NCBI GenBank assembly: GCA_031362565.1
Contig: JANLSU010000106.1
Span: 32,001-96,000, forward strand
Source: a bacterium
GTDB lineage: Bacteria > Krumholzibacteriota > Krumholzibacteriia > G020349025
Length of the DNA: 64,000 nucleotides
Reading direction: 5' to 3'
Part shown: positions 1-64,000 of the stretch, in pieces
How positions within the stretch are numbered: position 1 is the first letter of the stretch
Layout: each line of letters begins with the position of its first letter
The notes under the pieces: model-generated
The model's database searches: none
Told to the model about the DNA's origin: nothing
What the model saw: the letters and a program-made list of their open reading frames with translations, nothing else
Program-made: the position numbers and the translations under genes

Positions 1-984
1 GAGGACGGCGTGTCGCATGGCGGCGCAACCGAGATCCGTCTCGATCCCGTCGGCGACGAATCGCTCTTGGTGGTGGGCACGACGCCGTACCGGGGCGGGT
101 TTCGATTGCGTTCCGATGCCGGCAAAGTGACCGTGATCGATGTCTTGGACATCGAAACCTATCTGCGTGGCGTCGTCGGCTGGGAGATTGGCTGGCTGTC
201 GAGCGATTTGCGCTCGGCGGTCGAAGCGCAAGCGATCGCGGCCCGCACCTACACCTGTACGCGGTTGGGACAGTTCGAAGTGCAAGGGTTCGATGTGTAT
301 GCCGACGAACGGGACCAGGTGTATAAAGGCGCGCTGCGCGACGACGCCGTCGTCGACCGCGCTATTGCGGCGACCAGGGGCCTCGTCTTGCGTTACGACG
401 GCCAGTTGATCCAGGCCTATTACAGTTCCACCTGCGGCGGCTACACCTCGTGGATCGAACACGTCTGGCCCAAACCGGCCGCCGACTACTTGCGCGGCCA
501 GCGGGACGCGGCGGCCGACGGCCGGTCGTATTGCGCCGATTCGCCGCACTTTCGCTGGACCGAGACTTGGACCGGTGCGGCGCTCGAGCAGACGTTGCGC
601 GAAACGCTGCCACGCGTCCTGCAGTTGCCGCCGGAAACACGCGTCGGACCGTTGGTCGATCTGCGGGTGGTCGAGCGCGACGCCTCGGGCCGGGTCCTCG
701 ACCTGGATGTCGAAACCGCCGACCGGACGTATCGGGTCCACGGTGACGCGATTCGCTGGGCGCTTCGCCCGCCGCGCCGGCCGCTCTTGCGCAGTCTCAT
801 GTTCGAACTCGGTGTGGAGCGCGCCGGTGGTGCTCTGACGCGCATCGAAGTGCGCGGCGGCGGCAACGGCCATGGGGTCGGCATGTGCCAGTCGGGCGCG
901 CTCGGCATGGCGCGCCGCGGTCTCGACTGCGAAACCATCTTGGAGCACTACTATCCCGGCGCGCGCTCGGCGCGGGCCTACTGA
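1..984 (+). CDS. SpoIID/LytB domain protein (lytic transglycosylase-like), probably 5'-truncated by window edge
   Basis: Motifs YLRGVVGWEI, AQAIAARTY, DQVYKG, YYSSTCGG, GHGVGMCQSGA...ILEHYYPG. Confidence 0.9.
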   Translation, partial: EDGVSHGGATEIRLDPVGDESLLVVGTTPYRGGFRLRSDAGKVTVIDVLDIETYLRGVVGWEIGWLSSDLRSAVEAQAIAARTYTCTRLGQFEVQGFDVYADERDQVYKGALRDDAVVDRAIAATRGLVLRYDGQLIQAYYSSTCGGYTSWIEHVWPKPAADYLRGQRDAAADGRSYCADSPHFRWTETWTGAALEQTLRETLPRVLQLPPETRVGPLVDLRVVERDASGRVLDLDVETADRTYRVHGDAIRWALRPPRRPLLRSLMFELGVERAGGALTRIEVRGGGNGHGVGMCQSGALGMARRGLDCETILEHYYPGARSARAY

Positions 985-995
985 AGGAGAGAGCG

Positions 996-1484
996 GTGCA
1001 AATCGTCCTCATGCGTCACGGTTTGGCGGCGCACCACGGGGCGTGGTCCGATACCGAGCGGCCGCTCACTCCGGAGGGTGAGGCGGGAATCGTGCGCCTG
1101 GGCCGGGCGTGGCCGCACGGCACGCCGGTGCTGCGCATCGTCACGAGTCCGGCGCGCCGATGTCACGACACGGCACATTTGCTCGCCGCGGCGCTCGGTC
1201 AGCCGCCCGTCGTGGTTGAAAAATCGCTCCTCATGGAGACGCCAACGGCGAAGATCCTCGCGGGCTTGCGAAAGCATGCGACGGGTTCGTTCGTGGTGGT
1301 GGGGCACGCGCCGGATTTGGGCGAGATGGCGTCGGCACTGCTCGGCGCGGATGTCGCGCTGCGGTTTGCATGTGGCGGTGCCGCGGCGTTCACGGTCGAG
1401 GCGTTTCCGCTCCGCCAGCCGGGGGTCTTGGATTGGCTCCTCACGCCGGAAACCGTGGCGCCGCTGGATCGCGCCTCGGGATGA
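996..1484 (+). CDS. sixA: Phosphohistidine phosphatase SixA
   Basis: GTG at 996 after AAGGAG; MRHG, D..RPLTPEG, TSPARRC..TA, VVGH.PDL. Confidence 0.85.
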   Translation: MQIVLMRHGLAAHHGAWSDTERPLTPEGEAGIVRLGRAWPHGTPVLRIVTSPARRCHDTAHLLAAALGQPPVVVEKSLLMETPTAKILAGLRKHATGSFVVVGHAPDLGEMASALLGADVALRFACGGAAAFTVEAFPLRQPGVLDWLLTPETVAPLDRASG

Positions 1485-1497
1485 AGCGCGGCGGCAC

Positions 1498-2508
1498 TCA
1501 GGGGCGCGCCAGAGCGCGAACCCAGCTCACGACTGCCGGCAACGGATCGCGCCACGACAGCGGCACCGGCACATCGACGAGCGGCGCGTTCGCGTCGGCG
1601 CTGTCGGTGTCGATGCACGGCAGCCGCCGCACGAGCTCGAGCCGGGCGCGCATCGGCGCGACTTGAATGCCGAGCGCGGCGGCGTAGGTGAGGGCGCCAA
1701 AATCCACCCCGTCGGCGGCGGCGAGGCACACTCCAGGTCCGGGCAGTGCAGTCGATGCATGCAGGGCCAGCCGCCCGAAGCGATCGGGCGCCCACAGCAA
1801 ACGCGCGTAGCCGACGGCGCCGCGCGTCGCCATCCAGGTGGCGCTGCGTTGAACGACATCGGCGCCCTCGACGCTCGACACGAGAACATCCGGTGCCGGT
1901 GCCGGGGCCCAAGCCAGGACGCAAGAACCCGTGATCGTGCCGCTCCGGTCGCGTACCATCTGCACCTCGAGCGCCGCTTCGCCGCGTCCGAGGGTGCGCC
2001 GCAACGCGGCATCGGGCAGCGTCGTGGAGCCGCTGGCCCGATCCAGTCCGACGAAATCGAAATGCGGCGCGAGATCGCGCTCGGCGTCCGCGAGGAAGTC
2101 CATCCCGGCCGGCGAACAGCCGAGAACAAACGGCCGTGGCTCGAGCTTCGCAGCCAGTTCGAGGAGGGTCGCCCGCCAGCGTTCGGGGCGCGCCGCAAGC
2201 GGCGGCAGTACGTGCCGGCGCACACCGGCCACAAAGAGCGCCGGTTCGAGCCGGCGGGCCGAAAGCGTGATGACGTGCACCTGCCGCGCCCGCAAGCTGC
2301 GGGTGAGCGCGATGGACGGGCCGTGCGGGTCGACGAGCACGACGGGATGCTGCGCCCACGGTGCCGCGGCTGGCGCTGCGGCGTCGCCGGACGACGTGTC
2401 GAACGGCGCCGTGACCGGCATCGAAATCGGCGCCAACAGCGCGGGGTCGAATGCCGGCGGTGCATTGAACGCCGCAGAGTGCCGGGTCCGAACATCCAAC
2501 TCGGGCAC
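1498..2508 (-). CDS. Hypothetical protein, degenerate ATP-grasp/carboxylate-amine ligase-like
   Basis: N-terminal 'ALTRSLRARQVHV' and C-terminal 'GVDFGALTYAAALG...WRDPLP' resemble ATP-grasp ligase termini; central core looks shortened. Confidence 0.45.
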   Translation of the reverse strand: MPELDVRTRHSAAFNAPPAFDPALLAPISMPVTAPFDTSSGDAAAPAAAPWAQHPVVLVDPHGPSIALTRSLRARQVHVITLSARRLEPALFVAGVRRHVLPPLAARPERWRATLLELAAKLEPRPFVLGCSPAGMDFLADAERDLAPHFDFVGLDRASGSTTLPDAALRRTLGRGEAALEVQMVRDRSGTITGSCVLAWAPAPAPDVLVSSVEGADVVQRSATWMATRGAVGYARLLWAPDRFGRLALHASTALPGPGVCLAAADGVDFGALTYAAALGIQVAPMRARLELVRRLPCIDTDSADANAPLVDVPVPLSWRDPLPAVVSWVRALARP

Positions 2509-2592
2509 GCAGGTCTCCAGACGTGGTGCGGTGCGATGCTGGGTCCGGCAGCAGGGAGCATGCCGTCGACGGCGTGACGACGGGAGTGCGAT

Positions 2593-3402
2593 GTGGTGCG
2601 GTTCGAATCGGTTTTAGTGACCGGCGCGTCGTCGGGAATCGGTGCGGCGTTCGCGCGCCGCCTCGCAACGTGCGGCACGCGTCGCATGACGCTCGTTGGA
2701 CGTGATACGGAACGCTTGCAAGCGCTGGCGGTGGAATTGCGCCAAGCGGGCGTCCAGTCGACCGTGTGGAGTTGTGATTTGACGCTCCCGGAGGACGTTG
2801 CCGCACTCGCGGCGCATGTCGCATCGGAGCCGCCGGATTTGCTCGTCAACAACGCCGGCGCGGGCCACTACGGAGCTTTCGTGGATCTCGACGCGGCAGC
2901 ACAATTGTCGACGATCGACCTCAACGTGCGGGCTTTGGTGGCGCTGTCGCACGCCTATGCGCGTGCGGCGAGCCGGCGCCAACGCGGTGCACTCCTGCTC
3001 GTGGCATCGACGGCGGGGTTTTTCCCGGTTGCGTATGAGTCCGTGTATGCGGCGACGAAGAGCTTCGTGATTCTCTTTGGCGAGGCTCTGGCCGAGGAAC
3101 TCCGCCACAGCGGTGTCCTGGTGCGGACGCTCTGCCCAGGTTTTACTGCGACTGAATTCGCACGGCGCGCCGCCTTGCCCCAGAGTGTGGTCGTCGGGCC
3201 GATCGCCGCCGCGGCGACGGTTGCGGCGGCCGGAATTGCCGCTTTCGGTGGCCGTGAGGTGACGGTCGTGCGCGGCCGGCGCATGCAGATCGCGGCGGCT
3301 CTCGGCCGGCGTCTGCCGTACGGGATGCTGCGCCGCATGGCGGGATGGTGGATGCGGCGCGGCCTTCAGGCGACCGGATTGACAGCCCGCCGCCGAACCT
3401 GA
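2593..3402 (+). CDS. Short-chain dehydrogenase/reductase
   Basis: TGASSGIG, NNAG, S...YAATK. Confidence 0.92.
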   Translation: MVRFESVLVTGASSGIGAAFARRLATCGTRRMTLVGRDTERLQALAVELRQAGVQSTVWSCDLTLPEDVAALAAHVASEPPDLLVNNAGAGHYGAFVDLDAAAQLSTIDLNVRALVALSHAYARAASRRQRGALLLVASTAGFFPVAYESVYAATKSFVILFGEALAEELRHSGVLVRTLCPGFTATEFARRAALPQSVVVGPIAAAATVAAAGIAAFGGREVTVVRGRRMQIAAALGRRLPYGMLRRMAGWWMRRGLQATGLTARRRT

Positions 3403-3408
3403 TACGTT
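3379..3408 (+). promoter_or_regulatory. sigma70-type promoter for tRNA-Asp
   Basis: TTGACA (3379-3384), 18 nt spacer, TG-n-TACGTT (3403-3408), 26 nt before the tRNA. Confidence 0.6.
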
Positions 3409-3434
3409 GCCCCGGTTTGCGTCGTGGCTCATGT

Positions 3435-3511
<77 letters not shown>

Positions 3512-3554
3512 CCACGCGATTCTTCCGCCCCGCTCGCCTGTGATCGTCGGTGAA

Positions 3555-5198
3555 TCAGCCCTTGCGGCGCAAAAGCAGCAGCGTTCGATCGTCAGGCGCA
3601 TGCGCGCCCGCCAGGAACTGATCGACGCGCGCGAAGAGCTGGGCGCCCATCTCGGAGAGCGGCCCGTTCGATTCGAACAAATCCATCCACACTTCCGACT
3701 CGCCGAACAGACGCGGATTCTCGTTGTCGTCCGTCGACAGTACGTGGGCTTCGGGAATTCCGTCGCTCCACGCCGCGAGCAACGCGCCGGGCGGCAGTTC
3801 GGCGTGGCCTGATTCGAAGGTGGAGTTCGGCAAGAGGCCCACGGGCGGGCCGGTGGCAGCCAACAGAATCGGGGCGGCGCCGGGGCAGAGGATCGCGGGG
3901 AACTCCGCGTGTCCCGCATTGACGTATTCGAATTTGTGCGTGTTTGAGTCGAAGATCGCCAGAAAGAGTGTCAGGTACCCCGTCGTCTCGGAGATCTGTG
4001 CATGCACTTTCTCGACGATGCGTACCGGGTCTTGGAGTTCACCGGCCAGAGCGCGAATCGCCGCGAGCGCGTTGGCCATGAGGAGCGCCGCTCCGACACC
4101 ATGCCCGACGACGTCGCCCAAGACGAGTGCGTAGCGGCCGTCGCCCAAATCGCGCACGTCATAGAGATCGCCACCGACTTCGGTGCTGGGTTCGAGGCGG
4201 GCATGCAGTTCGTAGCCTGCCGGGCACGGTAAGTCCTGCAGCAGGAGCGTGCGCTGGATGCGCGTCGCGGTGGCGATCTCGAGCTGCATGCGCTCTTGGT
4301 CACGCTTGGATTCCAGCAATCGCGCGTTGGTGATCTTGACCGCGAGGATGTTGGCAAGCCAAGCGAGCTGGCGCAGGTGCTCTTCCGTGTACGGCGACAC
4401 GAGCTCGCGAGTGTCCGCATACAAAACGCCGATGACGCTCGTGTTGTCGAAGAGCGGCACGACGAGCGCCGAACGGATCTGCTCCAGGATGACGCTTTGC
4501 GCCACATTGAAACGTGGATCGGCGAGTGCGTCCTGCACGAGCAACGAAGTGCGCTCTTGGATGACGTTGTCGACGATCGTCCGGGAGAGTGCCAGTGCCG
4601 CCGTGCCGCCGGCGCCGGCTGCACCGCGCGAATGCGCTGCCTTGAGAACCGGCGCCCCTTGGTTGTCGAGGAGCAAAAGGCACGCCCGCTGACAAGGCAC
4701 CAGCTTTTCGACCGCATCGAGGCAGGCATCGAAGATCTCCTGGTCCGACTGGTGCCGCACCAAGAATTCGCCCAGATTGCTGATGATGTCGAACAGCGTC
4801 CCGAGGGCGCGGGTATCGCTCGCCGGCACCGCGCGCACCTCGGTCCACGCCAGCTTGACGGTCGAGTCGAGCTTGCCGTGTTCGGTCAATGCCGGCTGCA
4901 CGGTTGCGGCGTCGGCTTCGAGCGTCAAGACGACATTGCCGAGGGCGATCCGGTCTCCGGCATGCAACTCGCGCTCACCCACGAGTCGCTCGCCGTTCAC
5001 CGTCGTGCCGTTGCGGCTGCCGAGGTCGTGGATTTTCAGTGCGTCGCCGGCGCGTTCAATGACCGCGTGTTCGCGCGACACCGAGGGGTGTTGCAGCGAG
5101 ACCGGCAAGTCGCTGCGGCGCCCGATCCTGATTTCGCCTTGGGAGACCGGCCAGCGTCGCAGTGCTTCGCCCACCATGCCGACCAATTCAATTTTCAT
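3555..5198 (-). CDS. FHA + GAF + SpoIIE/PP2C phosphatase
   Basis: FHA: IGR...VSREHA...DLGSRNGT; GAF: SALVVPL...GVLYAD; PP2C: GGDLYD, LGDVVGHG, WSDGIPE, DDRT. Confidence 0.92.
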   Translation of the reverse strand: MKIELVGMVGEALRRWPVSQGEIRIGRRSDLPVSLQHPSVSREHAVIERAGDALKIHDLGSRNGTTVNGERLVGERELHAGDRIALGNVVLTLEADAATVQPALTEHGKLDSTVKLAWTEVRAVPASDTRALGTLFDIISNLGEFLVRHQSDQEIFDACLDAVEKLVPCQRACLLLLDNQGAPVLKAAHSRGAAGAGGTAALALSRTIVDNVIQERTSLLVQDALADPRFNVAQSVILEQIRSALVVPLFDNTSVIGVLYADTRELVSPYTEEHLRQLAWLANILAVKITNARLLESKRDQERMQLEIATATRIQRTLLLQDLPCPAGYELHARLEPSTEVGGDLYDVRDLGDGRYALVLGDVVGHGVGAALLMANALAAIRALAGELQDPVRIVEKVHAQISETTGYLTLFLAIFDSNTHKFEYVNAGHAEFPAILCPGAAPILLAATGPPVGLLPNSTFESGHAELPPGALLAAWSDGIPEAHVLSTDDNENPRLFGESEVWMDLFESNGPLSEMGAQLFARVDQFLAGAHAPDDRTLLLLRRKG

Positions 5199-5231
5199 AC
5201 GGTTCAAGGTATCGAGATGACCCGTGGACCG

Positions 5232-5972
5232 TCAAGCGGGCGTGGGGCGCGCCGCGCGGTCGACGAGCCACGTCACGCGTCCATCGCGCAATACGACTTG
5301 CTGCGCGGGGAGTGGCTCGTTGCCAACGGGCGGGGCAAGGACGCGCGCCAAAATGGCGGCTTTGGCGGCACCCGTCACCAGGAACAGTGCGGCACCGGCC
5401 GCGTCGAGCGCCGCGAACGTCAACGTGAGGCGCGGTGCGATGCGTGGCGCGGGTGTCGCGACGACGTAACGGGCGCGTTCGGCGACTGCCGGCTGGCCGG
5501 GGAAGAGCGACAGCGTGTGTCCGTCCTCACCCAAGCCGAGCAGCACGAGATCGAGGCGCGGCGGTGTGCCGAGCAATTGCCGGAGCTCGTTCTCGTACTC
5601 GAGTGCCGCCTCGTCGAGATCCGTCGAGTCGGCCGGCATGCGATGGACGCGGGCGCGTTGCGCCGGCGACGAAGCCAGGAACGCCGTGTGCGCCAAGTTG
5701 TAGTTGCTATCCGGGTGGTCGGCCGGCACGGCGCGCTCGTCCCCCCAGAAGAGATCGACGTTCTCCCATTGGATGTCCGTCCGGCGCCCGAGTTCGGCGT
5801 ACAGGGCGCGCGGCGTGTCGCCACCCGCGAGCGCCACCGCGAAGCGGCCGCGGGCCGCGATGGCGTTCTGCGCCGCGAGCGCAAACCGGTCGGCCGCCAG
5901 ACGCGCGACTGCCGCTCTGTCGCTCGCGACGACGATTTCCCGTCCTGCCACGCCGGCGCGCGCGCGGCTCAT
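5232..5972 (-). CDS. pgl: 6-phosphogluconolactonase
   Basis: LAGGDTP, WGDERAVP..HPDSNY, LLGLGEDGHTLSLFP; downstream of zwf-opcA. Confidence 0.95.
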   Translation of the reverse strand: MSRARAGVAGREIVVASDRAAVARLAADRFALAAQNAIAARGRFAVALAGGDTPRALYAELGRRTDIQWENVDLFWGDERAVPADHPDSNYNLAHTAFLASSPAQRARVHRMPADSTDLDEAALEYENELRQLLGTPPRLDLVLLGLGEDGHTLSLFPGQPAVAERARYVVATPAPRIAPRLTLTFAALDAAGAALFLVTGAAKAAILARVLAPPVGNEPLPAQQVVLRDGRVTWLVDRAARPTPA

Positions 5973-7087
5973 GGGACGTCCGCCAGGCGCGCCGCCATGT
6001 GGAGGGCATCTTCGAAGGCGGCATTGCGGCGCGGCCGCGCCAGAACGCGCGCCAGTTCGGCGCTCGAGTCGAGTGGTTTGACCACGAGACGTTGTGGCAA
6101 CGGACAGGCATCCGGCCGTTCGACCCGGCCGATGAGCAGCGCTGGTTCGCGCTCGTCCACTTCGACGCTGAACAGAGTGTCGTCGGCGGCGCGTAGAACG
6201 ACGCGCGTCAGGAGTGATGCGCCGGGGTCGAGCGCTCGGGCGGGGCGCGATGTGAGCGTCAGCCGCGTTTCGCCTTGCGGGCGTAGGAATCCCATCCTGC
6301 CACCGACCGGCGCTGCATTCCAGCCCAAGCGCGATCCCAGCCAGCCGGCGAAGAGCAGCGCCAGAGATCGACCGGCGGGCGTGTGCTCGACTTCGATCGC
6401 GTGCACCGAGGCCAGGAGTGCGTCGAAGGGCGGCGCATCGAATGGTGCCGCCGCGAGTTCACGCCATGCGTCGAGGCGCGACCACGCGACGTCGGCCACT
6501 GCGGGGCCGGACTCGGAGCGCGCCCAGCGTGACAGGGCGCCGAGTCCGGGTCCGGCGTCGGCGAATTGCGTCGAATCAATGACGAGCAGATCGACATGCC
6601 GCGCCAAACGCGTCAGCAGTGGGCCTTCGAGTGCAGCTTCGCCCGGCCACCACAGGGCGGTCGGCAGGTCGGGCACGAGGAGCGCCAGGAGCGTCGACGG
6701 CAGCCCGGCGGCCGCGGCCGGCGTGACGCGGATCGTAATCTGCTCGCAACACAGCTGCTTGCCGCCCGGCCCGAGCGCCTGACAGTGCGAGGAAATCCAG
6801 GCTTCGAGCGCCGCATGCTGTGGCACCGGGCCGGCATCGAGCAACACGAACGCGCGGCAGGGAATGACCTCCGAAACCCGCGCCACGACTTGCACTGCCG
6901 CGGCTTCGCCTTCGAGATCCGAAACGCGCACGATGAAGTTGAGCATCGAGGCGCGCAGGATGGCGCTCTCGCCGTCGCCTTCGCTCGCCGAGCGCCAGAC
7001 GTGCTGCAGCTCGCGTTCGATCTCGGCGACGTCGACGGCGCGTGGGCGCCCGGAAGTGAAGGTTTCGAGAGCTTCGCGCTCGTTCAT
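5969..7087 (-). CDS. opcA: Glucose-6-phosphate dehydrogenase assembly protein OpcA
   Basis: RASMLN, PCR, LCCEQI, LLVPDLPTALWW, LIVDS-like motif, ADVAWSRL..WR; between zwf and pgl. Confidence 0.9.
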   Translation of the reverse strand: MNEREALETFTSGRPRAVDVAEIERELQHVWRSASEGDGESAILRASMLNFIVRVSDLEGEAAAVQVVARVSEVIPCRAFVLLDAGPVPQHAALEAWISSHCQALGPGGKQLCCEQITIRVTPAAAAGLPSTLLALLVPDLPTALWWPGEAALEGPLLTRLARHVDLLVIDSTQFADAGPGLGALSRWARSESGPAVADVAWSRLDAWRELAAAPFDAPPFDALLASVHAIEVEHTPAGRSLALLFAGWLGSRLGWNAAPVGGRMGFLRPQGETRLTLTSRPARALDPGASLLTRVVLRAADDTLFSVEVDEREPALLIGRVERPDACPLPQRLVVKPLDSSAELARVLARPRRNAAFEDALHMAARLADVP

Positions 7088-7097
7088 GCCTGTTGCC

Positions 7098-8627
7098 TCA
7101 TGACCGGCGCCACGAACGGCCGCTGCGCTGCACCAGCGCGTCGGCTTTCCCCGGACCCCAAGTGCCGGCCTCGTAGGTGGGGATTTCCGTCGCGCCTTGC
7201 TCGAGCCAACGCTCCTCGATCGGATCGACGATCTCCCAGGATCGCACGAGCATGTCGCGCCGAATATAGAGCGACGGATCGCCGAGGATCGCATCCAGCA
7301 GCAAGCGCTCGTAGGCTTCGGGCGGCTCCTGGCCGAAAGACGTGCCGTAACGAAAGTCCATGTTGACCTCGCGCGGCTCGACATCGGGCCCGGGCGTTTT
7401 GGAGACGAAGCGCAATGAAATGCCCTCGTCGGGCTGGATGCGCAGGATGAGGGCGTTGGGTTGCGGCGGCGCTTCGGCGGCGAACAGCAAGTGGGGCACG
7501 GGCTTGAAGTGAATCGCGATCTCCGTGACGCGGCGCGGCAAGCGCTTCCCGGCGCGCAAGTAGAACGGCACTCCGGCCCAACGCCAGTTCTCGACCCGCA
7601 AGTCGAGCGCCACGAACGTTTCGGTGGTCGAATCAGGACTCACTCCCGGCTCGCGACGGTAGCCCGGCACCTCGACACCGCGCGACCATCCGGCGGCGTA
7701 CTGTGCGCGCACGACGCGGGCATCGATTTCGTCCCGGCTCATGGGCCGGATGGCGCGTAGTACCTTGGTCTTCTCGTCGCGGACCGCGTCTGCATCCCAG
7801 GTCACCGGTGCTTCCATGGCGGTGAGTGCCAGAAGCTGCAGGGCGTGGTTCTGCACAATGTCGCGCATGATCCCGGAGGTCTCGAAGTAACCGGCGCGGC
7901 CCTCGATCCCGATATCTTCGCTGACCGTAATTTGCACGTGGTCGACGTATTTTTGATTCCAGAGCGGTTCAAAAATGCCGTTCGCAAATCGCAGCACCAA
8001 GATATTCTGGACGGTTTCCTTGCCCAGGTAATGATCGATGCGAAAGATTTCATTCTCGCGAAAGTGCCGCGCGAGTGTCGAGTCCAACTCGAGCGCGGTC
8101 GCCAGATCGCGCCCAAAGGGCTTCTCGAGCACGATGCGCCGGAAGCCGGGGACACCCTCTTGGTGCGCGAGCCCGCCACGTCCCAGATTGTCGGCGATGA
8201 CCGGAAAGCTCGTCGGCGGGGTCGCCAGGTAGTAGACCCGGTTGCCGCGCAAGCCGAACTGCGCATCGAGGGCCGCGAGGTGCTCGGCCAACCCGGCGTA
8301 CGCGCTCCGGTCGTCGAAGTCGAGAGAGTGGTAGCTGATGCGTGGTGCGAGCGTTGCCCAGGTGCCGGGATCGATCGGCCGGAGGCGCGAATGCTGTTGC
8401 ACGCCTTGGTGCAGTTGTTCCCGAAACGCGTCGTCGGACATCGGCCGCCGGGCGACGCCGACGATGCTAAGTCCCGCCGGCACCTGGCCGGTGCGCACCA
8501 ACCCGTAGAGCGCCGGCACGAGCTTGCGTTTGGTCAGATCGCCGCTGGCGCCGAAGATGACGACCGCCGCGGGTTCCGGCGTGCGCTCCAAGTGCGACCC
8601 GGCGCGGAGGGGATTCGCGAGATTCAA
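7098..8627 (-). CDS. zwf: Glucose-6-phosphate 1-dehydrogenase
   Basis: GASGDL, EKPFG, RIDHYLGKE, RWAGVPFYLRAGK; probable TTG start at 8627 after GGGAGA. Confidence 0.97.
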   Translation of the reverse strand: MNLANPLRAGSHLERTPEPAAVVIFGASGDLTKRKLVPALYGLVRTGQVPAGLSIVGVARRPMSDDAFREQLHQGVQQHSRLRPIDPGTWATLAPRISYHSLDFDDRSAYAGLAEHLAALDAQFGLRGNRVYYLATPPTSFPVIADNLGRGGLAHQEGVPGFRRIVLEKPFGRDLATALELDSTLARHFRENEIFRIDHYLGKETVQNILVLRFANGIFEPLWNQKYVDHVQITVSEDIGIEGRAGYFETSGIMRDIVQNHALQLLALTAMEAPVTWDADAVRDEKTKVLRAIRPMSRDEIDARVVRAQYAAGWSRGVEVPGYRREPGVSPDSTTETFVALDLRVENWRWAGVPFYLRAGKRLPRRVTEIAIHFKPVPHLLFAAEAPPQPNALILRIQPDEGISLRFVSKTPGPDVEPREVNMDFRYGTSFGQEPPEAYERLLLDAILGDPSLYIRRDMLVRSWEIVDPIEERWLEQGATEIPTYEAGTWGPGKADALVQRSGRSWRRS

Positions 8628-8994
8628 GTGCTCTCCCAAGGGTTCCACGGCGTCCAGCGAAGCATCAACACGAGGTCTCGAGATGGCGCGGCTTCGCTTC
8701 GCAGTGCAGTCCGGTGGTCGCGCTTGGCCGCCGCTAAAATTCAAGGCGGGCAGAGTTCGAAACCCCGCCCGCCTTTGTCTCCTGCAAGTCACGCTCCGGA
8801 GCGTTACGCCGAGCGCGGCAGGAGAGGGTTGTATGGGTCGCGCCTCTTTCAGAACGCGGGCCGAGTGTAATCGCGTCGGTCTGGAAGTCAAGGGTACCGG
8901 GCCCGGCCGAGCGACGCCCCGCTGCATTGACCGCGCCAGCCCCGGACCTACGCTCGGGAGCAGGGCACGCGCCTGCAGGCCCGAAGGAGATTCG

Positions 8995-9933
8995 ATGGCG
9001 ATGGCTGCAGCGCGTTCGGCCGCGCTTCCAGACGGTCCGCGGCTCGGCCTTGCCCTCGGTGGCGGCCTGCCCTTCGGGGCTGCCGCGATCGGCGTGCTCG
9101 ATGTCCTCGAACGCCATTCGCTGCCGCCGGCCTGCATCGCTGGAACCAGTATGGGCTCCATCGTTGGATTGCTGTACGCATTCGGTTACACGCCGGCCCA
9201 ACTCGAAGCGCATTTCGAGGCATTCTTCAAGACCAAGCGCCTCGTCTCGGTGCTGCTGCGTGATTTGCGGCCGTCGCGGTCGGGTTTCGTGCAGGGCAAG
9301 GAGGTCCTGCGCGCGATCTCGGCGCTCGTTCCCGAAGGCGTCTGCTTCGAGGACTTGCGGATGCCGTTCGCGGTCCCGGCCGCTTGCCTGCGGACCGGCC
9401 AAGAAATCGTCTTCCGTTCGGGCCCGGTCCTGCCCGCCGTTCGTGCCTCCATCAGCATGCCGGGCATTTTCACGCCGGTCGAATGGGGCGGCACGTATTT
9501 GGTCGATGGCGCGGTGATTTCGCCCGTGCCGGTTCACATTCTCCCCTTGTTGGGGGCTGACGTCGTCGTCCCGGTGCGTGCCGTGCGAGCCCACCCGCCC
9601 GGACCTCGCCAGCGTATTGCCGACGTGCGCGACATCGATGGCAGCGCACCGCATGTCGCGCCGCCGGGCCTTCTCCAACTGATATGGCGCTCGTTGTCGC
9701 TTCTGCTCCAAGATCAGTTCGCGGCGCTTGTCATGTCGCAATATCCGCTCCGGATCATGCCCGAGATCCCCGCCGACGACGCTTCCAATACACACAAAGT
9801 CGGTGCGATCATCGAACTGGGGCGTCGCGCCGCCGAGCTGCAAATCGATGCGATTCGCGCCGCCCTGCGAACGGTGCGCTCACCACGTGACGTCACACCG
9901 GGCGCCGCATCCTCCGAACGCCTCGTCACCTGA
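8995..9933 (+). CDS. Patatin-like phospholipase
   Basis: LALGGG, GTSMG nucleophile, RASISMPG, LVDGA; ATG after AAGGAG. Confidence 0.88.
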   Translation: MAMAAARSAALPDGPRLGLALGGGLPFGAAAIGVLDVLERHSLPPACIAGTSMGSIVGLLYAFGYTPAQLEAHFEAFFKTKRLVSVLLRDLRPSRSGFVQGKEVLRAISALVPEGVCFEDLRMPFAVPAACLRTGQEIVFRSGPVLPAVRASISMPGIFTPVEWGGTYLVDGAVISPVPVHILPLLGADVVVPVRAVRAHPPGPRQRIADVRDIDGSAPHVAPPGLLQLIWRSLSLLLQDQFAALVMSQYPLRIMPEIPADDASNTHKVGAIIELGRRAAELQIDAIRAALRTVRSPRDVTPGAASSERLVT

Positions 9934-9956
9934 CGCGGCGCGACAGTGCTGCCGAA

Positions 9957-10898
9957 TCAGCCGATCTCGAGTACGCCGAGGCGGGCGGCCGCCACGGCGT
10001 CCAAATCGGCAAAGGAGTCGCGGATCGTGCCCACCGGACGCGCGACAACGCGCACGCCGTCGAGGTCGAGGTCGGCGGGACGGTGCAAGTGGCCGGTAAT
10101 GACGGCGCGGAGGCGTGGTTCGAGCCGCAGCCGTGCCCCGATTGCGGCGCTTCCGAGGTAGGCGTCGTGAAATGCGACGTTGCCGAAGGCCCGGCGTTGC
10201 ACGAGCGCGGCGAACGGCAGCACGTGGACGATGGCGACGACGTGCTCGGAGGCCGCCGTGGCGCGCAACTGCGAATCGAGAAACCCGCCCATGTCCGCGT
10301 CGATTTCGGCGTCGGTCGCCCAGGCGCCGAGGGCGCTGCACGGTTGCGCGCCCGGCGGCGGCGCGCCGGGGGGCGCACCGGTCGGCGACGGTCGCGGCCA
10401 AAACACGTGCCCCCGGTCGAACGCCCGCACCCCGCGCCACTGGCCGGCGGTGTACTGCAAAGTCGTGACACAGACATCGAGCGCCGGATCGCGGAAGCCA
10501 TAGTCGAACCAGCCGGTCACACTCACGAATGCGACGTTCTCGACGGTGACGGCGTGCACGCCGAGCGCTTTGAATCCCGCTGCTTGGGCCGCGGCCGGCA
10601 GGTCGCGTTCATATTTGTCGCGGCTCGTTGGTGCCGACTCCGGCGGACCCTCGACAAAGAGATCGTGATTGCCGGGGAGGTAGAGCCTCACTCCCGGCAC
10701 GGCGCGAAAGACCTCGAGACTTTGCCGCACCGCCGTCGTTGACTCCGCGAGGTCGCCGGCGATCACGAAGACGTCGGGCCGCAGCGCCACCGCACGGCGT
10801 GCGAGGTACGGCAAGAGCGCGGCGTTTTGGGGTGTCGCATCCGAGTGCAAGTCAGACGTGTAGACAATACGCACCGGCTTGCCCTTCGCGCCGCTCAC
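9957..10898 (-). CDS. Metallophosphoesterase (calcineurin-like)
   Basis: SDLH, AGDL, PGNHD, GHLH; GTGA overlap with upstream FTCD stop. Confidence 0.88.
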   Translation of the reverse strand: MSGAKGKPVRIVYTSDLHSDATPQNAALLPYLARRAVALRPDVFVIAGDLAESTTAVRQSLEVFRAVPGVRLYLPGNHDLFVEGPPESAPTSRDKYERDLPAAAQAAGFKALGVHAVTVENVAFVSVTGWFDYGFRDPALDVCVTTLQYTAGQWRGVRAFDRGHVFWPRPSPTGAPPGAPPPGAQPCSALGAWATDAEIDADMGGFLDSQLRATAASEHVVAIVHVLPFAALVQRRAFGNVAFHDAYLGSAAIGARLRLEPRLRAVITGHLHRPADLDLDGVRVVARPVGTIRDSFADLDAVAAARLGVLEIG

Positions 10899-12580
10899 GC
10901 ACCACCGAGCGCGGCTCGGACCGCCGCGCTGACACTTGCCGCAGCGCCTTCGGCCGCCGCGAAGGCGCGCGCCGCGCTGGCGCGTGTTTCGGTGACGTAC
11001 GCCGCGTCCGCTGCGCCGTCGAGATCCGCGAGATTCACCAGCACGTTGTAATACGCGCCCTCGGCCGCGGTCCGCGCGCAGGCCGCTGCGACCCCGGCAT
11101 CGGAGCGCGTCGCCGCGAGCCCGATGCGCTCCGCGTCGCGGGCGAGCGTCGCGGCGCGCGCCGCGCGTTGTACGACACCGAGCGGCACCTCGATCGCCAG
11201 CCGCGTCGCGCTCTGCATCGCCACATCACGAGCGGTGCGCTCGGCATCGTTCGTGCGTGGCAAGCGGCGCGCGGCGAGCACCGCATCGAACGCCCGTGCG
11301 TCGGCATCCACGGCTTCCAGGAGCTCATCCTTGACGGCCTGCGCCTCGGTCCCAATGGCCTCGCTCGCCGCGACCACCTTGGCGTCCGAGCGCGGCGCCA
11401 ACCCTGCGACCATTCCGGCCAGGGCGGCCGCCAGCGCGCCGCAAAGTGCCGCCGTGCTCCCACCGCCCGGCACCGGGCTCTCGGTGGAGAGCAGATCCGC
11501 GAACCCAACCAGCGACAGGCGGCGCAACCGCCACGCCGCTGCATCGCGCACCCGATACTCCACGACGCGCTCTTCGGGCACGAACGGCTTGAGTTCATCG
11601 AGACCGAGGGATCGCACCGCGATGTGCACCAGCTCGCTCTCCGGCACCGCCGCCGTGTGCCCTTGCTTGCGCAAAAAGTGCTGTCCAGCCGCCCGCAACA
11701 CGGCCCGCGGTACCAGCCCGACGATTTCACTGCCGGTCACCCGCAAGCCGCGCTTTTCGGCTTCGGCGCAGGTCGCGTCGAACACCGCATGCAGCGGCGT
11801 GACGTTCAAATTCGTCAAGTTGATGGAGATTTGCGCCCGGCCATATTCGTCGATGTACCAGCCCACGGCCTTGACGTGCGTAAAACGTCCCGCCCGCATC
11901 CGTGTCTTGCCGTCCGCGTCGCGCACGATGGCGCCGTCCGCGCCGCGCTCGGCGCGCCCCGCCTCGCGAAGTTCGAGTGCGATCTCGTGTGCCAGCTTCT
12001 TGTCGCGCGTGTTGAGATTGATGTTGTACGCCACCAGAAACTCACGCGCACCGATCACCGTCGCACCGCGCCCGGCATCGAATCGCGCCGGTCCAAAGTC
12101 CGGCTGCCAGAGCGGATCGCGCAGCTTCGCCTCGAGGCCCTCGTATTCGCCGGCGCGGATCGTCGCCAAGTTGCGCCGCTCCGGGCGCGTTGCCGCCGCC
12201 TCGTAGAGATAGACCGGAATTCCGAGTTCATCGCCGACGCGTTGGCCGACCTGCCACGCGAGCGCCACGCAGTCTTCCATGGTCATGCCGTCCAGCGGCA
12301 CGAACGGCACGACATCCGCCGCGCCGATCCGTGCATGCTCGCCGCGGTGCTGGCGCATGTCGATCCGTTCGCCGGCGGTCGCGATGGCGCGAAACGCCGC
12401 TTCAGCCACCGCGTCCGGCTCGCCCACGAAAGTGAACACGGTGCGATTCGTGGCCGCGCCGGGATCGACGTCGAGCAAACGCACCCCATCCACGGACTCG
12501 ACGGCGCGCGACAAAGCGTCCAGCACCGAACGGTCACGGCCTTCGCTGAAGTTGGGAACGCACTCCACTAGTCGGCTCAC
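10895..12580 (-). CDS. ftcD: Bifunctional glutamate formimidoyltransferase / formimidoyl-THF cyclodeaminase
   Basis: ECVPNFSEGR, HRGEHARIGAADVVPF, GAREFLVAYNIN, then SPVPGGGS and NVLVNL cyclodeaminase motifs. Confidence 0.95.
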   Translation of the reverse strand: MSRLVECVPNFSEGRDRSVLDALSRAVESVDGVRLLDVDPGAATNRTVFTFVGEPDAVAEAAFRAIATAGERIDMRQHRGEHARIGAADVVPFVPLDGMTMEDCVALAWQVGQRVGDELGIPVYLYEAAATRPERRNLATIRAGEYEGLEAKLRDPLWQPDFGPARFDAGRGATVIGAREFLVAYNINLNTRDKKLAHEIALELREAGRAERGADGAIVRDADGKTRMRAGRFTHVKAVGWYIDEYGRAQISINLTNLNVTPLHAVFDATCAEAEKRGLRVTGSEIVGLVPRAVLRAAGQHFLRKQGHTAAVPESELVHIAVRSLGLDELKPFVPEERVVEYRVRDAAAWRLRRLSLVGFADLLSTESPVPGGGSTAALCGALAAALAGMVAGLAPRSDAKVVAASEAIGTEAQAVKDELLEAVDADARAFDAVLAARRLPRTNDAERTARDVAMQSATRLAIEVPLGVVQRAARAATLARDAERIGLAATRSDAGVAAACARTAAEGAYYNVLVNLADLDGAADAAYVTETRASAARAFAAAEGAAASVSAAVRAALGGA

Positions 12581-13086
12581 GAATCGGCCTCCTCGATCTT
12601 GTCCACCCAACCGTCGGGCGTTTCGTCTTGGCGACGGATGCCGAGCGCGGCGTGGGAATGAAACGCCAACACGTCCCAACTCGTTTCGTCGGCAAGCGTG
12701 TCGAATGGGGTGCCGGCTTCGACGACCACCCAGCGTTCACCTTCGGCGCCGTGATCCGCAGCCGGCGGCACGAGCGTCACGCTGCGGCGCGCGCCGTCGC
12801 CACGCAAGAGAACCAGCCCGGTGCCGCGCCAGGCGACGAGAACGACGGTACTCTCGGGATGGCGCCGCACGCCGCCGCGCCGCAGACCGCGGTGCGACAC
12901 GAGCCAGAGCGAACGAATCCGCGTTCCGGCAACCTCCACATTCAATTGATCCTGCACGAGGGCGCGGCGGGCGCCGAGGCGCATCTCCTGGCGAAAAGCG
13001 GCGCGATGCAGCCGTTGCGCCGAGTCGATGCGGGCATGCAATTCGGGTTCGGCGACCAGCGATTGCAACGCGTTGACGACATCCAT
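12577..13086 (-). CDS. Hypothetical protein, possibly cupin-like
   Basis: Fills gap, GTGA-coupled to ftcD; RHPEST..V.WRGTG and WVVVEAGTPF are weakly cupin-like; alternative start 13095. Confidence 0.5.
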   Translation of the reverse strand: MDVVNALQSLVAEPELHARIDSAQRLHRAAFRQEMRLGARRALVQDQLNVEVAGTRIRSLWLVSHRGLRRGGVRRHPESTVVLVAWRGTGLVLLRGDGARRSVTLVPPAADHGAEGERWVVVEAGTPFDTLADETSWDVLAFHSHAALGIRRQDETPDGWVDKIEEADS

Positions 13087-13127
13087 GAGCGCCATCTTAG
13101 AGAAGGCGCCTCCAGGGTCACAAGGCA

Positions 13128-13781
13128 TCAGGCGCGGGAGGCGTCCGAGGCATCGAGAACGCGCCCCGCAAACCGGCTGACGGCGGTTTCGAGTGGCTGG
13201 AGATGGGTCGTGAGCAAGTGTTCGGCGCCCCGCAGCATGACCAGCTCCGCGGCCGCAGGGTGCGCGGCGACAAAGGCGCCGAGCGCCGTCTCGGGAGCGA
13301 ACGCATCGCGGTCGCCGGCGACGCATAGGATCGGCCGGTCGCCGCGGACAAAACCAAAATCGTAGAGCGCGACCGGCGGACCGAGCGCCAGCAATCCCGC
13401 CACGTCGGCGCGTTCCTGGGCGGCGGCGATTGCGACCCACGAACCAAACGAGAAGCCACCGGCCAGCAGCGGCGCGCCCGGATAGCGGTTGGCAAGCCAG
13501 TCGAGCGCGGCGCGGGCGTCGGCACGCTCGCCCGGACCCGCCGTGTAGTGGCCGGCGCTCGCACCGACACCGCGAAACTGAAACCGCAGCACCGGCACTC
13601 CAGCAAGAGCGAGGCCGCGCGCCGCGTGGTACACGGCCTTCGTGTGCATGGTGCCGCCATGCCGCGGGTGCGGATGGCAGACGAGCGCCGCACTGCGTCG
13701 CGCCCGCTCCGGCAACATGAGTTGCGCTTCGAGCCGGCCGGCGGGGCCGGTCAAGACGACGGGTTCGATGCGTCGGGTCAT
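13128..13781 (-). CDS. Alpha/beta hydrolase
   Basis: CHPHPRHGGTM, RFQFRGVGAS, GFSFG, GDRD, AEH. Confidence 0.9.
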   Translation of the reverse strand: MTRRIEPVVLTGPAGRLEAQLMLPERARRSAALVCHPHPRHGGTMHTKAVYHAARGLALAGVPVLRFQFRGVGASAGHYTAGPGERADARAALDWLANRYPGAPLLAGGFSFGSWVAIAAAQERADVAGLLALGPPVALYDFGFVRGDRPILCVAGDRDAFAPETALGAFVAAHPAAAELVMLRGAEHLLTTHLQPLETAVSRFAGRVLDASDASRA

Positions 13782-13837
13782 GGGCGCAAGCGCCTCCCGC
13801 GCGTCCGGAGCGTGCTATCGTGCCCAGCGGAGGTCGC

Positions 13838-14920
13838 ATGCCGCAACCATCGGCCGACGCCAGTGCAGAGGAACGCCATCGCGCCCGCGCTTATTGCAGC
13901 GCCGTTTTGCCGCGTGTTTCGCGCACTTTTGCGCTCAACATCCGCCTCTTGCCGGGCGACCTCGGCGCGGCCGTATGCTGTGCGTATCTATTCTGCCGCA
14001 TCGCCGACACGCTGGAAGACTCGCCGCACTTCACGGCCCAAGAGCGTATCGCACTGCTGGCAGACTACCGCACCCTCTTCCCGCTCGGGGAGGGGTGGCA
14101 GGCGCGCGCCGGCGCGTGGGCCGCACCGCTCGCCCGGCTCGCCGCCCACGGATCCGATCACGAACTCTGCGCCCGGGCGCCGGACGTGTTCGTGGCGTTC
14201 GCCGGCCTGCCGGTCGAATTGCGCCGCCCCGTCGAGGATTGCATCCGCGAAATGACGGCGGGGATGCGCGCCTTCGCCGAACGCCGCGCGGCTTCGCCGG
14301 ACGGGCGATTGCAGGTCGAAACGCTCGCTGAACTCGAGCTCTACTGCCACTATGTCGCCGGCACGGTGGGGCAAATGCTCTGCCGGCTCTTCGTCGTCTC
14401 GATGCCGGGCCTCGACGCCGGACGGCGCGAGCCCATGGCGCGCCTGGCCGAGCGCTTCGGACTCGCCATGCAACTCACCAATATCGTCAAGGACGTGGCG
14501 GAGGATGCAACCCGCGGCGCCATTTTCGTGCCGCGCAGCGTCGCGGCGCACCACCGGCTCGACCCCGGGCAACTCTTCGACCCCGAGCATCGGCCGGCGG
14601 CCCGGGCGACGCTCGGGGAACTGGTGGCCATCGCTCTCGGCGCCCTCGATGCGGCGCTGGCGTTCACGCTTCTCATCCCCCGCCGGGCCCCGCGGCTGCG
14701 GCTCTTCTGCCTCTGGCCGATCTTCTTGGCGGCCCGCACCCTGGACCGGGTGTTGCGCGACGAGCGGGTGCTCGAACCTGGGGCGCGGGTGCGGATCATG
14801 CGCGCCGAGGTGCGCCGTTGCCTCGCATCGACCACCATGGTGGTCTGGTCGGACGGCGGCATTCGCTGGCTGTACGGGCGCAACCGGCCCCGTCTGGACG
14901 CCTCCGGCCCCGCCCTTTGA
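13838..14920 (+). CDS. Squalene/phytoene synthase family (SQS-like)
   Basis: VSRTFA, CRIADTLED, YCHYVAGTVG, QLTNIVKDVAED, RLFC; GGAGG RBS. Confidence 0.9.
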   Translation: MPQPSADASAEERHRARAYCSAVLPRVSRTFALNIRLLPGDLGAAVCCAYLFCRIADTLEDSPHFTAQERIALLADYRTLFPLGEGWQARAGAWAAPLARLAAHGSDHELCARAPDVFVAFAGLPVELRRPVEDCIREMTAGMRAFAERRAASPDGRLQVETLAELELYCHYVAGTVGQMLCRLFVVSMPGLDAGRREPMARLAERFGLAMQLTNIVKDVAEDATRGAIFVPRSVAAHHRLDPGQLFDPEHRPAARATLGELVAIALGALDAALAFTLLIPRRAPRLRLFCLWPIFLAARTLDRVLRDERVLEPGARVRIMRAEVRRCLASTTMVVWSDGGIRWLYGRNRPRLDASGPAL

Positions 14921-15321
14921 CCCGCAGCGCGCTCCGGCACAGACCATGCGACCTCTTAAGGCGAAACGCGGCCGGGGCCAGGTTCGTTGGGTCTCGCCGT
15001 CCACGCCGTCGGGCTCGGCATTTCAATTGCGCCTCGGGTCTATAAGCTACTTCCGATAAACAGGTTATGTTATTGAAGTGGGGCGAGAGTCCAGGCTCCA
15101 AAAATCCCGAGTCGAAAAGGGCAGTAGCGTTCGGCGGTCGAAAACGGCATCTTTAGGCGGGCGGAAAGCCGGAACATTCGGCCGCCCGCGCGGCAACGGT
15201 CGCGGCGCCACCTTGGCGCGCGCCGGGTCGCGGTTCGAATTTCTCGAATTCACCCGCAGCGTCCGCAGGATTGCCGCCCGGCTCGGAATCCCAAGGCCGC
15301 CAAGGGCTCGGAAGGCAGTGA

Positions 15322-17373
15322 ATGAAAGACGTGCTCGTGCAACCACCGCGCGCTCCGGAGGCGTCCATCTCGATGCGTTCACAGATCGCTCCGGAAGTCC
15401 TGCGTAGCCTCTACGAGAAGATGCTCTATGTCTTCTATGTCGAGGAACGCACCAAGGTCTTTGTGAAGTCCAACAAGTGCTCGTTCCATGCATCGAGCCG
15501 CGGACACGAAAAATTGCAGATCTGCATGGCCATGCTTCTCGACGCGGGGAAGGACTGGTTCTTCCCGTACTACCGCGAAAAAGCTCTGATGGTAGGCCTC
15601 GGCATGCCGCTCAAGGATGTCTTCCTGGGGATGTTGTCGCGGGAAGGCGATCCGAATTCGAACGGCCGCAACATGTCGGAACATTTCTCGTCGAAGCCGC
15701 TCCGGGTCGTGTCGCCGACCGCATGTACCGGCACTCAGTACCTGCAGGCGGTCGGCATGGCCAAGGCCGTGGTGACCAGCGGGCGCGACGAAGTCGTCTA
15801 TGTCTCGAGCGGCGAGGGTGCAACGAGCGAAGGCGAATTCTTCGAGGCGCTCAATTGGGCGAGCCGCGAGCGTTTGCCGGTCGTGTTCGTGGTCCAGAAC
15901 AACGGCTACGCCATCAGCGTGCCGCAGTCGACGCAAACCGGTGCGCAACTGGGCGACATCGCCCGCGGCCTGCGCATCCGTTCGCTGGAAGTCGACGGCA
16001 CGCGCTTCAGCGAGATGTACACGAAGCTGAAGCCGCTCGTCAAAGAGATGCGCCGCAACCGCGCGCCGCTTTTCGTCGAGGGCCACGTCGTGCGGTTGGA
16101 TTCGCACTCGTCGTCGGATGACCAGCTCAAGTACCGTTCGCAGGACGAACTCGAGAGCGTGCGGCGTCGCGATCCGCTGACCCACACCGAAATGCAGCTG
16201 CTCGAGATGGGGCTGATCACCGAAGCCCAGAAACAGTCGATGCACGAGCGCATTCGTGCCGAGGTCGATGCGGCGGCCGAAGCTGCCGACCAGCATCCGT
16301 TCCCGGACCCCTCGAAGGTCATGGAGCACATCTACAGCGACTACCAGCCGGTCATCGAAGAGCGCGAGCCGCGCACCATTACCGACGCACCGATCACCAT
16401 GGTCGACGCCATCAACCATGGCCTGCGCGAAGAGATGGAGCGCGACGGCAAGATCGTCATGTGGGGCGAGGACATTGCCGATCCGAAGGGCGGCGTGTTC
16501 GGCGTCACCCGTGGATTGACGGACGCGTTTCCGGATCGCGTTTCCAATGCGCCGCTTGCCGAGGCCAGCATCATCGGCGTCGCGCATGGGATGGCGATCG
16601 CCGGCTACCGGCCGGTCGTCGAGATTCAATTCGGCGACTACTCGTTCCCGGCCTTCATGCAGATGCGCAATGAAATCCCGACGCTGCGGTGGCGTAGCGC
16701 CAACACCTGGACATCGCCCATGGTGGTGCGCATCGCGGTCGGTGGGTACATCAAGGGTGGGCCGTTCCACTCGCAGTGCATCGAGGCGCTCTACGCGCAA
16801 ACGCCCGGCTGGCTCATTGCCTACCCGAGCAACGCCCAGGATGCGAAAGGCCTCATCAAGACGGCCTGCCGCATGGACGATCCGGTGCTTTTCCTGGAAC
16901 ACAAGGGCCTCTACCGCCAGGTGTTCACCAAGGGCCTCGAGACCGACAGCGATTACCTGGTGCCGTTCGGACGTGCCCGCGTCGTGCAATCGGGGACCGA
17001 TGTCACGGTGGTGACCTACGGCAGCGGTGTGCATCGCGCCGTGACGGCCGCGAAGCATCTGCAGGAATCGCGTGGTGCGTCGATCGAGATCCTCGATTTG
17101 CGGACCCTGGTGCCGCTCGACATCGAATCGGTTATCGAGAGCGTCAAGCGCACGTCCAAGGTGCTGGTACTGCACGAAGCGCCGCTCTTCGGCGGCCTGG
17201 GCGGCGAGATTGCCGCGACGATCGCCGACGAGGCCTTCGAATACCTGGATGCGCCGGTCAAGCGCATCGGTGCGCTGGATACGTTCGTACCGTTTGCCGG
17301 GAACCTCGAAGCGGCCGTGCTACCGCAGGTCGAGGACGTGCAGGCGTCGCTCGCGGAACTGCTGGACTACTGA
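15322..17373 (+). CDS. 2-oxoacid dehydrogenase E1, fused alpha/beta subunits
   Basis: GEGATSEG...NN TPP motif, HSSSDD, GEDI..GGVF, PLAEASIIG, EIQFGDY, GGPFHSQ. Confidence 0.95.
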   Translation: MKDVLVQPPRAPEASISMRSQIAPEVLRSLYEKMLYVFYVEERTKVFVKSNKCSFHASSRGHEKLQICMAMLLDAGKDWFFPYYREKALMVGLGMPLKDVFLGMLSREGDPNSNGRNMSEHFSSKPLRVVSPTACTGTQYLQAVGMAKAVVTSGRDEVVYVSSGEGATSEGEFFEALNWASRERLPVVFVVQNNGYAISVPQSTQTGAQLGDIARGLRIRSLEVDGTRFSEMYTKLKPLVKEMRRNRAPLFVEGHVVRLDSHSSSDDQLKYRSQDELESVRRRDPLTHTEMQLLEMGLITEAQKQSMHERIRAEVDAAAEAADQHPFPDPSKVMEHIYSDYQPVIEEREPRTITDAPITMVDAINHGLREEMERDGKIVMWGEDIADPKGGVFGVTRGLTDAFPDRVSNAPLAEASIIGVAHGMAIAGYRPVVEIQFGDYSFPAFMQMRNEIPTLRWRSANTWTSPMVVRIAVGGYIKGGPFHSQCIEALYAQTPGWLIAYPSNAQDAKGLIKTACRMDDPVLFLEHKGLYRQVFTKGLETDSDYLVPFGRARVVQSGTDVTVVTYGSGVHRAVTAAKHLQESRGASIEILDLRTLVPLDIESVIESVKRTSKVLVLHEAPLFGGLGGEIAATIADEAFEYLDAPVKRIGALDTFVPFAGNLEAAVLPQVEDVQASLAELLDY

Positions 17374-18290
17374 TTCGACGGCCTTTCGGCCACCGCGCCG
17401 CGCCGGTCGCGATTCTGCGACGGCGCGGCGTTTCGTTGCCGCGCGTAAGCCACGAGGTGCCCGCCCCACAGCCCGCGGCCATACACTTCATTCAGGACGC
17501 GGTCCGCCAGAGACTTGTGACCCCACTGCTTGGCCGGCGCGAGGATGCGAATGACTTCCAATCCAGCCCCCGCCAGGGTGCGCCGGAGAGTGGCCGGGGT
17601 GAAGAACCAAAAATGGTGGTCCACGGAGTAGTGCTTCCAGGGACTCTGCTTCAGGTGATAGCGGCTCTGAAGATTCTTGGCCCGCGAGGAGAGGCCCGCG
17701 AGGTTCGGAACTTCGATCCGCAGGACTCCGGAAGGACTCAGCAGGCGAGCCGCACTCTCGAGCGTGGTCTTTGGATTCTTCACATGTTCGAGGACATGGT
17801 TCATGACGATCGCGTCGTACGACTGCCCCTGAAGCTTCAGCTGTTCCAATTCGCCGTGATGAATCACGAGATTGAGCCGTTCGCGAACCCGTTCGACCAT
17901 CGCGGATGAGATCTCCGTCCCTTCCGCGGTCCAGCCCCGGCGGCGCGCGACAACCAGCAACGTGCCCTCACCGGCGCCGATGTCGAGGAGACGGCCGGGG
18001 CGGCCGACGGCCTGTTCCAACTCGGTGAGCAACTCGCCAAAAACCGCTTCCCGCTGCTTGCCTTGCTCGATCGCGCGCTCAAAATACGCCTCCGAGTAGA
18101 TTTGCTCGCCCTCGGTCGCGAGCTCCGGATAACGTTGCGCGTACTGCAACTGGCAGGAGTCGCAGCGCACGACAGCGTTGCCGGGACCGATCAGGAACAT
18201 GCGGTGCGCGGCAGCCCGCGGGCAGTTCGGGCAAACTTGCCCCCCCACCGCCACGGGCGCGAGCCTCGCTGCCGGAGTTTGGCGCCGCAT
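17367..18290 (-). CDS. Class I SAM-dependent methyltransferase with N-terminal Zn-binding cysteines
   Basis: CPNC...CDSC, LLDIGAGEG, HVLEHV, EVPN. Confidence 0.88.
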   Translation of the reverse strand: MRRQTPAARLAPVAVGGQVCPNCPRAAAHRMFLIGPGNAVVRCDSCQLQYAQRYPELATEGEQIYSEAYFERAIEQGKQREAVFGELLTELEQAVGRPGRLLDIGAGEGTLLVVARRRGWTAEGTEISSAMVERVRERLNLVIHHGELEQLKLQGQSYDAIVMNHVLEHVKNPKTTLESAARLLSPSGVLRIEVPNLAGLSSRAKNLQSRYHLKQSPWKHYSVDHHFWFFTPATLRRTLAGAGLEVIRILAPAKQWGHKSLADRVLNEVYGRGLWGGHLVAYARQRNAAPSQNRDRRGAVAERPSNQ

Positions 18291-18341
18291 CGAACCCTCC
18301 TCGGAATGGACCGCGTCTTGGACGTCGGAAACAGAACCCGT

Positions 18342-20396
18342 TCACCGCTTCGCGGTCGACGTCGCTTTCAACCACTGATCGAGCCAGCCGATGACCGTGT
18401 CGTGCCAAAAGATCGAGTTCTGCGGCTTGAGGACCCAGTGGTTCTCGTCGGGGAAGTAGACGAACTTGGACGGCACACCGAGGCGCTGTAGCGCGGTGAA
18501 GACACTCATGCCTTGCGTCGAGACGACGCGGAAGTCGTTGGCGCTGTGAATGACCAGCATGGGTGTCTTCCAGTTCTGCACCAACTGATCCGGGCTGTCC
18601 TTGGTGTAGGCCTCGGGCTTCGTCCACGGCGTACCGCCGTGTTCCCATTCCTCGAACCACAGTTCCTCGGTGTCGAAGTACGCCATGCGCTCGTTGAACG
18701 TGCCGTCGTGGCTCACCAGGCACTTGAAGCGATCGGTCTTACCGGCGATCCAATTGATCATGTAGCCGCCGTAGGAGGCACCGAGCGCGCCGACCCGGTC
18801 GCCGTCCAGGAAAGGGTATTTCTGCAACGCCACATCGAGACCCCGCATCAAATCGTCGTAGGGCGCGCCACCCCAGTCGCCGCTGATGGCGTCGGTAAAC
18901 GCTTGGCCGTAGCCGGTCGAACCGTGGAAGTCGACAAAGACCGACGCATACCCGGCGCCCGCGTACGCATTCGGATTCCAGCGGTAATGGAAGTCGTTGC
19001 CGAAGGAGCCCTGTGGTCCGCCGTGGATGAGGAACGCGACCGGGTACTTGCGCGCCGGATCGAAATCGACCGGATACATGACGTACGCGTAGACGGAATC
19101 GCCCTTGGCGCCCGTGAAGGTGAATTGCTCGCTGCGTCCGAACTTCGCTGCCGCGACGCGTTCGGCATTCAAGCGCGTGATCGTCGTCACCGCACCACCC
19201 CGCGTGCTCTTGGTGAACAGCTCGGTCGGGCCGGCGAGCGTATGGAGGCCGTACAGAACGCGGCCGCCGGGCAATGCTTGCGGCGCGACCACCGTGCCCT
19301 GGCCGACGACGACGCGCGTCCGGAGGGTGGCGACATCGGTTGCGAAGAGCGCGTGCTGGCCGAGATGATCGGCGGCCCAGTCGATTTCCTTGCCGTCCGT
19401 GGACCAGCAGTATTCAGCCGGTGAACGATCGCCGCGCGGACCGGCGAACGCACGCAGGTCGAGGCGTTTCTCGCTGCCGCTCGTCACATCGCGCAGCACC
19501 AAGTGGAACCGGTCGGCCTCGAAGCCGGCGCGGTCCATCGCCAAGTAGGCGAGGGTGCGTCCATCCGGCGAATAACGCGGCTGGGTGTCCCAGGCGGGAT
19601 TCGCCGTCAGTTTGCGGGGCGCTCCGCCGCTCGCGGTGCTCACCTGAAAGAGATCGAAGTTCGTCGACCAGGCTTCTTCGCGTCCCACATCACGGGCCGC
19701 GAACACCAGGGTCTTCGAGTCCGGCGACAAAGCAAATTCTTCGGTACCGCCGAACGGTTTCGACGGGCTGTCGGCATCCAGGTCCGGCATGACGTCGCGG
19801 CTCGGTCCGCCGGGGAGCGGGTAGGTGAACAGGTGGTTGCGCGTACCGTCGGACCAGGTGTCCCAATGGCGAATGAACAGGTGGTCGAACACCAGGGCGG
19901 ACGACTTCGCCTTCGTCTCGAGCTTGGTGTGGGTGGCGGCCGGAGTCGTGCCGGGGAAGACCGCCATCGAAAATACCAGGAACGTGCCGTCCGGCGAAAC
20001 TTCCAGATTGTCGACGTCGAGTGGTTCATTGGTGACGCGTTCGGCTTCGCCGCCCGCCAGGGACAAACGCCACACCTGTTGCGAGCCCGAACGCGCCGAC
20101 AGGAAATAGATCGAGCGCCCGTCGGGTGACCAACGGGGGCTCGTGTCCGAGGCATCGTTCGTCGTCAGCGCCCGCACGTTCCGGCCGGCGACGTCCGCCA
20201 GATACAGGTCGTTGCGGCGTTTGTTGGCCTCGAGATCGGTGGTCGCGACGGTGAATGCCACCCAGCGCCCGTCCGGCGAAGGCCGTGGATCCGACACCCG
20301 CTGCATCGCCTGCATGTCATGAACTGAAAAGGGGTGTGATTCGGCTGCCGCCACGCCGGTCGCGAGCGCGATGGCAGAGAACAGGATCCAGCGCAT
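18342..20396 (-). CDS. Secreted S9 family peptidase (prolyl oligopeptidase/acylaminoacyl peptidase)
   Basis: Signal peptide MRWILFSAIALA, PD40-like SPDG repeats, IHGGPQ, GASYGG, DFRV, ENH; GGAGG RBS. Confidence 0.95.
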   Translation of the reverse strand: MRWILFSAIALATGVAAAESHPFSVHDMQAMQRVSDPRPSPDGRWVAFTVATTDLEANKRRNDLYLADVAGRNVRALTTNDASDTSPRWSPDGRSIYFLSARSGSQQVWRLSLAGGEAERVTNEPLDVDNLEVSPDGTFLVFSMAVFPGTTPAATHTKLETKAKSSALVFDHLFIRHWDTWSDGTRNHLFTYPLPGGPSRDVMPDLDADSPSKPFGGTEEFALSPDSKTLVFAARDVGREEAWSTNFDLFQVSTASGGAPRKLTANPAWDTQPRYSPDGRTLAYLAMDRAGFEADRFHLVLRDVTSGSEKRLDLRAFAGPRGDRSPAEYCWSTDGKEIDWAADHLGQHALFATDVATLRTRVVVGQGTVVAPQALPGGRVLYGLHTLAGPTELFTKSTRGGAVTTITRLNAERVAAAKFGRSEQFTFTGAKGDSVYAYVMYPVDFDPARKYPVAFLIHGGPQGSFGNDFHYRWNPNAYAGAGYASVFVDFHGSTGYGQAFTDAISGDWGGAPYDDLMRGLDVALQKYPFLDGDRVGALGASYGGYMINWIAGKTDRFKCLVSHDGTFNERMAYFDTEELWFEEWEHGGTPWTKPEAYTKDSPDQLVQNWKTPMLVIHSANDFRVVSTQGMSVFTALQRLGVPSKFVYFPDENHWVLKPQNSIFWHDTVIGWLDQWLKATSTAKR

Positions 20397-20469
20397 GGTG
20401 CCTCCGTGGGTTCGAAAGGGTGACGGGAGCGTACGACGATCGAGCCCCCGGCCACAACCGGACGACGCC

Positions 20470-20507
20470 AAAAAGGGCAGGCCCCGCGCGTGCAGCACGC
20501 GCGGGGC
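20470..20507 (-). terminator. Intrinsic terminator-like hairpin
   Basis: Perfect 12-bp stem GCCCCGCGCGTG/CACGCGCGGGGC followed on the minus strand by CTGCCC-TTTTT. Confidence 0.55.
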
Positions 20508-20790
20508 GATCGGAGCGCGACAGGCCGAGGAACCCCGGAAGGCTGCGCAAGCGCCCGGGACGAGGTGGGTGGCGTCGTGCAAGCCCTTTGGGAAGGGCGC
20601 GACGCCGAGGAGAACGGACCGAGCAGCGAACCGCTCGAAGGCCCAGAGACGCAATGCCGATGCCAGGCCGGAGCCGCGCTCCTGCATGCCCTGGCGCATC
20701 ACCCGGCAGCGAATGGCGAGCGCATCGACAACCGTGCAGCCGGTGTAGCGCAACCATTGTTGTCGGGTCCGTGCAAGCGCGACCTGCTCT

Positions 20791-21957
20791 TCACGCCGCC
20801 CGCAACGACTCCGCAATGCGCTTGCGCGACGCGCGCCAGGCCGGCAGAAATCCGCCGATGGCCCCCATCACGACCGCGAAGAGGAGCCCGAGGCCCATGA
20901 TTGCGGGCGTCACCCGGAAAGCGAAGGCGAGTTCGCTGAAGCTCGCCCAGTTGGTGGTGCCGGTCGAGGTGCCGTTGACGATGAAGCCCAGCAGGCACCC
21001 CAGGACGCCGCCCGCGATCGACAACAGCACTGACTCGACGACGAACGCCACCAGCACGCTCCAGCGCGAGAACCCGAGCGCCAACAGAGTGCCGATTTCA
21101 CGCGTCCGCGCGTTGACGGCCGCGAACATCGTATTGAGTGCCCCCGCCATCGCACCAAAGGACATGAGCACCGCGATCACGACGCCAATCCCGCGGATGA
21201 ACGACGTGAAACCGCTGGACTGGGCTTCGTAGTACGCCAGTTCGCTCTGCACTTTCAGATTGAGGCGCGGATCGGCGCCGATACGGGTTTCGAGTGCCGC
21301 CAAGTCGGCCGCACTCCGCAACTGCACCGTCATCGATTGATAGCCGTCGCGTTCGAAGGCGGGAATCATAGTTTCCACGTCGCCCCAGATTTCAGATTCG
21401 AAGCCGGAGCCGCCGGTCGCGAATTGCCCGACGATTTCCCAGTCCTGGTTTGCGAAGTGCAGTTTTTGACCGACGCCGCAATTGCGCAGCCGGCCTCCGA
21501 GCGGCGCTCCGACCATGATCTCGGTCGTGCCGGGGGCGAAACGCCGGCCGGTGACGAGTTGAAGTTCGGGCCGCATCTCGAACACCGCCTGCGACACCCC
21601 ACGCACCGAAACATTGGCCGGCGACCCGTCGGACGCCTTCGGCAGGTTGGCGATGATGACGAGCTCCGGACTTGCAAGTGGCCGCCCATCGGTGCCCGGG
21701 AGGATTTCGGGCATGACCCGCACGATGTCGGCCACCTCACGGCTCACCGAACTCTGCACTTCGGACGTGGCGCCGCCGCGCATGAGAAGGGCCCGGTCGG
21801 GCCGGCCGGTACCGACTAATGCCCCCCGGAAACCCTGTCCCAACGCCAGAACCCAGATCATCACCATGACGACGAGCGCGATGCCGAGTGCCGCCAATAG
21901 ATTGGAGGCGCGCCGCACCGTCAGGTTGCGGATGTTGTAACTGACTGGCAAAGCCAC
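20791..21957 (-). CDS. ABC transporter permease (MacB/FtsX type)
   Basis: N-terminal TM, periplasmic domain, RTREIGTLLALGF, C-terminal PAWRA. Confidence 0.92.
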   Translation of the reverse strand: MALPVSYNIRNLTVRRASNLLAALGIALVVMVMIWVLALGQGFRGALVGTGRPDRALLMRGGATSEVQSSVSREVADIVRVMPEILPGTDGRPLASPELVIIANLPKASDGSPANVSVRGVSQAVFEMRPELQLVTGRRFAPGTTEIMVGAPLGGRLRNCGVGQKLHFANQDWEIVGQFATGGSGFESEIWGDVETMIPAFERDGYQSMTVQLRSAADLAALETRIGADPRLNLKVQSELAYYEAQSSGFTSFIRGIGVVIAVLMSFGAMAGALNTMFAAVNARTREIGTLLALGFSRWSVLVAFVVESVLLSIAGGVLGCLLGFIVNGTSTGTTNWASFSELAFAFRVTPAIMGLGLLFAVVMGAIGGFLPAWRASRKRIAESLRAA

Positions 21958-21969
21958 CTGAATGCCTCC

Positions 21970-23109
21970 TCAGGCCGAACGCAGCGCGTCAACGACCCGC
22001 AGCCGCGCCGCTGAAATCGCCGGCACAATGCCACTCACGAGCCCCATCAAAGCTGCGATCACGAGCCCAATCACCAGCGTCTGCGGTTTGACGATAAAGT
22101 TCGCAAAAACTCCCCCGCCGAAGGACATGAGCTTGAAAACGAGCTTGGCGCCAATGCAGCCGGCGAAGCCGCCCAAGAGTGCGATGCACGTCGATTCGGC
22201 GAGGACGAGCTTCAGGATGAGGTCGTCCGGGAACCCGAGCGTCTTCAGCACCGCGATCTCGCGAATTCGTTCCCGGGCCGCCATGATCATGGTGTTGATC
22301 GCGACCAGCATGAAACCCGCCAGGACAAAAATGGAAATTATTCGGACGCCCTGTTTGACGTTGCCCATCATGGTCACGAAGCCGAGCTGAAACGCCTTCT
22401 CGGTTTCAGTCCGGGTTTCAAAGGCGCTGTTCGCGAAGACTTGGTCGACGGCGGCGCTGGTGGCGGCCGCTTCGTTCGGGTCGGCGAGTCTTACGATGTA
22501 CACGCCGACATTGCCCTTGCGCTCGCTCCGCTCGTCCAAGTACTTCCACTGGAAGTACAGCACGTTGGTGTCGACGTCCGGCGACTTCGGGCGGAAAATG
22601 CCACGCACCGTGAATGTCCAGTCGCCGGGATAGATCGTGCCACGATATGTGACGTTGTCGCCGACTTTCCACTTGTACTGCTTCGCCAGGCGTTCACCGA
22701 TGATGCACGAGGTGCGTTCTTGTTGAAAAGCCGCCACTTCCTCCGGCGTTAGCAGGTATTCGGGATACATCTCGAAAAAAGTGCTGGCGTCGACGGCGAA
22801 CTGCGAGGACCAGCCACGCTCGTCCGCCGGATTGACGCCGCCGAACCAGTTCATGTATGTGACTGCCGTGATCCCGTCCATCTGGCGCAGCCGGTCGAAA
22901 TACGACAACGGCAACGGGAAAATCAACGAGGTCGAACGCCGCACGACGACCCGCGCCGCGTCGGTGACATCCACCGAGGCGTCGAGCGAGGTCACGATGG
23001 TGCGGAGCATGGAGAACAAGAAAAGTGCCAGCGCCGTTGAAAGCACCGTGAGAGTCGTGCGGAGCTTGCTCCGCCGCATGTTACTGAACACCAGCCGCAG
23101 GTACTTCAC
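21970..23109 (-). CDS. ABC transporter permease (MacB/FtsX type)
   Basis: [32 protein letters not shown]. Confidence 0.92.
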
Positions 23110-23116
23110 GATACCG

Positions 23117-23809
23117 TCACCTCGCTCCGGTGGCGCGCGTTTCGCTCAGGGCACCCTTGTCCAGGTGCACCACCCGGTGGGCGCGCTCGGCCGCATGCGG
23201 GTCGTGCGTGACCATGATGACGGTCTTGCCGTGTTCTTGGTTGAGCCGTTGTAGAAGCGTCAGGATTTCCGCCGCCGACGCCGCGTCCAAGTCGCCGGTG
23301 GGCTCGTCCGCCAAGATCAGGGTCGGGTCGCTGACGATGGCGCGCGCGATGGCGACGCGTTGCTCCTGCCCGCCGGAGAGCTGGCGCGGGTAGTGCTTGA
23401 TGCGATCCGCGAGGCCGACGAGTTGCAGCGCCGCCAGCACATGTTCGCGCCGCGCGCGCGACTTGAGCGGCGTCAAGAGCAGTGGCAGCTCGACGTTTTG
23501 GTACGCGGTCAGCACCGGAATCAAATTGTAGAGCTGGAAAATGAAGCCGATATGCTCGGCGCGCCAACGCGCCAAGCCGCCACCGCCGAGCGTCGCGATG
23601 TCCTTCCCGGCCACCACCAAGCGCCCCGAGGTCGGCTTGTCGATGCCGCCCAGCAGGTTGAGGAGCGTCGACTTGCCGGAGCCCGACGGCCCCATGAGCG
23701 CCAGGAACTCGCCTTGATCGATCTCCATGTTCAATTGATCGAGCACCGGAATCTCGAGTTTGTCCCGGTGGTAGACCTTGCAAAGATTTTGGATCTGCAC
23801 GAGGGACAC
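23117..23809 (-). CDS. ABC transporter ATP-binding protein (LolD/MacB-like)
   Basis: [29 protein letters not shown]. Confidence 0.96.
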
Positions 23810-23856
23810 TCACGACCTCCGAAGGCAAGAAGTGCCGGCGGCGGAGAATACGCCGT

Positions 23857-25134
23857 TCAGCGCGATTCCGGGAGACTCACCTTGAGGCCGTCTCGGAGGG
23901 GCCGGGCGGCACGCACCGCGACGGTTTCGCCCCCTACGAGCCCCTTCGCCACTTGGACCCGCCCGTTAACGCCCGCGCCCAATTCCACCGTGCGGCGCTC
24001 GATGCGGCCTTCGGGTCCGACCAGCCACACGAACGTCTCCGCGCCCGCGTGTTGAATCGCATTGTCGGCGAGGGTCGGCCCGCGGCGCTCGACCGACGCG
24101 GCCGCCGTCGTCCCGGCGGCCAGAAATGTGACCTTGGCGCCCATGTCCGGCAGAAGCCGTGAGTCGGGAGCGAGGATTTCGGCTTTCACGAGCACCGTCG
24201 CCTTTTGGCGGTCCGACGTCGGCACGATCTGGCGCACCCGCGCCGCGAATGACGTGTCGGGATAGGCGTCGGTGGTGACGCGCGCCGGCTGGCCGAGCTT
24301 GAGGCGTCCGATATAGGCCTCGTTGACGTCGACTTCGACGTCCAGCGAATCGAGATCGGCAATCGTCACGATGGCGCCGCGGCTGCCGCTGCCACCCAAC
24401 GACACGGTCGAGACCATTTCGCCGACTTCGGCATTCTTGCGCAGCACGGTGCCGGTGAAAGGCGCCCGGATTTGCGCCTTGGCGAGTTCGGCGCGCGCCA
24501 GATCCAGGTCGGCGTGCGCTGCCGTCAGCTGCTCGGTGGCGGTCGCGATGCGCGCCACGATCACATCCCGCCGCGCCTGGGCGCCGTCGAAGGCCGCCTG
24601 GGTGCCCAGCCCACGTTCGAGAAGCGTTTTCTGGCGGCCGAGCTCGTTTTCGGCGTCGGTGCGCTCGGCGCGCGCTTCCTCGATGGCAGCGGTCCGCACC
24701 CCGATCTGCGACTGCGCGGTCGCGACCCGGGCGCGAAGATCCGAACTCGCGAGTTCGGCGATGAGTTCACCGCGCTCGACGCGGCTGCCTTCCTCGACCA
24801 GAAGCCGCTGCAGGCGTCCGGTGATCTCGGCGCTGACGGCGGCGCTGCGCCGCGCCTGCACATAGCCGTTGGCGGTCAATTCGTCGCGGCCGCCGCTCGC
24901 GACCGCCGGCCGCAGCACGACTGCCGTCTCCAAGAGGCGCACGCGCATGCCGGGCAACAAACCGGCTCGGGCTCGCAAGAACAGTCCGGCGCCGGCCAGA
25001 ATCAGAATCGGCACGACGATCACGAGCCAGCGGCGCACCGAGGGCCCGCGCACGGGATCACGATCGATGCGCAAGCGGCCGAGATCGGCCTCGCTCGACC
25101 GCGGGACACTGCCGCCTTCGACCGGATTCGACAT
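23857..25134 (-). CDS. Membrane-fusion (periplasmic adaptor) protein, MacA-like
   Basis: TM anchor, lipoyl-like halves (VEEG.RV; IRAPFTG), coiled-coil hairpin, LLPDM. Confidence 0.92.
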   Translation of the reverse strand: MSNPVEGGSVPRSSEADLGRLRIDRDPVRGPSVRRWLVIVVPILILAGAGLFLRARAGLLPGMRVRLLETAVVLRPAVASGGRDELTANGYVQARRSAAVSAEITGRLQRLLVEEGSRVERGELIAELASSDLRARVATAQSQIGVRTAAIEEARAERTDAENELGRQKTLLERGLGTQAAFDGAQARRDVIVARIATATEQLTAAHADLDLARAELAKAQIRAPFTGTVLRKNAEVGEMVSTVSLGGSGSRGAIVTIADLDSLDVEVDVNEAYIGRLKLGQPARVTTDAYPDTSFAARVRQIVPTSDRQKATVLVKAEILAPDSRLLPDMGAKVTFLAAGTTAAASVERRGPTLADNAIQHAGAETFVWLVGPEGRIERRTVELGAGVNGRVQVAKGLVGGETVAVRAARPLRDGLKVSLPESR

Positions 25135-25186
25135 GCTTCGAGCCGCCCTTCATTTCGCCGGCGCCATCGCTGTGGCACCCTGCGGT

Positions 25187-26521
25187 TCAGTGCACTTTGT
25201 ACGCACTGCCACCGATGAACTCGCGCAACACCGAGGTCGTCGGCACGACATCGTCGGCGGCCGGCAGCACGGCGTCCAAGAGGCTGCGAATACGCTCGGC
25301 CCGCGCCAACGCATCGGTGCAGCGCGGATCCTGGCGCCAGGCCGCGATCCATGCCGGGAAGTGGTGCGCCAGATGTTTCTTCAAGATACAGAGTTCGTAG
25401 GGCAATGCGCCGTTCACCACCGCGTCGGCGCGGCCGACATGTGGAATGATGTGCTTCAACTCACCGCGCCGCACATAGTGCCAATGGAGCAGAGTCTTTT
25501 CGGGATCGTAGTTGCGGTGCGCGGCATCGCGCAGCATGCGCCGGAGCAGCCGGATGTCGGTCCACCGCACCCAGCGTCCGGCGTCGTCCCGCAATTGAAG
25601 TACGGTTTCGATGTAGAGGCGGAACTTCACGTCCTCGGTGACGCTCGCCGACAAGCCGTCGTAGAGGCCGTGCAGTGTGTCGAGCAGCAGGACTTGCCCC
25701 GGTCGCAGTTGAAGCGGCACTCGGGTCTCGAGCCGGCGGCCCAGTTTGAAATCGTACACCGGCATCGGAACCTCGCGGCCGGCGAGCAGCATCGCCAAGT
25801 GCTCGTTGACGAGCGGCAAGTCGAGCGCTTCGGGTGTTTCGAAGTCGTAGTCGCCGTGGTCGTCGCGTGGATGCATGCGCAGGTCGAAGAAATAGTTGTC
25901 CAAATTGAGTGGCACGACATCGAGGCCTGCCGCCTGCAGCTTCTCCGATACCTTGCAGGTGGCGGTCGTTTTGCCGGACGACGATGGCCCGGCGATGATG
26001 ACGAGGCGCACCCGGTCGCGCGCCGCGAGAATAGCGCGCGCCGCGTCGGCGACGTCTTCGTCGTAGGCCGCTTCCGCCGCTGCCACCAGCGCTCCGAAGG
26101 TCCCATCCGTCACGTGGCGGTTGAGCCCGGCCACCGTGTGGACGTCGTGATCCAAGTTCCACAGCAAGGCCCGCCAGAGCGCCTTGTACGGCACGTCGTC
26201 GCGCCCCGTGGAACGCCCGCCCTTGGCGAGCCGCAGCCGGGCGCGTTCGTTGCGATACAGGATGTACGCCTTGGCGGTCCGGGCGTGGCCGTTGGCGATG
26301 AGCACCTTTTCGACGCCGTCCTGGATCTCCTCGACGCTCGGCGTGCCGCTCGATGCTGCAACGGTCCGCAGCACTTCGTCGGCAAGACGTTCCGAGAGCG
26401 GCCGGTCGTGGCCGCCGACCGCGGCCGCCGCCTTGTAGATCGCATTCACGACTTTGACGCGATCGAACGCCACGACTGTGCCGTTGCGCTTGATCACTTG
26501 TCGAATGGCAACGTCCGTCAC
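25187..26521 (-). CDS. ATP-cone domain + uridine kinase/phosphoribulokinase-family P-loop protein
   Basis: VIKRNG..VAFD..KV..AI, VEEIQD.VEKVL...AKAYILYR (ATP cone); IAGPSSSGKTT, LDNYF, DFETPEALD, RLLRRMLRD. Confidence 0.88.
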   Translation of the reverse strand: MTDVAIRQVIKRNGTVVAFDRVKVVNAIYKAAAAVGGHDRPLSERLADEVLRTVAASSGTPSVEEIQDGVEKVLIANGHARTAKAYILYRNERARLRLAKGGRSTGRDDVPYKALWRALLWNLDHDVHTVAGLNRHVTDGTFGALVAAAEAAYDEDVADAARAILAARDRVRLVIIAGPSSSGKTTATCKVSEKLQAAGLDVVPLNLDNYFFDLRMHPRDDHGDYDFETPEALDLPLVNEHLAMLLAGREVPMPVYDFKLGRRLETRVPLQLRPGQVLLLDTLHGLYDGLSASVTEDVKFRLYIETVLQLRDDAGRWVRWTDIRLLRRMLRDAAHRNYDPEKTLLHWHYVRRGELKHIIPHVGRADAVVNGALPYELCILKKHLAHHFPAWIAAWRQDPRCTDALARAERIRSLLDAVLPAADDVVPTTSVLREFIGGSAYKVH

Positions 26522-26606
26522 GCGACACCTCTTGAGAGGATGCAAGGCAGCGACAAACGGAGTCTGGCAGGTTCGCGGCGCCTTGGGCGGTGCGGGCGCT
26601 GGTCCG

Positions 26607-27512
26607 TCAACCCACGCCCGGCGCGTCGAAACCGACGAAGTTCACATCGGCATACGCGTCGCAGCGCGAACACAAGTGCAGCAAGTCCCGCCGGCCGCGG
26701 TTCAAGAGCTCGCGCATCGACGCCAAGACCGGTCCGTTCCAAATGTCGAGAACGCTTTCCTTCTTCACGTCGCCGATCAAGCCGCGCCCGGCGCTGTCCC
26801 AGCAGCAGAGCGGCGCCGTGCCGTCCGTGTAGAAGAACATTTCGTCCAGGATCTTCAAGCAGGGCTTTTGGACCGGCTTCTCCTGGCCTTCCCAAGGCCA
26901 GCGGTACAACGGCACGATGAGCACCGCATCGACGCGCGGCGTCCAGTAATCACGATAGGCGGCATGCTCGTGCTTGTTCTCCGGCATGTCGATCATCCGG
27001 ACTTCGACATAGCAGCGGTAATTGCCGGCATCGCGGATCTCGACGAAGCGATTGACGTTGCGAACGACGGCGTCGTAGTCGACACCCGGCCGTGCCGGTT
27101 CGTACGTTTCGCGAGAGAAACCATCGACGCTGAAGCGTGCGACGTCGAGCCCGGCATCCAGGACTTCCTTGGCGCGTTTCTCGGTCAAAAGCCCGGCGTT
27201 CGAGTTGATCTCGGTCACCGCCGTCGAGTCCTGCTTGATGTAACCGAGGATCTCGGTCAAGCGCCGCTCGGAAAGCGGTTCGTTGATGAGGAACGGCCGG
27301 TAGGTGATGCCGAGGCCGCGCGTTTCGTCGACGATCTTGCGCCAGATCCAGTCCTCCATGAACTTCGGTCCGCGCTCCATGTGGGAGTACGGGCAGAACG
27401 GGCACTTGGCATTGCACGCCAGATTCGTTTCGATCTGGATGTTCTTCGGGACCTCGGTGTAGTGCATCTCGCGGACGGTGCCGTCCGGCGCCATCAGGCG
27501 GGGATTGCTCAT
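26607..27512 (-). CDS. Radical SAM protein with SPASM/twitch domain
   Basis: CNAKCPFC; C-terminal PC...DG.APLCCWD...IG...IWNG...CSRC; GAGGAG RBS. Confidence 0.92.
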   Translation of the reverse strand: MSNPRLMAPDGTVREMHYTEVPKNIQIETNLACNAKCPFCPYSHMERGPKFMEDWIWRKIVDETRGLGITYRPFLINEPLSERRLTEILGYIKQDSTAVTEINSNAGLLTEKRAKEVLDAGLDVARFSVDGFSRETYEPARPGVDYDAVVRNVNRFVEIRDAGNYRCYVEVRMIDMPENKHEHAAYRDYWTPRVDAVLIVPLYRWPWEGQEKPVQKPCLKILDEMFFYTDGTAPLCCWDSAGRGLIGDVKKESVLDIWNGPVLASMRELLNRGRRDLLHLCSRCDAYADVNFVGFDAPGVG

Positions 27513-27528
27513 CGGGTCTCCTCGGGCT

Positions 27529-28806
27529 CTAACGGCCCAGGTAGCGTTCGAGGTGCTGGACACATCGCTCGGAGGCGCCCAAGTCGGCTTCGACGACGGC
27601 GCGGGCCCGTTGTCCGGCGGCGCGGCAGGCGTCCGCGTCGGCGCGGAGCGCGATCAACGCGGCGCCGAGATCGGCCCGCGACCGTACCACGGTGCCGGCG
27701 TTGGCGTCGAGCAGGCGCGCCGCCTCCGGCGCGTTGTGGTGCCGGGGCCCGAACAGCACCGGCAGCCCCATGATGGCCGGCTCGAGGACGTTGTGGACGC
27801 CGGTCGTGAAGGCGCCGCCGACGTATGCCACCGTACCCATTTCATACAGCTCGGCGAGGATCCCGACGCGGTCGACGAGAATCACGCCAGGTGTATCCAT
27901 TCCAATGGTTTCCAGCTCTGAGTAACGACACGACTTGAACCCGGCGGCGGCGAGCGCCCGCTCGAGCGGCACGAGGTGCGCGGCGGTGGGTTCGTGCGGC
28001 ACGAGAACGAGCCGTGACGCTGGATCCCCGCCGGCGGCGTCATGCCATGCCGGCACGAGGAGCGCCTCGTCGGGGCCCCAAGTCGAGCCCGCGACGAGCG
28101 TCCAGGGCCGCGGTTCGGTCCGGAGTGCGGGCGCAATGCTGGTGCGTTGGGCCGCGCGCCGCCGCCGCACGACCTGATCGGAGCGCGAATCGCCGTCGAC
28201 GACGATCGCCGGGTGCAGGGGGACGAGGGCTCGGAAACGCCCGGCGTCGGCTTCCGACACGGCGCTGATGAGATCGATCTGGGCGTAGATCTCGCGGTAG
28301 AGCGCCCGCGCCGGCCAACGCGAGCGCCAGGACCGCGGCCGAAGTGTCGCGTCGAAGAGCAGCACGGGGATCGACCGGCGGCGGGCGGCCGCAATCGCGT
28401 TCGGCCACAGATCGAATTTCATGAACACGAGCACGAGCGGCCGCACCGCGTCCAAGACGGCAGCCATTGCCGCGGGAGTGTCCTCGGGCAAGTAATCGAA
28501 GTGCTCGGCTTCACCCAGGCGCTTCGCATACTCGAAACCGGAGGGCGAGAAGAACGTGTGCAAAATCGCCAGATCGGGATGCCGGGCGCGCAGCAGCGAG
28601 GTAATCGGCCGGGCCTGTTCGTATTCGCCAACCGACGTCGAATGAAACCACACCGTGCGCCCCGCATGCGCGGCGCCGAACGCCGCCAGGCGCGCCCCGA
28701 CGCCGCGGCGGCCGGCGAGTCCGGCGCGCAACTTGGAGCGCCGCGCGGCGGCCAAACGGGCTCCCGCGCGCGCCACCGGCAGCAGTGTGTTGTACGCCCA
28801 GAGCAT
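27529..28806 (-). CDS. waaA: 3-deoxy-D-manno-octulosonic acid (Kdo) transferase
   Basis: WFHSTSVGE, YLP.D, DLWPN, AGSTW, VPHEP, YVGG.F..GVHNVLEPA. Confidence 0.92.
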   Translation of the reverse strand: MLWAYNTLLPVARAGARLAAARRSKLRAGLAGRRGVGARLAAFGAAHAGRTVWFHSTSVGEYEQARPITSLLRARHPDLAILHTFFSPSGFEYAKRLGEAEHFDYLPEDTPAAMAAVLDAVRPLVLVFMKFDLWPNAIAAARRRSIPVLLFDATLRPRSWRSRWPARALYREIYAQIDLISAVSEADAGRFRALVPLHPAIVVDGDSRSDQVVRRRRAAQRTSIAPALRTEPRPWTLVAGSTWGPDEALLVPAWHDAAGGDPASRLVLVPHEPTAAHLVPLERALAAAGFKSCRYSELETIGMDTPGVILVDRVGILAELYEMGTVAYVGGAFTTGVHNVLEPAIMGLPVLFGPRHHNAPEAARLLDANAGTVVRSRADLGAALIALRADADACRAAGQRARAVVEADLGASERCVQHLERYLGR

Positions 28807-28807
28807 G

Positions 28808-29875
28808 CTAGGACTCCGTTCGCGGTGCGTTCGGCGGTGCGACGCGCGCCAGCACTTTTTCGACGGCGGCGACGACCGCATCGACGCTGATGTTTTCCAT
28901 GCATTCGTGCGTTGGACGCATGCAGGGCCGGCTGCCGTTCTTCGAACAGGGCGAGCAGGACGGCGGATCCCGCAGCAGCACGCTCTCCGGCCGGTACGGC
29001 GCGTAGCCGAATTGCGGTGACGTGGGTCCAAAGATCGCCACCACGGGCCTCCCGACCGCTTCGGCAATGTGCAAGAGGCCGCTATCGTTGACGACGGCGA
29101 CATGGCAACGCGCCAGCACGGCGGCCGTCGTCAGCAAGTCGAGCGATCCGGCGAGCGGGACGGCGCGTCCGGGTGCGCCGAGCGCCACGACGCTTGCGAG
29201 GCTGCGTTCCGCCGCTCCGCCGAGAACCAAGACACGGTGCGCCGGGTCGCGGCTCAAGCGCTCGACGAGCGTCGCAAAGCGCTCGGCAGGCCAGCACTTG
29301 CTCGGCCAACGTGCCCCCGGTACGACGGCGATGCAGCGTTCGCCGGCTCGCACTCCGGCGGCGGTGAGTGCGGCGTCCGCCAAAAGGTGCGCGCTCGGCG
29401 CGACGACGAGTCGCGTGTCGGAGAGTGCCGGCCGGAGGCCGAGCCGCACGAGCGGCGTCAGCATGCGAGCCCGCAGCGAGCGCGCGCCGCCGAAGTGCGC
29501 ATACAAATCACGGTGCAGGGCGACCAGAATCGCGCGCGGCACCGTCTGCTTGTCGAACCCGGAACGCAAACGGCGCCGCAATCCGGCCGTCAGCACCCGC
29601 GAGCGGACGCTGGCGTGCAGATCGAAGACGTGCGCCCACGGTGTACGCGCCAGTTCCGACGCCAGCCCGAGGAGTCCGAAGAGGCCCAAGCGGCGCCGCA
29701 CCGCGACGACGCGTTCGACGCCCGGCAATGCCAGCGCGACTTCGGCCAAGTCTTCACGGACGACGAAAGTGACTCGTGACTCCGGCCACACCGACGACAG
29801 GCTGTCCAAGAAAGCCGACGTGAGGACGACGTCGCCGAGCGACGAGAGCCGCAACACCAGAACCGCACCGTTCAC
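28808..29875 (-). CDS. waaF: GT9 LPS heptosyltransferase (WaaF-like)
   Basis: LRLSSLGDVVL, PGARWPSKCW, NDSGLLHIAEA, IFGPT. Confidence 0.85.
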   Translation of the reverse strand: MNGAVLVLRLSSLGDVVLTSAFLDSLSSVWPESRVTFVVREDLAEVALALPGVERVVAVRRRLGLFGLLGLASELARTPWAHVFDLHASVRSRVLTAGLRRRLRSGFDKQTVPRAILVALHRDLYAHFGGARSLRARMLTPLVRLGLRPALSDTRLVVAPSAHLLADAALTAAGVRAGERCIAVVPGARWPSKCWPAERFATLVERLSRDPAHRVLVLGGAAERSLASVVALGAPGRAVPLAGSLDLLTTAAVLARCHVAVVNDSGLLHIAEAVGRPVVAIFGPTSPQFGYAPYRPESVLLRDPPSCSPCSKNGSRPCMRPTHECMENISVDAVVAAVEKVLARVAPPNAPRTES

Positions 29876-30011
29876 CCGAGACCCCCATTCAGGGTTCGGC
29901 ATCGTACCAGACGGAAACCGCGGGCGAGACGGATGGCGGGGGGGGTGCCGCCGGCGGCAAGGCCACGGCGCGGCGCGAAGGTGCTAGGATCCCGCCCGAG
30001 GTGACGGTGGG

Positions 30012-31274
30012 GTGTCCGCAGTTCGCTTCCTGATGTTGCTCGCGCTCTTGGGCTGTTCCGCTTTCTTCTCGGCGTCGGAAACGGCGCTTTTTTCGCTGCG
30101 TCCCAATCAACTCGACCACCTGCGCTCGCAACGCTTACGTGCGGCGCGCGCCGTCCTGGCTTTGCTCGAGCATCCGCGGCGGCTGTTGGTGACGGTTCTC
30201 GTCGGCAACACGACCGTCAACTTGCTCCTGTCCGTGCTCGCAACTGGCGCCTTCGTGAGTTGGCTGGGCGAGGAACGGGGCCTGCTCGTCGCCACGGTCG
30301 GCGTCACCATCGTGGTACTCGTGTTGGGTGAGATCGGGCCCAAGACGATGGCGGTCGGCCGCCCGGTGGGGGTGGCGTTGCGGCTCGCGGTGCCGCTTGC
30401 CGCCGTGCACGCGACGTTGTCGCCGGTCACCCGCGGCCTGGCGCGGCTCGCCGAACTGGCGAGTCATTTCGTCGCCCGGCGGGTGAAGCCGCGCGAAGCG
30501 GCGCTCAACGAAGACGAGATCAAGATGCTCGTCACCATGGGTTGGGAACAGGGCATCGTCGGGGTGCGCGAGAAGGAATTCATCCACAACGTTTTCGAAC
30601 TCGACGACCGGCAGGTCAAAGAAATCCTGACGCCGCGGTCGCGTGTCTTCGCCATCGATATCGAAGCGCCGGTGGCGGCGGTGCGGAGCGCGGTTCGGCG
30701 CGCCGGATTCGCGCGCGTGCCGGTCTTTGCCGAGACGCCGGAAAACCTCGTCGGCTATGTCGAGACGACGGATCTTTTGTGGGGCCGCGACGAACCCGAC
30801 CCGCGGCGTGTCGCCGACCTGCGGCGCGAGCTGCCGTTCTATCCCGAAACCAAGGGTGTCGGTGAGCTCCTGGCCGACATGCGCCGCACCGGACCCGAAA
30901 TCGCCGCGGTCGTCGACGAGCATGGCGACTTTGCCGGTGTCGTCTCGATGGAAGATGCGATCGAGCAGATCATCGGCGAAGTGTTCGACTTGCACGACCT
31001 CGACCGGTTGCGGTTCACCGGCTTGCCGGATGGCGATGTGCTCGTGGTGGCGCCAATGGAGCTGGCGGTGTTCAACGAACTTCTGGGAGTCCGGCTGCAC
31101 GACGGCGAGGCGAAGACCATCGGCGGTTTCGTGCTGAATCGATTGGGGCGCATTCCGCTCCGCGGTGAAACCTTGGAGACGCACGGCCTGCGACTGACCG
31201 TCGAGCAAGCGACTCCGAACCGTGTCATCCAATTGCGGGTCAAAAAACTGCCGCCGGCACCGGAGCGGCGATGA
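30012..31274 (+). CDS. CNNM/DUF21 + CBS + CorC_HlyC hemolysin-family transporter
   Basis: SAFFSASETALFS, LVGNT, GEIGPK, VVDEHG..G..SMED.IEQIIGE, TIGG. Confidence 0.93.
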   Translation: MSAVRFLMLLALLGCSAFFSASETALFSLRPNQLDHLRSQRLRAARAVLALLEHPRRLLVTVLVGNTTVNLLLSVLATGAFVSWLGEERGLLVATVGVTIVVLVLGEIGPKTMAVGRPVGVALRLAVPLAAVHATLSPVTRGLARLAELASHFVARRVKPREAALNEDEIKMLVTMGWEQGIVGVREKEFIHNVFELDDRQVKEILTPRSRVFAIDIEAPVAAVRSAVRRAGFARVPVFAETPENLVGYVETTDLLWGRDEPDPRRVADLRRELPFYPETKGVGELLADMRRTGPEIAAVVDEHGDFAGVVSMEDAIEQIIGEVFDLHDLDRLRFTGLPDGDVLVVAPMELAVFNELLGVRLHDGEAKTIGGFVLNRLGRIPLRGETLETHGLRLTVEQATPNRVIQLRVKKLPPAPERR

Positions 31275-32260
31275 CACTCTATCTAGCCGCCATCGCCACG
31301 CTCTTGTTGTTCTCGGCGCTGTTCTCGGCAACCGAGATCGCCGTCACCATGGCGAGCCGGGTGCGCTTGCGAACGCGCGCCGCCGGCGGCAGCCGGAGCG
31401 CGGCGCGTGCCGAGCGCTTGCTGTTGCATCCGGAAAAAGCCATCGCCGCGTGCTTGGTCGGCAACACGCTCGTTCAATGTTCGATGGCGGCGCTTGGGCG
31501 TACGGCGCTCATGGAGGTGGGGGGATTCCACACCGCTGCCGCCGAAGGTTTGACGACGCTCGTCCTCGTTCCTCTCGTCCTCGTGTGCGGTGAAACGGTG
31601 CCGAAGGCGCTGGCCCATACCTATCCCAACCGCACGTTGACGCGCCTCGCCTTGCCGCTGCAAATCGTCCGCTGGGTCTTGTGGCCGCTCATCCAAGTCT
31701 CGTTCGCGATCGCCGGTCTGGTGCGGCGCTTGGCCGGCCTGCGACCGGATCTGCGCGACGTGCTGTCGCGGGAAGAGTTGAAGCAGTTCGTGGCGCACAG
31801 CGAGAAACATGGCCACGTGGACCGGGACGAGCGCCATCTCATCGGCCAGATCGTCGAATTTTGGCGGCGCGACCCGGTGCGTTTTGCGCGCCGGCTCGAC
31901 GCGTTGCCGCATCTCTCGGTCGATGTCTTCGCCGGCGCCGCCAAGGAGTTCATGCGCGAGAACCGGTTGGGGCGCCTGGTGGTGACCGATTCCGCCGGCG
32001 GCGATGTGGCGGGAGTGGTTATCGCGGCGGCGCTTCTCGACGCCCCAAACAGTGCCCGGCTGGGAGGGTACCTGCAACCCGTGGTGCGCCTCGCCGCCGG
32101 CCTGGGCGCCGACCGTGTACTGGCCGAACTGCAGCGCAGCCCGAGCCAGGTGGGGGTGCAGGCCGACGCCGCGCAATCCGGCCGGCTGGTCTACCTCTTG
32201 GATGACCTCCTGCAGCAGCTCTTGGGTGGACCGGGGGTGCCGCGCCAGAAAAACGCTTGA
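31271..32260 (+). CDS. Second CNNM/DUF21 protein with degenerate CBS pair and no CorC domain
   Basis: SALFSATEIA, LVGNT, GETVPK, SREEL; ATGA-coupled to upstream paralog. Confidence 0.85.
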   Translation: MTLYLAAIATLLLFSALFSATEIAVTMASRVRLRTRAAGGSRSAARAERLLLHPEKAIAACLVGNTLVQCSMAALGRTALMEVGGFHTAAAEGLTTLVLVPLVLVCGETVPKALAHTYPNRTLTRLALPLQIVRWVLWPLIQVSFAIAGLVRRLAGLRPDLRDVLSREELKQFVAHSEKHGHVDRDERHLIGQIVEFWRRDPVRFARRLDALPHLSVDVFAGAAKEFMRENRLGRLVVTDSAGGDVAGVVIAAALLDAPNSARLGGYLQPVVRLAAGLGADRVLAELQRSPSQVGVQADAAQSGRLVYLLDDLLQQLLGGPGVPRQKNA

Positions 32261-32438
32261 TGCCACAGGGCCGGGGTCCCTACCGTGCCCTCCAGACGTG
32301 CGGGTCGAGAGCGCGCCGCGCCGGCGCGCAGGCTCTCTGCAACGTCGAGATTCACATCGTGGTGACGGCTGGTCCGTCACGCGGGCGCGGCGCAACTTTG
32401 GGGTGCCGCGCAGCATGTCGAAAGGAACGGTAGGCTGC

Positions 32439-35117
32439 ATGGGTACGGAACGCGCCGTGTATTTCTTCGGTGATGGCGTCGCCGAAGGCTCGGGTTCGAT
32501 GCGGGAACTGTTGGGTGGCAAGGGCGCCGGGCTGGCCGAAATGACCAGCTTGGGATTGCCGGTTCCGCCCGGCTTCACGATCACCACCGTCGAATGCGTC
32601 CGCTTCTACAAAGAGGGACAAGTGATGCGGGCGGATCTGCAACGCGATGCATTGGCCGCCATGCAGCGCGTCGAAAAGATCGTCGGACGCCAGTTCGGCG
32701 ACGCCAAGAATCCGCTGCTCGTTTCGGTGCGTTCCGGCGCCCGCGCTTCGATGCCCGGCATGATGGACACAATTTTGAATTTGGGTTTGAACGACACGAC
32801 CGTGCGCGCCCTCGTCGAGCAGACGGGCAACCCGCGTTTTGCCTGGGACAGCTACCGGCGCTTCGTGCAGATGTTCGGCGATGTCGTGCTTGGCGTCGAC
32901 CGCGACGTTTTCGAACACTTGATGGACGGCGTCAAGCAGGAGCGCGGCGTGCGCCTCGACACGCAGCTCAACGCCCAAGATCTCGAGAAACTCACCAAAC
33001 TGTACAAGGACAAGGTGCGGGAGCATACGGGCAAACCGTTTCCCGAAGACCCGCATGCGCAGTTGTGGGCGGCGATCACCGCGGTCTTCCAGTCGTGGTA
33101 CAACGATCGCGCCTACTCGTACCGCCGCATGAATCGCATCCCGCACGACTGGGGCACGGCCGCCAACGTGCAGGCGATGGTGTTCGGGAACCTGGGCGAG
33201 GATTCCGCGACCGGCGTGGCGTTCACGCGCGACCCCTCGACCGGCGAGAATCAATTCTACGGCGAGTATTTGACGAACGCCCAGGGTGAAGACGTGGTGG
33301 CCGGAATTCGCACTCCGCGCCCGTTGACGATCGCGCAGAAGGAACCCGGCGACGATCTTGCCTCGCTCGAGGAAGAAATGCCGGAGATGTACCGGGCTCT
33401 GACCGACGTACGGACCAAACTCGAGGCACACTACAAGGACATGCTCGACCTCGAATTCACCGTCGAGCGCGGCCGCCTCTGGATGTTGCAGACGCGGAGC
33501 GGCAAGCGGACGGGAGTCGCGGCCATCAAGATCGCCACCGATCTCGTCCGCAGCAAGACCCTCGACGAGCGCCAGGCGCTCTTGCGCGTCGATCCGGATG
33601 TGCACCTCGATCAGCTGTTGCATCCCATGATCGACAAGCGCGCCAAAGTGGAACCGCTTGCCAAGGGTCTGAATGCGTCGCCGGGGGCGGCATCGGGTGG
33701 CGCGGTGTTCACTGCCGAGGCGGCCGTCGCGGCGGCGAAAGCCGGCAAAAAAGTCGTGCTCGTACGCACCGAAACCAGCCCCGAAGACATCGAGGGCATG
33801 GCGGCCGCCAAAGCGATTCTGACCGCCCGGGGCGGGCGCACGTCGCACGCGGCGGTGGTGGCGCGCGGCATGGGCAAGGTGTGCGTCGCCGGCTGTGGCG
33901 CGATGCACGTCGACACGGCGGCGCGCACCGCGACCTTCGATACCAAGAAGGGCCCGGTCACGGTGCGGGAATTCGATCCGCTCACCGTCGACGGCACGAA
34001 CGGTTACGTCTATTTCGGTGTTGTCCCGACCGTGGATCCGGAATTGAGCAGCGACTACGAACTCTTCATGGGTTGGGCCGACAAGCACCGCACGCTCGGC
34101 GTCCGAACGAATGCCGACACGCCGCACGACGCGACCGCGGCCCGCAAGTTCGGCGCCGAGGGCATCGGGCTGTGCCGCACCGAACACATGTTCTTCGGCG
34201 AGGATCGCTTGCCTTGGGTGCGCAAGATGATCTTGGCGACGAACGAAGTCGAGCGGCGGGCCGCACTCGAGCGCCTGAAACCGATGCAGCGCGAGGATTT
34301 CGTCGGCATTTTCACCGCGATGAGCGGCTTGCCGGTGACCATCCGGCTGCTCGATCCGCCGCTGCACGAATTCGTGCCGCACACCGAAAAGGAAGCCGCC
34401 GAACTGGCGCGCGAGATCGGCATGCAGCCGGCCGAGGTCTGGCGGCGGTGCCAAGCGCTCGCCGAATCGAATCCGATGTTGGGGCACCGCGGTTGCCGCC
34501 TTGGGATCACCTATCCCGAGATCTATGAAATGCAGGCCATGGCCATCTTCGAAGCCGCGGTCGAAGTCAAGAAACGCGGCTCGAAACCGGTGCCGGAGAT
34601 CATGTTGCCGCTCATCGGCACGGTGGAGGAGTACCGGCGCCTGAAAACGCTCGTCTTGCAAGCCGCCGACCACGTGCTCGGCGCCGATCGCGATTCGATT
34701 CCGTTCCTCATCGGCACGATGATCGAGGTGCCGCGCGCCTGCGTCGTGGCGGATCGCATTGCCGAGGAAGCACAGTTCTTCAGCTTTGGCACCAACGACC
34801 TGACCCAGCTGACCTTCGGCTACAGCCGCGACGATGCCGGTACGTTCTTGCCGGCATACATCGAGCAGGGAGTTCTGCCACGCGATCCGTTCCAGAGTCT
34901 GGACGTCGAGGGCGTGGGCGCCCTCATTCAGATGGGTACCGAGCGCGGGCGGGCGACGACCGCGGATCTCAAGGTCGGGATTTGCGGCGAGCACGGTGGC
35001 GATCCAACCTCCGTCGGGTTCTGTCACAAGGTGGGTATGAATTACGTGAGCTGTTCACCGTACCGAGTTCCAGTGGCGCGACTTGCGGCGGCACAAGCGG
35101 CGGTGCGTGGGGCGTGA
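32439..35117 (+). CDS. ppdK: Pyruvate, phosphate dikinase
   Basis: LLGGKGA.LAEM, PLLVSVRSGA, GGRTSHAAVVAR, GIGLCRTEHMF, FSFGTNDLTQ, GICGEHGG. Confidence 0.98.
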   Translation: MGTERAVYFFGDGVAEGSGSMRELLGGKGAGLAEMTSLGLPVPPGFTITTVECVRFYKEGQVMRADLQRDALAAMQRVEKIVGRQFGDAKNPLLVSVRSGARASMPGMMDTILNLGLNDTTVRALVEQTGNPRFAWDSYRRFVQMFGDVVLGVDRDVFEHLMDGVKQERGVRLDTQLNAQDLEKLTKLYKDKVREHTGKPFPEDPHAQLWAAITAVFQSWYNDRAYSYRRMNRIPHDWGTAANVQAMVFGNLGEDSATGVAFTRDPSTGENQFYGEYLTNAQGEDVVAGIRTPRPLTIAQKEPGDDLASLEEEMPEMYRALTDVRTKLEAHYKDMLDLEFTVERGRLWMLQTRSGKRTGVAAIKIATDLVRSKTLDERQALLRVDPDVHLDQLLHPMIDKRAKVEPLAKGLNASPGAASGGAVFTAEAAVAAAKAGKKVVLVRTETSPEDIEGMAAAKAILTARGGRTSHAAVVARGMGKVCVAGCGAMHVDTAARTATFDTKKGPVTVREFDPLTVDGTNGYVYFGVVPTVDPELSSDYELFMGWADKHRTLGVRTNADTPHDATAARKFGAEGIGLCRTEHMFFGEDRLPWVRKMILATNEVERRAALERLKPMQREDFVGIFTAMSGLPVTIRLLDPPLHEFVPHTEKEAAELAREIGMQPAEVWRRCQALAESNPMLGHRGCRLGITYPEIYEMQAMAIFEAAVEVKKRGSKPVPEIMLPLIGTVEEYRRLKTLVLQAADHVLGADRDSIPFLIGTMIEVPRACVVADRIAEEAQFFSFGTNDLTQLTFGYSRDDAGTFLPAYIEQGVLPRDPFQSLDVEGVGALIQMGTERGRATTADLKVGICGEHGGDPTSVGFCHKVGMNYVSCSPYRVPVARLAAAQAAVRGA

Positions 35118-35647
35118 CCCGGCGACCGCCATTCGATCTGCAAGGCGAGCTGCGCAGCTTTCCGGCGCCGCTTGTTTTTCAAATGCTGGCGCTCGGGGGT
35201 CTCGACGGGCGCCTGACTCTGCGTGGCCCGAACGCGACATTCGACGCTTATTTTCAACGCGGCAAGTTGGTCTTCGCACGCGGCCCCGGACAAACGGCGA
35301 CCGTCGGCGAGGAACTCGTGGCGCAGGGCCTCGTCGGACCCGAGCCGGTCGAGGAAGCGGCACGCGAGCGCTTGCGGCGGCGCACCGGACCGCGGATCGG
35401 CACCATCTTGGTGGATCGCGGCCTCATTCAGCGCCCGGATCTGGAGCGGGTCATTCGCGCCCGGATCAAGGATGCAATCTATGCCGTCGTCGACTGGCGC
35501 GACGGTAAATTCACTTTCGAGTCCGGCGCCGAGCCGCGCGACGAGGACATCTTGCTCGATGTGGGACTCGAGTCGCTGCTCTTGGAATGCATGGCGCGGC
35601 TCGACGATGCGAAACGCGGCGCGGCGCCGGACGAGGGTCATGCCTGA
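35114..35647 (+). CDS. DUF4388 (PatA-N-like) domain protein
   Basis: LQGELRSF...QML..G..G.L...YF..GKLVFA, RIGTILV..GLI, W.DG.F.F, LLLE...RLD; GTGA overlap with ppdK. Confidence 0.85.
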   Translation: MTRRPPFDLQGELRSFPAPLVFQMLALGGLDGRLTLRGPNATFDAYFQRGKLVFARGPGQTATVGEELVAQGLVGPEPVEEAARERLRRRTGPRIGTILVDRGLIQRPDLERVIRARIKDAIYAVVDWRDGKFTFESGAEPRDEDILLDVGLESLLLECMARLDDAKRGAAPDEGHA

Positions 35648-36941
35648 GGACCCGTGGCGCGTCTATGCCGGCGTTGTGGTCGCGTTCCTTGGGTTTCTGG
35701 CGCCGTGCGTTCAGGCACAGTCTGCCGCCGATCTCACGCCACGTCTTCACATCGATGGCCGGACGCACGACTACCGCACCGTCGAAGCCTGCTTCCGCAA
35801 CGCCGCCGTGTGCGCCCAACTCGTGCCGCGGCCGGTGTGCGGCCCGGACGAGGAACGCGACGACGATTCGCGCTCGAACCGGTTCCAGGATGTGCGGCAG
35901 ATCTACGTCACCTGGGATGCACACGCGCTCTATGTGGCGGTCGATGCGACGATCGAGAACGCGGCACTGATCGTTCTCTTGGATGTGCGGCCCGGCGGGT
36001 TGACGGGGCTCGGCAATTTGCCGGCGTGGCGCCACGCGGTGCGTTGCACGGAAGTCCTGCGCCCCGACCTCTTCCTGGCGGTCGGGGATCGTGGCCGGGA
36101 AGTCGAAGCCTGGCGCGCGCGCGGCGATGCCGCGATCGAACGCATCGCGAGCGCCGATTTCACGGCGCGCGCCACCTTCGATGGCGACGCGGCCGATCGC
36201 AGCCTCGAAGCGGCACTGCCGTGGACCCTGTTGTTCCCCGAAACCGCAACCGCCGTCGACACCGAGCCCGGCGCGCCGGCCGAACCGATCTTCGTGCTGC
36301 CGCCCGAATCGAGCCGCGCCGGCCTGCGCATCGCGGCGCTCGTCGTCGGCACGAGCGATGGCTTCGGGGCGCGCGACGTAGCACCCGATCCGCTCGGTGG
36401 CGTACCGCTCGATGCCCGTGACGTGAGCGACATCGACCGCGCCGTTCAGGTGGCTTGGGATGAACACACCCTGGGGGCGCCGCCGCAGTTCGTCGATTTC
36501 GGTGCGGCGGTGCAGACCCAATCGGCACCGCGGTTGTTGCCTTCGGGGCCGACGGTCGTGCCCGCCGCGCTCGGCGTTCAAGGTTTGCGCACCTACGCCG
36601 GGAGCCGCGTTTCGCGCCTGCTCTTGGCGGATGCCGGGCTCGATCTGGCGTTTGCGTTCGATGTCGCGCTGCCGTATCCCGAAGTGCTCTTCTTGAGTGC
36701 GGCGATCTTCTCGGCGCGCGGCGAGCGCGTCATCGACCTGGCGCGCGACGTGCGCCGCACCCGCGGCACGCCGGTGGCGCCGTTCGGCGCGTTCAGTGAC
36801 CCGTTGGCAGACCGCTGGGATGGACGCGACCGGCTCGGGCGGCCGGTGCCCGCCGGCACGTATGTGCTGCAAGTGCGCACCACACTCGCCCCCGGCGGCA
36901 CTACCACCGAGTCGGCACACTCGATCACGGTGGTGCGGTGA
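35640..36941 (+). CDS. Secreted protein, CBM9/DOMON-like N-terminus and FlgD-Ig/T9SS-like C-terminal domain
   Basis: Signal peptide ending VQA; IDG...DVRQIYVTWDAHALYVAV, LEAALPW; tail IFSARGE.V..L...WDGRDRLGRPVPAGTY. Confidence 0.7.
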   Translation: MPEDPWRVYAGVVVAFLGFLAPCVQAQSAADLTPRLHIDGRTHDYRTVEACFRNAAVCAQLVPRPVCGPDEERDDDSRSNRFQDVRQIYVTWDAHALYVAVDATIENAALIVLLDVRPGGLTGLGNLPAWRHAVRCTEVLRPDLFLAVGDRGREVEAWRARGDAAIERIASADFTARATFDGDAADRSLEAALPWTLLFPETATAVDTEPGAPAEPIFVLPPESSRAGLRIAALVVGTSDGFGARDVAPDPLGGVPLDARDVSDIDRAVQVAWDEHTLGAPPQFVDFGAAVQTQSAPRLLPSGPTVVPAALGVQGLRTYAGSRVSRLLLADAGLDLAFAFDVALPYPEVLFLSAAIFSARGERVIDLARDVRRTRGTPVAPFGAFSDPLADRWDGRDRLGRPVPAGTYVLQVRTTLAPGGTTTESAHSITVVR

Positions 36942-37849
36942 TGCGCGCCCGAGGTTGGATTGTGGGCGCAATCCTCGGGCTCGCAGCGCAGCCTGCGGCC
37001 GCGTGGTTTGAAACCGGCGAGGTCGGCGGACGCGCTGCCGGCGTCGGCGACGCATTCGTCTCGGTTGCGGACGACGCGTCGGCGGTCTACTGGAACCCCG
37101 CCGGGTTGGTGCAATTGCCGCGTCACGAAGGGCTCTTGGCGACCGACCGCGCCGCGGCGCTCGACGGGATGGCGACGGATTTCGCCGCGGTCTCGGTGCA
37201 TGCGCCCGGCCTCACGTTCGGCGTCGGATGGCGGCACCAAGGCCAGGAGGACGCGGCGCGCGAAGATGCCCTGTTGATTTCGACGGCGCACACGTTCGTG
37301 CGCCGGAGTCTCGGCGCGTTCATTGCCGGCGGCGCAACCCTCGAACTGCTGCGCGTCGGACTCGACACCAGCGGTTTCGAATCGGTGCCCGGATTGCGCG
37401 ACTCGGACTACGGGGCGGCCGCGACGCTCGGCTTGCTCCTGCAGCCGATTCCGAATGTCACCGCGGGAGCGGTGATGCGGCATCTCGGGCAACCGACGTT
37501 CGACCTCATCGAAGGCGGAACCCGTACCCGGCTCGACGCCGAGGTCGAGTGGGGCGTGTCGCTGCGCTGGCGAGAGGATGCGCGCGTGCATGTCTCGCAC
37601 CTCCACACGTCCGGCGGCCGGACTGCGACGCGGGTCGGCGCCGAATTGCGGGTCGGCGGCGCACTCCGCGTCCGCGCCGGCGCGGCGAGCGATGCCGTCG
37701 GCGGTGGCATCGGTGTAGCGCTGGGTGCATGGGAGCTCGATTGGGCGTACCGCGTCCACGACGCGCTCGGCGCCACGGCACGGGTTGGACTGCGGCGTGG
37801 GTTCGGCCATGTGCGCGACGCGGTGGGGACGACCTATGACGATTTCTGA
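36938..37849 (+). CDS. PorV/PorQ-family (FadL-like) outer-membrane beta-barrel
   Basis: Signal peptide; GGRAAGVGDAFVSVADDASAVYWNPAGL; alternating strands; LRVRAG, LDWAY. Confidence 0.85.
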   Translation: MMRARGWIVGAILGLAAQPAAAWFETGEVGGRAAGVGDAFVSVADDASAVYWNPAGLVQLPRHEGLLATDRAAALDGMATDFAAVSVHAPGLTFGVGWRHQGQEDAAREDALLISTAHTFVRRSLGAFIAGGATLELLRVGLDTSGFESVPGLRDSDYGAAATLGLLLQPIPNVTAGAVMRHLGQPTFDLIEGGTRTRLDAEVEWGVSLRWREDARVHVSHLHTSGGRTATRVGAELRVGGALRVRAGAASDAVGGGIGVALGAWELDWAYRVHDALGATARVGLRRGFGHVRDAVGTTYDDF

Positions 37850-39401
37850 CCGGCGCGGGGCGCGGCGCGTTTCTGCAACCTGCACCGCCGGATGGGTGGG
37901 AGTTCTTGTCGCTTGGAATGCGGTCGCGGTCGACGCTACGGAAACGCGCTGGGGCGGCGTCTTGGGAGTCGGCCTCGCCGCGACGCGCGAGCCGGGTGCG
38001 TTTCGCTGGGACTTCGATTCGACGCGCGATGCAGCACTCGCGGTGTTGCGGATGGGCGCGACGGCCGAGCACTTGCGCGGCTTCGCATCGTTCGCCGCGA
38101 CGCAGGGCGTCGCCAGTGACGCCGATGCACCGGAGTTTCGCATTCGAGAAGCGGCGCTGGCGGCTGCCTGGCATGCCGCGGCGGATAGCGCCGGGCTCGT
38201 CCTCTTCGCGCACCAGCCGGGGCGCGTCTGGCTCGATCTGCCGCTCTCGGCACCGGTCGATGCAGGGCGCATCGGTGGCGGCGCCATCACCGGCGTGCGC
38301 GGTGACGCGGCGTGGCAGCACTGGACCGCAACCGTGCTCGCCTTGCGCGGGTCGGCGTCCGCGTCCCGCGACAGCGCCGACGATGCGCCGCGTGCTTGGG
38401 TCGCACGGCTGCGCCACGATTTCGGAATGCCCGGCGCGGCCCGCCTTGGTGTGACCTGGAGCCGCGATCTGCCGTCGGCGCGTCAAATCGATTCGGGCGC
38501 CGGCGACGTCCTGACTTTCGACGCGCGAGCGCACGCCGCCGGCATCGTTGCGAGCGCCGAGTACGCGGCATCGTGGCGCGACGGGAACCAATTGGGTTTG
38601 TCGGTCGCACGTGCCGCCGCTGCCGGCACACACGTCGCGACGCCGGGGCCGTGGACGAACGCGCTGCCGGAGCGCGCCGCATTGCGCCTCGAGCTGCGCG
38701 CCGCGGCTTTGCCGGTGGGTCCGTTCGGCACGCTTGGACTCGCGCCCGCCTATCGCGCCGTCGGCACGCGGCATTTCGATCGGCTCGCGGTGCAGGAACG
38801 CGACCTGGATGCGACGGCGCGCGGCTTCGAAGGGCCACACGTCGAAGCCTGGTTCGTGCCGCGCGCCTGGCCGGCTTGGGTGCGGCAGGTGTACGAGCGC
38901 CGGCGCGAGTTCACCGGCGCCGACCGGCGGACTTGGCTGCAAGCGACCGAGGTGCAGGCGTGGCTCACCGATCGCATGCGCTCGCGCGCCTTCTACGTGC
39001 AGCGCGATCTCTGCACCTTCGATGTGCCGGAGCACGCCCACCAAGATGATTTGGTCGGCGAGATCGTCGCCGAGGATGGCGCGGCGCGGGTTCGCGTCCA
39101 GGGCGGATGGATCGATCTGAATGCGCCTGGGGAACGCAGCGTCATCATGTTGGAGACGACGGCCCGGATCGCCGGGCGCGTGCAACTGGTGTCGCGTCTC
39201 GCGGGTGCGTCGCGCGGTTCCGGGGCGCGGCGCAGCGCCTACATGGGGCTGCAATACTGGCACCTGCCGGAATTCGAACTGGGGCTCGACTACGGTTCCA
39301 CGCTCGAAGGCGCGGTGTCGGAACCGGCGCTCGACGCCGATTTCTCTGTCGTCGGCACGCAACTCGACCGCATACGGTTGCATTTTCGGGGGTGGTTTTG
39401 A
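37836..39401 (+). CDS. Putative outer-membrane beta-barrel protein
   Basis: Signal-like N-terminus, amphipathic strands, C-terminal RIRLHFRGWF; overlaps both neighbours. Confidence 0.6.
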   Translation: MTISDRRGARRVSATCTAGWVGVLVAWNAVAVDATETRWGGVLGVGLAATREPGAFRWDFDSTRDAALAVLRMGATAEHLRGFASFAATQGVASDADAPEFRIREAALAAAWHAAADSAGLVLFAHQPGRVWLDLPLSAPVDAGRIGGGAITGVRGDAAWQHWTATVLALRGSASASRDSADDAPRAWVARLRHDFGMPGAARLGVTWSRDLPSARQIDSGAGDVLTFDARAHAAGIVASAEYAASWRDGNQLGLSVARAAAAGTHVATPGPWTNALPERAALRLELRAAALPVGPFGTLGLAPAYRAVGTRHFDRLAVQERDLDATARGFEGPHVEAWFVPRAWPAWVRQVYERRREFTGADRRTWLQATEVQAWLTDRMRSRAFYVQRDLCTFDVPEHAHQDDLVGEIVAEDGAARVRVQGGWIDLNAPGERSVIMLETTARIAGRVQLVSRLAGASRGSGARRSAYMGLQYWHLPEFELGLDYGSTLEGAVSEPALDADFSVVGTQLDRIRLHFRGWF

Positions 39402-41680
39402 TGCATCACGCTGGCGGCGAGCCGATCCAACGCGATCCGTTTCGCCGCGCCGGGCAGGCGCGCGACTGGTTCCGCATCGGGTGCGCGGCCGGGTTCGTCC
39501 TTGGGTTGCAGGGTGCGGCGGCGTTTGCCCAACCGGCGAGCGACGCGGGTGTCGTGCGCTTCACGTACCCGGACACGACGGCCAAGGCGGTGTTCTTGGC
39601 CGGGGATTTCAACGGCTGGAGCCCGAATGCGACGCCGCTCGATCGCGAGGGCCCGGCGTGGGTGACGCGCGTTTTTCTGGACCCGGGAACCTACGAATAC
39701 AAGTTCCAGGTCGACGGCGTTTGGACGGTGGATGCCGCCAATCCGGAGACGACCGCGAAAGGCAACTCGGTCGTGCGAGTCGGCAAGGAGGGGAGCGTCG
39801 AGCCACCGCGTTCGCCGGTCGCGGAGGCGGCGACGGCGGCAACCGCGGCCGGACCGGGCTCGCTGTTGTGGGGCGTACGCTATCTCGGTTTCGCGACCGC
39901 GGGCCGCGATCGCACCCTCGACCGTTACGATCTCAGCCCGGTGGTGCACGACATCGACCTGCGTCTCGATGCGCGGATGACGCCTGATGCCACTGGATGG
40001 TTCCTCGGCCATTTCGACAATCGCGACGGCAGCGGTCCCGACAACGCGGCGTTGCGGTACGAGCGCGGCATGGTGGCATGGACGCCGGCGCCATGGGCAC
40101 TGCGCCTTTTCGATCACACGGCCGCGAGCGTCTTTGATGATCCGGCGGCGCTGGTCGGCCGGGTCGGGCGCTATGCGGATGACTTCGGCTACGGGCGCCG
40201 CGGGGTGGATTTGCGCCGGCGAGTCCTCGGTGCGCCGCTCGAGTTCGTGTACGCCGACGACGCCGAGCCAGGGGAAAATCGCGCCCCGCAGACGGCGCTT
40301 CCCGATTTGCATGGTCCGGATGCGCTCGGGCTGGCGGGTCAAAAAGTGCAGCGGTATGTGACTTCGCAAAGCGATCGGGGTTCGGACGCGGTTGGTTTCC
40401 GGGCCCGCATCGGCACGGATCGCCGCGGCCTCGGAGTGTCGTTGCGCGGCAATCGCGGCCGCAATGCGGGCCGCTTAGCCGACGTGCAGGTGGCGCGGAC
40501 GGCCGGCGATACGCTCATCGGTACCGGCCGCGAACTCACGACCACCGAGACCTCGTCCGCGTGGGGCCTCGATGTGCGGTCGCGCTGGGGCAAGTTGCGT
40601 TTCGCGGCCGAGTTCTTGGAGGGTGTCTTACGGGCCCGCGCCCAGCGCGTCGCGCCGGTCGTGCGCTTGCGAGCCGCGCCCGGCGCGACCGCGACCGAAC
40701 GATTCTTGGGGACCTCGGATGCGAGCGCCGACGGTTTCGATTTGGACCATAGCCGGCGCGTCATTGTCCGCGCCGGGGGGCCGCGCGCCACCCACATCGT
40801 CGGCACCGAAACCTGGAGCGCCCGGCCGGGAACCGGCGGCCTCACGGGGCCACGCTTGGCTTACGAATACGAAGAGCACAATTTCACCGCGCTCAGGACC
40901 GGCGCACCGTTTCTCTTGCGCCGGAATTCGCTGCAAGGCGCCGTCGATCTGCATGCCGCCGGGACCGTCCTGCGCCTCGAGGCCGAGCAGAATTGGTTCC
41001 GCTCGCCCGCCGGGTCCGAGTGGTCGACACAGTCGTGGTTTCGAAGCGGCAACTTTTGGCTCGACGAAGATGTCGTCGGCCTCGAACGGCTGACCCTGCT
41101 GGGAACTCCACAAGCTGCCATCGCGCGCCTGCACGCCGGCCGCATGTTGTGGCCGCGCCGCGAATTGCAGGGCGAGTTGCATGCGACGTGGAGCGCGCCG
41201 GGATTCGGCCACGCGCCGCGCGCCGTCGAGAACATTCTGCGCTTTTCGCTGCCGGTCCGCGGTCCGGTGTCGCTTCGCACCCACTCGCGGCTCGCGGTGT
41301 ATCGCCAACTCGAGCCGCTCGACGCGGCCGGTATTACCGCGCTCGGGGCCGGGCCGCGCATCGAAGCGGGCACCGCCGACACCCACGGGTTCGCGGTCCG
41401 GCGTTCGTATCAGGCGTTTGGGGCGCATTTTGTCGAGTTGGTTTGTGCGCTGAGCGCGCGCTCCGATATCGCGCTCGGTTTCGGCGTCGATCCCATCGTG
41501 GTCTACGAAGTGACGAACGAATACGCGCCGATCGGTTACGACGAGTTCCTCTTCGCACACGGTGCGAGCCCCACGGAGGCCCGGATCGATCCCGCCGGGC
41601 TCGGGAAGCGCATCGCCGCGGCGGAGGGTGCGCTCGAACGCGAGCGGCGCATCGGGATCGAAGCCCGGCTGCGCTTTTGA
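39401..41680 (+). CDS. CBM48/AMPK-type glycogen-binding domain fused to putative outer-membrane beta-barrel
   Basis: Signal ending AFAQ; VRFTY..AKAVFLAGDFNGW...LDPGTYEYKFQVDGVW..D..NP; C-terminal IGIEARLRF. Confidence 0.75.
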   Translation: MHHAGGEPIQRDPFRRAGQARDWFRIGCAAGFVLGLQGAAAFAQPASDAGVVRFTYPDTTAKAVFLAGDFNGWSPNATPLDREGPAWVTRVFLDPGTYEYKFQVDGVWTVDAANPETTAKGNSVVRVGKEGSVEPPRSPVAEAATAATAAGPGSLLWGVRYLGFATAGRDRTLDRYDLSPVVHDIDLRLDARMTPDATGWFLGHFDNRDGSGPDNAALRYERGMVAWTPAPWALRLFDHTAASVFDDPAALVGRVGRYADDFGYGRRGVDLRRRVLGAPLEFVYADDAEPGENRAPQTALPDLHGPDALGLAGQKVQRYVTSQSDRGSDAVGFRARIGTDRRGLGVSLRGNRGRNAGRLADVQVARTAGDTLIGTGRELTTTETSSAWGLDVRSRWGKLRFAAEFLEGVLRARAQRVAPVVRLRAAPGATATERFLGTSDASADGFDLDHSRRVIVRAGGPRATHIVGTETWSARPGTGGLTGPRLAYEYEEHNFTALRTGAPFLLRRNSLQGAVDLHAAGTVLRLEAEQNWFRSPAGSEWSTQSWFRSGNFWLDEDVVGLERLTLLGTPQAAIARLHAGRMLWPRRELQGELHATWSAPGFGHAPRAVENILRFSLPVRGPVSLRTHSRLAVYRQLEPLDAAGITALGAGPRIEAGTADTHGFAVRRSYQAFGAHFVELVCALSARSDIALGFGVDPIVVYEVTNEYAPIGYDEFLFAHGASPTEARIDPAGLGKRIAAAEGALERERRIGIEARLRF

Positions 41681-41736
41681 ACCGGGAGCCAACCACGTCT
41701 GTACGCGGGAGCGTCAAAGTGTCGATCGGAGTTTTG

Positions 41737-42171
41737 ATGCGGGGTGCTGAACCGGATCCACCGCGGCGTCGCCGTCGGCGCGCCGGGCGGCGCTCGGGCG
41801 CGGTGCTGCTCCTGATCGGCGGTCTCGGACTCGCGTGCCAGCCGCCACCGCGTTCGCAGTCATCGCCGGAACGAACCGCGAATGGCTTCGTGTTCCGTTA
41901 CCGGGCGCCTGCGGCACGCGTCGTTCAACTCGCCGGCAGCTGGGACGGCAATACCTTTCTACGCGGCAGCGAGTGGACGCGCGACACGCGTGTCGGTCAG
42001 ATGCAGGATCCGGATCACGATGGCGTGTGGGAAGCGTGGGTGCCGCTCGGACCGGGACGCTACGAATATGTGTTCTTGGTGGATGGCACGTTCTGGGAAG
42101 CCGATCCCACGAATCCGCAGCGTGTACCGGATGGCCAGGGTGGCACGCGGTCGCTTCTCGTCGTGCCGTAG
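41737..42171 (+). CDS. CBM48 glycogen-binding lipoprotein
   Basis: Arg-rich N-terminus, lipobox GLGLAC; FRYRAP.A..VQLAGSW, GVWE..VPL.PGRYEY.FLVDG..W..DPTNP. Confidence 0.8.
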   Translation: MRGAEPDPPRRRRRRAGRRSGAVLLLIGGLGLACQPPPRSQSSPERTANGFVFRYRAPAARVVQLAGSWDGNTFLRGSEWTRDTRVGQMQDPDHDGVWEAWVPLGPGRYEYVFLVDGTFWEADPTNPQRVPDGQGGTRSLLVVP

Positions 42172-42225
42172 AGGGCGGCCACAACACGTCTTTCCCGGGG
42201 CTCGGAAGGCTGGTACACTGCCCGC

Positions 42226-43347
42226 ATGGCAACTCGATCCCGCGTCGCGGTTCTTCGCACGACGCCCAAAACGATCCTGACCGACATCGACAAGCTCGCG
42301 GACCTCGCTGGGGTGCGCACGGCGCTCGCGCCTGCATCCACGACGATTCTCAAGGACAACATCTCGTGGCATTTCCCGTTCCCCGGCGCCAACACCACTC
42401 CCTGGCAGCTCGAGGGCACGATCCTGGCGTTACGCCAGGCGGGATTCGCCGACCAGGTCTGCGTTCAGAACAAGACCGTCGTCACCAATGCCTTCAAAGG
42501 TGAAGACCTCAACCACTACGTGCCGCTGTTCCGGAAGTACGAGATTCCGGTGCTTTACAACTTCCGCGACACCGACATGCAGTGGATCGACTACAAGCCA
42601 AAGGCCAAGATGCTCGTCCTCGACAAGATCTTTCCCGAGGGCATTCGCATTCCCGACTACTTCCCCGGCAAGAACATCGTCCATTTGCCGACCGTGAAGT
42701 GCCATATCTACACGACGACCACCGGCGCTATGAAGAACGCGTTCGGCGGCCTGCTGAGTACAAAACGCCACTACACGCACAGCTGGATTCATCAGACGCT
42801 CGTCGACCTGCTGGCGATTCAGAAGGAGATTCACTCCGGGCTGTTCGCGATCATGGACGGCACGACGGCCGGCAATGGCCCGGGGCCACGGACCATGTTT
42901 CCCGAGATCAAGAATGTCATGTTGGCGAGCGCCGACCAAGTCGCCATCGACGCGGTGGCCGCGACGATGATGGGCTTCGATCCGATGCGGCTCGACTTCA
43001 TTCGCCTGGCGCACGAAGCCGGACTCGGCGTCGGACGGCCGGAGGAAATCGAGATCGTCGGCCATCCCGATGCGGCCCAGGAGAACTGGCATTTCAGTGT
43101 CGGCGACAACGGCGCGAGCCGCGTCGGCGACTTCTTCTGGTTCGGGCCGATGAAATCGGTGCAGAACTTCTTCTTCCGAACGCCGCTTGTGCATGCCTTC
43201 ATTTTCGGTTCCGAGGCCTACCATGATCTGTATCGTTGGCCGGCCAAGGACCGTCACACGTTCGAGCGCTGGCGGCGTGACACCGAGTGGGGCCGGCTCT
43301 TCCACAAGTACGCCGCATCCGAGGCCGCGGTCGCGGGCCCGCCATGA
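42226..43347 (+). CDS. DUF362 domain protein
   Basis: ILKDNISW, HLPTVKCH...TTGAMKNAFG, MDGT.AGNGPGP, DQVAIDAV. Confidence 0.88.
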   Translation: MATRSRVAVLRTTPKTILTDIDKLADLAGVRTALAPASTTILKDNISWHFPFPGANTTPWQLEGTILALRQAGFADQVCVQNKTVVTNAFKGEDLNHYVPLFRKYEIPVLYNFRDTDMQWIDYKPKAKMLVLDKIFPEGIRIPDYFPGKNIVHLPTVKCHIYTTTTGAMKNAFGGLLSTKRHYTHSWIHQTLVDLLAIQKEIHSGLFAIMDGTTAGNGPGPRTMFPEIKNVMLASADQVAIDAVAATMMGFDPMRLDFIRLAHEAGLGVGRPEEIEIVGHPDAAQENWHFSVGDNGASRVGDFFWFGPMKSVQNFFFRTPLVHAFIFGSEAYHDLYRWPAKDRHTFERWRRDTEWGRLFHKYAASEAAVAGPP

Positions 43348-43490
43348 ACGCCCGCGTCTCCGGCCCGCTGATCGTCGCGGTCATCTTCTTCTGCCTGGCG
43401 TTCGGGCGCACCGGAGGCCAGCGCGGGGCTTTTATCGGCATTGCGGTGGTCTTCGTCGTTTTGGCGCTGCGGCGCCGCCGCAACGGTTGA
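43344..43490 (+). CDS. 48-aa two-helix membrane microprotein
   Basis: ATGA overlap with DUF362 stop; MNARVSGPLIVAVIFFCLAFG-RTGGQRG-AFIGIAVVFVVLAL-RRRRNG. Confidence 0.6.
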   Translation: MNARVSGPLIVAVIFFCLAFGRTGGQRGAFIGIAVVFVVLALRRRRNG

Positions 43491-43692
43491 TGCGGGCGGC
43501 GCGCCTGGGTTGCACCGGCGGCGCGCGATCCTTCGTACCGGGTCTTCGCCCGCGCTTCGCGCCGCCCTGCTGCGCCTTTTCCCCCGTTCGCGTTCCACTC
43601 CTAATTCCACTCCGCCGTGATCAATGCGGCGCGCTGTGGCGCCGGCGCCTGCGTCGCGTGACGTTCGTCCTCACTTCGACGTGTTCCTTCCA

Positions 43693-43708
43693 GGGCATGC
43701 TCTTTGCG
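43693..43708 (+). promoter_or_regulatory. Candidate sigma54 (-24/-12) promoter
   Basis: GGGCATG-CTCT-TTGCG: GG(43694-95)-N10-GC(43706-07), close to TGGCACG-N4-TTGC. Confidence 0.55.
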
Positions 43709-43904
43709 CGACGACCTGCACCGGGGCCCTTGGCCGCACCCTCGACGTGTGGCCGGGAAACCGGCGGGTCGTTCGCGCCCCGACGCTAAATCCCTGCGAC
43801 GCATGAACTGGGTCGAGCCACGCGTCGATGGCCGCCAGCAATCCCGGAATAGCGCATCGCACCTTCCGGGATTCGTGGTTGCGTCCCGCACAGGGAGTTC
43901 GCGA

Positions 43905-46900
43905 GTGTTGGATTTCTTGTCCCGCCGATGGTCGCTTTGGATCGTGGGTGCAGCCATCGTCCTGGCCGGACGGTCGGCCGGCGCCCAAGGCTTTTTGTCA
44001 CTGCGCATCGAGACCGCACCGGGCGGCAATGCACCGGATCTTGCGTCGACGACGCGCGTCGCGGGCGATTCGCTGCGGCTCTTCGCGGCGACTTACGATT
44101 TTCTGGGATTCTACGCCGGGCCGGCGGCCGTCGATTGGTCGATCATTCCCGGTGGCGCGACGCTCGACGCCACACAAGGGACGACAACGCTGGTGCAAAC
44201 GAGCCTCACCGGCCAATTCCACGTCCAAGCTGTCATGGACGGCACGACGGCCGACACCGGCAACATCACGGTCGTACCCGGACCCCCCTCAGGCCTGGCG
44301 GCTTTCGCATCGCCGGCGTTCGGCGCGCCTGCCATCACGTCGCTGGCTCTCTCGGCCGATTCAAGCCTCGTGCTCTACACTGGCAGCTACGACAAATTCT
44401 CGAACTGGACGGGACCGATCGACGTCGCTTGGTCGCTCGATGCGCCGATCGCCGCCGTCACGCCGTCGCATGCAACGCTCACCGTGCTCGACCCGCGGCG
44501 CACGGGGAACGGCCACCTGTGGCTCGATGCGCCGTCGTTGCCGCGCCTCGATCTGCCACTCGCGGTGACCCACGGCCGGATTGCGTCACTGCTCGTCTCC
44601 ACCACGCCGGGCGGTACGCCGCTCGCCGACACGACACTCGTCGCCGGCCAAACGCTGCATCTCGAGGCGCGCGCCGCCGACGCCGACGGCAACTCCGTGA
44701 CGCCATTCGCCGGCGCCACTTGGTCGGCGACCGGCACTGGACTCGCTCTCGGTGCCGTGAACGGCGTGCAAACGGACGCCCTCGCATCGCTTCCCGGCAG
44801 CGCGCGCATTGTGGCGACCGCCGGCGCCATCCAAACGAGTACGGGGATCATCCGCATCACCGCCGGCATCCTCGCACGCTTGCGCGTGTCGCGCGCTCCG
44901 GACACGTATGTCGCTGTCGATCCGGCGACCGTCGACGCCGATCAAAATTTCGAATTGTTCGCACTCGGTCAAGATGCCGCCGGCCATTGGCTCGGACCGG
45001 TGAGCGCGACGTGGACGAGCACGGACGCCGCCGTGTTGCACTCGCCGACGACGACCGGGCCGAGTGCGGTCGTCGATTGTGCGCGCATCGGCACCGCCCG
45101 CCTGCGTCTGACGGGCGCTGGACTCGCCCCCGACAGTACCGGCGCCGTGCAAGTCACGCCGGGCCGGTTCGCGCGCCTGACCATCGAATCACTCGGCGAC
45201 GGCACCGGCAGCGAGATGGGCGCCCTCGGCTTCTCGGCGGATTCCGTCATCGCCTTCCACGCCGTCGGACGCGACGCGGACGGCAATTTCGTCGGCGCAC
45301 GCAATGCTCTGTGGTCGCTCACCGGTCCCATCGGTTCGTTGTCCACGCCGCTGGGTCCGGACGTGGTACTCCTGGGCGAACATCCGGGCACCGCGCTTCT
45401 CACCGCCGTCGACGGCATCGAAACCGATGTTGCGGGCCCGATCACCGTCACCGCCGGCGCGCCGTATCGCCTGCGGGCCGAAGACAGTCTTGGCTTGGCG
45501 CTCGCGCCGCGCGCTCTCGCGCCGGGCGAAACGGCGAGCGCGGTCGCGATGACCCTCGATCGCGACGGCAACCAGCTGACTGCGGCGCCGGTGACTTGGG
45601 GCTGGCTCGGCGATGCGCTGGCGCTCCTGCCGGGCAGCGCCGCGCCGCAATACAACTGGACCGCGGGCCGGGTCGGCCAAGGCCGGCTCGTGCTGGCAGC
45701 TCCCGGCCTGATGGCCGACACGAGTGCGACGTTCACCGTCGTGGCGGGTTCACCCGCGAGGCTCGAAATGCGCGACGCATTGGGACTACCGGTGGGGGCG
45801 CGCACCTTGTCGTGCGATGCGCTTCTCGAACTGCATGCATGGGCTCTCGATGGAAGTGGCAACGAGCTCGGACAGGTGCCCGTCACATGGAGCGTGCTCG
45901 GCACGGCGGGCAGCGCCACCGTAGCACCGCTTGCAGGTTCGGCGACGGTATTGCGCCCGGTCACTCCAGGTGTCGTCCGTGTTGCGGCACTGCATGGCAG
46001 CGGGGTCCAAGCGCAGTCCGGCGATCTGACTCTCGTTCCCGGACAGATCACGCGCGTGACAATCGAGACCGCAGCCGACGGCAGCGGATCGCGCCTGGCG
46101 TCGCGCGGCCTCGCGGCCGGTGATCTGCTGCCGCTCTTCGCGGTCGGCCGCGACGGCCAGGGCAATTTCGTTGCGCCGGTGAATGCCAACTGGTTCGAGT
46201 CGGGCGGCATCGGCACCTTGAGCGTGACGCAAGGCACCGCCACGATTCTGCTCGCCGAGCACCGCGGCCGCGGCCGCGTGACGCTGACCGTGCCGCTCAT
46301 CGATGGCGACGAGACCGGCATTCTCGACGTCACACCCGGACCGGTGGCGGCACTTGGCATCGAACGTTCGCCGGCCGGTCCGGCCGACGCGCTCGGCACG
46401 GCGACGGTGAGTGTCGATGATTCGCTGATGGCCTTCGCAGTGGTGCGGGACGTGTTCGGGAATTGGATTGCCACGGTGCCGGCATTCTGGAGTGTGACCG
46501 GCCCGGCGGGCGCGGCGCAGATTTCCAGCCCCGGCCCGGCAACCGCAACCGTGCTACGGCCGCAGCATCCGGCGCAAGTGCAACTCACCGCGACGTGGAA
46601 CGGATTCGCGGCACTCTCCGGCCCGCTCGCCCTCGTCGTTGGACGCCTCGCCACGGTTGGCATCGAGACGGCGGCCGATGGCAGCGGCTTCGCGATCGGT
46701 AATCGCACCTTGGGCGCCGGTGAAGTGGTCGCGTTGTACGCCATCGGCCGTGACGCGCTCGGCAACTTGACCGGTGCGGTGACAGCGGCGTGGAGCGTCG
46801 TCGGCATCGGTGGAACGCTCGACACGGCGTGGCAGAGCGCGGCGCGTTTCACCGCCGACCGGCCCGGCCTGTGCCATGTGACGGCCGCCTACCCGGGGGT

Positions 46901-49900
46901 GGGTTTGGCGACGACCGGTGCATTGACGGTCACTGCCGGCACGCCCGCGTCACTCGTTCTCGAGCGGGCGCCCGGCGATCCATTCGACCCCTTCGACACC
47001 ACCGCACTCGCGGCCGGCGATTCCGTCGAGGCCTACGCGGTGCTGCGCGATGGACTTGGGAACTGGGTGGGCAATGTCGTCGCAACGTGGAGTGTTCTCG
47101 GGAGTCCCACGAGCGCGATCTTGAATCCGACCGCGGCGGGTGGCGTTGCGCTGCAGGCGCGCCATCCGGGAAGCGTGCGTTTGCAGGCGACGTGGAATGG
47201 CCGCGACGCGGTGAGCGGGACAATCGATCTCGGCGCCGGCGCGCCCGCCGGTACGTTTATGATGAGCTTGACGCCCAACACCCTACGGGCCGGTGGACCG
47301 TTGCCGGCGCTCGGCAACGGTGGCCCCGTCACGGACGCATGGGGCAATGACGTCGCCGACGGCACGCGCATCGATGTGCGTTTGACGGGCGCCACGGGTC
47401 TCGCCGGCGAGGATCTCGATCCGGTGCGTGCCGGCGTGCAGCGCCCGACGAGCGCCGGGCACTTCGTCTTCACGCTCGTGCCGGGCGCCCTTGCGGGCCC
47501 GGCGACCGTCGATGCAACGGCGGGGACGGCGGCCGGCCGAGCGGCGATTGCCTTGTTGCCGCCGATCGGCATCGGCGTGCTGGCGGGATCGTTCACGCCG
47601 ATCGAATGGTTGCGTGGCGCGCCGTTTGCAGCCCACTTGACGCTCGTGAATCCCGATGTGCTGGCGCTCGACCTCGCGACGGCAGAACTGCGGTTGGACG
47701 ACGGCAACGGTGGCGCGATTCAAACCTCACTCGCCGCGCCGGTCACGCTCCAGCCGGGCATGGCAACGGGTGTCGATTTTGTGTCGCTCGATACGCCCGG
47801 CGCGCTCCGCGCCGGACGTTACACGCCACGCTTGCACGTCACCGGCCAGGACCAGCTGGGGTCGCCGTTCGATCTCGAGATCGGCACCGCCGGTGCGACA
47901 CTCGATCTGGTGGATGGCGCCGTGACCCAGGTGACCGGCCATGCGCCGCTCCGCCTGACGCAGGGAACGCCGGTGCACTTCACCGTCGATGTTCTGAATA
48001 GCGGCGATGTTGCCGTGCAGCTCGATGCGGCGCGTTCGCTCCTGCAGGGCGGCGCGTTCGCGGCGGCGCTGGCCCCCGGGAGTGCCACGACGCTCGCCCG
48101 CGGCACTGTCACCCGGCTCGATTTCGTCACCACCATTTGGCCGCTTGGCGCGACGGTGGGGGATGTGCCGCTCGATCTCGAACTGCACGGCACCCAAACC
48201 GGCGGCGCCTTCGATGCGTCGGTGGCGAGCGGCACGGTGCGCGTCGATGCGACGGCGGCGTTGATCGCCGACAAGGGTGCACTGACGCCCGTCCTGGTGC
48301 CGCAAGGTGCGAGCCCGGCGCCGCGGATCACGGTGCAGAACGCTGGTGGCAGTGCCGTGACCCTGAATACCAACACGCAAGTGCAAATCGCCGGCCGCGC
48401 CGGTGGTCTGGTGACACCGGTTCGCGTCGGACCCGATTCCGCCGCGATCCTCGATTTCGCGCCAGTGGATCTCGGCGGCCTGCCGGCCGGACTGTACTCG
48501 GTGTGGTTGTCGGCACAGGGGACGCAGAATGGCGCCGCGTTCGCGCAAGATGTCGCCTTGGCCGACAGCCTCACGCTGTTTGCGCCGGCGGCGCTCACCA
48601 TCTTGGGGATTCAGCCGAGCCAGGCGACGGTCACGGCCGGGCAGACCGCGTCTTGGCTGCTGCGCGTCGTGCTGTCGAATAGCGGTGCGACAGCATACCG
48701 CATCGATGCAGCCGATGTGCACATCGTGTTGGGCGGCATCGACCGCACCGCGACCTACACGATGACGCACCAAAAACCCTTTACCAGCGCGTTGCCACCC
48801 GCAGCCCGGGATACGCTCGATTTCTTGGTGACACAAACCGGCCCCGATGCTGGACTCGCGACTCTCGAAGCCGCGGTGCAGGCAACCGATCTCACCACCG
48901 GACTGCCCGTCGAGGCCAACACGTTCACGGCTGGAAAGGGCAGTCTCCGGGTCCAGAACCCGGCGATCGCCGCGGCGGGCGTGTTGACCCTGTCGCAGCC
49001 GGCCGTCGTCGCCGGCCAAACAGCGCCCGTGGAAGTGACGCTCACGGTGCGCAACGCCGGTGAAGCGATCCTCGATCTCGATCCAGCGTCGCTCGCGGCG
49101 AGCTTTGTCACCGCGCCGGCGATCGCGGTCGTGCCGGCGAGTTACACCGGCGGGCCCGGGCTCGCAGCCGGTGAATCGATGCTGCTGCGCTGGACCTTGG
49201 GCCCTTTCACCGCCGCGCCCGGCAGTCTGCAGTTGACCGCGACCCCGCAATTCGTGGAACGGAATCGCGCCGCGTTGTTGACCTGCAGCGCGAGCACCAA
49301 CGTGCCGGTGCAAGGGCCGGCGGCGGTCGTTGTCAGCCAGGCCAATGCGCCGGCGAGCGTCACCGTGGCACAGGCGCAAGCTTGGACGGCGCGCTTCCAA
49401 CTCACGAACTCCGGCGGCAGTAGCGTGACGGTCGCGACACCGCGCCTCGTGTTTGCGGCGCCGGGCGCCGCGACGACGTTCGGGGTCACGCCACCGCTCA
49501 CCTTCGAAGACGGGCGGCCGTTGCAGCTCGCACCAGGTGCGCAGGGGACTCTCGCCTTCGTTATCAACCGAACCGATGCGACGGCGCGCCGGGTCACGAT
49601 CGGCGTCGCGTGTGACGCCGTCGAAGAACTCTCGGGACGCGCGTTGACGATCGCCAACGGTGCGACCGCGACCGTGAGCGTGCAAGCGCCACCCGCCGTG
49701 CAGTTGGTGGATGCATCCCTCGCGCCGGCGCGCGCCGCGGTGGGCCAGGTCGTGGGGTTCACGCTCGATGCCCAGAATACCGGTGAGTCGCGCTTGGATC
49801 TCGATGCAACCCAGTCTTGGGCCCGGCTCGTGGATGGCACGACGCTGCATTCGTTGATGGCGCCGGCAGTGCTCCCAGGCGGCGGGACGGCGACGCTGCG

Positions 49901-52900
49901 CTTCGCTGCGGCGGCACTCGATGGGGCTCCGGGCGCCGGGGCGCTGCGCCTGCACCTTGCCGGCACCGAGAACGGCAATGCGTGGAGCGCCGATCTCTCG
50001 ACCGGCGCCGTGCTGCGGCTCGATGCGGCCGCCCAACTCGAAATTACCGCCGTGCGCCCCTCCCGGCCACGCGTCACTCGCCGGCAAACTGTCGCTTGGA
50101 CGGTGCGGGCGGCGGTGCGCAATCATGGCGGCGATGCGGTGCTGGATGCCGCAACGCTCGGATTCACGCTCGGCGCGGCGGACGTCGCGACTGGGTTCAC
50201 GGTCACCGCTCCGGCCCACTTCGAATCCGGCACCACGCTCCTGGTTGCCGGTGCAGCTGACACCTTGCGCTTCGACGTGACGCGAACTCTGGACGCCATC
50301 GGTCTGGTCGCTCTGGACGCGACGCTCCACGCCCACGATGCCAATAGCGGCACGCCGCTCGTGGTGACGAGCGTCGGTCAGGCGCGTGGCAGCGTGCAGA
50401 TCGATGCCCCGGCAGAGCCGGTCATTGCCACCCTGCAAGCGAGTCAAGCGCTCGTGAGTGCCGGTCAACGATCCGCGTGGCGCGTGCAAGTCACGGTGCG
50501 CAATGACGGCGGGTCGCCGTGGCGCGCCGACTGGACACGCGCGGCGCTCGTGCTCGGTGCGGCGCCCGATGACAGCATTGCCTGTGGAGCACCGGCCGCA
50601 CCCCAACTGTTGGATGCCGGCGAGTCCGAAGGCGCGGTCTTCACGATTCACCGCACCGGCGCCGAACTCGGCGCCGTCGGACTCGTTGCAAGCCTGCCAG
50701 GTGTCCAGGAATCGGACGGCGCGGCGATTGCCGCTCTCCCGAATGCGCCGGTCACCATCGTCGTGCAGCGTCCTGCCGCGGCCAGGCTCGAAACCGCGAC
50801 GGCGCACACCCAGCGCCCCGGCACTGCCAACACCGGTCAAACCGTCCGCTTGGACATCACGGTTCGGAATAGCGGCGAAGCCGATCTGCGGCGTGTCGCC
50901 GTACAGGCGCACGCGGATGGTGCGACCCCGGCGGACAGCCTTCTCGTTGCGGCTGTACCGGGCGGTGGAAGTGTCACGTTGCACTCCCAAGTGCGCTTAC
51001 GTGACGATGCCGGACCGGCGGCGATTCAATTCACGGTCCTGGAAGCGTACGATGCCAACGATTCCTTGACGACGGCCGCCTTCGGTGCGACCACCGCGGC
51101 CCACCTCGACTTGCGCGCCGAAACGCCCGGCAGCTTGGCGCTGACCCTGGTTCCGAGTCAGGGGCGGGTGTCCGCCGGACAGGCGCGCGAGTGGTCGCTG
51201 GCCGTGCAGGTGGAAAATGTCGGCGAAGAACCGCTGGTGCTGCGCGCGCCGCGCCCGAGCGATATCGAGTTCCAGCGCAGCAACGTCCCGCAAAGCGACT
51301 ATGTCGTGTTGGCGCCCGCCGCTTTCGACGAAGGCGGCCTGACGCTCGCCGGCGCCGGCCAAGGGACGCTGCGCTATCGGATCACCCGCACCGGTGATGG
51401 CGGCGGCAGCATTGCGATCACGGCCACGGCGAGTGCGCTGCACGCCAACGATGCCACCGCCCCCGACATGGCAGCCACCGCTGCCGCGACGATCGCCGTC
51501 GATGCAGAACCCAGTTTGCGAATTCTCTCGACCGATACCCGGACCTGGCGCCGGGACCGCGGTTTCGACGACGACCGCGTCGATGCCGGGCAGGCCTTCG
51601 CGGTGCGCGTCGTCGTGGAAAATACCGGCGGCACCCAACTGGACAGCATCGGCGTCGATGTCGAGTCGCAGCGCGGCAATTCGCATCTCGATGGCCGGCG
51701 CTGGCTCGACACGCTCGCACCGGGACAGCGCGGCGAATTGGAGTTCGCGGTCGTCGGCGGCACTTGGTTGTCGCAGCCCGGCCTGCCGGAAGCTTTCACG
51801 GCGCACATCGCCGCCGCCCAGGATCTGAACACGGGCATCTCGGTTCTGCCCGGCGCGGCCGTCGACGCCACGACTTTCGCGTATATCGAGACACCCGCAC
51901 AGGTCGCGCTCACGGCCTGGATCGACGCTCCCGATGGCGCTCGCGACGGCGTTCTCTCGGCCGCCCAAGAGTTCATTCTCGCGGCGCGGCTCGACAACGA
52001 GGGCAGCGCGGATTTCTCGGCGTCCGGGCGTGTGGCGCTCGGGTTGCCGGCCGGATATGCCATCGTCGATGGCGATCCAGAGCAATTTGCCGACGCCGGC
52101 CAAGTGATCCGGTGGACGTTGCAGGCCGGAGCGGCGGCGCACGCGTTCAGCGATACCTTGGTCATTGCGCTGGCCGCCGTGCCGCTCGACGAGAATCGTG
52201 GCACCCCAGCGATCGTGCGGGTTGGCACGGCGACGGTCGCCGTCGCGGTGCGCGCCACCGGTGATCTGGCCGCCCTGCTGACGCGTGGCGGTGCGGCGGC
52301 GGGTGGCTCGATCTTCGTTTCAACGGGTCAGACGCTCGACCTCGATGTTGTCGTCCGCGGCGATGCCGACTTGATCGGCCGCGAAGCGGATCTGGTGTTG
52401 CCGGCCGGCTGGTCGCCGGCACCGGGGAGTCCGCCGAAACTCGATCTGCCACCGGGCGCCGAAGCGCGTACGACCGCAGCCGTGCAAGTCGGTCATGCGC
52501 CAGGCATGGCCCAAGTCATCCTGCATGCAACCGCCGTCGACCGGAACGACGAATCGCCGCGCGCCGCGCTGGATACCCTGCAATTGCAAGTCGTTCGCGC
52601 CGCACGGCTGGCGGTGGATGCGGCAATCGTCGCGCCCGACGAGGCGCGCGATGGGCGGCTCCTGCCGGGCCAAGCGTTTCAAGTCCGCGCCTGGGTGCGC
52701 AACCAGGGTGACGCGGCGGTCGTCGCGGCGCCGGGGAATACGTCCGGCGGCACGCTCCGCCTCATCGACGTGCCCGCGGGGTACGGCGTGCAGGCCGCCG
52801 AACAGCCGTACGTCCTGACCGGCCGTGAAGCGAGCATCACGTGGAATCTCACCGCGCCTCCGGTCGTGCGGCCGGGTGCGGAGACGATGCGGATCGTTTT

Positions 52901-53768
52901 CGCCGCTCTGCCGTTCGACGCCAACGCCATGCAGGCCGTCGGGCTCGATCCGGATTCGACGATCGCCCGTTGCGTGGTTTCGGTCGCCAACGACGCGGTT
53001 GCCGTCGACGCTACCGCCGAGCCAGCCACCGTGGTGGCGCCGGGCGAGCGCGACGTCACGCTCTTGCACCTGCTGATCACCAATCAGGCTGAAGCCGCGG
53101 TGCGCATCGACGCCGTCGGTGTCGCACCCCTTGCCGACGGCGTCATTCTGCCCGATGCATTCGCCCACTACGTGCTGACGCGCGACGACGATGCGGCGAT
53201 CCGCGTCGAAGCGCTGCCGTCCGGCAGCTCCCCGGTCTGGATCGATTTCGGCGCCGCGGGCAATGCGGCGATTCTCGCGCCGGGCGCCACGGCACGTTGG
53301 ACGTTGCGCGCCGACATCGCGACATCGGCCGCGGCGCGCACCGTCAGTGCGGCATTGCGGACCAACGCCGCCGGTGCAGTGCTCGTACGGGCCAGTGAAT
53401 CGAGCTCGGGCGCCGCGGTGCCGGTGCACGCCGATGCACGCGCCACGCTGGCGTCGGCAGCGGTGCGGGTTTTGGGCGCCGCGCTCGCCGCATACAACGC
53501 GCCGAATCCGTTTCACGCCGAACGCGAACCGACCACCATTCACTACCAAGTGGACGGCGCGAGTGATGTCACGATCCGCATTCAAACCCTGCAAGGCGCC
53601 CTCGTGTGGGAAACGCACCGGCACGAGGCTGCCGTTGGGACGGCGCTCCGCGGCGTCGAATGGGACGGCCGGAACGGCACCGGACAGCCGGTACGGAATG
53701 GTGTGTATGTGTGCTCCGTGCAAGTCGGCACGCGGGCGACGCGGTTCAAAATCGCGGTGACCCGCTAG
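43905..53768 (+). CDS. Giant (~3,290 aa) secreted Ig-repeat surface protein with FlgD-Ig/T9SS-like C-terminal domain
   Basis: GTG/TTG start after AGGGAG (ORF open from 43704); signal ending SAGAQ; ~11 repeats with DxxGN...WS, then CARDB-like V.N.G repeats; tail YNAPNPF...WDGRNGTGQPVRNGVY...KIAVTR. Confidence 0.88.
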   Translation: MLDFLSRRWSLWIVGAAIVLAGRSAGAQGFLSLRIETAPGGNAPDLASTTRVAGDSLRLFAATYDFLGFYAGPAAVDWSIIPGGATLDATQGTTTLVQTSLTGQFHVQAVMDGTTADTGNITVVPGPPSGLAAFASPAFGAPAITSLALSADSSLVLYTGSYDKFSNWTGPIDVAWSLDAPIAAVTPSHATLTVLDPRRTGNGHLWLDAPSLPRLDLPLAVTHGRIASLLVSTTPGGTPLADTTLVAGQTLHLEARAADADGNSVTPFAGATWSATGTGLALGAVNGVQTDALASLPGSARIVATAGAIQTSTGIIRITAGILARLRVSRAPDTYVAVDPATVDADQNFELFALGQDAAGHWLGPVSATWTSTDAAVLHSPTTTGPSAVVDCARIGTARLRLTGAGLAPDSTGAVQVTPGRFARLTIESLGDGTGSEMGALGFSADSVIAFHAVGRDADGNFVGARNALWSLTGPIGSLSTPLGPDVVLLGEHPGTALLTAVDGIETDVAGPITVTAGAPYRLRAEDSLGLALAPRALAPGETASAVAMTLDRDGNQLTAAPVTWGWLGDALALLPGSAAPQYNWTAGRVGQGRLVLAAPGLMADTSATFTVVAGSPARLEMRDALGLPVGARTLSCDALLELHAWALDGSGNELGQVPVTWSVLGTAGSATVAPLAGSATVLRPVTPGVVRVAALHGSGVQAQSGDLTLVPGQITRVTIETAADGSGSRLASRGLAAGDLLPLFAVGRDGQGNFVAPVNANWFESGGIGTLSVTQGTATILLAEHRGRGRVTLTVPLIDGDETGILDVTPGPVAALGIERSPAGPADALGTATVSVDDSLMAFAVVRDVFGNWIATVPAFWSVTGPAGAAQISSPGPATATVLRPQHPAQVQLTATWNGFAALSGPLALVVGRLATVGIETAADGSGFAIGNRTLGAGEVVALYAIGRDALGNLTGAVTAAWSVVGIGGTLDTAWQSAARFTADRPGLCHVTAAYPGVGLATTGALTVTAGTPASLVLERAPGDPFDPFDTTALAAGDSVEAYAVLRDGLGNWVGNVVATWSVLGSPTSAILNPTAAGGVALQARHPGSVRLQATWNGRDAVSGTIDLGAGAPAGTFMMSLTPNTLRAGGPLPALGNGGPVTDAWGNDVADGTRIDVRLTGATGLAGEDLDPVRAGVQRPTSAGHFVFTLVPGALAGPATVDATAGTAAGRAAIALLPPIGIGVLAGSFTPIEWLRGAPFAAHLTLVNPDVLALDLATAELRLDDGNGGAIQTSLAAPVTLQPGMATGVDFVSLDTPGALRAGRYTPRLHVTGQDQLGSPFDLEIGTAGATLDLVDGAVTQVTGHAPLRLTQGTPVHFTVDVLNSGDVAVQLDAARSLLQGGAFAAALAPGSATTLARGTVTRLDFVTTIWPLGATVGDVPLDLELHGTQTGGAFDASVASGTVRVDATAALIADKGALTPVLVPQGASPAPRITVQNAGGSAVTLNTNTQVQIAGRAGGLVTPVRVGPDSAAILDFAPVDLGGLPAGLYSVWLSAQGTQNGAAFAQDVALADSLTLFAPAALTILGIQPSQATVTAGQTASWLLRVVLSNSGATAYRIDAADVHIVLGGIDRTATYTMTHQKPFTSALPPAARDTLDFLVTQTGPDAGLATLEAAVQATDLTTGLPVEANTFTAGKGSLRVQNPAIAAAGVLTLSQPAVVAGQTAPVEVTLTVRNAGEAILDLDPASLAASFVTAPAIAVVPASYTGGPGLAAGESMLLRWTLGPFTAAPGSLQLTATPQFVERNRAALLTCSASTNVPVQGPAAVVVSQANAPASVTVAQAQAWTARFQLTNSGGSSVTVATPRLVFAAPGAATTFGVTPPLTFEDGRPLQLAPGAQGTLAFVINRTDATARRVTIGVACDAVEELSGRALTIANGATATVSVQAPPAVQLVDASLAPARAAVGQVVGFTLDAQNTGESRLDLDATQSWARLVDGTTLHSLMAPAVLPGGGTATLRFAAAALDGAPGAGALRLHLAGTENGNAWSADLSTGAVLRLDAAAQLEITAVRPSRPRVTRRQTVAWTVRAAVRNHGGDAVLDAATLGFTLGAADVATGFTVTAPAHFESGTTLLVAGAADTLRFDVTRTLDAIGLVALDATLHAHDANSGTPLVVTSVGQARGSVQIDAPAEPVIATLQASQALVSAGQRSAWRVQVTVRNDGGSPWRADWTRAALVLGAAPDDSIACGAPAAPQLLDAGESEGAVFTIHRTGAELGAVGLVASLPGVQESDGAAIAALPNAPVTIVVQRPAAARLETATAHTQRPGTANTGQTVRLDITVRNSGEADLRRVAVQAHADGATPADSLLVAAVPGGGSVTLHSQVRLRDDAGPAAIQFTVLEAYDANDSLTTAAFGATTAAHLDLRAETPGSLALTLVPSQGRVSAGQAREWSLAVQVENVGEEPLVLRAPRPSDIEFQRSNVPQSDYVVLAPAAFDEGGLTLAGAGQGTLRYRITRTGDGGGSIAITATASALHANDATAPDMAATAAATIAVDAEPSLRILSTDTRTWRRDRGFDDDRVDAGQAFAVRVVVENTGGTQLDSIGVDVESQRGNSHLDGRRWLDTLAPGQRGELEFAVVGGTWLSQPGLPEAFTAHIAAAQDLNTGISVLPGAAVDATTFAYIETPAQVALTAWIDAPDGARDGVLSAAQEFILAARLDNEGSADFSASGRVALGLPAGYAIVDGDPEQFADAGQVIRWTLQAGAAAHAFSDTLVIALAAVPLDENRGTPAIVRVGTATVAVAVRATGDLAALLTRGGAAAGGSIFVSTGQTLDLDVVVRGDADLIGREADLVLPAGWSPAPGSPPKLDLPPGAEARTTAAVQVGHAPGMAQVILHATAVDRNDESPRAALDTLQLQVVRAARLAVDAAIVAPDEARDGRLLPGQAFQVRAWVRNQGDAAVVAAPGNTSGGTLRLIDVPAGYGVQAAEQPYVLTGREASITWNLTAPPVVRPGAETMRIVFAALPFDANAMQAVGLDPDSTIARCVVSVANDAVAVDATAEPATVVAPGERDVTLLHLLITNQAEAAVRIDAVGVAPLADGVILPDAFAHYVLTRDDDAAIRVEALPSGSSPVWIDFGAAGNAAILAPGATARWTLRADIATSAAARTVSAALRTNAAGAVLVRASESSSGAAVPVHADARATLASAAVRVLGAALAAYNAPNPFHAEREPTTIHYQVDGASDVTIRIQTLQGALVWETHRHEAAVGTALRGVEWDGRNGTGQPVRNGVYVCSVQVGTRATRFKIAVTR

Positions 53769-53772
53769 GAGG

Positions 53773-55689
53773 ATGATGATGCTGGCACGGAAGTCCTGGA
53801 TCCTACTCGCGTGCATGCTCGCGACGACCGCGCATGCCGGCGGCACCGCCAATGGCGGGACCGAATCGAATCTGAGCTTGGGAGCCACGAGCCGCGGGAT
53901 CGGACTCGGCGGCGCGTTCCTGGCGAGCGTCGACGACGCGAGCGCCGTGTACTGGAATCCGGCCAAGCTGGCGAGCCTCGAACGCGGCAGCGTCATTCTG
54001 ACTCACATGCCGATCGGCTTCGGTGACGCGACTCTGAGTTTTGCCGGCGTCGCGTATCCGACCCTCGGTGCCGGCACGTTTGCTTTCGGGTTCCAGCACC
54101 TCTCCACCGATGGCATTCAGGCCTACGACGCCACGAGTCAGGCGCTCGGCAGCCTCGAATATTCGGAGACCGCGCTCTATGCCGGTTATGCCCACGCGAT
54201 CGCCGCCGGCACGCTGGGTGCGCTGCAAGTCGGCGCGACCGCGAAGACGTTCACTCAAAGTCTAACGCCTTGGTCGAGCACCGGCGCCGGACTCGACTTG
54301 GGTTTGGCGTGCACGCCGCGCCGCTTTCCGGATCTCGGCTTGGCGTTCGTGTGGCGGGATGCGATCGCCCCGCATGTGCGGCTCGATCAAACCTCGGATG
54401 CCGCACCCGCGACATTGCAATTCGCCGGCACCTGGCGGACCCGCGCCACGCGTACGACAACGCTGGCGCTGAACGCCGGTGTCGATCACACCGGCCCGCT
54501 CGGCTGGTCGCCACGCCTCGGACTCGAAGCCGGTTATGGTTCGCATCTGCAGTTGCGGCTCGGTTCGTCCCGCAACGGCGTCGCCTTCGGCCTCGGCGTG
54601 ACCTGGCAGAATGCGGCGCTCGACTATGCATTCCTGGGCCACGAGTCGGCGGCCACCCAGCCGGTCTCGGTGCGCACGGAGTGGGGCATGCGGCTCGAAA
54701 ACCGCCTCGCGGCGCGCACGACGGCGCGCGAGGCGGCGCTGCGGGCGCAATTGCAAGACCGGCTCGAGGCCCGCCTCGATGCGGCGCAGGCGGCATTCGA
54801 TCGTGGGGACTATGCGGCAGCGGTGGACGAGTGGAAGGTCGTGGCCGGGTTGGATCCCGCCGACGAACGGGCCGAGCGTGGCATTCAAGCCGCGGGTGCC
54901 AAGCTGGCGGAAACCCAGGCGCGCGATCTCGCCGATCGCGAACAGGTGGCGGCGCACACCGCCCAGTTCGAACTCGGGCTGCGCTACTACGGCCAGAGCG
55001 AGTATGCGTTGGCGCGCGACGTGTGGGCGCAACTGCGCCAGCAGGACCCGGCCAACACCGAAGTGCAACGCTATCTGGACAAGAACGAGAAGGCGTTCCG
55101 CGACCAGCTCCGGGCCCAATCCGACGAAGCGCACCGGCTCGAAATCGCCGGCGACTGGGTCGACGCACTCGCGGCCTGGACCCGCATTCGGGCCACCGAC
55201 AATCAACGCGCCGACGCCGAAGCAGCGCTCGAACGCTGTCGCATGGGGCTCGAACGGCAAAATGCCCGCCGCTGGGATGCCAGCCGCGGCTCGAATGCGA
55301 ACGTCAACGCCGGTACCAACGCCATCGCCAAGGCGGCGCCGGTATCGAAAGCCGCCGCCGCACCGTTCCGCGACGCCGTCGCGGCGTATTCGAGCGGTGA
55401 GATCAGCCGCGCCGTGACGTTGTTGCGCGAGGTTCGCCGGTTGGATCCCGCCAATCAGGAAGCCGAGCGCTTGTTGGCGAAAGCCGAGCGCCAACTGCTG
55501 CCCTTGGGTGACGAGGATCGCGCCCGGGTGCGCGAGATGTACCTGCGCGGGATGAGTTTCTTCACCGCCAATCAATTCGACAAGGCGATCGAAGCCTGGT
55601 CCAAGATTCTCGATGTCGATCCGGGCAATACGAGCGTGTACCAGAACATCCGCGAAGCCCGCGCGCGCCTGCGTGCCCTGCAGCCTTGA
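53773..55689 (+). CDS. PorV/PorQ-family barrel fused to C-terminal TPR repeats
   Basis: AGGAGG RBS; RGIGLGGAFLASVDDASAVYWNPAKL; LDYAF; TPR helices (LDP..ERA, LDPANQEA, AIEAWSKILDVDPGN). Confidence 0.88.
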   Translation: MMMLARKSWILLACMLATTAHAGGTANGGTESNLSLGATSRGIGLGGAFLASVDDASAVYWNPAKLASLERGSVILTHMPIGFGDATLSFAGVAYPTLGAGTFAFGFQHLSTDGIQAYDATSQALGSLEYSETALYAGYAHAIAAGTLGALQVGATAKTFTQSLTPWSSTGAGLDLGLACTPRRFPDLGLAFVWRDAIAPHVRLDQTSDAAPATLQFAGTWRTRATRTTTLALNAGVDHTGPLGWSPRLGLEAGYGSHLQLRLGSSRNGVAFGLGVTWQNAALDYAFLGHESAATQPVSVRTEWGMRLENRLAARTTAREAALRAQLQDRLEARLDAAQAAFDRGDYAAAVDEWKVVAGLDPADERAERGIQAAGAKLAETQARDLADREQVAAHTAQFELGLRYYGQSEYALARDVWAQLRQQDPANTEVQRYLDKNEKAFRDQLRAQSDEAHRLEIAGDWVDALAAWTRIRATDNQRADAEAALERCRMGLERQNARRWDASRGSNANVNAGTNAIAKAAPVSKAAAAPFRDAVAAYSSGEISRAVTLLREVRRLDPANQEAERLLAKAERQLLPLGDEDRARVREMYLRGMSFFTANQFDKAIEAWSKILDVDPGNTSVYQNIREARARLRALQP

Positions 55690-55715
55690 TCCCGCCCTTC
55701 CTTTGGAGCATCGCT

Positions 55716-58700
55716 ATGAGCAGTCGCAACGGACGGACCGAGCGCCTCGAGATCGCCGCCGACGAGCGCCATCTCTCGGACGTTCGCGACTTCATCGATC
55801 GCACCTGTGCCGCGTGTGGCTTTGCGCCGCGGGCGATCGCCAATATCCGGCTGGCGGTCGACGAGGCCTGCACCAATGTCATCAAGCACGCCTACCCGAA
55901 TGGCGGCCCCGGTGCGGCAAGCGCCAGGCTCGGCATCGCGGCCGGCGCGCACCGCGGCTGGCTCGAGGTGCGCATCGTCGATCAAGGCAAGCCGTTCGAA
56001 GGCCAGATCGACCTGCCCCAGCTTGGCGAACTGGTGGAAGCGCGACGCAAGGGCGGCTTCGGCATGTTCCTGATGCACCGGCTCATGGACGAAGTGCGCT
56101 ACGAAACGACCCCGGCAGGCAACGAATGGATTCTGCGCAAGCGCCTGCCGCAACCGCCTTCGACCTTTGCGCGGCGCATGCGCCTGCGTTACGCGCTGCA
56201 GGCGAGCCTCGGGATTGTCGCCATCAGCGTCTTGGCGGTCACGCCACTCTGGCTGCGCGAAGGGCGCCAGCGTGAGCGCGCCGACTTGCAGGCACTGCGG
56301 GCGCTGGCTTTCGGTCTCGCCGAAGCGGCGCGGCCGGCACTCGTACAGCGCGCCGAACTCACCCCCGAGCAAACGCATTTGTTCGAGGCGGTACTGGCGC
56401 TCGGGCGCGAGGAGCCACGCATCCTGGCGGTCGATGTCGTGGATCGCGCCGGAACGATTTGGGCGGCGGATCGCGCTGCCGCCACCTTCACCCACTTCAT
56501 CGAACCGGCCGGCTTGACGGCGGCCGATGCCGACGGGTTCCGGCAGGCGCGCGAGCGCGTCGACGGGCACGCGGTCCTGCATCTCGCAGTGCCGGTGCGG
56601 ATGGGCAACGGCGCGACCGAAGTCGGGACGGTGCATCTCTCGGTGCGCCGCGACGAGATCGAGGCCGAAGTGCGCGCCGCGCGCGCCCGCTTGGCAAGTG
56701 GGGCACTGGCCGTGGATGCGCTGGCCCTGCTGCTCGTCGGCGCCGCCCTCACGGCTTTCCTGCGGCCCTTGCAGCGGCTCGTCGACGGAGTTCGCGGCAT
56801 GGCGTCCGAAGGCGCTGATTTGGCGGAAGACGGCCCCGGCGAGATCGGTTCCATCGCGGCGGCCTTCAACGACATGAATGCCCGTTACAAGGCCGCCCGC
56901 GAAACCGCCGCCGACCACGAACGCTTGCAGCAAGACCTGCAGGTCGCGCGCGAGATTCAGACGGCGATTCTGCCGCAGCACGTGCCCGACATTGCGGGCT
57001 ATGAGATTGGCCGCTTGTACCGGCCGGCCGGCGAAGTCGGCGGCGACTACTACGATTTCTTGGATGTAGGCGACGGGCTGACCGGCGTCGTCGTGGCGGA
57101 TGTCGCCGGCAAGGGCGTGCCGGGGTCGCTCGTCATGGGCATGTTGCGGACGGCTCTGCGGCTCGAAACCCGGCGCAACGCCAGCGCCGGCGACGTGCTG
57201 TCGCGTCTGCATCAATTCCTCGCCGCCGACATGCGCAAGGGAATGTTCGTGACGATGTTGTACGTGGTGCTCGACACGCGGCACCGGGTCGTGAGCTACG
57301 CTTCGGCCGGCCACACGCCCATGGTGCTGTATCGCGCCGGCAAGGACGAAACCTTTTGTTTGTCGCCCAAGGGACTGCCGGTCGGCCTCGCCGGATCGGA
57401 CACCGCAATGTTCGAAAAGGAACTCGACGTGGAGCGTCTGCGGCTGCGGACCGGTGATCTTTTGTTGCTCTACACCGACGGCATCACCGAGGCCACCAAT
57501 GCAGCGGGCGAGGCGTATGGCGAAGAGCGGCTGGTGGCGGCCGTCAAACGCTTCGGGCGCGAATCGGCGGACGATTTCGTTCGGGCGCTCGAGGCGGACC
57601 TCGCCGAGTTCACTGGCGGTATGGCGCTCACTGATGATCTGACGCTGGTCGCGATCAAGGAGAAGCAGGGAGCGCCGGAAGTCGGCGGCGAAACGTTTCG
57701 CAAGCTCGTTGACGCCATCGACGCCAAAGGTGTGCCGGTGGCGGATGCGTGCCGGCGGTTTGGCGTATCACCCTCGACCTACTATCGTTTGAAGCGCGTC
57801 GCGGGCGATGACAGCGAACCGCAACAGTTGTCGATGGAAAAGGGTGCCGCACTTCGCCGTCTGGCCATGGCGCGCCGCGACTTGGGTGCGCGCGAGATCG
57901 CCGCTTTGCTGCGCACCCCGGAGTGGGGCAGCATCGACCTTGCACCGACGCGCATCCACGTCGAATTGCGCCGCATGGGAATCGACCTGCCGGTGAGTGC
58001 AGTGCCGGCGATGCCGGCGCCGGGTTCAGCTGCGGCGCTGCCGATGGCGGATGACACCGCAACCGAAGCTCCAAACAGCAACGGCGCCGACAGCAGCGCG
58101 GTTGCGATGTCGGAAACATGGCTCGATGCAGGCGGATTGCGCGGTCTCCTTGCAGCGCCGGCCGCCGGTCCGGGCGCCGCGCTGTTGCAACTCGAGGGTT
58201 GTATCGACAGTACGTCATGCGATGCGCTGGAGAGCCTGCTCGCGACGGCAACCGGTGCCGGTCACGCTCTGGTCGTCGATCTGGCCGAAGTGGCGTACGT
58301 GAGTAGTCGAGGCTGGGGCCTGTTGGCGGCCGCGAGTGCGCGCGCCGTGGGTGGCTTGGCGCTCGCCGAGATGCGTTCCGATGTCTTCGACGTCTATCGA
58401 ATGCTGGGTTTCGAGTCGATTGTACCGTCCGCGGCCGACCGCGATGCGGCGCGGGCGCGTCTGTTGCCGGCGGCTCGCAAGGCGGCTTCGAATGCATCGC
58501 CCGGCGCCGCATCCAAGTCGAAGGCCGCACCCACGACGGCGATCGTGCCGTGCAAGGTGGCGTTCGATGCCGCCGCCCCGGACGATGCCGGTGCGTCGCT
58601 GCGCTGCCGCGTTGGGCACGCGGGGCGCGATGGGGAAGTGGCGGTGATCGCCCTCGAAGGCATCCTCGACACGGTGAGCGCGCAATTGTGTGCCCGGATG

Positions 58701-59519
58701 TTCTCCGAACTCGCGCTCCGCGAACGCACCGCGGTGCTGATCGACCTGTCGTGCATCGAGTTCGTGAGCAGTGCCGGTTGGGGATGTCTGACGGCGTTCG
58801 CAGCCGAGCGCGCCCGCATCGGCAGCGCCGTGCGCTTGTTCGGGATGAGCGCCTCGGTGGCGCGCATCTATGAATTGCTGCACTTGGCAGCGGTGCTGCC
58901 TTCCGACGACATCCTGGCGGACGCGTTGGTGGCCTGCGGCGCCACCGAAGTTGCAGCTCCGGCGCGCGTCGACGCGACCACGGTGGCGCCCACCGCGTCA
59001 CCAAGCCAACCGGTTGGTGCGGCGCACGGTGCTAGTGCGGTGGGCATCGAAATCGAAATCGGCGCTTTGCAGGCGCGACTCGAACCCTATGGAACCAGTG
59101 GCCGGGCGCATCGCCTGGCGCTCCGCGGCACGTGGCGTGGTGACGCGGGAGCGTCGTTCGAGGCCTGGCTCGGCGCACATGCGACGCCGGTCGACCTGCT
59201 GCTGGTCGACGGCCGGGGCCTCGAAAGCGTCGACGCAGAAGCCTGGGATGTGTTGCGCCGGCACGCCGAGAGTCTTGCGACGCACGGCGGCCAAGTGTGC
59301 GTGGTGGCGAGCGCCGCAACGGCGCCCGCAGTCGACGCCGGCCTGCACGTCCACCGTTCGGTGGTGGAGGCGCTACGCACCCAGCAGAGCCGCCCGGTAC
59401 GGCTGGAGACCGTTCGCGTCGAAGACAGCGATTTCAGCAAGGACGCGGAGATCCGGCGTGAGGGCTGGAACGCTTATGTCGACCTGCTCCGGCAGGCATT
59501 CCGAGAGGACGCCCTGTGA
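55716..59519 (+). CDS. Multidomain membrane partner-switch protein: RsbW-like kinase - TM - periplasmic sensor - TM - HAMP - SpoIIE/PP2C - tandem HTH - STAS x2-3
   Basis: LAVDEACTNVIKHAY, DQGKPF, GGFGMFLM; two TMs; PLQRL...EIG.IA.AFN.M; GGDYYD, VADVAGKG, YTDGITE, DDLT; ACRRFGVSPSTYYR; YVSSRGWG, FVSSAGWG. Confidence 0.9.
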   Translation: MSSRNGRTERLEIAADERHLSDVRDFIDRTCAACGFAPRAIANIRLAVDEACTNVIKHAYPNGGPGAASARLGIAAGAHRGWLEVRIVDQGKPFEGQIDLPQLGELVEARRKGGFGMFLMHRLMDEVRYETTPAGNEWILRKRLPQPPSTFARRMRLRYALQASLGIVAISVLAVTPLWLREGRQRERADLQALRALAFGLAEAARPALVQRAELTPEQTHLFEAVLALGREEPRILAVDVVDRAGTIWAADRAAATFTHFIEPAGLTAADADGFRQARERVDGHAVLHLAVPVRMGNGATEVGTVHLSVRRDEIEAEVRAARARLASGALAVDALALLLVGAALTAFLRPLQRLVDGVRGMASEGADLAEDGPGEIGSIAAAFNDMNARYKAARETAADHERLQQDLQVAREIQTAILPQHVPDIAGYEIGRLYRPAGEVGGDYYDFLDVGDGLTGVVVADVAGKGVPGSLVMGMLRTALRLETRRNASAGDVLSRLHQFLAADMRKGMFVTMLYVVLDTRHRVVSYASAGHTPMVLYRAGKDETFCLSPKGLPVGLAGSDTAMFEKELDVERLRLRTGDLLLLYTDGITEATNAAGEAYGEERLVAAVKRFGRESADDFVRALEADLAEFTGGMALTDDLTLVAIKEKQGAPEVGGETFRKLVDAIDAKGVPVADACRRFGVSPSTYYRLKRVAGDDSEPQQLSMEKGAALRRLAMARRDLGAREIAALLRTPEWGSIDLAPTRIHVELRRMGIDLPVSAVPAMPAPGSAAALPMADDTATEAPNSNGADSSAVAMSETWLDAGGLRGLLAAPAAGPGAALLQLEGCIDSTSCDALESLLATATGAGHALVVDLAEVAYVSSRGWGLLAAASARAVGGLALAEMRSDVFDVYRMLGFESIVPSAADRDAARARLLPAARKAASNASPGAASKSKAAPTTAIVPCKVAFDAAAPDDAGASLRCRVGHAGRDGEVAVIALEGILDTVSAQLCARMFSELALRERTAVLIDLSCIEFVSSAGWGCLTAFAAERARIGSAVRLFGMSASVARIYELLHLAAVLPSDDILADALVACGATEVAAPARVDATTVAPTASPSQPVGAAHGASAVGIEIEIGALQARLEPYGTSGRAHRLALRGTWRGDAGASFEAWLGAHATPVDLLLVDGRGLESVDAEAWDVLRRHAESLATHGGQVCVVASAATAPAVDAGLHVHRSVVEALRTQQSRPVRLETVRVEDSDFSKDAEIRREGWNAYVDLLRQAFREDAL

Positions 59520-60256
59520 GGCGCATTGCAATTGCGGCTGCCAAGGGCGGCACCGGTAAAACCACCACTGCCGTCGCACTCGCGCACGGCCTCGCGCTGG
59601 CCGGCGAGCGCGTGTTGCTCATCGATTGCGATCCACGCCGCGACTCGAGCTTGCATTTCGGCCTGTCGCCCGAACCCGGACTCGCAGCCTGGCTGCGGGG
59701 CCGTCCGGCGCGCGTCATGGAAGTGCGTGCCGGCCTCTGCGTCCTGGATAGCGGTGGCGAGGCGCTTGCCGATCTCGAACTGACACTCGGCACCGATCCG
59801 CTCGAGGAACTGCGGCTTGGGCGCGCCCTGGACACGCTGCAGGATGTCGATTATGTGGTGCTCGATTGTCCGGCCGGCGTCGGACCCATCGCGCGCGCGG
59901 CGCTCCGCGCCAGCCACGAGGTCCTCGTGCCACTCTGCGCCGACTATTTGAGTTTGGCGAGCGCCGGCCTGCTGCTCGAGCGCCTGGTCCAGATGCGGGG
60001 CACGAACGGCGCCGCGCCACGTCTTCTGGGACTCCTGCCGACATTCTATGACGCCGACGCTCCGAGCGCCCTGAACGTCGATTCCGTGCTTGCGGAACTG
60101 CACGCCGGCCGTGTCCTCCAGACGCGCATCGCGCTTTGCGATGGGCTCCGGGCGGCACCGGCACGCAGAGGCACGATCTTCGATTGCGAACCGCTATCGC
60201 GCGCGGCGTTGGACTACGTCTCGTTGCTCGACGAGGTGCGGGCTGCCGCCGCCTGA
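59516..60256 (+). CDS. Orphan ParA/Soj-family ATPase
   Basis: KGGTGKTT, IDCDP, YVVLDCP; GTGA-coupled to upstream gene; no parB in window. Confidence 0.9.
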   Translation: MRRIAIAAAKGGTGKTTTAVALAHGLALAGERVLLIDCDPRRDSSLHFGLSPEPGLAAWLRGRPARVMEVRAGLCVLDSGGEALADLELTLGTDPLEELRLGRALDTLQDVDYVVLDCPAGVGPIARAALRASHEVLVPLCADYLSLASAGLLLERLVQMRGTNGAAPRLLGLLPTFYDADAPSALNVDSVLAELHAGRVLQTRIALCDGLRAAPARRGTIFDCEPLSRAALDYVSLLDEVRAAAA

Positions 60257-60407
60257 CCTGTCACTTCTGGAGCCATCGGGTGTCCACACGGTCGCGGCGG
60301 CGGCCGCATGGTTCTGCGTGGTGTATCGCTACGGAGTGTTCCGCGCCGCCCAAGGTCGCTGGACTAAACCTTGCTTGTAGAGCCCTCGTGGCTCCAAGGA
60401 GGTGGGC

Positions 60408-60815
60408 ATGCGGTCCCTCGAGTACAGTGTCGAGACCGTGGGTGCGAAGAAGACGATCGCGATCTTGTCGCTCGACGGTTATGTCGACAGCGCGACCTCG
60501 CTGAACATGGACGAGGCTATCGACTCGATCCTGCAGCAGCGGGTCTATCAGATCGTGGTCGATTTGACCAAGGTGAGCTATATCAGCTCGGCCGGATGGG
60601 GTGTGTTCATCAGCAAGATCAAGGACATCCGTGAGAACAACGGTGGCCTGAAGATCGCGGGGATGCGTCCCGACGTCCGCGACGTCTTCGACTTGCTCGG
60701 CTTTGGCCACATCATCGAAGCCCACGATACGGTGCAGGACGCGGTCAACGCGTTCGAAACGCAAAGCGGGCGCGACAAGCGCGAGGTCGTCACCGGCGGC
60801 CGTCGCACCGTCTGA
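60408..60815 (+). CDS. STAS anti-sigma-factor antagonist (RsbV/SpoIIAA-like)
   Basis: AAGGAGG RBS; LDGYVDS, VVDLTKVSYISSAGWG, VRDVFDLLGF. Confidence 0.93.
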   Translation: MRSLEYSVETVGAKKTIAILSLDGYVDSATSLNMDEAIDSILQQRVYQIVVDLTKVSYISSAGWGVFISKIKDIRENNGGLKIAGMRPDVRDVFDLLGFGHIIEAHDTVQDAVNAFETQSGRDKREVVTGGRRTV

Positions 60816-60971
60816 AGCCCCCAGTGATTTCTGGGCGGTGCAGGCCATCTCGAGGCCCGCACCGCCCGTCCGACGCCTCGATCCTCCTCCCCGCGACACG
60901 TAAGATCGTGTAGAGTCCCGGCACGGTGAGCGCCGTGTCAGGGGCCGACGACGGGAAGGAGGCGCTCGCGC

Positions 60972-63173
60972 GTGCTCTTCGCACTTCACTTGGCGACGCA
61001 ATCGCACTGGCCGCTCTTCGCTCTCCTGCCGGCGGCGCTGGTTCTGGCGCTCTGGGCGTATCGTCGAACCACCCCACCGCTCGCACCGCGACAACGCCTC
61101 GTACTGACGGCGTTGCGGGCGACCGCGTACGCGTGCTTGTGCCTCGTGCTCGCGAGTCCGGTTTGGAACCGCGAGCGGCACGACCCGCAGCGGGCGCGAA
61201 TTGCGGTGCTCATCGATGAGTCGGCGAGCATGTCGAACAACGACGGACCCGGCGGGCCGACGCGGCTCGAGCGGGCGCGTACCGCGCTCGGGACACTGCG
61301 GGATGCACTGCGTGGCGCGCCGGTGGATCTCGAAGTCGTGCCGTTCGCGGCGGCGCCGGACGCGCCCCAGTCTGCTGAGGCGTATTTGGCGGCGGCCCGC
61401 ACCGCCGTGGGACCGGCAACGGATCCGTTGGGAGCCATGGCGGCGACCGCCGACCGGCTGCGCGGCCAGAATCTGCAGGCCATCGTGCTGCTGAGCGACG
61501 GCCGCCCCACCCAGGGTGGTCTCGATCCCGGCTCGCGCACCGATCCGGGCCAGCCGGTTTTTGCGATCGGCCTCGGAGATTCACTGGCCGGGCGCGATCT
61601 GGCCATCGGCCGCTGCGAGTACAGCTCCATCGCTTATGTCGAAAGCGAAGCCGAGATCGATGTGCGCATCGAGTCGAGCGGCTTTCGCGGCCAAGCGTCG
61701 ACGCTGCACTTGCGCCAAGGCGAGCGCGACATTTTCTCGACGCACTTGCGCTTCGATCAGGATCGCAGCCGCGTCTCGGTGCGCGTGCCCGTGCAGTTGC
61801 ACGAGCCCGGCCGCCAGCGCTACCGGCTCGTTCTCGATGCCTTGCCGGGCGAACGGACCGAGCGCAACAACGCCCGCGAGATCAGCATCGAAGTGTTGCG
61901 CAACCGGATTCGCGTTCTGGTGGTGGCGGCGCGGCCGGATTGGGATGTGGCGTTTTGGGCCCGCGCGCTGCGCAGCGATCCCAGCGTTCGGCCGACCGTA
62001 GTGACGCAAGATGTGAACGGCGGATGGCGCAATGCCGAAGACGGCCGCGCTTTCGAATGGCCGCGCGGTGTGGCGTGGACGCGTGACTACGATCTCTACA
62101 TTTTAGGGACCCCGGGCACCGCGTGGCGCGGTGACTCCGCCAAGGAATTGCGCACCGCCGTTGAGCGCGGCAAGGGATTGCTGGTGCTGGGCGGACGTGA
62201 CGGAGTGCTCGGCGATGCGGCGTCCTTCGAGGCAATCGGTCCGCTCTTGCCGGTGGCGCGCCTGCGGGTGCGCGGGACGCGTTTTGGACAATCCTTACCG
62301 CGCCTCGCACCCCAAGGCAGGCTCCACCCGGTGACCGGTGCGCTCTTACCGCTCGCGGATGCGGCCGGCACTCTCACCGGCCTGCCGCCGCTTCTCGGCC
62401 AAGCGGACCTTGCCGCCAACGTCGGTGCCCTCACATTGCTCTCGACCGACGCCAACCCGGCGCTGCCATTGCTTGTCGTGGGGCGAGCCGGCGAAGGCCA
62501 GGTGGCGGTGGTCAACGGCTTTCCCCTTTGGCGGTGGGGATTCGCCGCCAACCCGGTCGTGCGCCAATCGGTCGGCGCGTTCACGAGCGGCATGGTGCGC
62601 TGGCTGACGCAGCCGCGTGACATTACCGCGGTGCAAGTGACGACTCCGAAACCGGTGTACGAAAGCGGTGCAGCGGTCGAGATCTACGCCCACGTGCTCG
62701 ATCCGCAATATGCACCGCTCGCCGACGCGCAGGTGCGCACCGATGTGCGGCGCGTCGACGACGGCAGCCCGAGCGGCAATGCGTTGTTGGAGCCGCGTGG
62801 CGGGCAGCCGGGCGAATACCAGGCGTCGATTCCTGGCCTGGCGGCTGGGGAGTACGAAGCCGAAGCAGTCGCGACCCACGGCGGGCGGGAAGTCGGCCGG
62901 GCACGGGTGCGGTTTACCGTCGATGCCTATTCGATCGAATTCGCCGACGCGCGCCAGGACGTGGATTTCCTGCGCGAAATCGCGGCGCGCACCGGCGGCC
63001 GCTATGTGGGGCCGGAAGCAGTGGCCGGCCTGGTGCAGGACTTGCCGCACGCGGCGCGCGACATCCTGGTGCGCAGCGAAATTGAAATCTGGAACACGAC
63101 GCCGCTCTTCGTGCTGTTCGTTCTGGTGTTGGGTGTCGAGTGGCTGATGCGCAAACGGTTCGGTTTGCTCTGA
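60972..63173 (+). CDS. Membrane-anchored VWA + Ig-like + glutamine-amidotransferase-like protein
   Basis: N-terminal TMs, MIDAS-like DESASM...LLSDG, ERTERNN, GLLVLGG, WRW, C-terminal TM ending EWLMRKRFGLL. Confidence 0.8.
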   Translation: MLFALHLATQSHWPLFALLPAALVLALWAYRRTTPPLAPRQRLVLTALRATAYACLCLVLASPVWNRERHDPQRARIAVLIDESASMSNNDGPGGPTRLERARTALGTLRDALRGAPVDLEVVPFAAAPDAPQSAEAYLAAARTAVGPATDPLGAMAATADRLRGQNLQAIVLLSDGRPTQGGLDPGSRTDPGQPVFAIGLGDSLAGRDLAIGRCEYSSIAYVESEAEIDVRIESSGFRGQASTLHLRQGERDIFSTHLRFDQDRSRVSVRVPVQLHEPGRQRYRLVLDALPGERTERNNAREISIEVLRNRIRVLVVAARPDWDVAFWARALRSDPSVRPTVVTQDVNGGWRNAEDGRAFEWPRGVAWTRDYDLYILGTPGTAWRGDSAKELRTAVERGKGLLVLGGRDGVLGDAASFEAIGPLLPVARLRVRGTRFGQSLPRLAPQGRLHPVTGALLPLADAAGTLTGLPPLLGQADLAANVGALTLLSTDANPALPLLVVGRAGEGQVAVVNGFPLWRWGFAANPVVRQSVGAFTSGMVRWLTQPRDITAVQVTTPKPVYESGAAVEIYAHVLDPQYAPLADAQVRTDVRRVDDGSPSGNALLEPRGGQPGEYQASIPGLAAGEYEAEAVATHGGREVGRARVRFTVDAYSIEFADARQDVDFLREIAARTGGRYVGPEAVAGLVQDLPHAARDILVRSEIEIWNTTPLFVLFVLVLGVEWLMRKRFGLL

Positions 63174-63204
63174 TCGAATTCTGCCCTGGGAACTCCCGTC
63201 CCGC

Positions 63205-64000
63205 ATGTCTTTCGCGCCGGTCGCCGCGCTCGCGGCGTTGGTTCTGAACGAGGTCCTGTACGACCCGCCCGGCGTCGATGCCGGACGCGAATTTGTCGAG
63301 ATCCTGAACGTTTCGAACGCCGACGTGCCGCTTGCCGGTCTCGAACTCGAGACCGGTGATGGGGCGCATCCCGGTGTGTGGCGGCATTCTTGGAGCGGCA
63401 CAGGCGGCGTTCTGGCGCCCGGTGCGTTCTTGGTGGTCGGTGGCGACAGCATCCACACTCCCGAACATCTCGCCGCGGACCTGCAGAACGGGCCGGATGC
63501 ATTGCGGCTGCGGCAGGACGGCGAAGTCCTGGATCGCTTGGGCTATGGCGCCCTCAACGATGCTGCGATGTTCGAGGGCCGGCCGGCGCAAGACGTCGCT
63601 AATGCCGGCCTGGCGCGTCTTCCCGATGGCCGTGACACCGGCGACAATCTGGCCGATTTCAGTCCGGCGCCGCCGTCGCCGGGACGCCGCAATCAGCTCT
63701 TGCACAACTTGCGCGTCACCCTCGTGGCGCCCGATCCGGCGACCGCGTGGCCCGGTCGAGCGCAGCGGGCCCGGGTCACGGTGCGCAACACGGGCGGCGA
63801 GACGGTGCCGTCGTGGGCGCTCGTTGCCTGGCTCGAACGCGCCGTCGGCGAGCCGGTGACCGGCGAGCCGGTCTTGGCGGTGGCGGAAACGCTCGCCACT
63901 CCGGGTCCGGGCGAGGCGATTGCCGCGCATGACAGCAGCGTCGTCGGGCTCGAATGGCTGGGGTCGCTCGGACTCGTGCGGATCGGTGCCGCATTGCGAA
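63205..64000 (+). CDS. Lamin-tail-domain (LTD) secreted protein, runs off window; absent from ORF track
   Basis: Manual translation MSFAPVAALAALVLNEVLYDPPGVDAGREFVEILN...LQNGPDALRL...LARLPDGRDT.DN..DF...SPG. Confidence 0.85.
   Translation, partial: MSFAPVAALAALVLNEVLYDPPGVDAGREFVEILNVSNADVPLAGLELETGDGAHPGVWRHSWSGTGGVLAPGAFLVVGGDSIHTPEHLAADLQNGPDALRLRQDGEVLDRLGYGALNDAAMFEGRPAQDVANAGLARLPDGRDTGDNLADFSPAPPSPGRRNQLLHNLRVTLVAPDPATAWPGRAQRARVTVRNTGGETVPSWALVAWLERAVGEPVTGEPVLAVAETLATPGPGEAIAAHDSSVVGLEWLGSLGLVRIGAALR

Follow-up and report, generated by a model that had tools for sequence, protein, structure and literature searches.

A probable trans-envelope signalling module of Krumholzibacteriota: a giant T9SS-type cargo, a PorV-TPR barrel and a partner-switch receptor encoded together

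Introduction

In the TonB-dependent FecA-FecR-FecI system a barrel in the outer membrane, extended into the periplasm, passes its signal to a regulator in the inner membrane, and the Cache-type domain of WalK is controlled by the accessory proteins YycH and YycI and not by a small ligand. Mycobacterium Rv1364c combines phosphatase, kinase and STAS in one chain, and in ParA/MinD-type positioning a short peptide of the cargo engages the ATPase. Pairings of T9SS cargo with a barrel include those of type A CTDs with PorV, SprB-SprF (PorP/SprF-like, type B CTD) and PorZ-PorQ.

Cargo in Flavobacterium has been described as genetically linked to a specialised shuttle (PMC12618676; PMC9143113), in Porphyromonas the T9SS cargo PorA is bound through its CTD, within the periplasm, by the sensor kinase PorY (PMC12152298), and the SiaABCD, HsbR-HsbA-HsbD and SypE-SypA partner switches control biofilm rather than a sigma factor. 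We describe here a gene cluster within 64,000 nucleotides of a Krumholzibacteriota genome (contig JANLSU010000106.1; the whole stretch is referred to as the window) in which a T9SS-type cargo and barrel are encoded with a partner switch. A literature search returned no published description of such a module.

Locus organization

ORF reading of the window gave, on the plus strand, the order giant repeat protein, PorV-TPR protein, receptor, ParA-like ATPase and STAS protein. The features of the region are as follows:

39407..41680 and ~41750..42171, + strand: two CBM48/AMPK1_CBM proteins (Pfam)
43693..43708, + strand: putative σ54-like -24/-12 element, GGGCAT-N5-TTGCG (8/11 against consensus)
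43905..53768, + strand: giant secreted repeat protein, 3,287 aa (GTG start, repeats, CTD)
53466..53765, + strand: CTD of the giant protein, T9SS type (NF033707, FlgD_ig, conservation)
53773..54690, + strand: PorV/PorQ-family outer-membrane β-barrel, residues 1-~306 of 638 aa including the signal peptide
54691..55689, + strand: helical linker and TPR arm, residues ~307-638 (TPR_2 49.1 bits, other TPR families)
55716..59519, + strand: membrane partner-switch receptor, 1,267 aa (Pfam, hydropathy, model, PDB profiles)
59516..60256, + strand: ParA/MinD-type ATPase, 246 aa (AAA_31 86.4 bits, CbiA 60.3)
60408..60815, + strand: stand-alone STAS protein of the anti-sigma-factor-antagonist type (STAS 69.7 bits; ISSAGWG)
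60972..63173, + strand: vWA membrane protein, 733 aa (VWA_2 21 bits, below cut-off)
63205..64000, + strand, running off the window end to ~64857: lamin-tail-domain (LTD) protein (LTD 53 bits)

The genes are packed in an operon-like manner. The stop of the giant gene (53768) is separated by 4 nt from the ATG of the PorV-TPR gene (53773), and the stop of the latter (55689) by 26 nt from the receptor ATG (55716); the receptor stop and the ParA start share GTGA (59516-59519); and 151 nt lie between the ParA stop (60256) and the STAS ATG at 60408 (145 nt if GTG 60402 is used), which is preceded by AGGAGG and whose frame stops at 60815. These coordinates agree with the co-orientation and spacing reported in the first-pass annotation. 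A scan of the window revealed no terminator-like site in any intergenic gap of the five-gene cluster, and Pfam gave neither a sigma factor in the cluster nor anything else that is clearly an output gene.

The giant ORF is open from 43704 with an alternative ATG at 43803, its likely start being GTG 43905, with GGGAG 7 nt upstream. A σ54-like promoter had also been claimed for the cluster. Position 43693 is the first base of GGGCATGCTCTTTGCG, which agrees with TGGCAC-N5-TTGCA at 8/11 positions, GG and GC being in register; matches as strong occur 100 times in the window when both strands are counted. Although the window copy is therefore weak, a 9-of-11 match lies 30-110 nt before the giant start in six of eight relatives, against a background of 0.046 such matches per kb per strand, and this conservation lends support to the σ54 reading. 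An rpoN gene was found on contig C38 of the same genome; no σ54-like element was found upstream of the modules of Ignavibacteria-type or type-2 loci. The putative σ54 promoter is probably where the giant gene begins to be transcribed.

The conserved block extends past 60815, where it was earlier taken to end: the vWA gene and, downstream of it, the LTD gene were each matched in all eight extended relatives. The vWA protein has TM segments at both ends (hydropathy) and was not found in modules of other phyla. The two CBM48/AMPK1_CBM genes lie 5' of the giant gene in 6/8 extended relatives (tblastn, within the phylum). Whether the vWA, LTD and CBM48/AMPK1_CBM proteins are module members is uncertain.

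The giant protein, its barrel and the T9SS

The domain identities proposed earlier were borne out by profile searches (Pfam, NF/TIGR models). The N-terminus of the giant protein reads as signal-peptide-like and is followed by 11 Ig-like repeats of ~97 aa each (residues 25-1093) and at least 12 CARDB-like repeats (residues 1349-2972; CARDB 36.7 bits). Its CTD aligns with positions 999-1081 of the PorU model NF033707, which belong to the CTD part of that model (E 3e-8), while FlgD_ig scored 21.9 bits and did not reach the cut-off of 27. This domain is kept in 15 orthologues, with the motifs YPNPF, WDGRN and VRNGVY.C. Among the 80 CTD-like matches in the genome its best non-self match is the CTD of the giant protein of a paralogous module, and the two are mutual best matches.

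With NF033709 the barrel reached 87.7 bits, the cut-off being 90, or 91.3 when adjoining matches in the frame are included, and the PDB profile search gave PorV (6h3i_F, E 8e-11). In the AF2 model of the PorV-TPR protein (pLDDT 86.7) the best Foldseek matches of the barrel are again PorV, 8gl6_F and 6h3i_F, with a target-normalised TM of 0.64-0.66, and residues 308-636 are helical. From the barrel topology the TPR arm would lie in the periplasm. The genome holds SprA (summed 448.9 bits, cut-off 200) and three copies of PorU above cut-off; the GldL and GldM models gave no match in the genome, nor did they with control sequences. Only the two PorV-TPR genes, among eight strong PorV-family genes in the genome, directly follow a CTD ORF, the other six having neither a TPR arm nor an adjacent CTD ORF.

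The receptor, the ParA-like ATPase and STAS proteins

The N-terminal part of the receptor comprises an RsbW-like kinase (residues 13-142), a TM segment (157-181), an sCache domain (~182-323), a second TM segment (324-353) and then HAMP, the TM segments being assigned by hydropathy. The remainder contains PP2C (453-648), HTH (664-702) and STAS (824-899 and 973-1062) domains and ends with a third, degenerate STAS-like stretch, which has no SS motif, and the C-terminal tail GWNAYVDLL, which has no basic end. Pfam scores were 165.1 bits for SpoIIE, 92 for HATPase_c_2, 70.9 for STAS and 27.3 for HAMP; PDB profiles matched RsbW (6m36, E 4.5e-26) and Rv1364c (E 2e-20). The sCache_3_2 family was detected in 17/27 members of the receptor family, with an E of 0.022 for the window protein. 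The model of the sensor (pLDDT 86.0) has a PAS/Cache-type fold, with WalK as best structure match and DctB, DcuS, CitA, KinD and chlamydial RsbU as further solved structures akin to it. Assignment of the receptor as a SiaA equivalog was rejected (NF038263, 66 bits; cut-off 700).

The ParA-like ATPase, with KGGTGKT read near its N-terminus, is an accessory part of the module: its gene is present in 14/18 relatives' loci and missing from the four with a short receptor. A receptor tail motif, [WF]xxY[GE]xx[LM], is found in all 18 ParA-linked receptors and in none of the nine ParA-less ones. The stand-alone STAS protein scored 69.6 with TIGR00377 (cut-off 53.45), and the corresponding site in relatives holds one or two genes of this kind. 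The window locus has neither a cytoplasmic TPR gene nor a second STAS gene; most relatives have both.

Conservation of the module

The first-pass annotation had put forward gene-neighbourhood conservation as a check, and synteny extends through the phylum, to a paralogous copy and into other phyla. The PorV-TPR gene lies directly upstream in all 18 relatives with a receptor orthologue, and conversely the receptor is directly downstream in 72/74 PorV-TPR orthologues phylum-wide, the related genomes in these counts not being independent. A giant ORF is found 5' of the PorV-TPR gene in each of the 16 loci that have enough upstream sequence. With the order kept in these 18 relatives and in two further phylum-level groups, the arrangement exceeds chance.

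The same genome carries the paralogous module on contig C63 in the order giant protein, PorV-TPR and HAMP-PP2C; in two genomes (G013, G033) this module goes on with an RsbW+STAS protein and a histidine kinase. The C63-type module divides the switch differently, so the same partnership is kept with different fusions. Within the window's own family, 4/6 genomes (G001, G003, G005, G006) carry the paralogous type only, G004 has a PorV-TPR match of paralogue strength, and G002 has a C-terminal receptor fragment and no PorV-TPR match.

By record title, Ignavibacteria and Calditrichaceae also carry the module. Across 201 genomes sampled from the class Ignavibacteria, the receptor comes immediately after PorV-TPR in 117 of 125 matches. 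In other phyla all 13 loci in which a PorV-family gene is followed by a PP2C receptor also have a CTD protein before the barrel, and in the three loci scanned the gene after STAS encodes a GGDEF protein. Where the barrel search had failed, 11 loci were probed, and five of these have a barrel-less TPR protein of ~300-385 aa directly before the receptor, with no CTD cargo nearby. Judged from gene content, this pairing fits a TPR arm that would be the part working with the receptor.

Proposed function

The module probably carries signals across the cell envelope. Specifically, T9SS-bearing bacteria of the FCB group could share it as a conserved signalling module that spans the envelope and in which the TPR arm feeds the Cache-PP2C switch, a reading on which our judgement is evenly balanced. 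The barrel would take up the CTD of the giant protein and keep this cargo at the cell surface, as PorV, PorQ and PorP-type barrels do, and the TPR arm would touch the periplasmic Cache domain of the receptor and serve as a co-sensor. With the cargo held by the barrel and the arm at the Cache domain, the state of the cargo (present, loaded or lost) would set the balance of phosphatase and kinase, and with it the phosphorylation of STAS. Unphosphorylated STAS would bind an output partner, in the window probably the ParA-like ATPase, which likely docks on the C-terminal tail of the receptor; in relatives the partner may be the cytoplasmic TPR protein, a GGDEF cyclase or a histidine kinase.

It is possible, if rather unlikely, that the genes share regulation with no contact across the envelope. 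The barrel would then be a shuttle or anchor for the cargo, with the TPR arm docked on T9SS or cell-wall parts; the T9SS parts PorE and PorW are reported to contain TPR domains. The Cache domain would sense a small molecule, or the CTD of cargo waiting in the periplasm as in PorA-PorY (PMC12152298), a published precedent that counts for the preferred reading as well, and the genes would be kept together as one surface or biofilm programme. Solved relatives with the sCache fold mostly bind small molecules (carboxylates, amino acids and similar), so the sensor could instead bind a small ligand and the TPR arm need not be the signal. Moreover, 23 of 36 loci, from many phyla, have a CTD protein directly before a PorV-family gene with no receptor, and the cargo-barrel pairing therefore exists alone. 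A pure shuttle role nevertheless fails to account for the arm where a barrel-less TPR protein still adjoins the receptor with no CTD cargo nearby (the five of 11 loci above), and the TPR-barrels pair with receptors as counted above for both groups, unlike the six other strong PorV-family genes of the genome.

The same anatomy as in the preferred outside-in reading would also serve signalling from the inside out, in which the switch reads a cytoplasmic or membrane cue and gates the barrel via the Cache domain and TPR arm, so that the giant protein is secreted, retained or released on demand. HAMP-linked helices can in principle transmit in both directions, and the kinase, phosphatase and substrate domains of the receptor could integrate internal signals. 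The GGDEF and histidine kinase genes downstream in relatives, however, better suit an outside-in flow, and we know of no precedent for a PP2C receptor controlling an outer-membrane protein; we consider this direction improbable. That the genes have no functional link, their order being merely inherited in a slowly rearranging lineage, is very improbable indeed. General collinearity does exist within the phylum, since the flanking housekeeping genes for PPDK (upstream) and an aminotransferase (downstream) are collinear in the eight extended relatives, but the core exists as a paralogous copy at a second site in this genome, is found again in other phyla between different flanking genes, and shows match-to-match gaps of mostly 30-100 nt in both the phylum-wide and the Ignavibacteria samples.

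Comparison with known systems

Like the shuttle and anchor barrels of the T9SS, the window barrel is PorV-like, and its gene immediately follows that of a large surface protein whose CTD resembles type A (the PorU-CTD region) and not the type B of SprB-like cargo. It differs from them in its ~330-residue TPR arm and in the PP2C/RsbW receptor encoded next to it, neither of which is mentioned in the T9SS cargo-shuttle papers found. As in PorA-PorXY-SigP, an inner-membrane sensor would be informed by a T9SS cargo; the Porphyromonas system uses a two-component histidine kinase and has no dedicated barrel-TPR protein, whereas the window has a partner-switch phosphatase/kinase with STAS. In the FecA-FecR-FecI logic a barrel with a periplasmic extension likewise addresses an inner-membrane regulator, as proposed here, but the extension in the window is a C-terminal TPR arm and the transducer a partner switch; profile searches found no TonB-dependent receptor, FecR-type anti-sigma or ECF sigma domain in the window cluster.

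The switch itself resembles SiaABCD, HsbR-HsbA-HsbD and SypE-SypA in having a membrane/HAMP-linked PP2C, an RsbW-type kinase and a STAS-type substrate, and the GGDEF cyclase after the module in relatives resembles SiaD and HsbD. Unlike these systems, the window receptor has kinase, phosphatase and up to three STAS domains in one membrane protein, and they have no counterpart of its input side of outer-membrane barrel, TPR arm and giant cargo. Structures similar in fold to the sensor model include the chlamydial RsbU periplasmic domain (6mab), and the PP2C part of the receptor is matched by Rv1364c (3ke6), at the E value given above; both are without a link to an outer-membrane partner or secretion cargo, and the domain order differs in that the window receptor has its kinase at the N-terminus, ahead of the TM segments. 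WalK (9a5d_A) gives the best fold match to the sensor region (query-normalised TM 0.75), with 5is1 and 4ywz matching the domain alone. Its control by accessory proteins would, if so, be a precedent for a protein co-sensor, though WalK is a Gram-positive histidine kinase whose partners are membrane-anchored and not outer-membrane barrels. As with ParC/ParP and PpfA/TlpT, in which membrane signalling arrays are positioned by ParA/MinD-type ATPases, a ParA-like ATPase is encoded with a receptor having a short conserved terminal peptide, a likeness seen here at the level of genes; short forms of the module have no ParA. What is new, if true, is partner-switch signalling with a T9SS barrel, a TPR arm and a giant cargo as its input side.

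Gene organization and expression signals

The main observation of this analysis is the tight and recurrent linkage of genes for a cargo protein, a barrel-TPR protein, a partner-switch receptor and a STAS protein, built of recognizable parts and folds, in a T9SS-bearing host and with cargo C-terminal domains (CTDs) that look cognate. In the window, which has a G+C content of approximately 68%, the module comprises the following genes:

43905..53768, + strand, giant (cargo) protein
53773..55689, + strand, PorV-TPR, a PorV/PorQ-like outer-membrane barrel with a C-terminal TPR arm
55716..59519, + strand, receptor (RsbW kinase-TM-sCache-TM-HAMP-PP2C-HTH-STAS)
59516..60256, + strand, ParA
60408..60815, + strand, STAS protein

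Reading of the open frames confirmed the five co-oriented + strand genes that the first-pass annotation had placed at 43693-60815, together with their spacing: gaps of 4 nt and 26 nt, a GTGA stop/start overlap and a gap of 151 nt. Coordinate 43693 is the first base of GGGCATGCTCTTTGCG. The frame of the giant gene is open from 43704; its start was placed at GTG 43905 because GGGAG lies 7 nt upstream of this codon and a signal-peptide-like stretch follows it. The ATG of the STAS gene at 60408 is preceded by AGGAGG. A terminator scan found no terminator-like sites within the intergenic gaps of the module, and a σ70 promoter scan of 43000-62000 returned 0 sites.

The module had also been described as lying behind a σ54-like promoter, and this was borne out in part. 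Eight relatives, referred to below as the extended relatives, were compared by tblastn with longer flanks; in six of them a 9/11 match (GGCAT-N5-TTGC) is located 30-110 nt before the likely start of the giant gene, the background for such matches being 0.046 per kb per strand. The other two have such matches farther upstream, and it is probably there that their giant genes begin. The window's own -24/-12 element, on the other hand, is a weak 8/11 match, with 100 equally good matches across the window; six sites in the window fit the σ54 pattern with at most one mismatch, which is not above chance, and none is near the giant gene. The genome encodes rpoN and contains 22 matches to enhancer-binding proteins, none of them on the window's contig. 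No σ54-like elements were found before the cargo genes at six Ignavibacteria-type loci and at four of five loci of the second, paralogue type described below; the exception is a weak match (TGGAAC-N5-GTGCA) on contig C63 of the window's own genome.

The giant protein

The giant protein has 3,287 residues. Iterated HMMs revealed two kinds of repeat in it, Ig-like (11 copies of approximately 97 aa) and CARDB-like (at least 12; Pfam CARDB, 36.7 bits), none of which had appeared as internal repeats in self-BLAST at E ≤1e-3. Following GTG 43905 the N-terminus presents basic residues, a hydrophobic stretch and AGA-Q, which reads as a Sec signal peptide; a Kyte-Doolittle hydropathy window scan did not flag the hydrophobic stretch. 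The last ~100 residues, a putative type A-like CTD of T9SS cargo, align with the part of the PorU model that covers its CTD (E 3e-8) and score 21.9 bits on FlgD_ig (cut-off 27), and TIGR04183 was absent from the NCBIfam scan of the protein at E ≤0.01. The orthologous giants in the extended loci of three relatives (G013, G014 and G038) occupy open frames of 4,386-4,864 aa, so that between relatives the length of the repeat region varies by over 1,000 residues. In a further relative (G031, locus L022) the giant frame is broken close to its end.

The PorV-TPR protein and the T9SS of the host

In public annotation the 638-aa barrel protein is a "TPR repeat protein" or "hypothetical" and nothing else. 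It scores 87.7 bits on NF033709, the PorV/PorQ family model (cut-off 90); a six-frame search gave 87.6 bits, or 91.3 with neighbouring matches in frame, and its orthologues in four relatives (G019, G038, G016 and G013) score 93.0-114.7 bits. An AF2 model made from 27 sequences (pLDDT 86.7) has a β-barrel at residues 72-304, and the rest of the chain up to the C-terminus is helical. The top Foldseek matches of this model are Flavobacterium PorV in T9SS translocon complexes [8gl6_F, E 1e-10; 6h3i_F, E 6.2e-9], with FadL-family barrels ranking after PorV, the fold being that of a FadL-type outer-membrane β-barrel. A PDB profile search is in agreement [6h3i_F, E 8e-11]. Since both ends of the modelled barrel face the periplasm, we infer that the TPR arm is periplasmic as well.

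The translocon and sortase required of a T9SS host are both encoded in the genome: SprA sums to 448.9 bits (cut-off 200), and PorU is present in three copies (482.9-538.5 bits, cut-off 420). Eighty CTD-like C-termini were found. The three PorU copies are full-length and lie on contigs C85 and C131, two of them some 1.2 kb apart on C85, beside a canonical PorV. GldL and GldM were not matched in the genome by TIGR03513, TIGR03517 or PF12081, models which were also silent in the controls. An SprB-type gliding-motility operon was considered for the module and rejected, GldL and GldM being undetected with these models and the barrel being of the PorV and not of the PorP/SprF type.

In the window a CTD-bearing ORF ends approximately 100 nt before the barrel match. 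Eleven PorV-family matches occur in the genome, eight of which are strong, and among these eight only the two TPR-armed genes (the window's and that of the paralogous module on C63) have a CTD ORF ending just upstream. The CTD of each of the two giants finds its best match in that of the other (41% identity, 59 bits; next best 48.5), which fits a cognate pairing of cargo and barrel. It is the adjacency of the genes that suggests that the barrel would bind the CTD of its cargo.

Receptor, STAS and ParA

The receptor (1,267 aa) contains HATPase_c_2, HAMP, SpoIIE/PP2C, HTH and two STAS domains by Pfam, and a degenerate third STAS-like stretch after these. Two hydrophobic segments (157-181 and 324-353) enclose a region in which 17 of 27 family members match sCache_3_2, at E 5.8e-7 for the best of them and E 0.022 for the window's protein. 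The model of this sensor (pLDDT 86.0) has a PAS/Cache-type fold with WalK as its best fold match, followed by DctB, KinD, DcuS, CitA and the periplasmic domain of chlamydial RsbU. The phosphatase domain scores 165.1 bits on SpoIIE, and the kinase 92 bits on HATPase_c_2, with a match to RsbW in the PDB [6m36_A, E 4.5e-26]; D444, D462, D588, D640 and D641 of the former and E50, N54, H58 and G113/G114/G116 of the latter are invariant in 19 receptor orthologues. The free STAS protein (69.7 bits), which exceeds the TIGR00377 cut-off, and the STAS domains of the receptor (70.9 bits) share the motif SSxGWG, the serine of which we take to be the phosphoserine position of SpoIIAA/RsbV. Elsewhere in the window a separate FHA-GAF-PP2C (SpoIIE) protein is encoded on the minus strand at 3558-5231, and PP2C-type regulators are numerous in this genome (12 matches to the receptor query).

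Pfam and NCBIfam scans found no sigma factor gene in the cluster. Candidates for the output of the partner switch are ParA in the window and a GGDEF protein or histidine kinase in relatives. The ParA protein (AAA_31, 86.4 bits; CbiA, 60.3 bits) carries a deviant Walker A motif, KGGTGKT, at residues 10-16, and matched no NCBIfam equivalog model at its cut-off. A C-terminal motif, [WF]xxY[GE]xx[LM], usually accompanied by a basic tail, is found in 18 of 18 ParA-linked receptors (one of them a variant) and in none of nine ParA-less ones, counts which stem from few independent events. This co-occurrence suggests that ParA may engage the C-terminal tail of the receptor.

Conservation within the phylum

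A receptor orthologue was detected at E ≤1e-150 in 18 of 40 relatives. All 18 have PorV-TPR directly upstream of it, and all 16 loci that reach far enough have a giant ORF upstream of PorV-TPR. The receptor is followed by ParA, a ~385-aa TPR protein and two STAS genes in 14 of the 18; in the other four, all from one family, the receptor is short (~850 aa) and lacks the C-terminal STAS domains, ParA is absent and there is a single STAS gene. Throughout the phylum (208 genomes) the receptor lies directly downstream of 72 of 74 PorV-TPR orthologues, at gaps between the matches of 30-748 nt, mostly 40-70; for the two non-adjacent cases it is on another contig, or there is none among the matches listed. 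The genes flanking the module (PPDK on the upstream side, an aminotransferase on the downstream side) are collinear too in the extended relatives, and synteny within the phylum is thus not decisive by itself.

The window departs from its relatives between ParA and STAS. Here (60257-60407) it has only a gap of 145-151 nt, with one STAS gene and no ~385-aa TPR gene; in the relatives the gene for this cytoplasmic TPR protein and a second STAS gene stand between ParA and a vWA gene. A search of the rest of the window's genome for an orthologue of the TPR gene returned generic TPR matches only.

Upstream of the module, the CBM48 genes are separated from the giant gene by a DUF362 gene (42226..43347), which none of the eight extended relatives has at this place and which is probably a lineage-specific insertion. 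Three ORFs without Pfam matches (frames of 574, 349 and 560 aa) occupy 35217-39398, the stretch that separates PPDK from the CBM48 proteins. Two of them gave weak tblastn matches at the corresponding place (34529..35644 in six of the eight extended relatives and 36800..37846 in two) and the third gave none. The middle ORF has a weak match to the PorV_fam N-terminal motif (37019-37144), the last ends in ...GWF, and they may be further outer-membrane proteins.

Recurrence in a paralogue and in other phyla

Conservation of the gene neighbourhood, which the first-pass annotation had put forward as a check on its proposal, extends beyond the 72 of 74 pairs of the relatives to a paralogue and to other phyla. 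The paralogous module (contig C63, locus L047, 199-12723, minus strand) consists of a giant of 2,966 aa, the CTD of which is related to that of the window's giant, followed by frames of 865 aa for PorV-TPR and 579 aa for a TM-HAMP-PP2C receptor; the contig stops just past the receptor frame. Modules of this type in G013 and G033 continue with an RsbW-like kinase joined to STAS and then a histidine kinase. With kinase and STAS separate from the receptor, the same partnership has been assembled from different fusions. Adjacency in the paralogue type amounts to at least 16 of 57, counted on the best 150 of 288 receptor matches.

A scan of other phyla, using one genome per species, yielded 80 loci (L053-L132). 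In 36 of 76 loci the PorV-family gene has a CTD-like ORF ending ≤400 nt upstream. Thirteen of the 80 have a PP2C receptor after the barrel gene, and every one of these also has a CTD-like ORF ending just upstream of that gene. The receptor-bearing loci include records titled Ignavibacteria and Calditrichaceae, in which the cargo (1,245-1,706 aa) has the same CTD type, and three of these loci have ParA. The STAS gene is followed by a GGDEF protein in all three loci scanned (L063, L064 and L071), and the next genes are polysaccharide-export-like and chain-length-like, as judged from their C-termini by eye. At five Ignavibacteria-type loci (L060, L063, L064, L066 and L071) the free STAS protein has a C-terminal extension that by eye resembles the HTH region of the receptor.

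In 23 of the 36 loci with CTD and barrel no PP2C receptor comes after; the record titles among L053-L132 include Elusimicrobia, Zixibacteria, KSB1 and WOR-3. A cargo with its own PorV-like barrel seems to be a common pairing well outside the Bacteroidota.

In a sample of 201 genomes of the class around L063 the receptor was found in 156 (E ≤1e-90) and PorV-TPR in 125 (E ≤1e-40); 117 of the 125 form adjacent pairs with a receptor, and most of the other eight are at contig ends. Eleven genomes having a receptor and no listed PorV-TPR were probed, and in every one a TPR match lies directly before the receptor. The barrel is detected by tblastn in six of the 11; among the other five, L142 has a 697-aa frame. 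In five of the 11 (L133-L137) the gene before the receptor is a frame of ~300-385 aa with TPRs, no barrel and no CTD cargo upstream, and at least three of these proteins (seen in L135-L137) have a hydrophobic N-terminus. The TPR part therefore remains adjacent to the receptor also where the barrel is missing. To judge from its genes, the L133-L137 form looks like a split or reduced module.

Proposed mechanism

In the mechanism which we propose, the barrel would hold the CTD of the cargo, and the TPR arm would meet the Cache domain of the receptor and shift the balance of PP2C versus kinase activity. The phosphorylation state of STAS would then pick the output, this being ParA in the window and the TPR protein, the GGDEF protein or the histidine kinase elsewhere. 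The signal detected by the Cache domain may instead be a small ligand or the cargo's CTD; for the latter there is a precedent in PorA-PorY, in which the CTD of PorA is reported to bind PorY in the periplasm (PMC12152298). The signalling may also run inside-out. To judge by its neighbours in relatives, namely GGDEF and polysaccharide-export genes, the module would seem to govern attachment or biofilm decisions.

A more specific form of the proposed mechanism, which we regard as rather unlikely, is that of a touch or attachment sensor. The giant adhesin, delivered by the T9SS, would stay on its own PorV-like barrel, and its load or loss would be passed mechanically through the periplasmic TPR arm to the Cache-HAMP-PP2C receptor, and thence by STAS phosphorylation to ParA-dependent positioning, c-di-GMP synthesis or a histidine-kinase output. 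If true, FCB-group bacteria would have a way of sensing at the cell surface that has not been described before, assembled from the components of a secretion system and a partner switch.

Comparison with known systems

Partner-switch systems are widespread and their inputs mostly unknown; as to how T9SS bacteria learn the fate of the proteins they place on their surface, PorA-PorY is the one known case. In the module a specific giant secreted protein, along with the outer-membrane protein that partners it, is tied to a switch complete with phosphatase, kinase and STAS; this holds for hundreds of genomes from three or more phylum-level groups (72 adjacent pairs among the 208 genomes of the phylum, 117 among the 201 of the class sample).

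A literature search, with subscription journals mostly outside its reach, found no description of such a barrel-TPR/partner-switch module. Its parts are known singly. T9SS shuttle/cargo pairs have been described (PMC12618676), and partner switches that govern biofilm include SiaABCD, HsbD and SypE/SypA. The likeness of the receptor to SiaA is limited to the HAMP-PP2C architecture (66 bits on the equivalog model NF038263, against a cut-off of 700). Chlamydial RsbU is a known Cache-PP2C receptor, and that of the module is of like kind. FecAIR-type signalling resembles the module in logic only, as Pfam and NCBIfam scans of the cluster found no TonB-dependent receptor, FecR-type anti-sigma or ECF sigma factor. 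In PorA-PorY it is reportedly the CTD itself that is sensed (PMC12152298). What appears to be new is that a PorV-like outer-membrane barrel bearing a TPR arm is regularly encoded next to an all-in-one partner-switch receptor. This arrangement offers a directly testable candidate route by which signals could reach the cytoplasm from the outer membrane, one that employs neither TonB/ECF nor classical two-component parts.

Follow-up and report, generated by a model that had tools for sequence, protein, structure and literature searches.

A one-chain kinase–phosphatase membrane receptor behind a surface-protein and barrel module in Krumholzibacteriota: possibly a new variety of partner switching

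Gene content of the locus and the receptor frame

The window (the whole 64,000-nt stretch analysed, from contig JANLSU010000106.1 of assembly GCA_031362565.1) carries a forward-strand series of genes in which a giant surface protein and an outer-membrane barrel precede a multidomain receptor, followed by an orphan ParA, a free STAS protein and a vWA membrane protein (Table 1). The frame of the giant protein opens at 43704, and its start is placed at the first ATG past the promoter motif. Pfam finds CARDB over cut-off and FlgD_ig (3275–3341) just under it, and SprA, the type IX translocon protein, is over cut-off in the same genome. The barrel scores 87.7 bits against NF033709, just under the cut-off of 90, and a TPR is found in it.

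Table 1 Features of the receptor locus in the window.
Feature	Position	Strand	Basis
Sigma54-type -24/-12 motif upstream of the giant cargo gene	43694..43707	+	Motif search; consensus from PMC12316311
Giant Ig-repeat surface protein (~3320 aa), FlgD-like C-terminal domain, putative type IX-type cargo	43803..53768	+	Pfam; SprA in genome
PorV/PorQ-family barrel with C-terminal TPR arm, candidate outer-membrane receptor partner	53773..55689	+	NF033709; TPR; adjacency
Receptor gene	55716..59519	+	Single open frame, 1267 aa; sequence matches and Pfam
RsbW/SpoIIAB-type Ser kinase, aa 13–142	55752..56141	+	Pfam PF13581, 92 bits; alignment to RsbW 6m36; conservation
TM1 (157–175), periplasmic single-Cache (sCache, 178–330), TM2 (331–349)	56184..56762	+	Hydropathy; structure model; Foldseek
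HAMP, coiled linker, PP2C/SpoIIE phosphatase, aa 348–650	56757..57665	+	Pfam PF00672, PF07228; invariant metal-binding Asp
Bipartite HTH, homologue of IS481 transposase N-terminus; in this copy with a shortened linker and without the last helix	57693..57986	+	Profile/sequence comparison; conservation
STAS1 with Ser864 (YVSSRGW)	58185..58460	+	Pfam; conservation
STAS2 with Ser1019 (FVSSAGW)	58632..58931	+	Pfam; alignment; conservation
Remnant third STAS, Ser to Ala	59103..59381	+	Alignment; third STAS intact in relatives
C-terminal helix D-x2-[IL]R-x2-GW-x2-Y-x3-L, candidate ParA-binding motif	59433..59495	+	Alignment; co-occurrence with ParA
Orphan ParA/Soj-like ATPase, overlaps receptor stop	59516..60256	+	Pfam; alignment
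Second sigma54-like motif (GGAC-N6-TTGC) before free STAS gene	60361..60374	+	Also in 5/5 short-form loci
Free STAS protein (YISSAGW), likely diffusible substrate	60402..60815	+	Pfam and other profile matches; conserved in loci
vWA-containing membrane protein	60972..63173	+	Conserved downstream in Krumholzibacteria- and Eisenbacteria-type loci

An initial annotation had described the receptor as one ORF of ~1,267 aa, and the open frame, Pfam matches, hydropathy and alignments bear out both the frame and the order it gave: kinase, TM, sCache, TM, HAMP, PP2C, HTH pair, STAS, STAS, remnant STAS and C-terminal helix. HATPase_c_2 (13–142), HAMP (348–387), SpoIIE (453–648), STAS in two stretches (best 973–1062) and STAS_2 (best 824–899) are over the Pfam cut-offs, with HTH_23/HTH_28 at 664–694 under theirs. 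Opposing enzymes, substrates and an HTH on a single membrane chain are thus supported. Misassembly or a frameshift joining separate genes, which the annotation named as a danger to its reading, is ruled out by independent proteins that align over 99–100% of the receptor’s length (P0002, 60%; P0004, 54%; P0005, 53%). Positions 52000–62000 are also covered without differences by a contig from a possible source run, which is not independent.

An orthologue is present in 54 of the 121 genomes available for the phylum. The kinase-to-HTH core extends to other phyla, and it is found without fused STAS domains in Eisenbacteria, KSB1, FCPU426, records labelled Ignavibacteria and one Krumholzibacteria family. 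The kinase-first orthologue is absent from all six same-family genomes, five of which carry paralogous arrangements.

Catalytic domains, periplasmic sensor and barrel partner

The N-terminal kinase (92 bits against a cut-off of 27.4) has RsbW as its nearest solved structure. Residues E50, N54, D89, G91, G113, G114 and G116 line up with B. subtilis RsbW, leaving the N, G1 and G2 boxes intact, as first annotated, and near-invariant among homologues; E/N are kept in 115 of 119, the exceptions being two fragments without the domain and two close relatives with substitutions. The domain scores far under the equivalog cut-offs of RsbW (54.5/145 bits) and SpoIIAB (26/135 bits). The HAMP and PP2C assignments hold equally well, with a SpoIIE score of 165 bits and metal-binding D444, D462, D588, D640 and D641 kept in 119/119 homologues. 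SiaA, which reportedly has a membrane sensor architecture, is the best NCBIfam match over the HAMP–PP2C region (332–647), at 66/700 bits and far under cut-off. HAMP–PP2C dimers have been modelled as being under linker control (PMC12143880).

The two predicted transmembrane helices flank a periplasmic domain of ~155 aa, close to the ~140 aa first claimed. Its predicted structure (pLDDT 94) resembles the single-Cache/PDC sensors WalK, DctB, CitA and DcuS (Foldseek E 1e-6 to 5e-4), with citrate, dicarboxylate and pyruvate sensors as the best fold matches. The domain is poorly conserved (35% mean identity in three-STAS relatives; 29% mean column identity), and because just one column, a Gly, is conserved at ≥90%, no invariant ligand-binding residue stands out.

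Of the 52 scored receptor loci, which are distinct, encode the kinase and have at least 600 nt of upstream sequence, 51 contain a PorV-TPR gene on the receptor’s strand. Such pairs are found in Krumholzibacteriota, Eisenbacteria, KSB1, FCPU426 and records labelled Ignavibacteria or Cytophagia. Paralogous loci keep the cargo, PorV-TPR, TM-sCache-HAMP-PP2C and STAS components with the kinase at the C-terminus or in a separate gene, and two further PorV-TPR/PP2C pairs occur in the same genome (C60, C63); the barrel–receptor pairing therefore outlasts rearrangement of the enzymes. The near-constant place of the receptor behind cargo and barrel genes suggests that it reports on the surface protein from inside the cell. 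Co-folding of two sCache domains with the TPR arm scored 0.33 (runs 0.33, 0.37 and 0.28) against 0.00 for the best control, the runs sharing at least 46% of their contacts and partner pLDDT being at least 74. Of 157 solved complexes 116 reach the mark for a pass, as do 2 of 215 mismatches; passes at 0.60 or under came from only 18 of the 157 complexes and from both mismatches. A pass of this kind is oftener wrong than right unless contact was likely beforehand, and the modelled sCache–TPR contact is weakly supported.

Sigma54 control of the operon is suggested by the position of the motif across loci and not by its count in the window, which is not significant (4 vs 1.68 expected; 10/100 shuffles). 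The motif lies near the cargo start in only one of eight short-cargo loci of other lineages and in none of six paralogous loci. The genome contains RpoN and 22 full-length sigma54 activator domains.

Small-molecule binding is common among sCache domains. The sensor might bind a metabolite, such as a sugar or a carboxylate derived from the neighbouring CBM48-containing surface cluster, while cargo and barrel are merely co-regulated and make no contact with it; we regard this as a tentative possibility, well short of even odds. The fold matches are to small-ligand PDC sensors, genes containing CBM48 occur upstream, both in the window and in 8 of 12 upstream loci, and P. aeruginosa SiaABC is described as answering to carbon availability (10.1101/674879). 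However, four short-form loci that lack CBM48 genes still keep the cargo, barrel and receptor order, the single conserved Gly gives little sign of a ligand site, and the co-fold pass, weak as it is, leans to TPR contact.

STAS substrates, HTH pair and ParA

Both phospho-Ser STAS domains of the initial annotation (SSRGWG, SSAGWG) are borne out, with S864 and S1019 occupying the STAS phospho-Ser position. Among three-STAS relatives the Ser is kept in 69/69 (STAS1), 68/69 (STAS2) and 68/69 (STAS3). The degenerate third STAS fared less well: Ala stands at the Ser site and the position is right, but an HMM built from 66 relatives aligns there (1160–1197) at a non-significant E of 0.17, so that this segment is a putative positional remnant, backed by position alone. 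The free STAS protein is encoded two genes downstream of the receptor, and Y[IV]SSAGW is kept by all 64 distinct free STAS proteins in the loci. Beside three fused STAS there is one free copy in the window, and there are two in each of the 14/14 long-form class loci.

The fused STAS tail is probably a lineage-specific addition to the kinase-to-HTH core. The core tree, which left out one paralogue row without the anchor motif, did not distinguish loss from original absence of the tail in short forms, and the STAS tree (92 rows, 114 columns) did not separate the order of duplications. In the latter, fused STAS2 forms one supported clade among free STAS, with STAS1 and STAS3 as a ladder showing long-branch effects.

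The HTH pair matches P0244, a transposase-named fragment whose best plasmid matches are IS481, with an hhalign probability of 99.4, and matches IS481 directly at tblastn E of 2e-3 to 1e-2. The alignment with the N-terminal region of IS481 spans ~90% of the pair and includes the last helix in relatives. Unlike the transposase, the receptor gave no integrase/rve (DDE core) match in profile searches, and its HTH pair is single-copy, fixed in position and vertically conserved inside a signalling protein. Transfer would have run from transposase to receptor. Descent from one particular transposon is not supported: 148 new HTH-profile matches comprised 81 PP2C receptors, 38 GT2 fusions, one protein with STAS and 28 fragments or other proteins, two of which resemble IS481 N-termini. 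A doubled module also occurs on membrane GT2 glycosyltransferases, one of them labelled Patescibacteria. Foldseek with the HTH model returned no match at E ≤ 0.001, and the weaker rows (Pax5/Pax6, TnsB, SETMAR) are for that reason not used as evidence.

The initial annotation proposed a self-contained transcription switch, in which phosphorylation of the internal STAS domains gates the adjacent HTH on DNA with no free partner. We consider this doubtful. The fused serines are conserved as given above, HTH1 is conserved like the kinase (77% vs 69% identity in three-STAS relatives; 55% vs 58% in the close clade), and Rv1364c phosphorylates its own STAS (PMC9138534). A copy of HTH2 is fused to free STAS in other phyla (12/64 at E < 0.01), which ties STAS state to the HTH. 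Yet a free STAS is kept even alongside three fused ones and the HTH also occurs in forms without fused STAS, so that “self-contained” does not hold. The inter-HTH linker motif, present in 69/69 three-STAS relatives, is missing from the window copy and its close relatives (0/15), HTH2 is missing from close-clade proteins P0008, P0010 and P0011, and inspection upstream of the operon found no operator-like repeat besides the sigma54 motif. A DNA-binding output is plausible for the family and appears eroded in the window copy.

ParA has a deviant Walker A motif (KGGxGKT). The D-x-R surface arginine, aligned to Soj and which we take to be B. subtilis R189, is kept by 17 of 18 aligned ParAs and lacking in the window ParA; this residue is expected of nucleoid-binding ParA positioners, in view of the role described for R189 and R218. 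Of the 52 scored loci, 27 have both ParA and the C-terminal helix, 25 have neither, and none is discordant, a count for which the helix pattern was widened after the sequences were seen and one frameshifted locus was left out. The co-occurrence falls in two separate tree clades with different tails. The contrast is between about two clades that have ParA and four or five that lack it. The window copy has lost the HTH linker, the STAS3 serine and the ParA arginine. The DNA-linked parts, the HTH pair and ParA, appear to be eroding in this lineage.

The HTH pair and ParA might instead form a spatial scaffold that tethers the receptor or fixes its place with respect to the nucleoid, and by way of the barrel does the same for the site where cargo is displayed, with phosphorylation gating localisation. 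This too is unlikely, despite the full concordance of ParA and helix, the positioning of chemoreceptor clusters by orphan ParAs (PMC9178275) and the doubled HTH on GT2 glycosyltransferases, where a role in transcription is not obvious. Against it count the post hoc pattern and few clades, the HTH retained in ParA-less forms, and the arginine missing from the window ParA. A canonical anti-sigma pathway, in which the kinase sequesters a sigma70-family factor at the membrane and frees it on STAS dephosphorylation, is improbable: the kinase’s nearest structure is RsbW and the genome encodes three group-2/3-like sigmas beyond a FliA-like one, on account of which a sigma target is conceivable, but no SigB/F/G (TIGR02980) member in the genome is over cut-off (best 130/234 bits), the kinase is far from both equivalogs, the scanned flanking genes of the window include no sigma factor, and the operon promoter motif is sigma54-type.

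Proposed mechanism and relation to known systems

We favour, with a probability of about 0.55, an inner-membrane partner-switching receptor that resembles SypE, or a single-chain union of SiaA and SiaB, and that works for a surface-protein module. The sequence shows both enzymes, the Ser kinase and the PP2C, to be intact, and STAS substrates with the phospho-Ser to be present both on the chain and free. In a receptor dimer, a signal at sCache would pass through TM2 and HAMP to switch PP2C on or off against the N-terminal kinase, and the balance of the two enzymes would set the STAS phosphorylation level. Fused STAS copies may serve as tethered substrates or buffers and free STAS as the diffusible output, which would not run through a sigmaB/F-type factor. 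To our knowledge, no output has been assigned to many of the STAS partner switches found outside Bacillus (SypA, BtrV). The family’s IS481-like HTH pair may bind DNA for feedback on the sigma54-driven operon or for tethering, and ParA could position the receptor through the C-terminal helix. More speculatively, the signal would be the state of the giant surface protein, relayed across the periplasm to sCache by the barrel’s TPR arm.

Several observations speak against such a mechanism. Adjacency may mean co-regulation only and related loci are not independent; the fold matches are to small-ligand sensors, sCache conservation is weak, the sigma54 motif is patchy, and two close relatives have substituted kinases.

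V. fischeri SypE likewise joins an N-terminal Ser kinase to a C-terminal PP2C and acts on a free single-domain STAS, SypA, a downstream output that controls a surface product with no demonstrated sigma target (PMC10120452, PMC4517449). SypE is switched by a central REC, of which Pfam finds no match in the receptor; the receptor has TM-sCache-TM-HAMP, an HTH pair and fused STAS domains. M. tuberculosis Rv1364c is a single polypeptide that combines phosphatase, kinase and STAS and has the Ser of its internal STAS as substrate (PMC9138534), and its structure 3ke6 gives a sequence match across the receptor’s PP2C part. Its order is PAS-PP2C-kinase-STAS, with one STAS, a SigF link and no transmembrane sensor or HTH, whereas the receptor is kinase-first with two TMs. 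In P. aeruginosa SiaA-SiaB-SiaC(-SiaD), PP2C and kinase oppose each other on a STAS-like protein that controls aggregation (10.1101/674879); there SiaB is separate, the residue acted on is a Thr, and a diguanylate cyclase, which the window neighbours do not include, serves as output. The initial annotation did not recognise the full architecture as characterised. One-chain kinase/phosphatase(/STAS) proteins are known from SypE and Rv1364c; the surface-protein context is new. Mentions of the full architecture in supplementary tables or subscription journals are possible, these lying beyond the scope of our literature search.

Type IX cargo with its own barrel (PG1035-PorP-PorE, SprB-SprF) offers a parallel in its C-terminal-domain cargo, barrel and periplasmic partner; here a PorV-like barrel, extended by a fused TPR arm, is paired with an inner-membrane signalling receptor, a pairing not described in the abstract of PMC9143113. 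Orphan ParA positioners (PpfA-TlpT, ParC-ParP) are likewise ParAs without ParB beside a signalling protein gene (PMC9178275), but the candidate cargo here would be a membrane partner-switching receptor. The strongest features of the locus, namely its conserved genomic context (cargo, barrel-TPR), an HTH of IS481-type origin and the tie to ParA, were absent from the initial annotation.

The receptor represents partner switching of a new variety and may belong to a trans-envelope system linked with type IX secretion. In its fullest form, which we put forward only tentatively, uncultured Bacteroidota-related phyla would display type IX cargo on a PorV-type barrel whose TPR arm contacts the sCache of a kinase/phosphatase, with an IS481-derived DNA-binding output replacing the sigma factor and a dedicated ParA for positioning. 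Our literature search found no description of inward signalling by type IX-type cargo.

Within one conserved operon the family unites the barrel-TPR arm as candidate input, the HTH pair as candidate output and ParA as candidate partner for localisation, which makes each link testable with soluble fragments in E. coli. The Pax paired domain is said to be a transposase-derived regulator, and the receptor HTH would be a bacterial parallel, separately reused on membrane glycosyltransferases. If the barrel contact is true, type IX-type cargo can signal inward, and the trans-envelope system, if real, would be the partner-switching counterpart of TonB-dependent cell-surface signalling.

Receptor architecture and family

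The receptor is encoded by a single open frame, and Pfam, hydropathy and alignments agree on the kinase, transmembrane segments (TMs), HAMP, PP2C and two phospho-Ser STAS domains that the initial annotation had placed on it. The N, G1 and G2 residues of its kinase align with those of B. subtilis RsbW, and S864 and S1019 occupy the phospho-Ser position of the STAS domains. The inter-TM domain was modelled with a pLDDT of 94, and its fold matches are the single-Cache (sCache) sensors WalK, DctB, CitA and DcuS. A degenerate third STAS was likewise borne out: Ala replaces the Ser, a profile from the third STAS of 66 relatives fell in register with a non-significant score (E 0.17), and the domain is evidently a remnant.

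Features of the receptor locus (nucleotide positions within the window; aa, positions within the receptor)
Feature	Position	Support or remark
Upstream cluster	32004-42171	kept in relatives
DUF4388-like protein	34982-35647	family name presumed from sequence
PP2C-like region	35223-36941	weak profile match
Second PorV-like protein	36938-37849	
GGCAY-N5-TTGC motif	43694-43707	
Ig-repeat cargo gene	43803-53768(+)	
PorV-TPR barrel gene	53773-55689(+)	
Receptor gene	55716-59519(+)	1267 codons, uninterrupted
RsbW-type kinase	aa 13-142	Pfam above cut-off
TMs	aa 157-175, 331-349	hydropathy
HAMP	aa 348-387	Pfam above cut-off
SpoIIE/PP2C	aa 453-648	Pfam above cut-off
HTH	aa 664-694	Pfam below cut-off
Two STAS domains	aa 824-899, 973-1062	Pfam above cut-off
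ParA gene	59516-60256(+)	
Variant motif	60361-60374	
Free STAS gene	60402-60815(+)	
vWA gene	60972-63173(+)	
Lamin-tail-domain protein	from 63205	continues past window end (551 aa in contig)

A protein search returned 297 matches, of which the best 120 were examined. Three of these homologues (P0002, P0004 and P0005) match the receptor over its whole length at 53-60%; the fusion is thus real rather than a misassembly or frameshift, and by sequence the receptor is a member of a real family. The PP2C Asp residues are invariant (119/119 homologues) and kinase E50/N54 are retained in 115 of the 119. Two close relatives, P0015 and P0016, lack the kinase N-box and G1 residues and may be phosphatase-only forms.

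Named homologues point to Candidatus Krumholzibacteriota, to which the window itself therefore probably belongs. A kinase-to-HTH orthologue occurs in 18 of 40 related genomes, 14 with the three-STAS tail and four without it. Among 121 genomes of the phylum, 54 have an orthologue-level match to the sCache profile (one per genome, E<1e-30) and 97 have a match at any level. An alignment-based scan recovered the kinase-TM-sCache-TM-HAMP-PP2C-HTH core from records labelled Eisenbacteria, KSB1, FCPU426, Ignavibacteria, Cytophagia and Calditrichaceae, together with a Zixiibacteriota fragment. In these records the core either has no tail or continues into TPRs or an acidic helical region. Because it is present in several phyla with other tails, the kinase-to-HTH core is judged to be old; the STAS tail is evidently a lineage-specific addition.

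The tandem HTH module

The proposed tandem HTH stands in part. In relatives it is predicted as an ordered pair of helical bundles (model pLDDT 90), but the receptor's own match falls below the Pfam cut-off, and a motif in the inter-HTH linker is present in 69/69 three-STAS relatives versus 0/15 close relatives. HTH2 is absent from three close relatives, though HTH1 equals the kinase in conservation. Sequence comparison indicates that the module is eroding in the window's clade.

The N-terminus of IS481 transposases matches the HTH in NCBIfam below cut-off, and tblastn gave ~30% over 90% of the HTH length at E 2e-3 to 1e-2; 14 of the 24 records carry an IS481 annotation. With hhalign the HTH aligned at a probability of 99.4 to a fragment annotated as a transposase, and the top plasmid matches of that fragment are IS481. 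IS481 N-termini are described as only weakly characterised (PMC10045372). Foldseek with the HTH model returned no significant match. A sequence-specific HTH output has an even chance for the family as a whole and is less probable for the window's copy.

Copies of the module also occur elsewhere. Free STAS proteins of other phyla are fused to an HTH2 copy (12/64 at E<0.01); proteins of 215-245 aa with this C-terminal copy (L042:10448-11116, L061:6814-7503, L063:11566-12288 and similar) occur in Eisenbacteria-, KSB1- and Zixiibacteriota-type loci. A large membrane-protein family carries a tandem doubled IS481-like bipartite HTH followed by TMs, a GT2 glycosyltransferase and long extracellular tails; it accounts for 38 of 148 new matches (e.g., P0174, P0182, P0192, P0205, P0229), one labelled Patescibacteria. 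P0212, labelled Chlamydiales, has HTH2 alone, in five repeats.

Gene context of the receptor

The new part of the finding is the receptor's gene context. It is preceded by genes for an Ig-repeat protein of ~3320 aa whose C-terminal domain is FlgD-like (the putative cargo) and for a PorV-family barrel that bears a TPR arm. Of 52 distinct loci that include the kinase and 600 nt or more of upstream sequence (three duplicate rows dropped), 51 also carry a PorV-TPR gene. Eleven paralogous loci have the kinase fused after PP2C (seven), in a separate frame (three) or in both readings (one); all have a downstream STAS, and cargo and barrel genes were seen in most. Paralogous cargo/PorV-TPR/membrane PP2C/STAS loci with a C-terminal or separately encoded kinase and no HTH are L125-L135 and, in the window's own genome, two further barrel-TPR/PP2C pairs at C60:68642-72661 and C63:196-12690. 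That genome also encodes an SprA/Sov translocon homologue above cut-off (C38:44174-48457), with rpoN on the same contig. The cluster upstream of the cargo includes pyruvate phosphate dikinase and CBM48-containing proteins.

Co-folding an sCache dimer with the barrel's TPR arm scored 0.33 against 0.00 for the best control; the runs had 46% or more of their contacts in common, and partner pLDDT was 74 or higher. The mark for support is attained by 116/157 solved complexes and 2/215 mismatches, but with a score of 0.60 or less, as here, by only 18 of those 157 complexes and by both mismatches. The model weakly supports an sCache-TPR arm contact, and a link between receptor and TPR arm is proposed tentatively. 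Type IX cargo with its own barrel and periplasmic partner is described in PMC9143113; we liken such cargo-barrel pairs to the receptor locus and infer the tie to an inner-membrane receptor.

ParA is encoded directly after the receptor, in a frame that overlaps its stop codon. Of the 52 loci scored, 27 have both ParA and a C-terminal aromatic-x2-Y-x3-L helix, 25 have neither and none is discordant; the helix pattern was broadened post hoc, one frameshifted locus was excluded, and the split comes down to two ParA-bearing clades in the core tree. A D-x-R arginine, at what we take to be the equivalent of Soj R189, is found in 17/18 aligned ParAs and is absent from the window's ParA. R189 and R218 are described as the DNA-binding residues of Soj (10.1101/2025.07.02.662783), and elsewhere orphan ParAs are described as positioning signalling clusters (PMC9178275). 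Between ParA and the vWA gene the window lacks a TPR gene and a second free STAS that relatives have. The relatives' TPR protein (~375 aa; e.g., L021:5134-6252(-)), encoded between the ParA and free STAS genes, is conserved, notably at its C-terminal end, and its N-terminal domain lacks annotation; the window's own genome gave no clear orthologue.

The motif GGCAY-N5-TTGC, a pattern drawn up post hoc from sequences already inspected, is on the sense strand in 12/12 upstream loci (background 0.006 per 500 nt). In ten of these loci the first start codon of the cargo frame is no more than 140 nt away, and in two the motif lies where a broken cargo frame begins; it agrees with a published sigma54 consensus (PMC12316311). 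Of the short-cargo loci of other lineages just 1/8 had it near the start, and of the paralogous loci 0/6 did. A variant stands before the free STAS in the window and in 5/5 short-form loci; a loose match of any kind occurred in 1/23 other regions. The window's own genome encodes RpoN and 22 full-length activator domains; no SigB/F/G scored above cut-off in it, and its FliA-like sigma lies in a flagellar cluster (C33).

Free STAS and the proposed switch

The initial annotation regarded the switch as self-contained, and the free STAS genes speak against this: one lies downstream of the receptor here, two occur in each of 14 long-form loci, and Y[IV]SSAGW is intact in 64/64 distinct free STAS proteins scored. 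Its suggestion of an uncharacterised architecture holds insofar as searches of open-access literature yielded no description of this architecture or of the receptor in these taxa, but one-chain precedents exist. Rv1364c, like the receptor, is described as joining kinase, phosphatase and STAS in one polypeptide (PMC9138534). V. fischeri SypE has the receptor's order, kinase first and PP2C last (PMC10120452), and a free STAS is its target and downstream output (PMC4517449; PMC10120452). Sigma-independent SiaABC is a further case (10.1101/674879; 10.1101/2022.03.11.484041). The receptor's mode resembles SypE or SiaAB, and it belongs to neither.

Most likely, a dimeric inner-membrane receptor would set STAS phosphorylation, with sCache and HAMP governing a phosphatase that opposes the N-terminal kinase, a control proposed by analogy with PMC12143880. 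The free STAS would be the output and the fused STAS domains tethered substrates. We assign a probability of about 0.8 to this enzymatic core, in which opposing kinase and phosphatase set STAS phosphorylation. That the locus forms a new trans-envelope signalling system is doubtful. The receptor represents partner switching in a previously undescribed variant.
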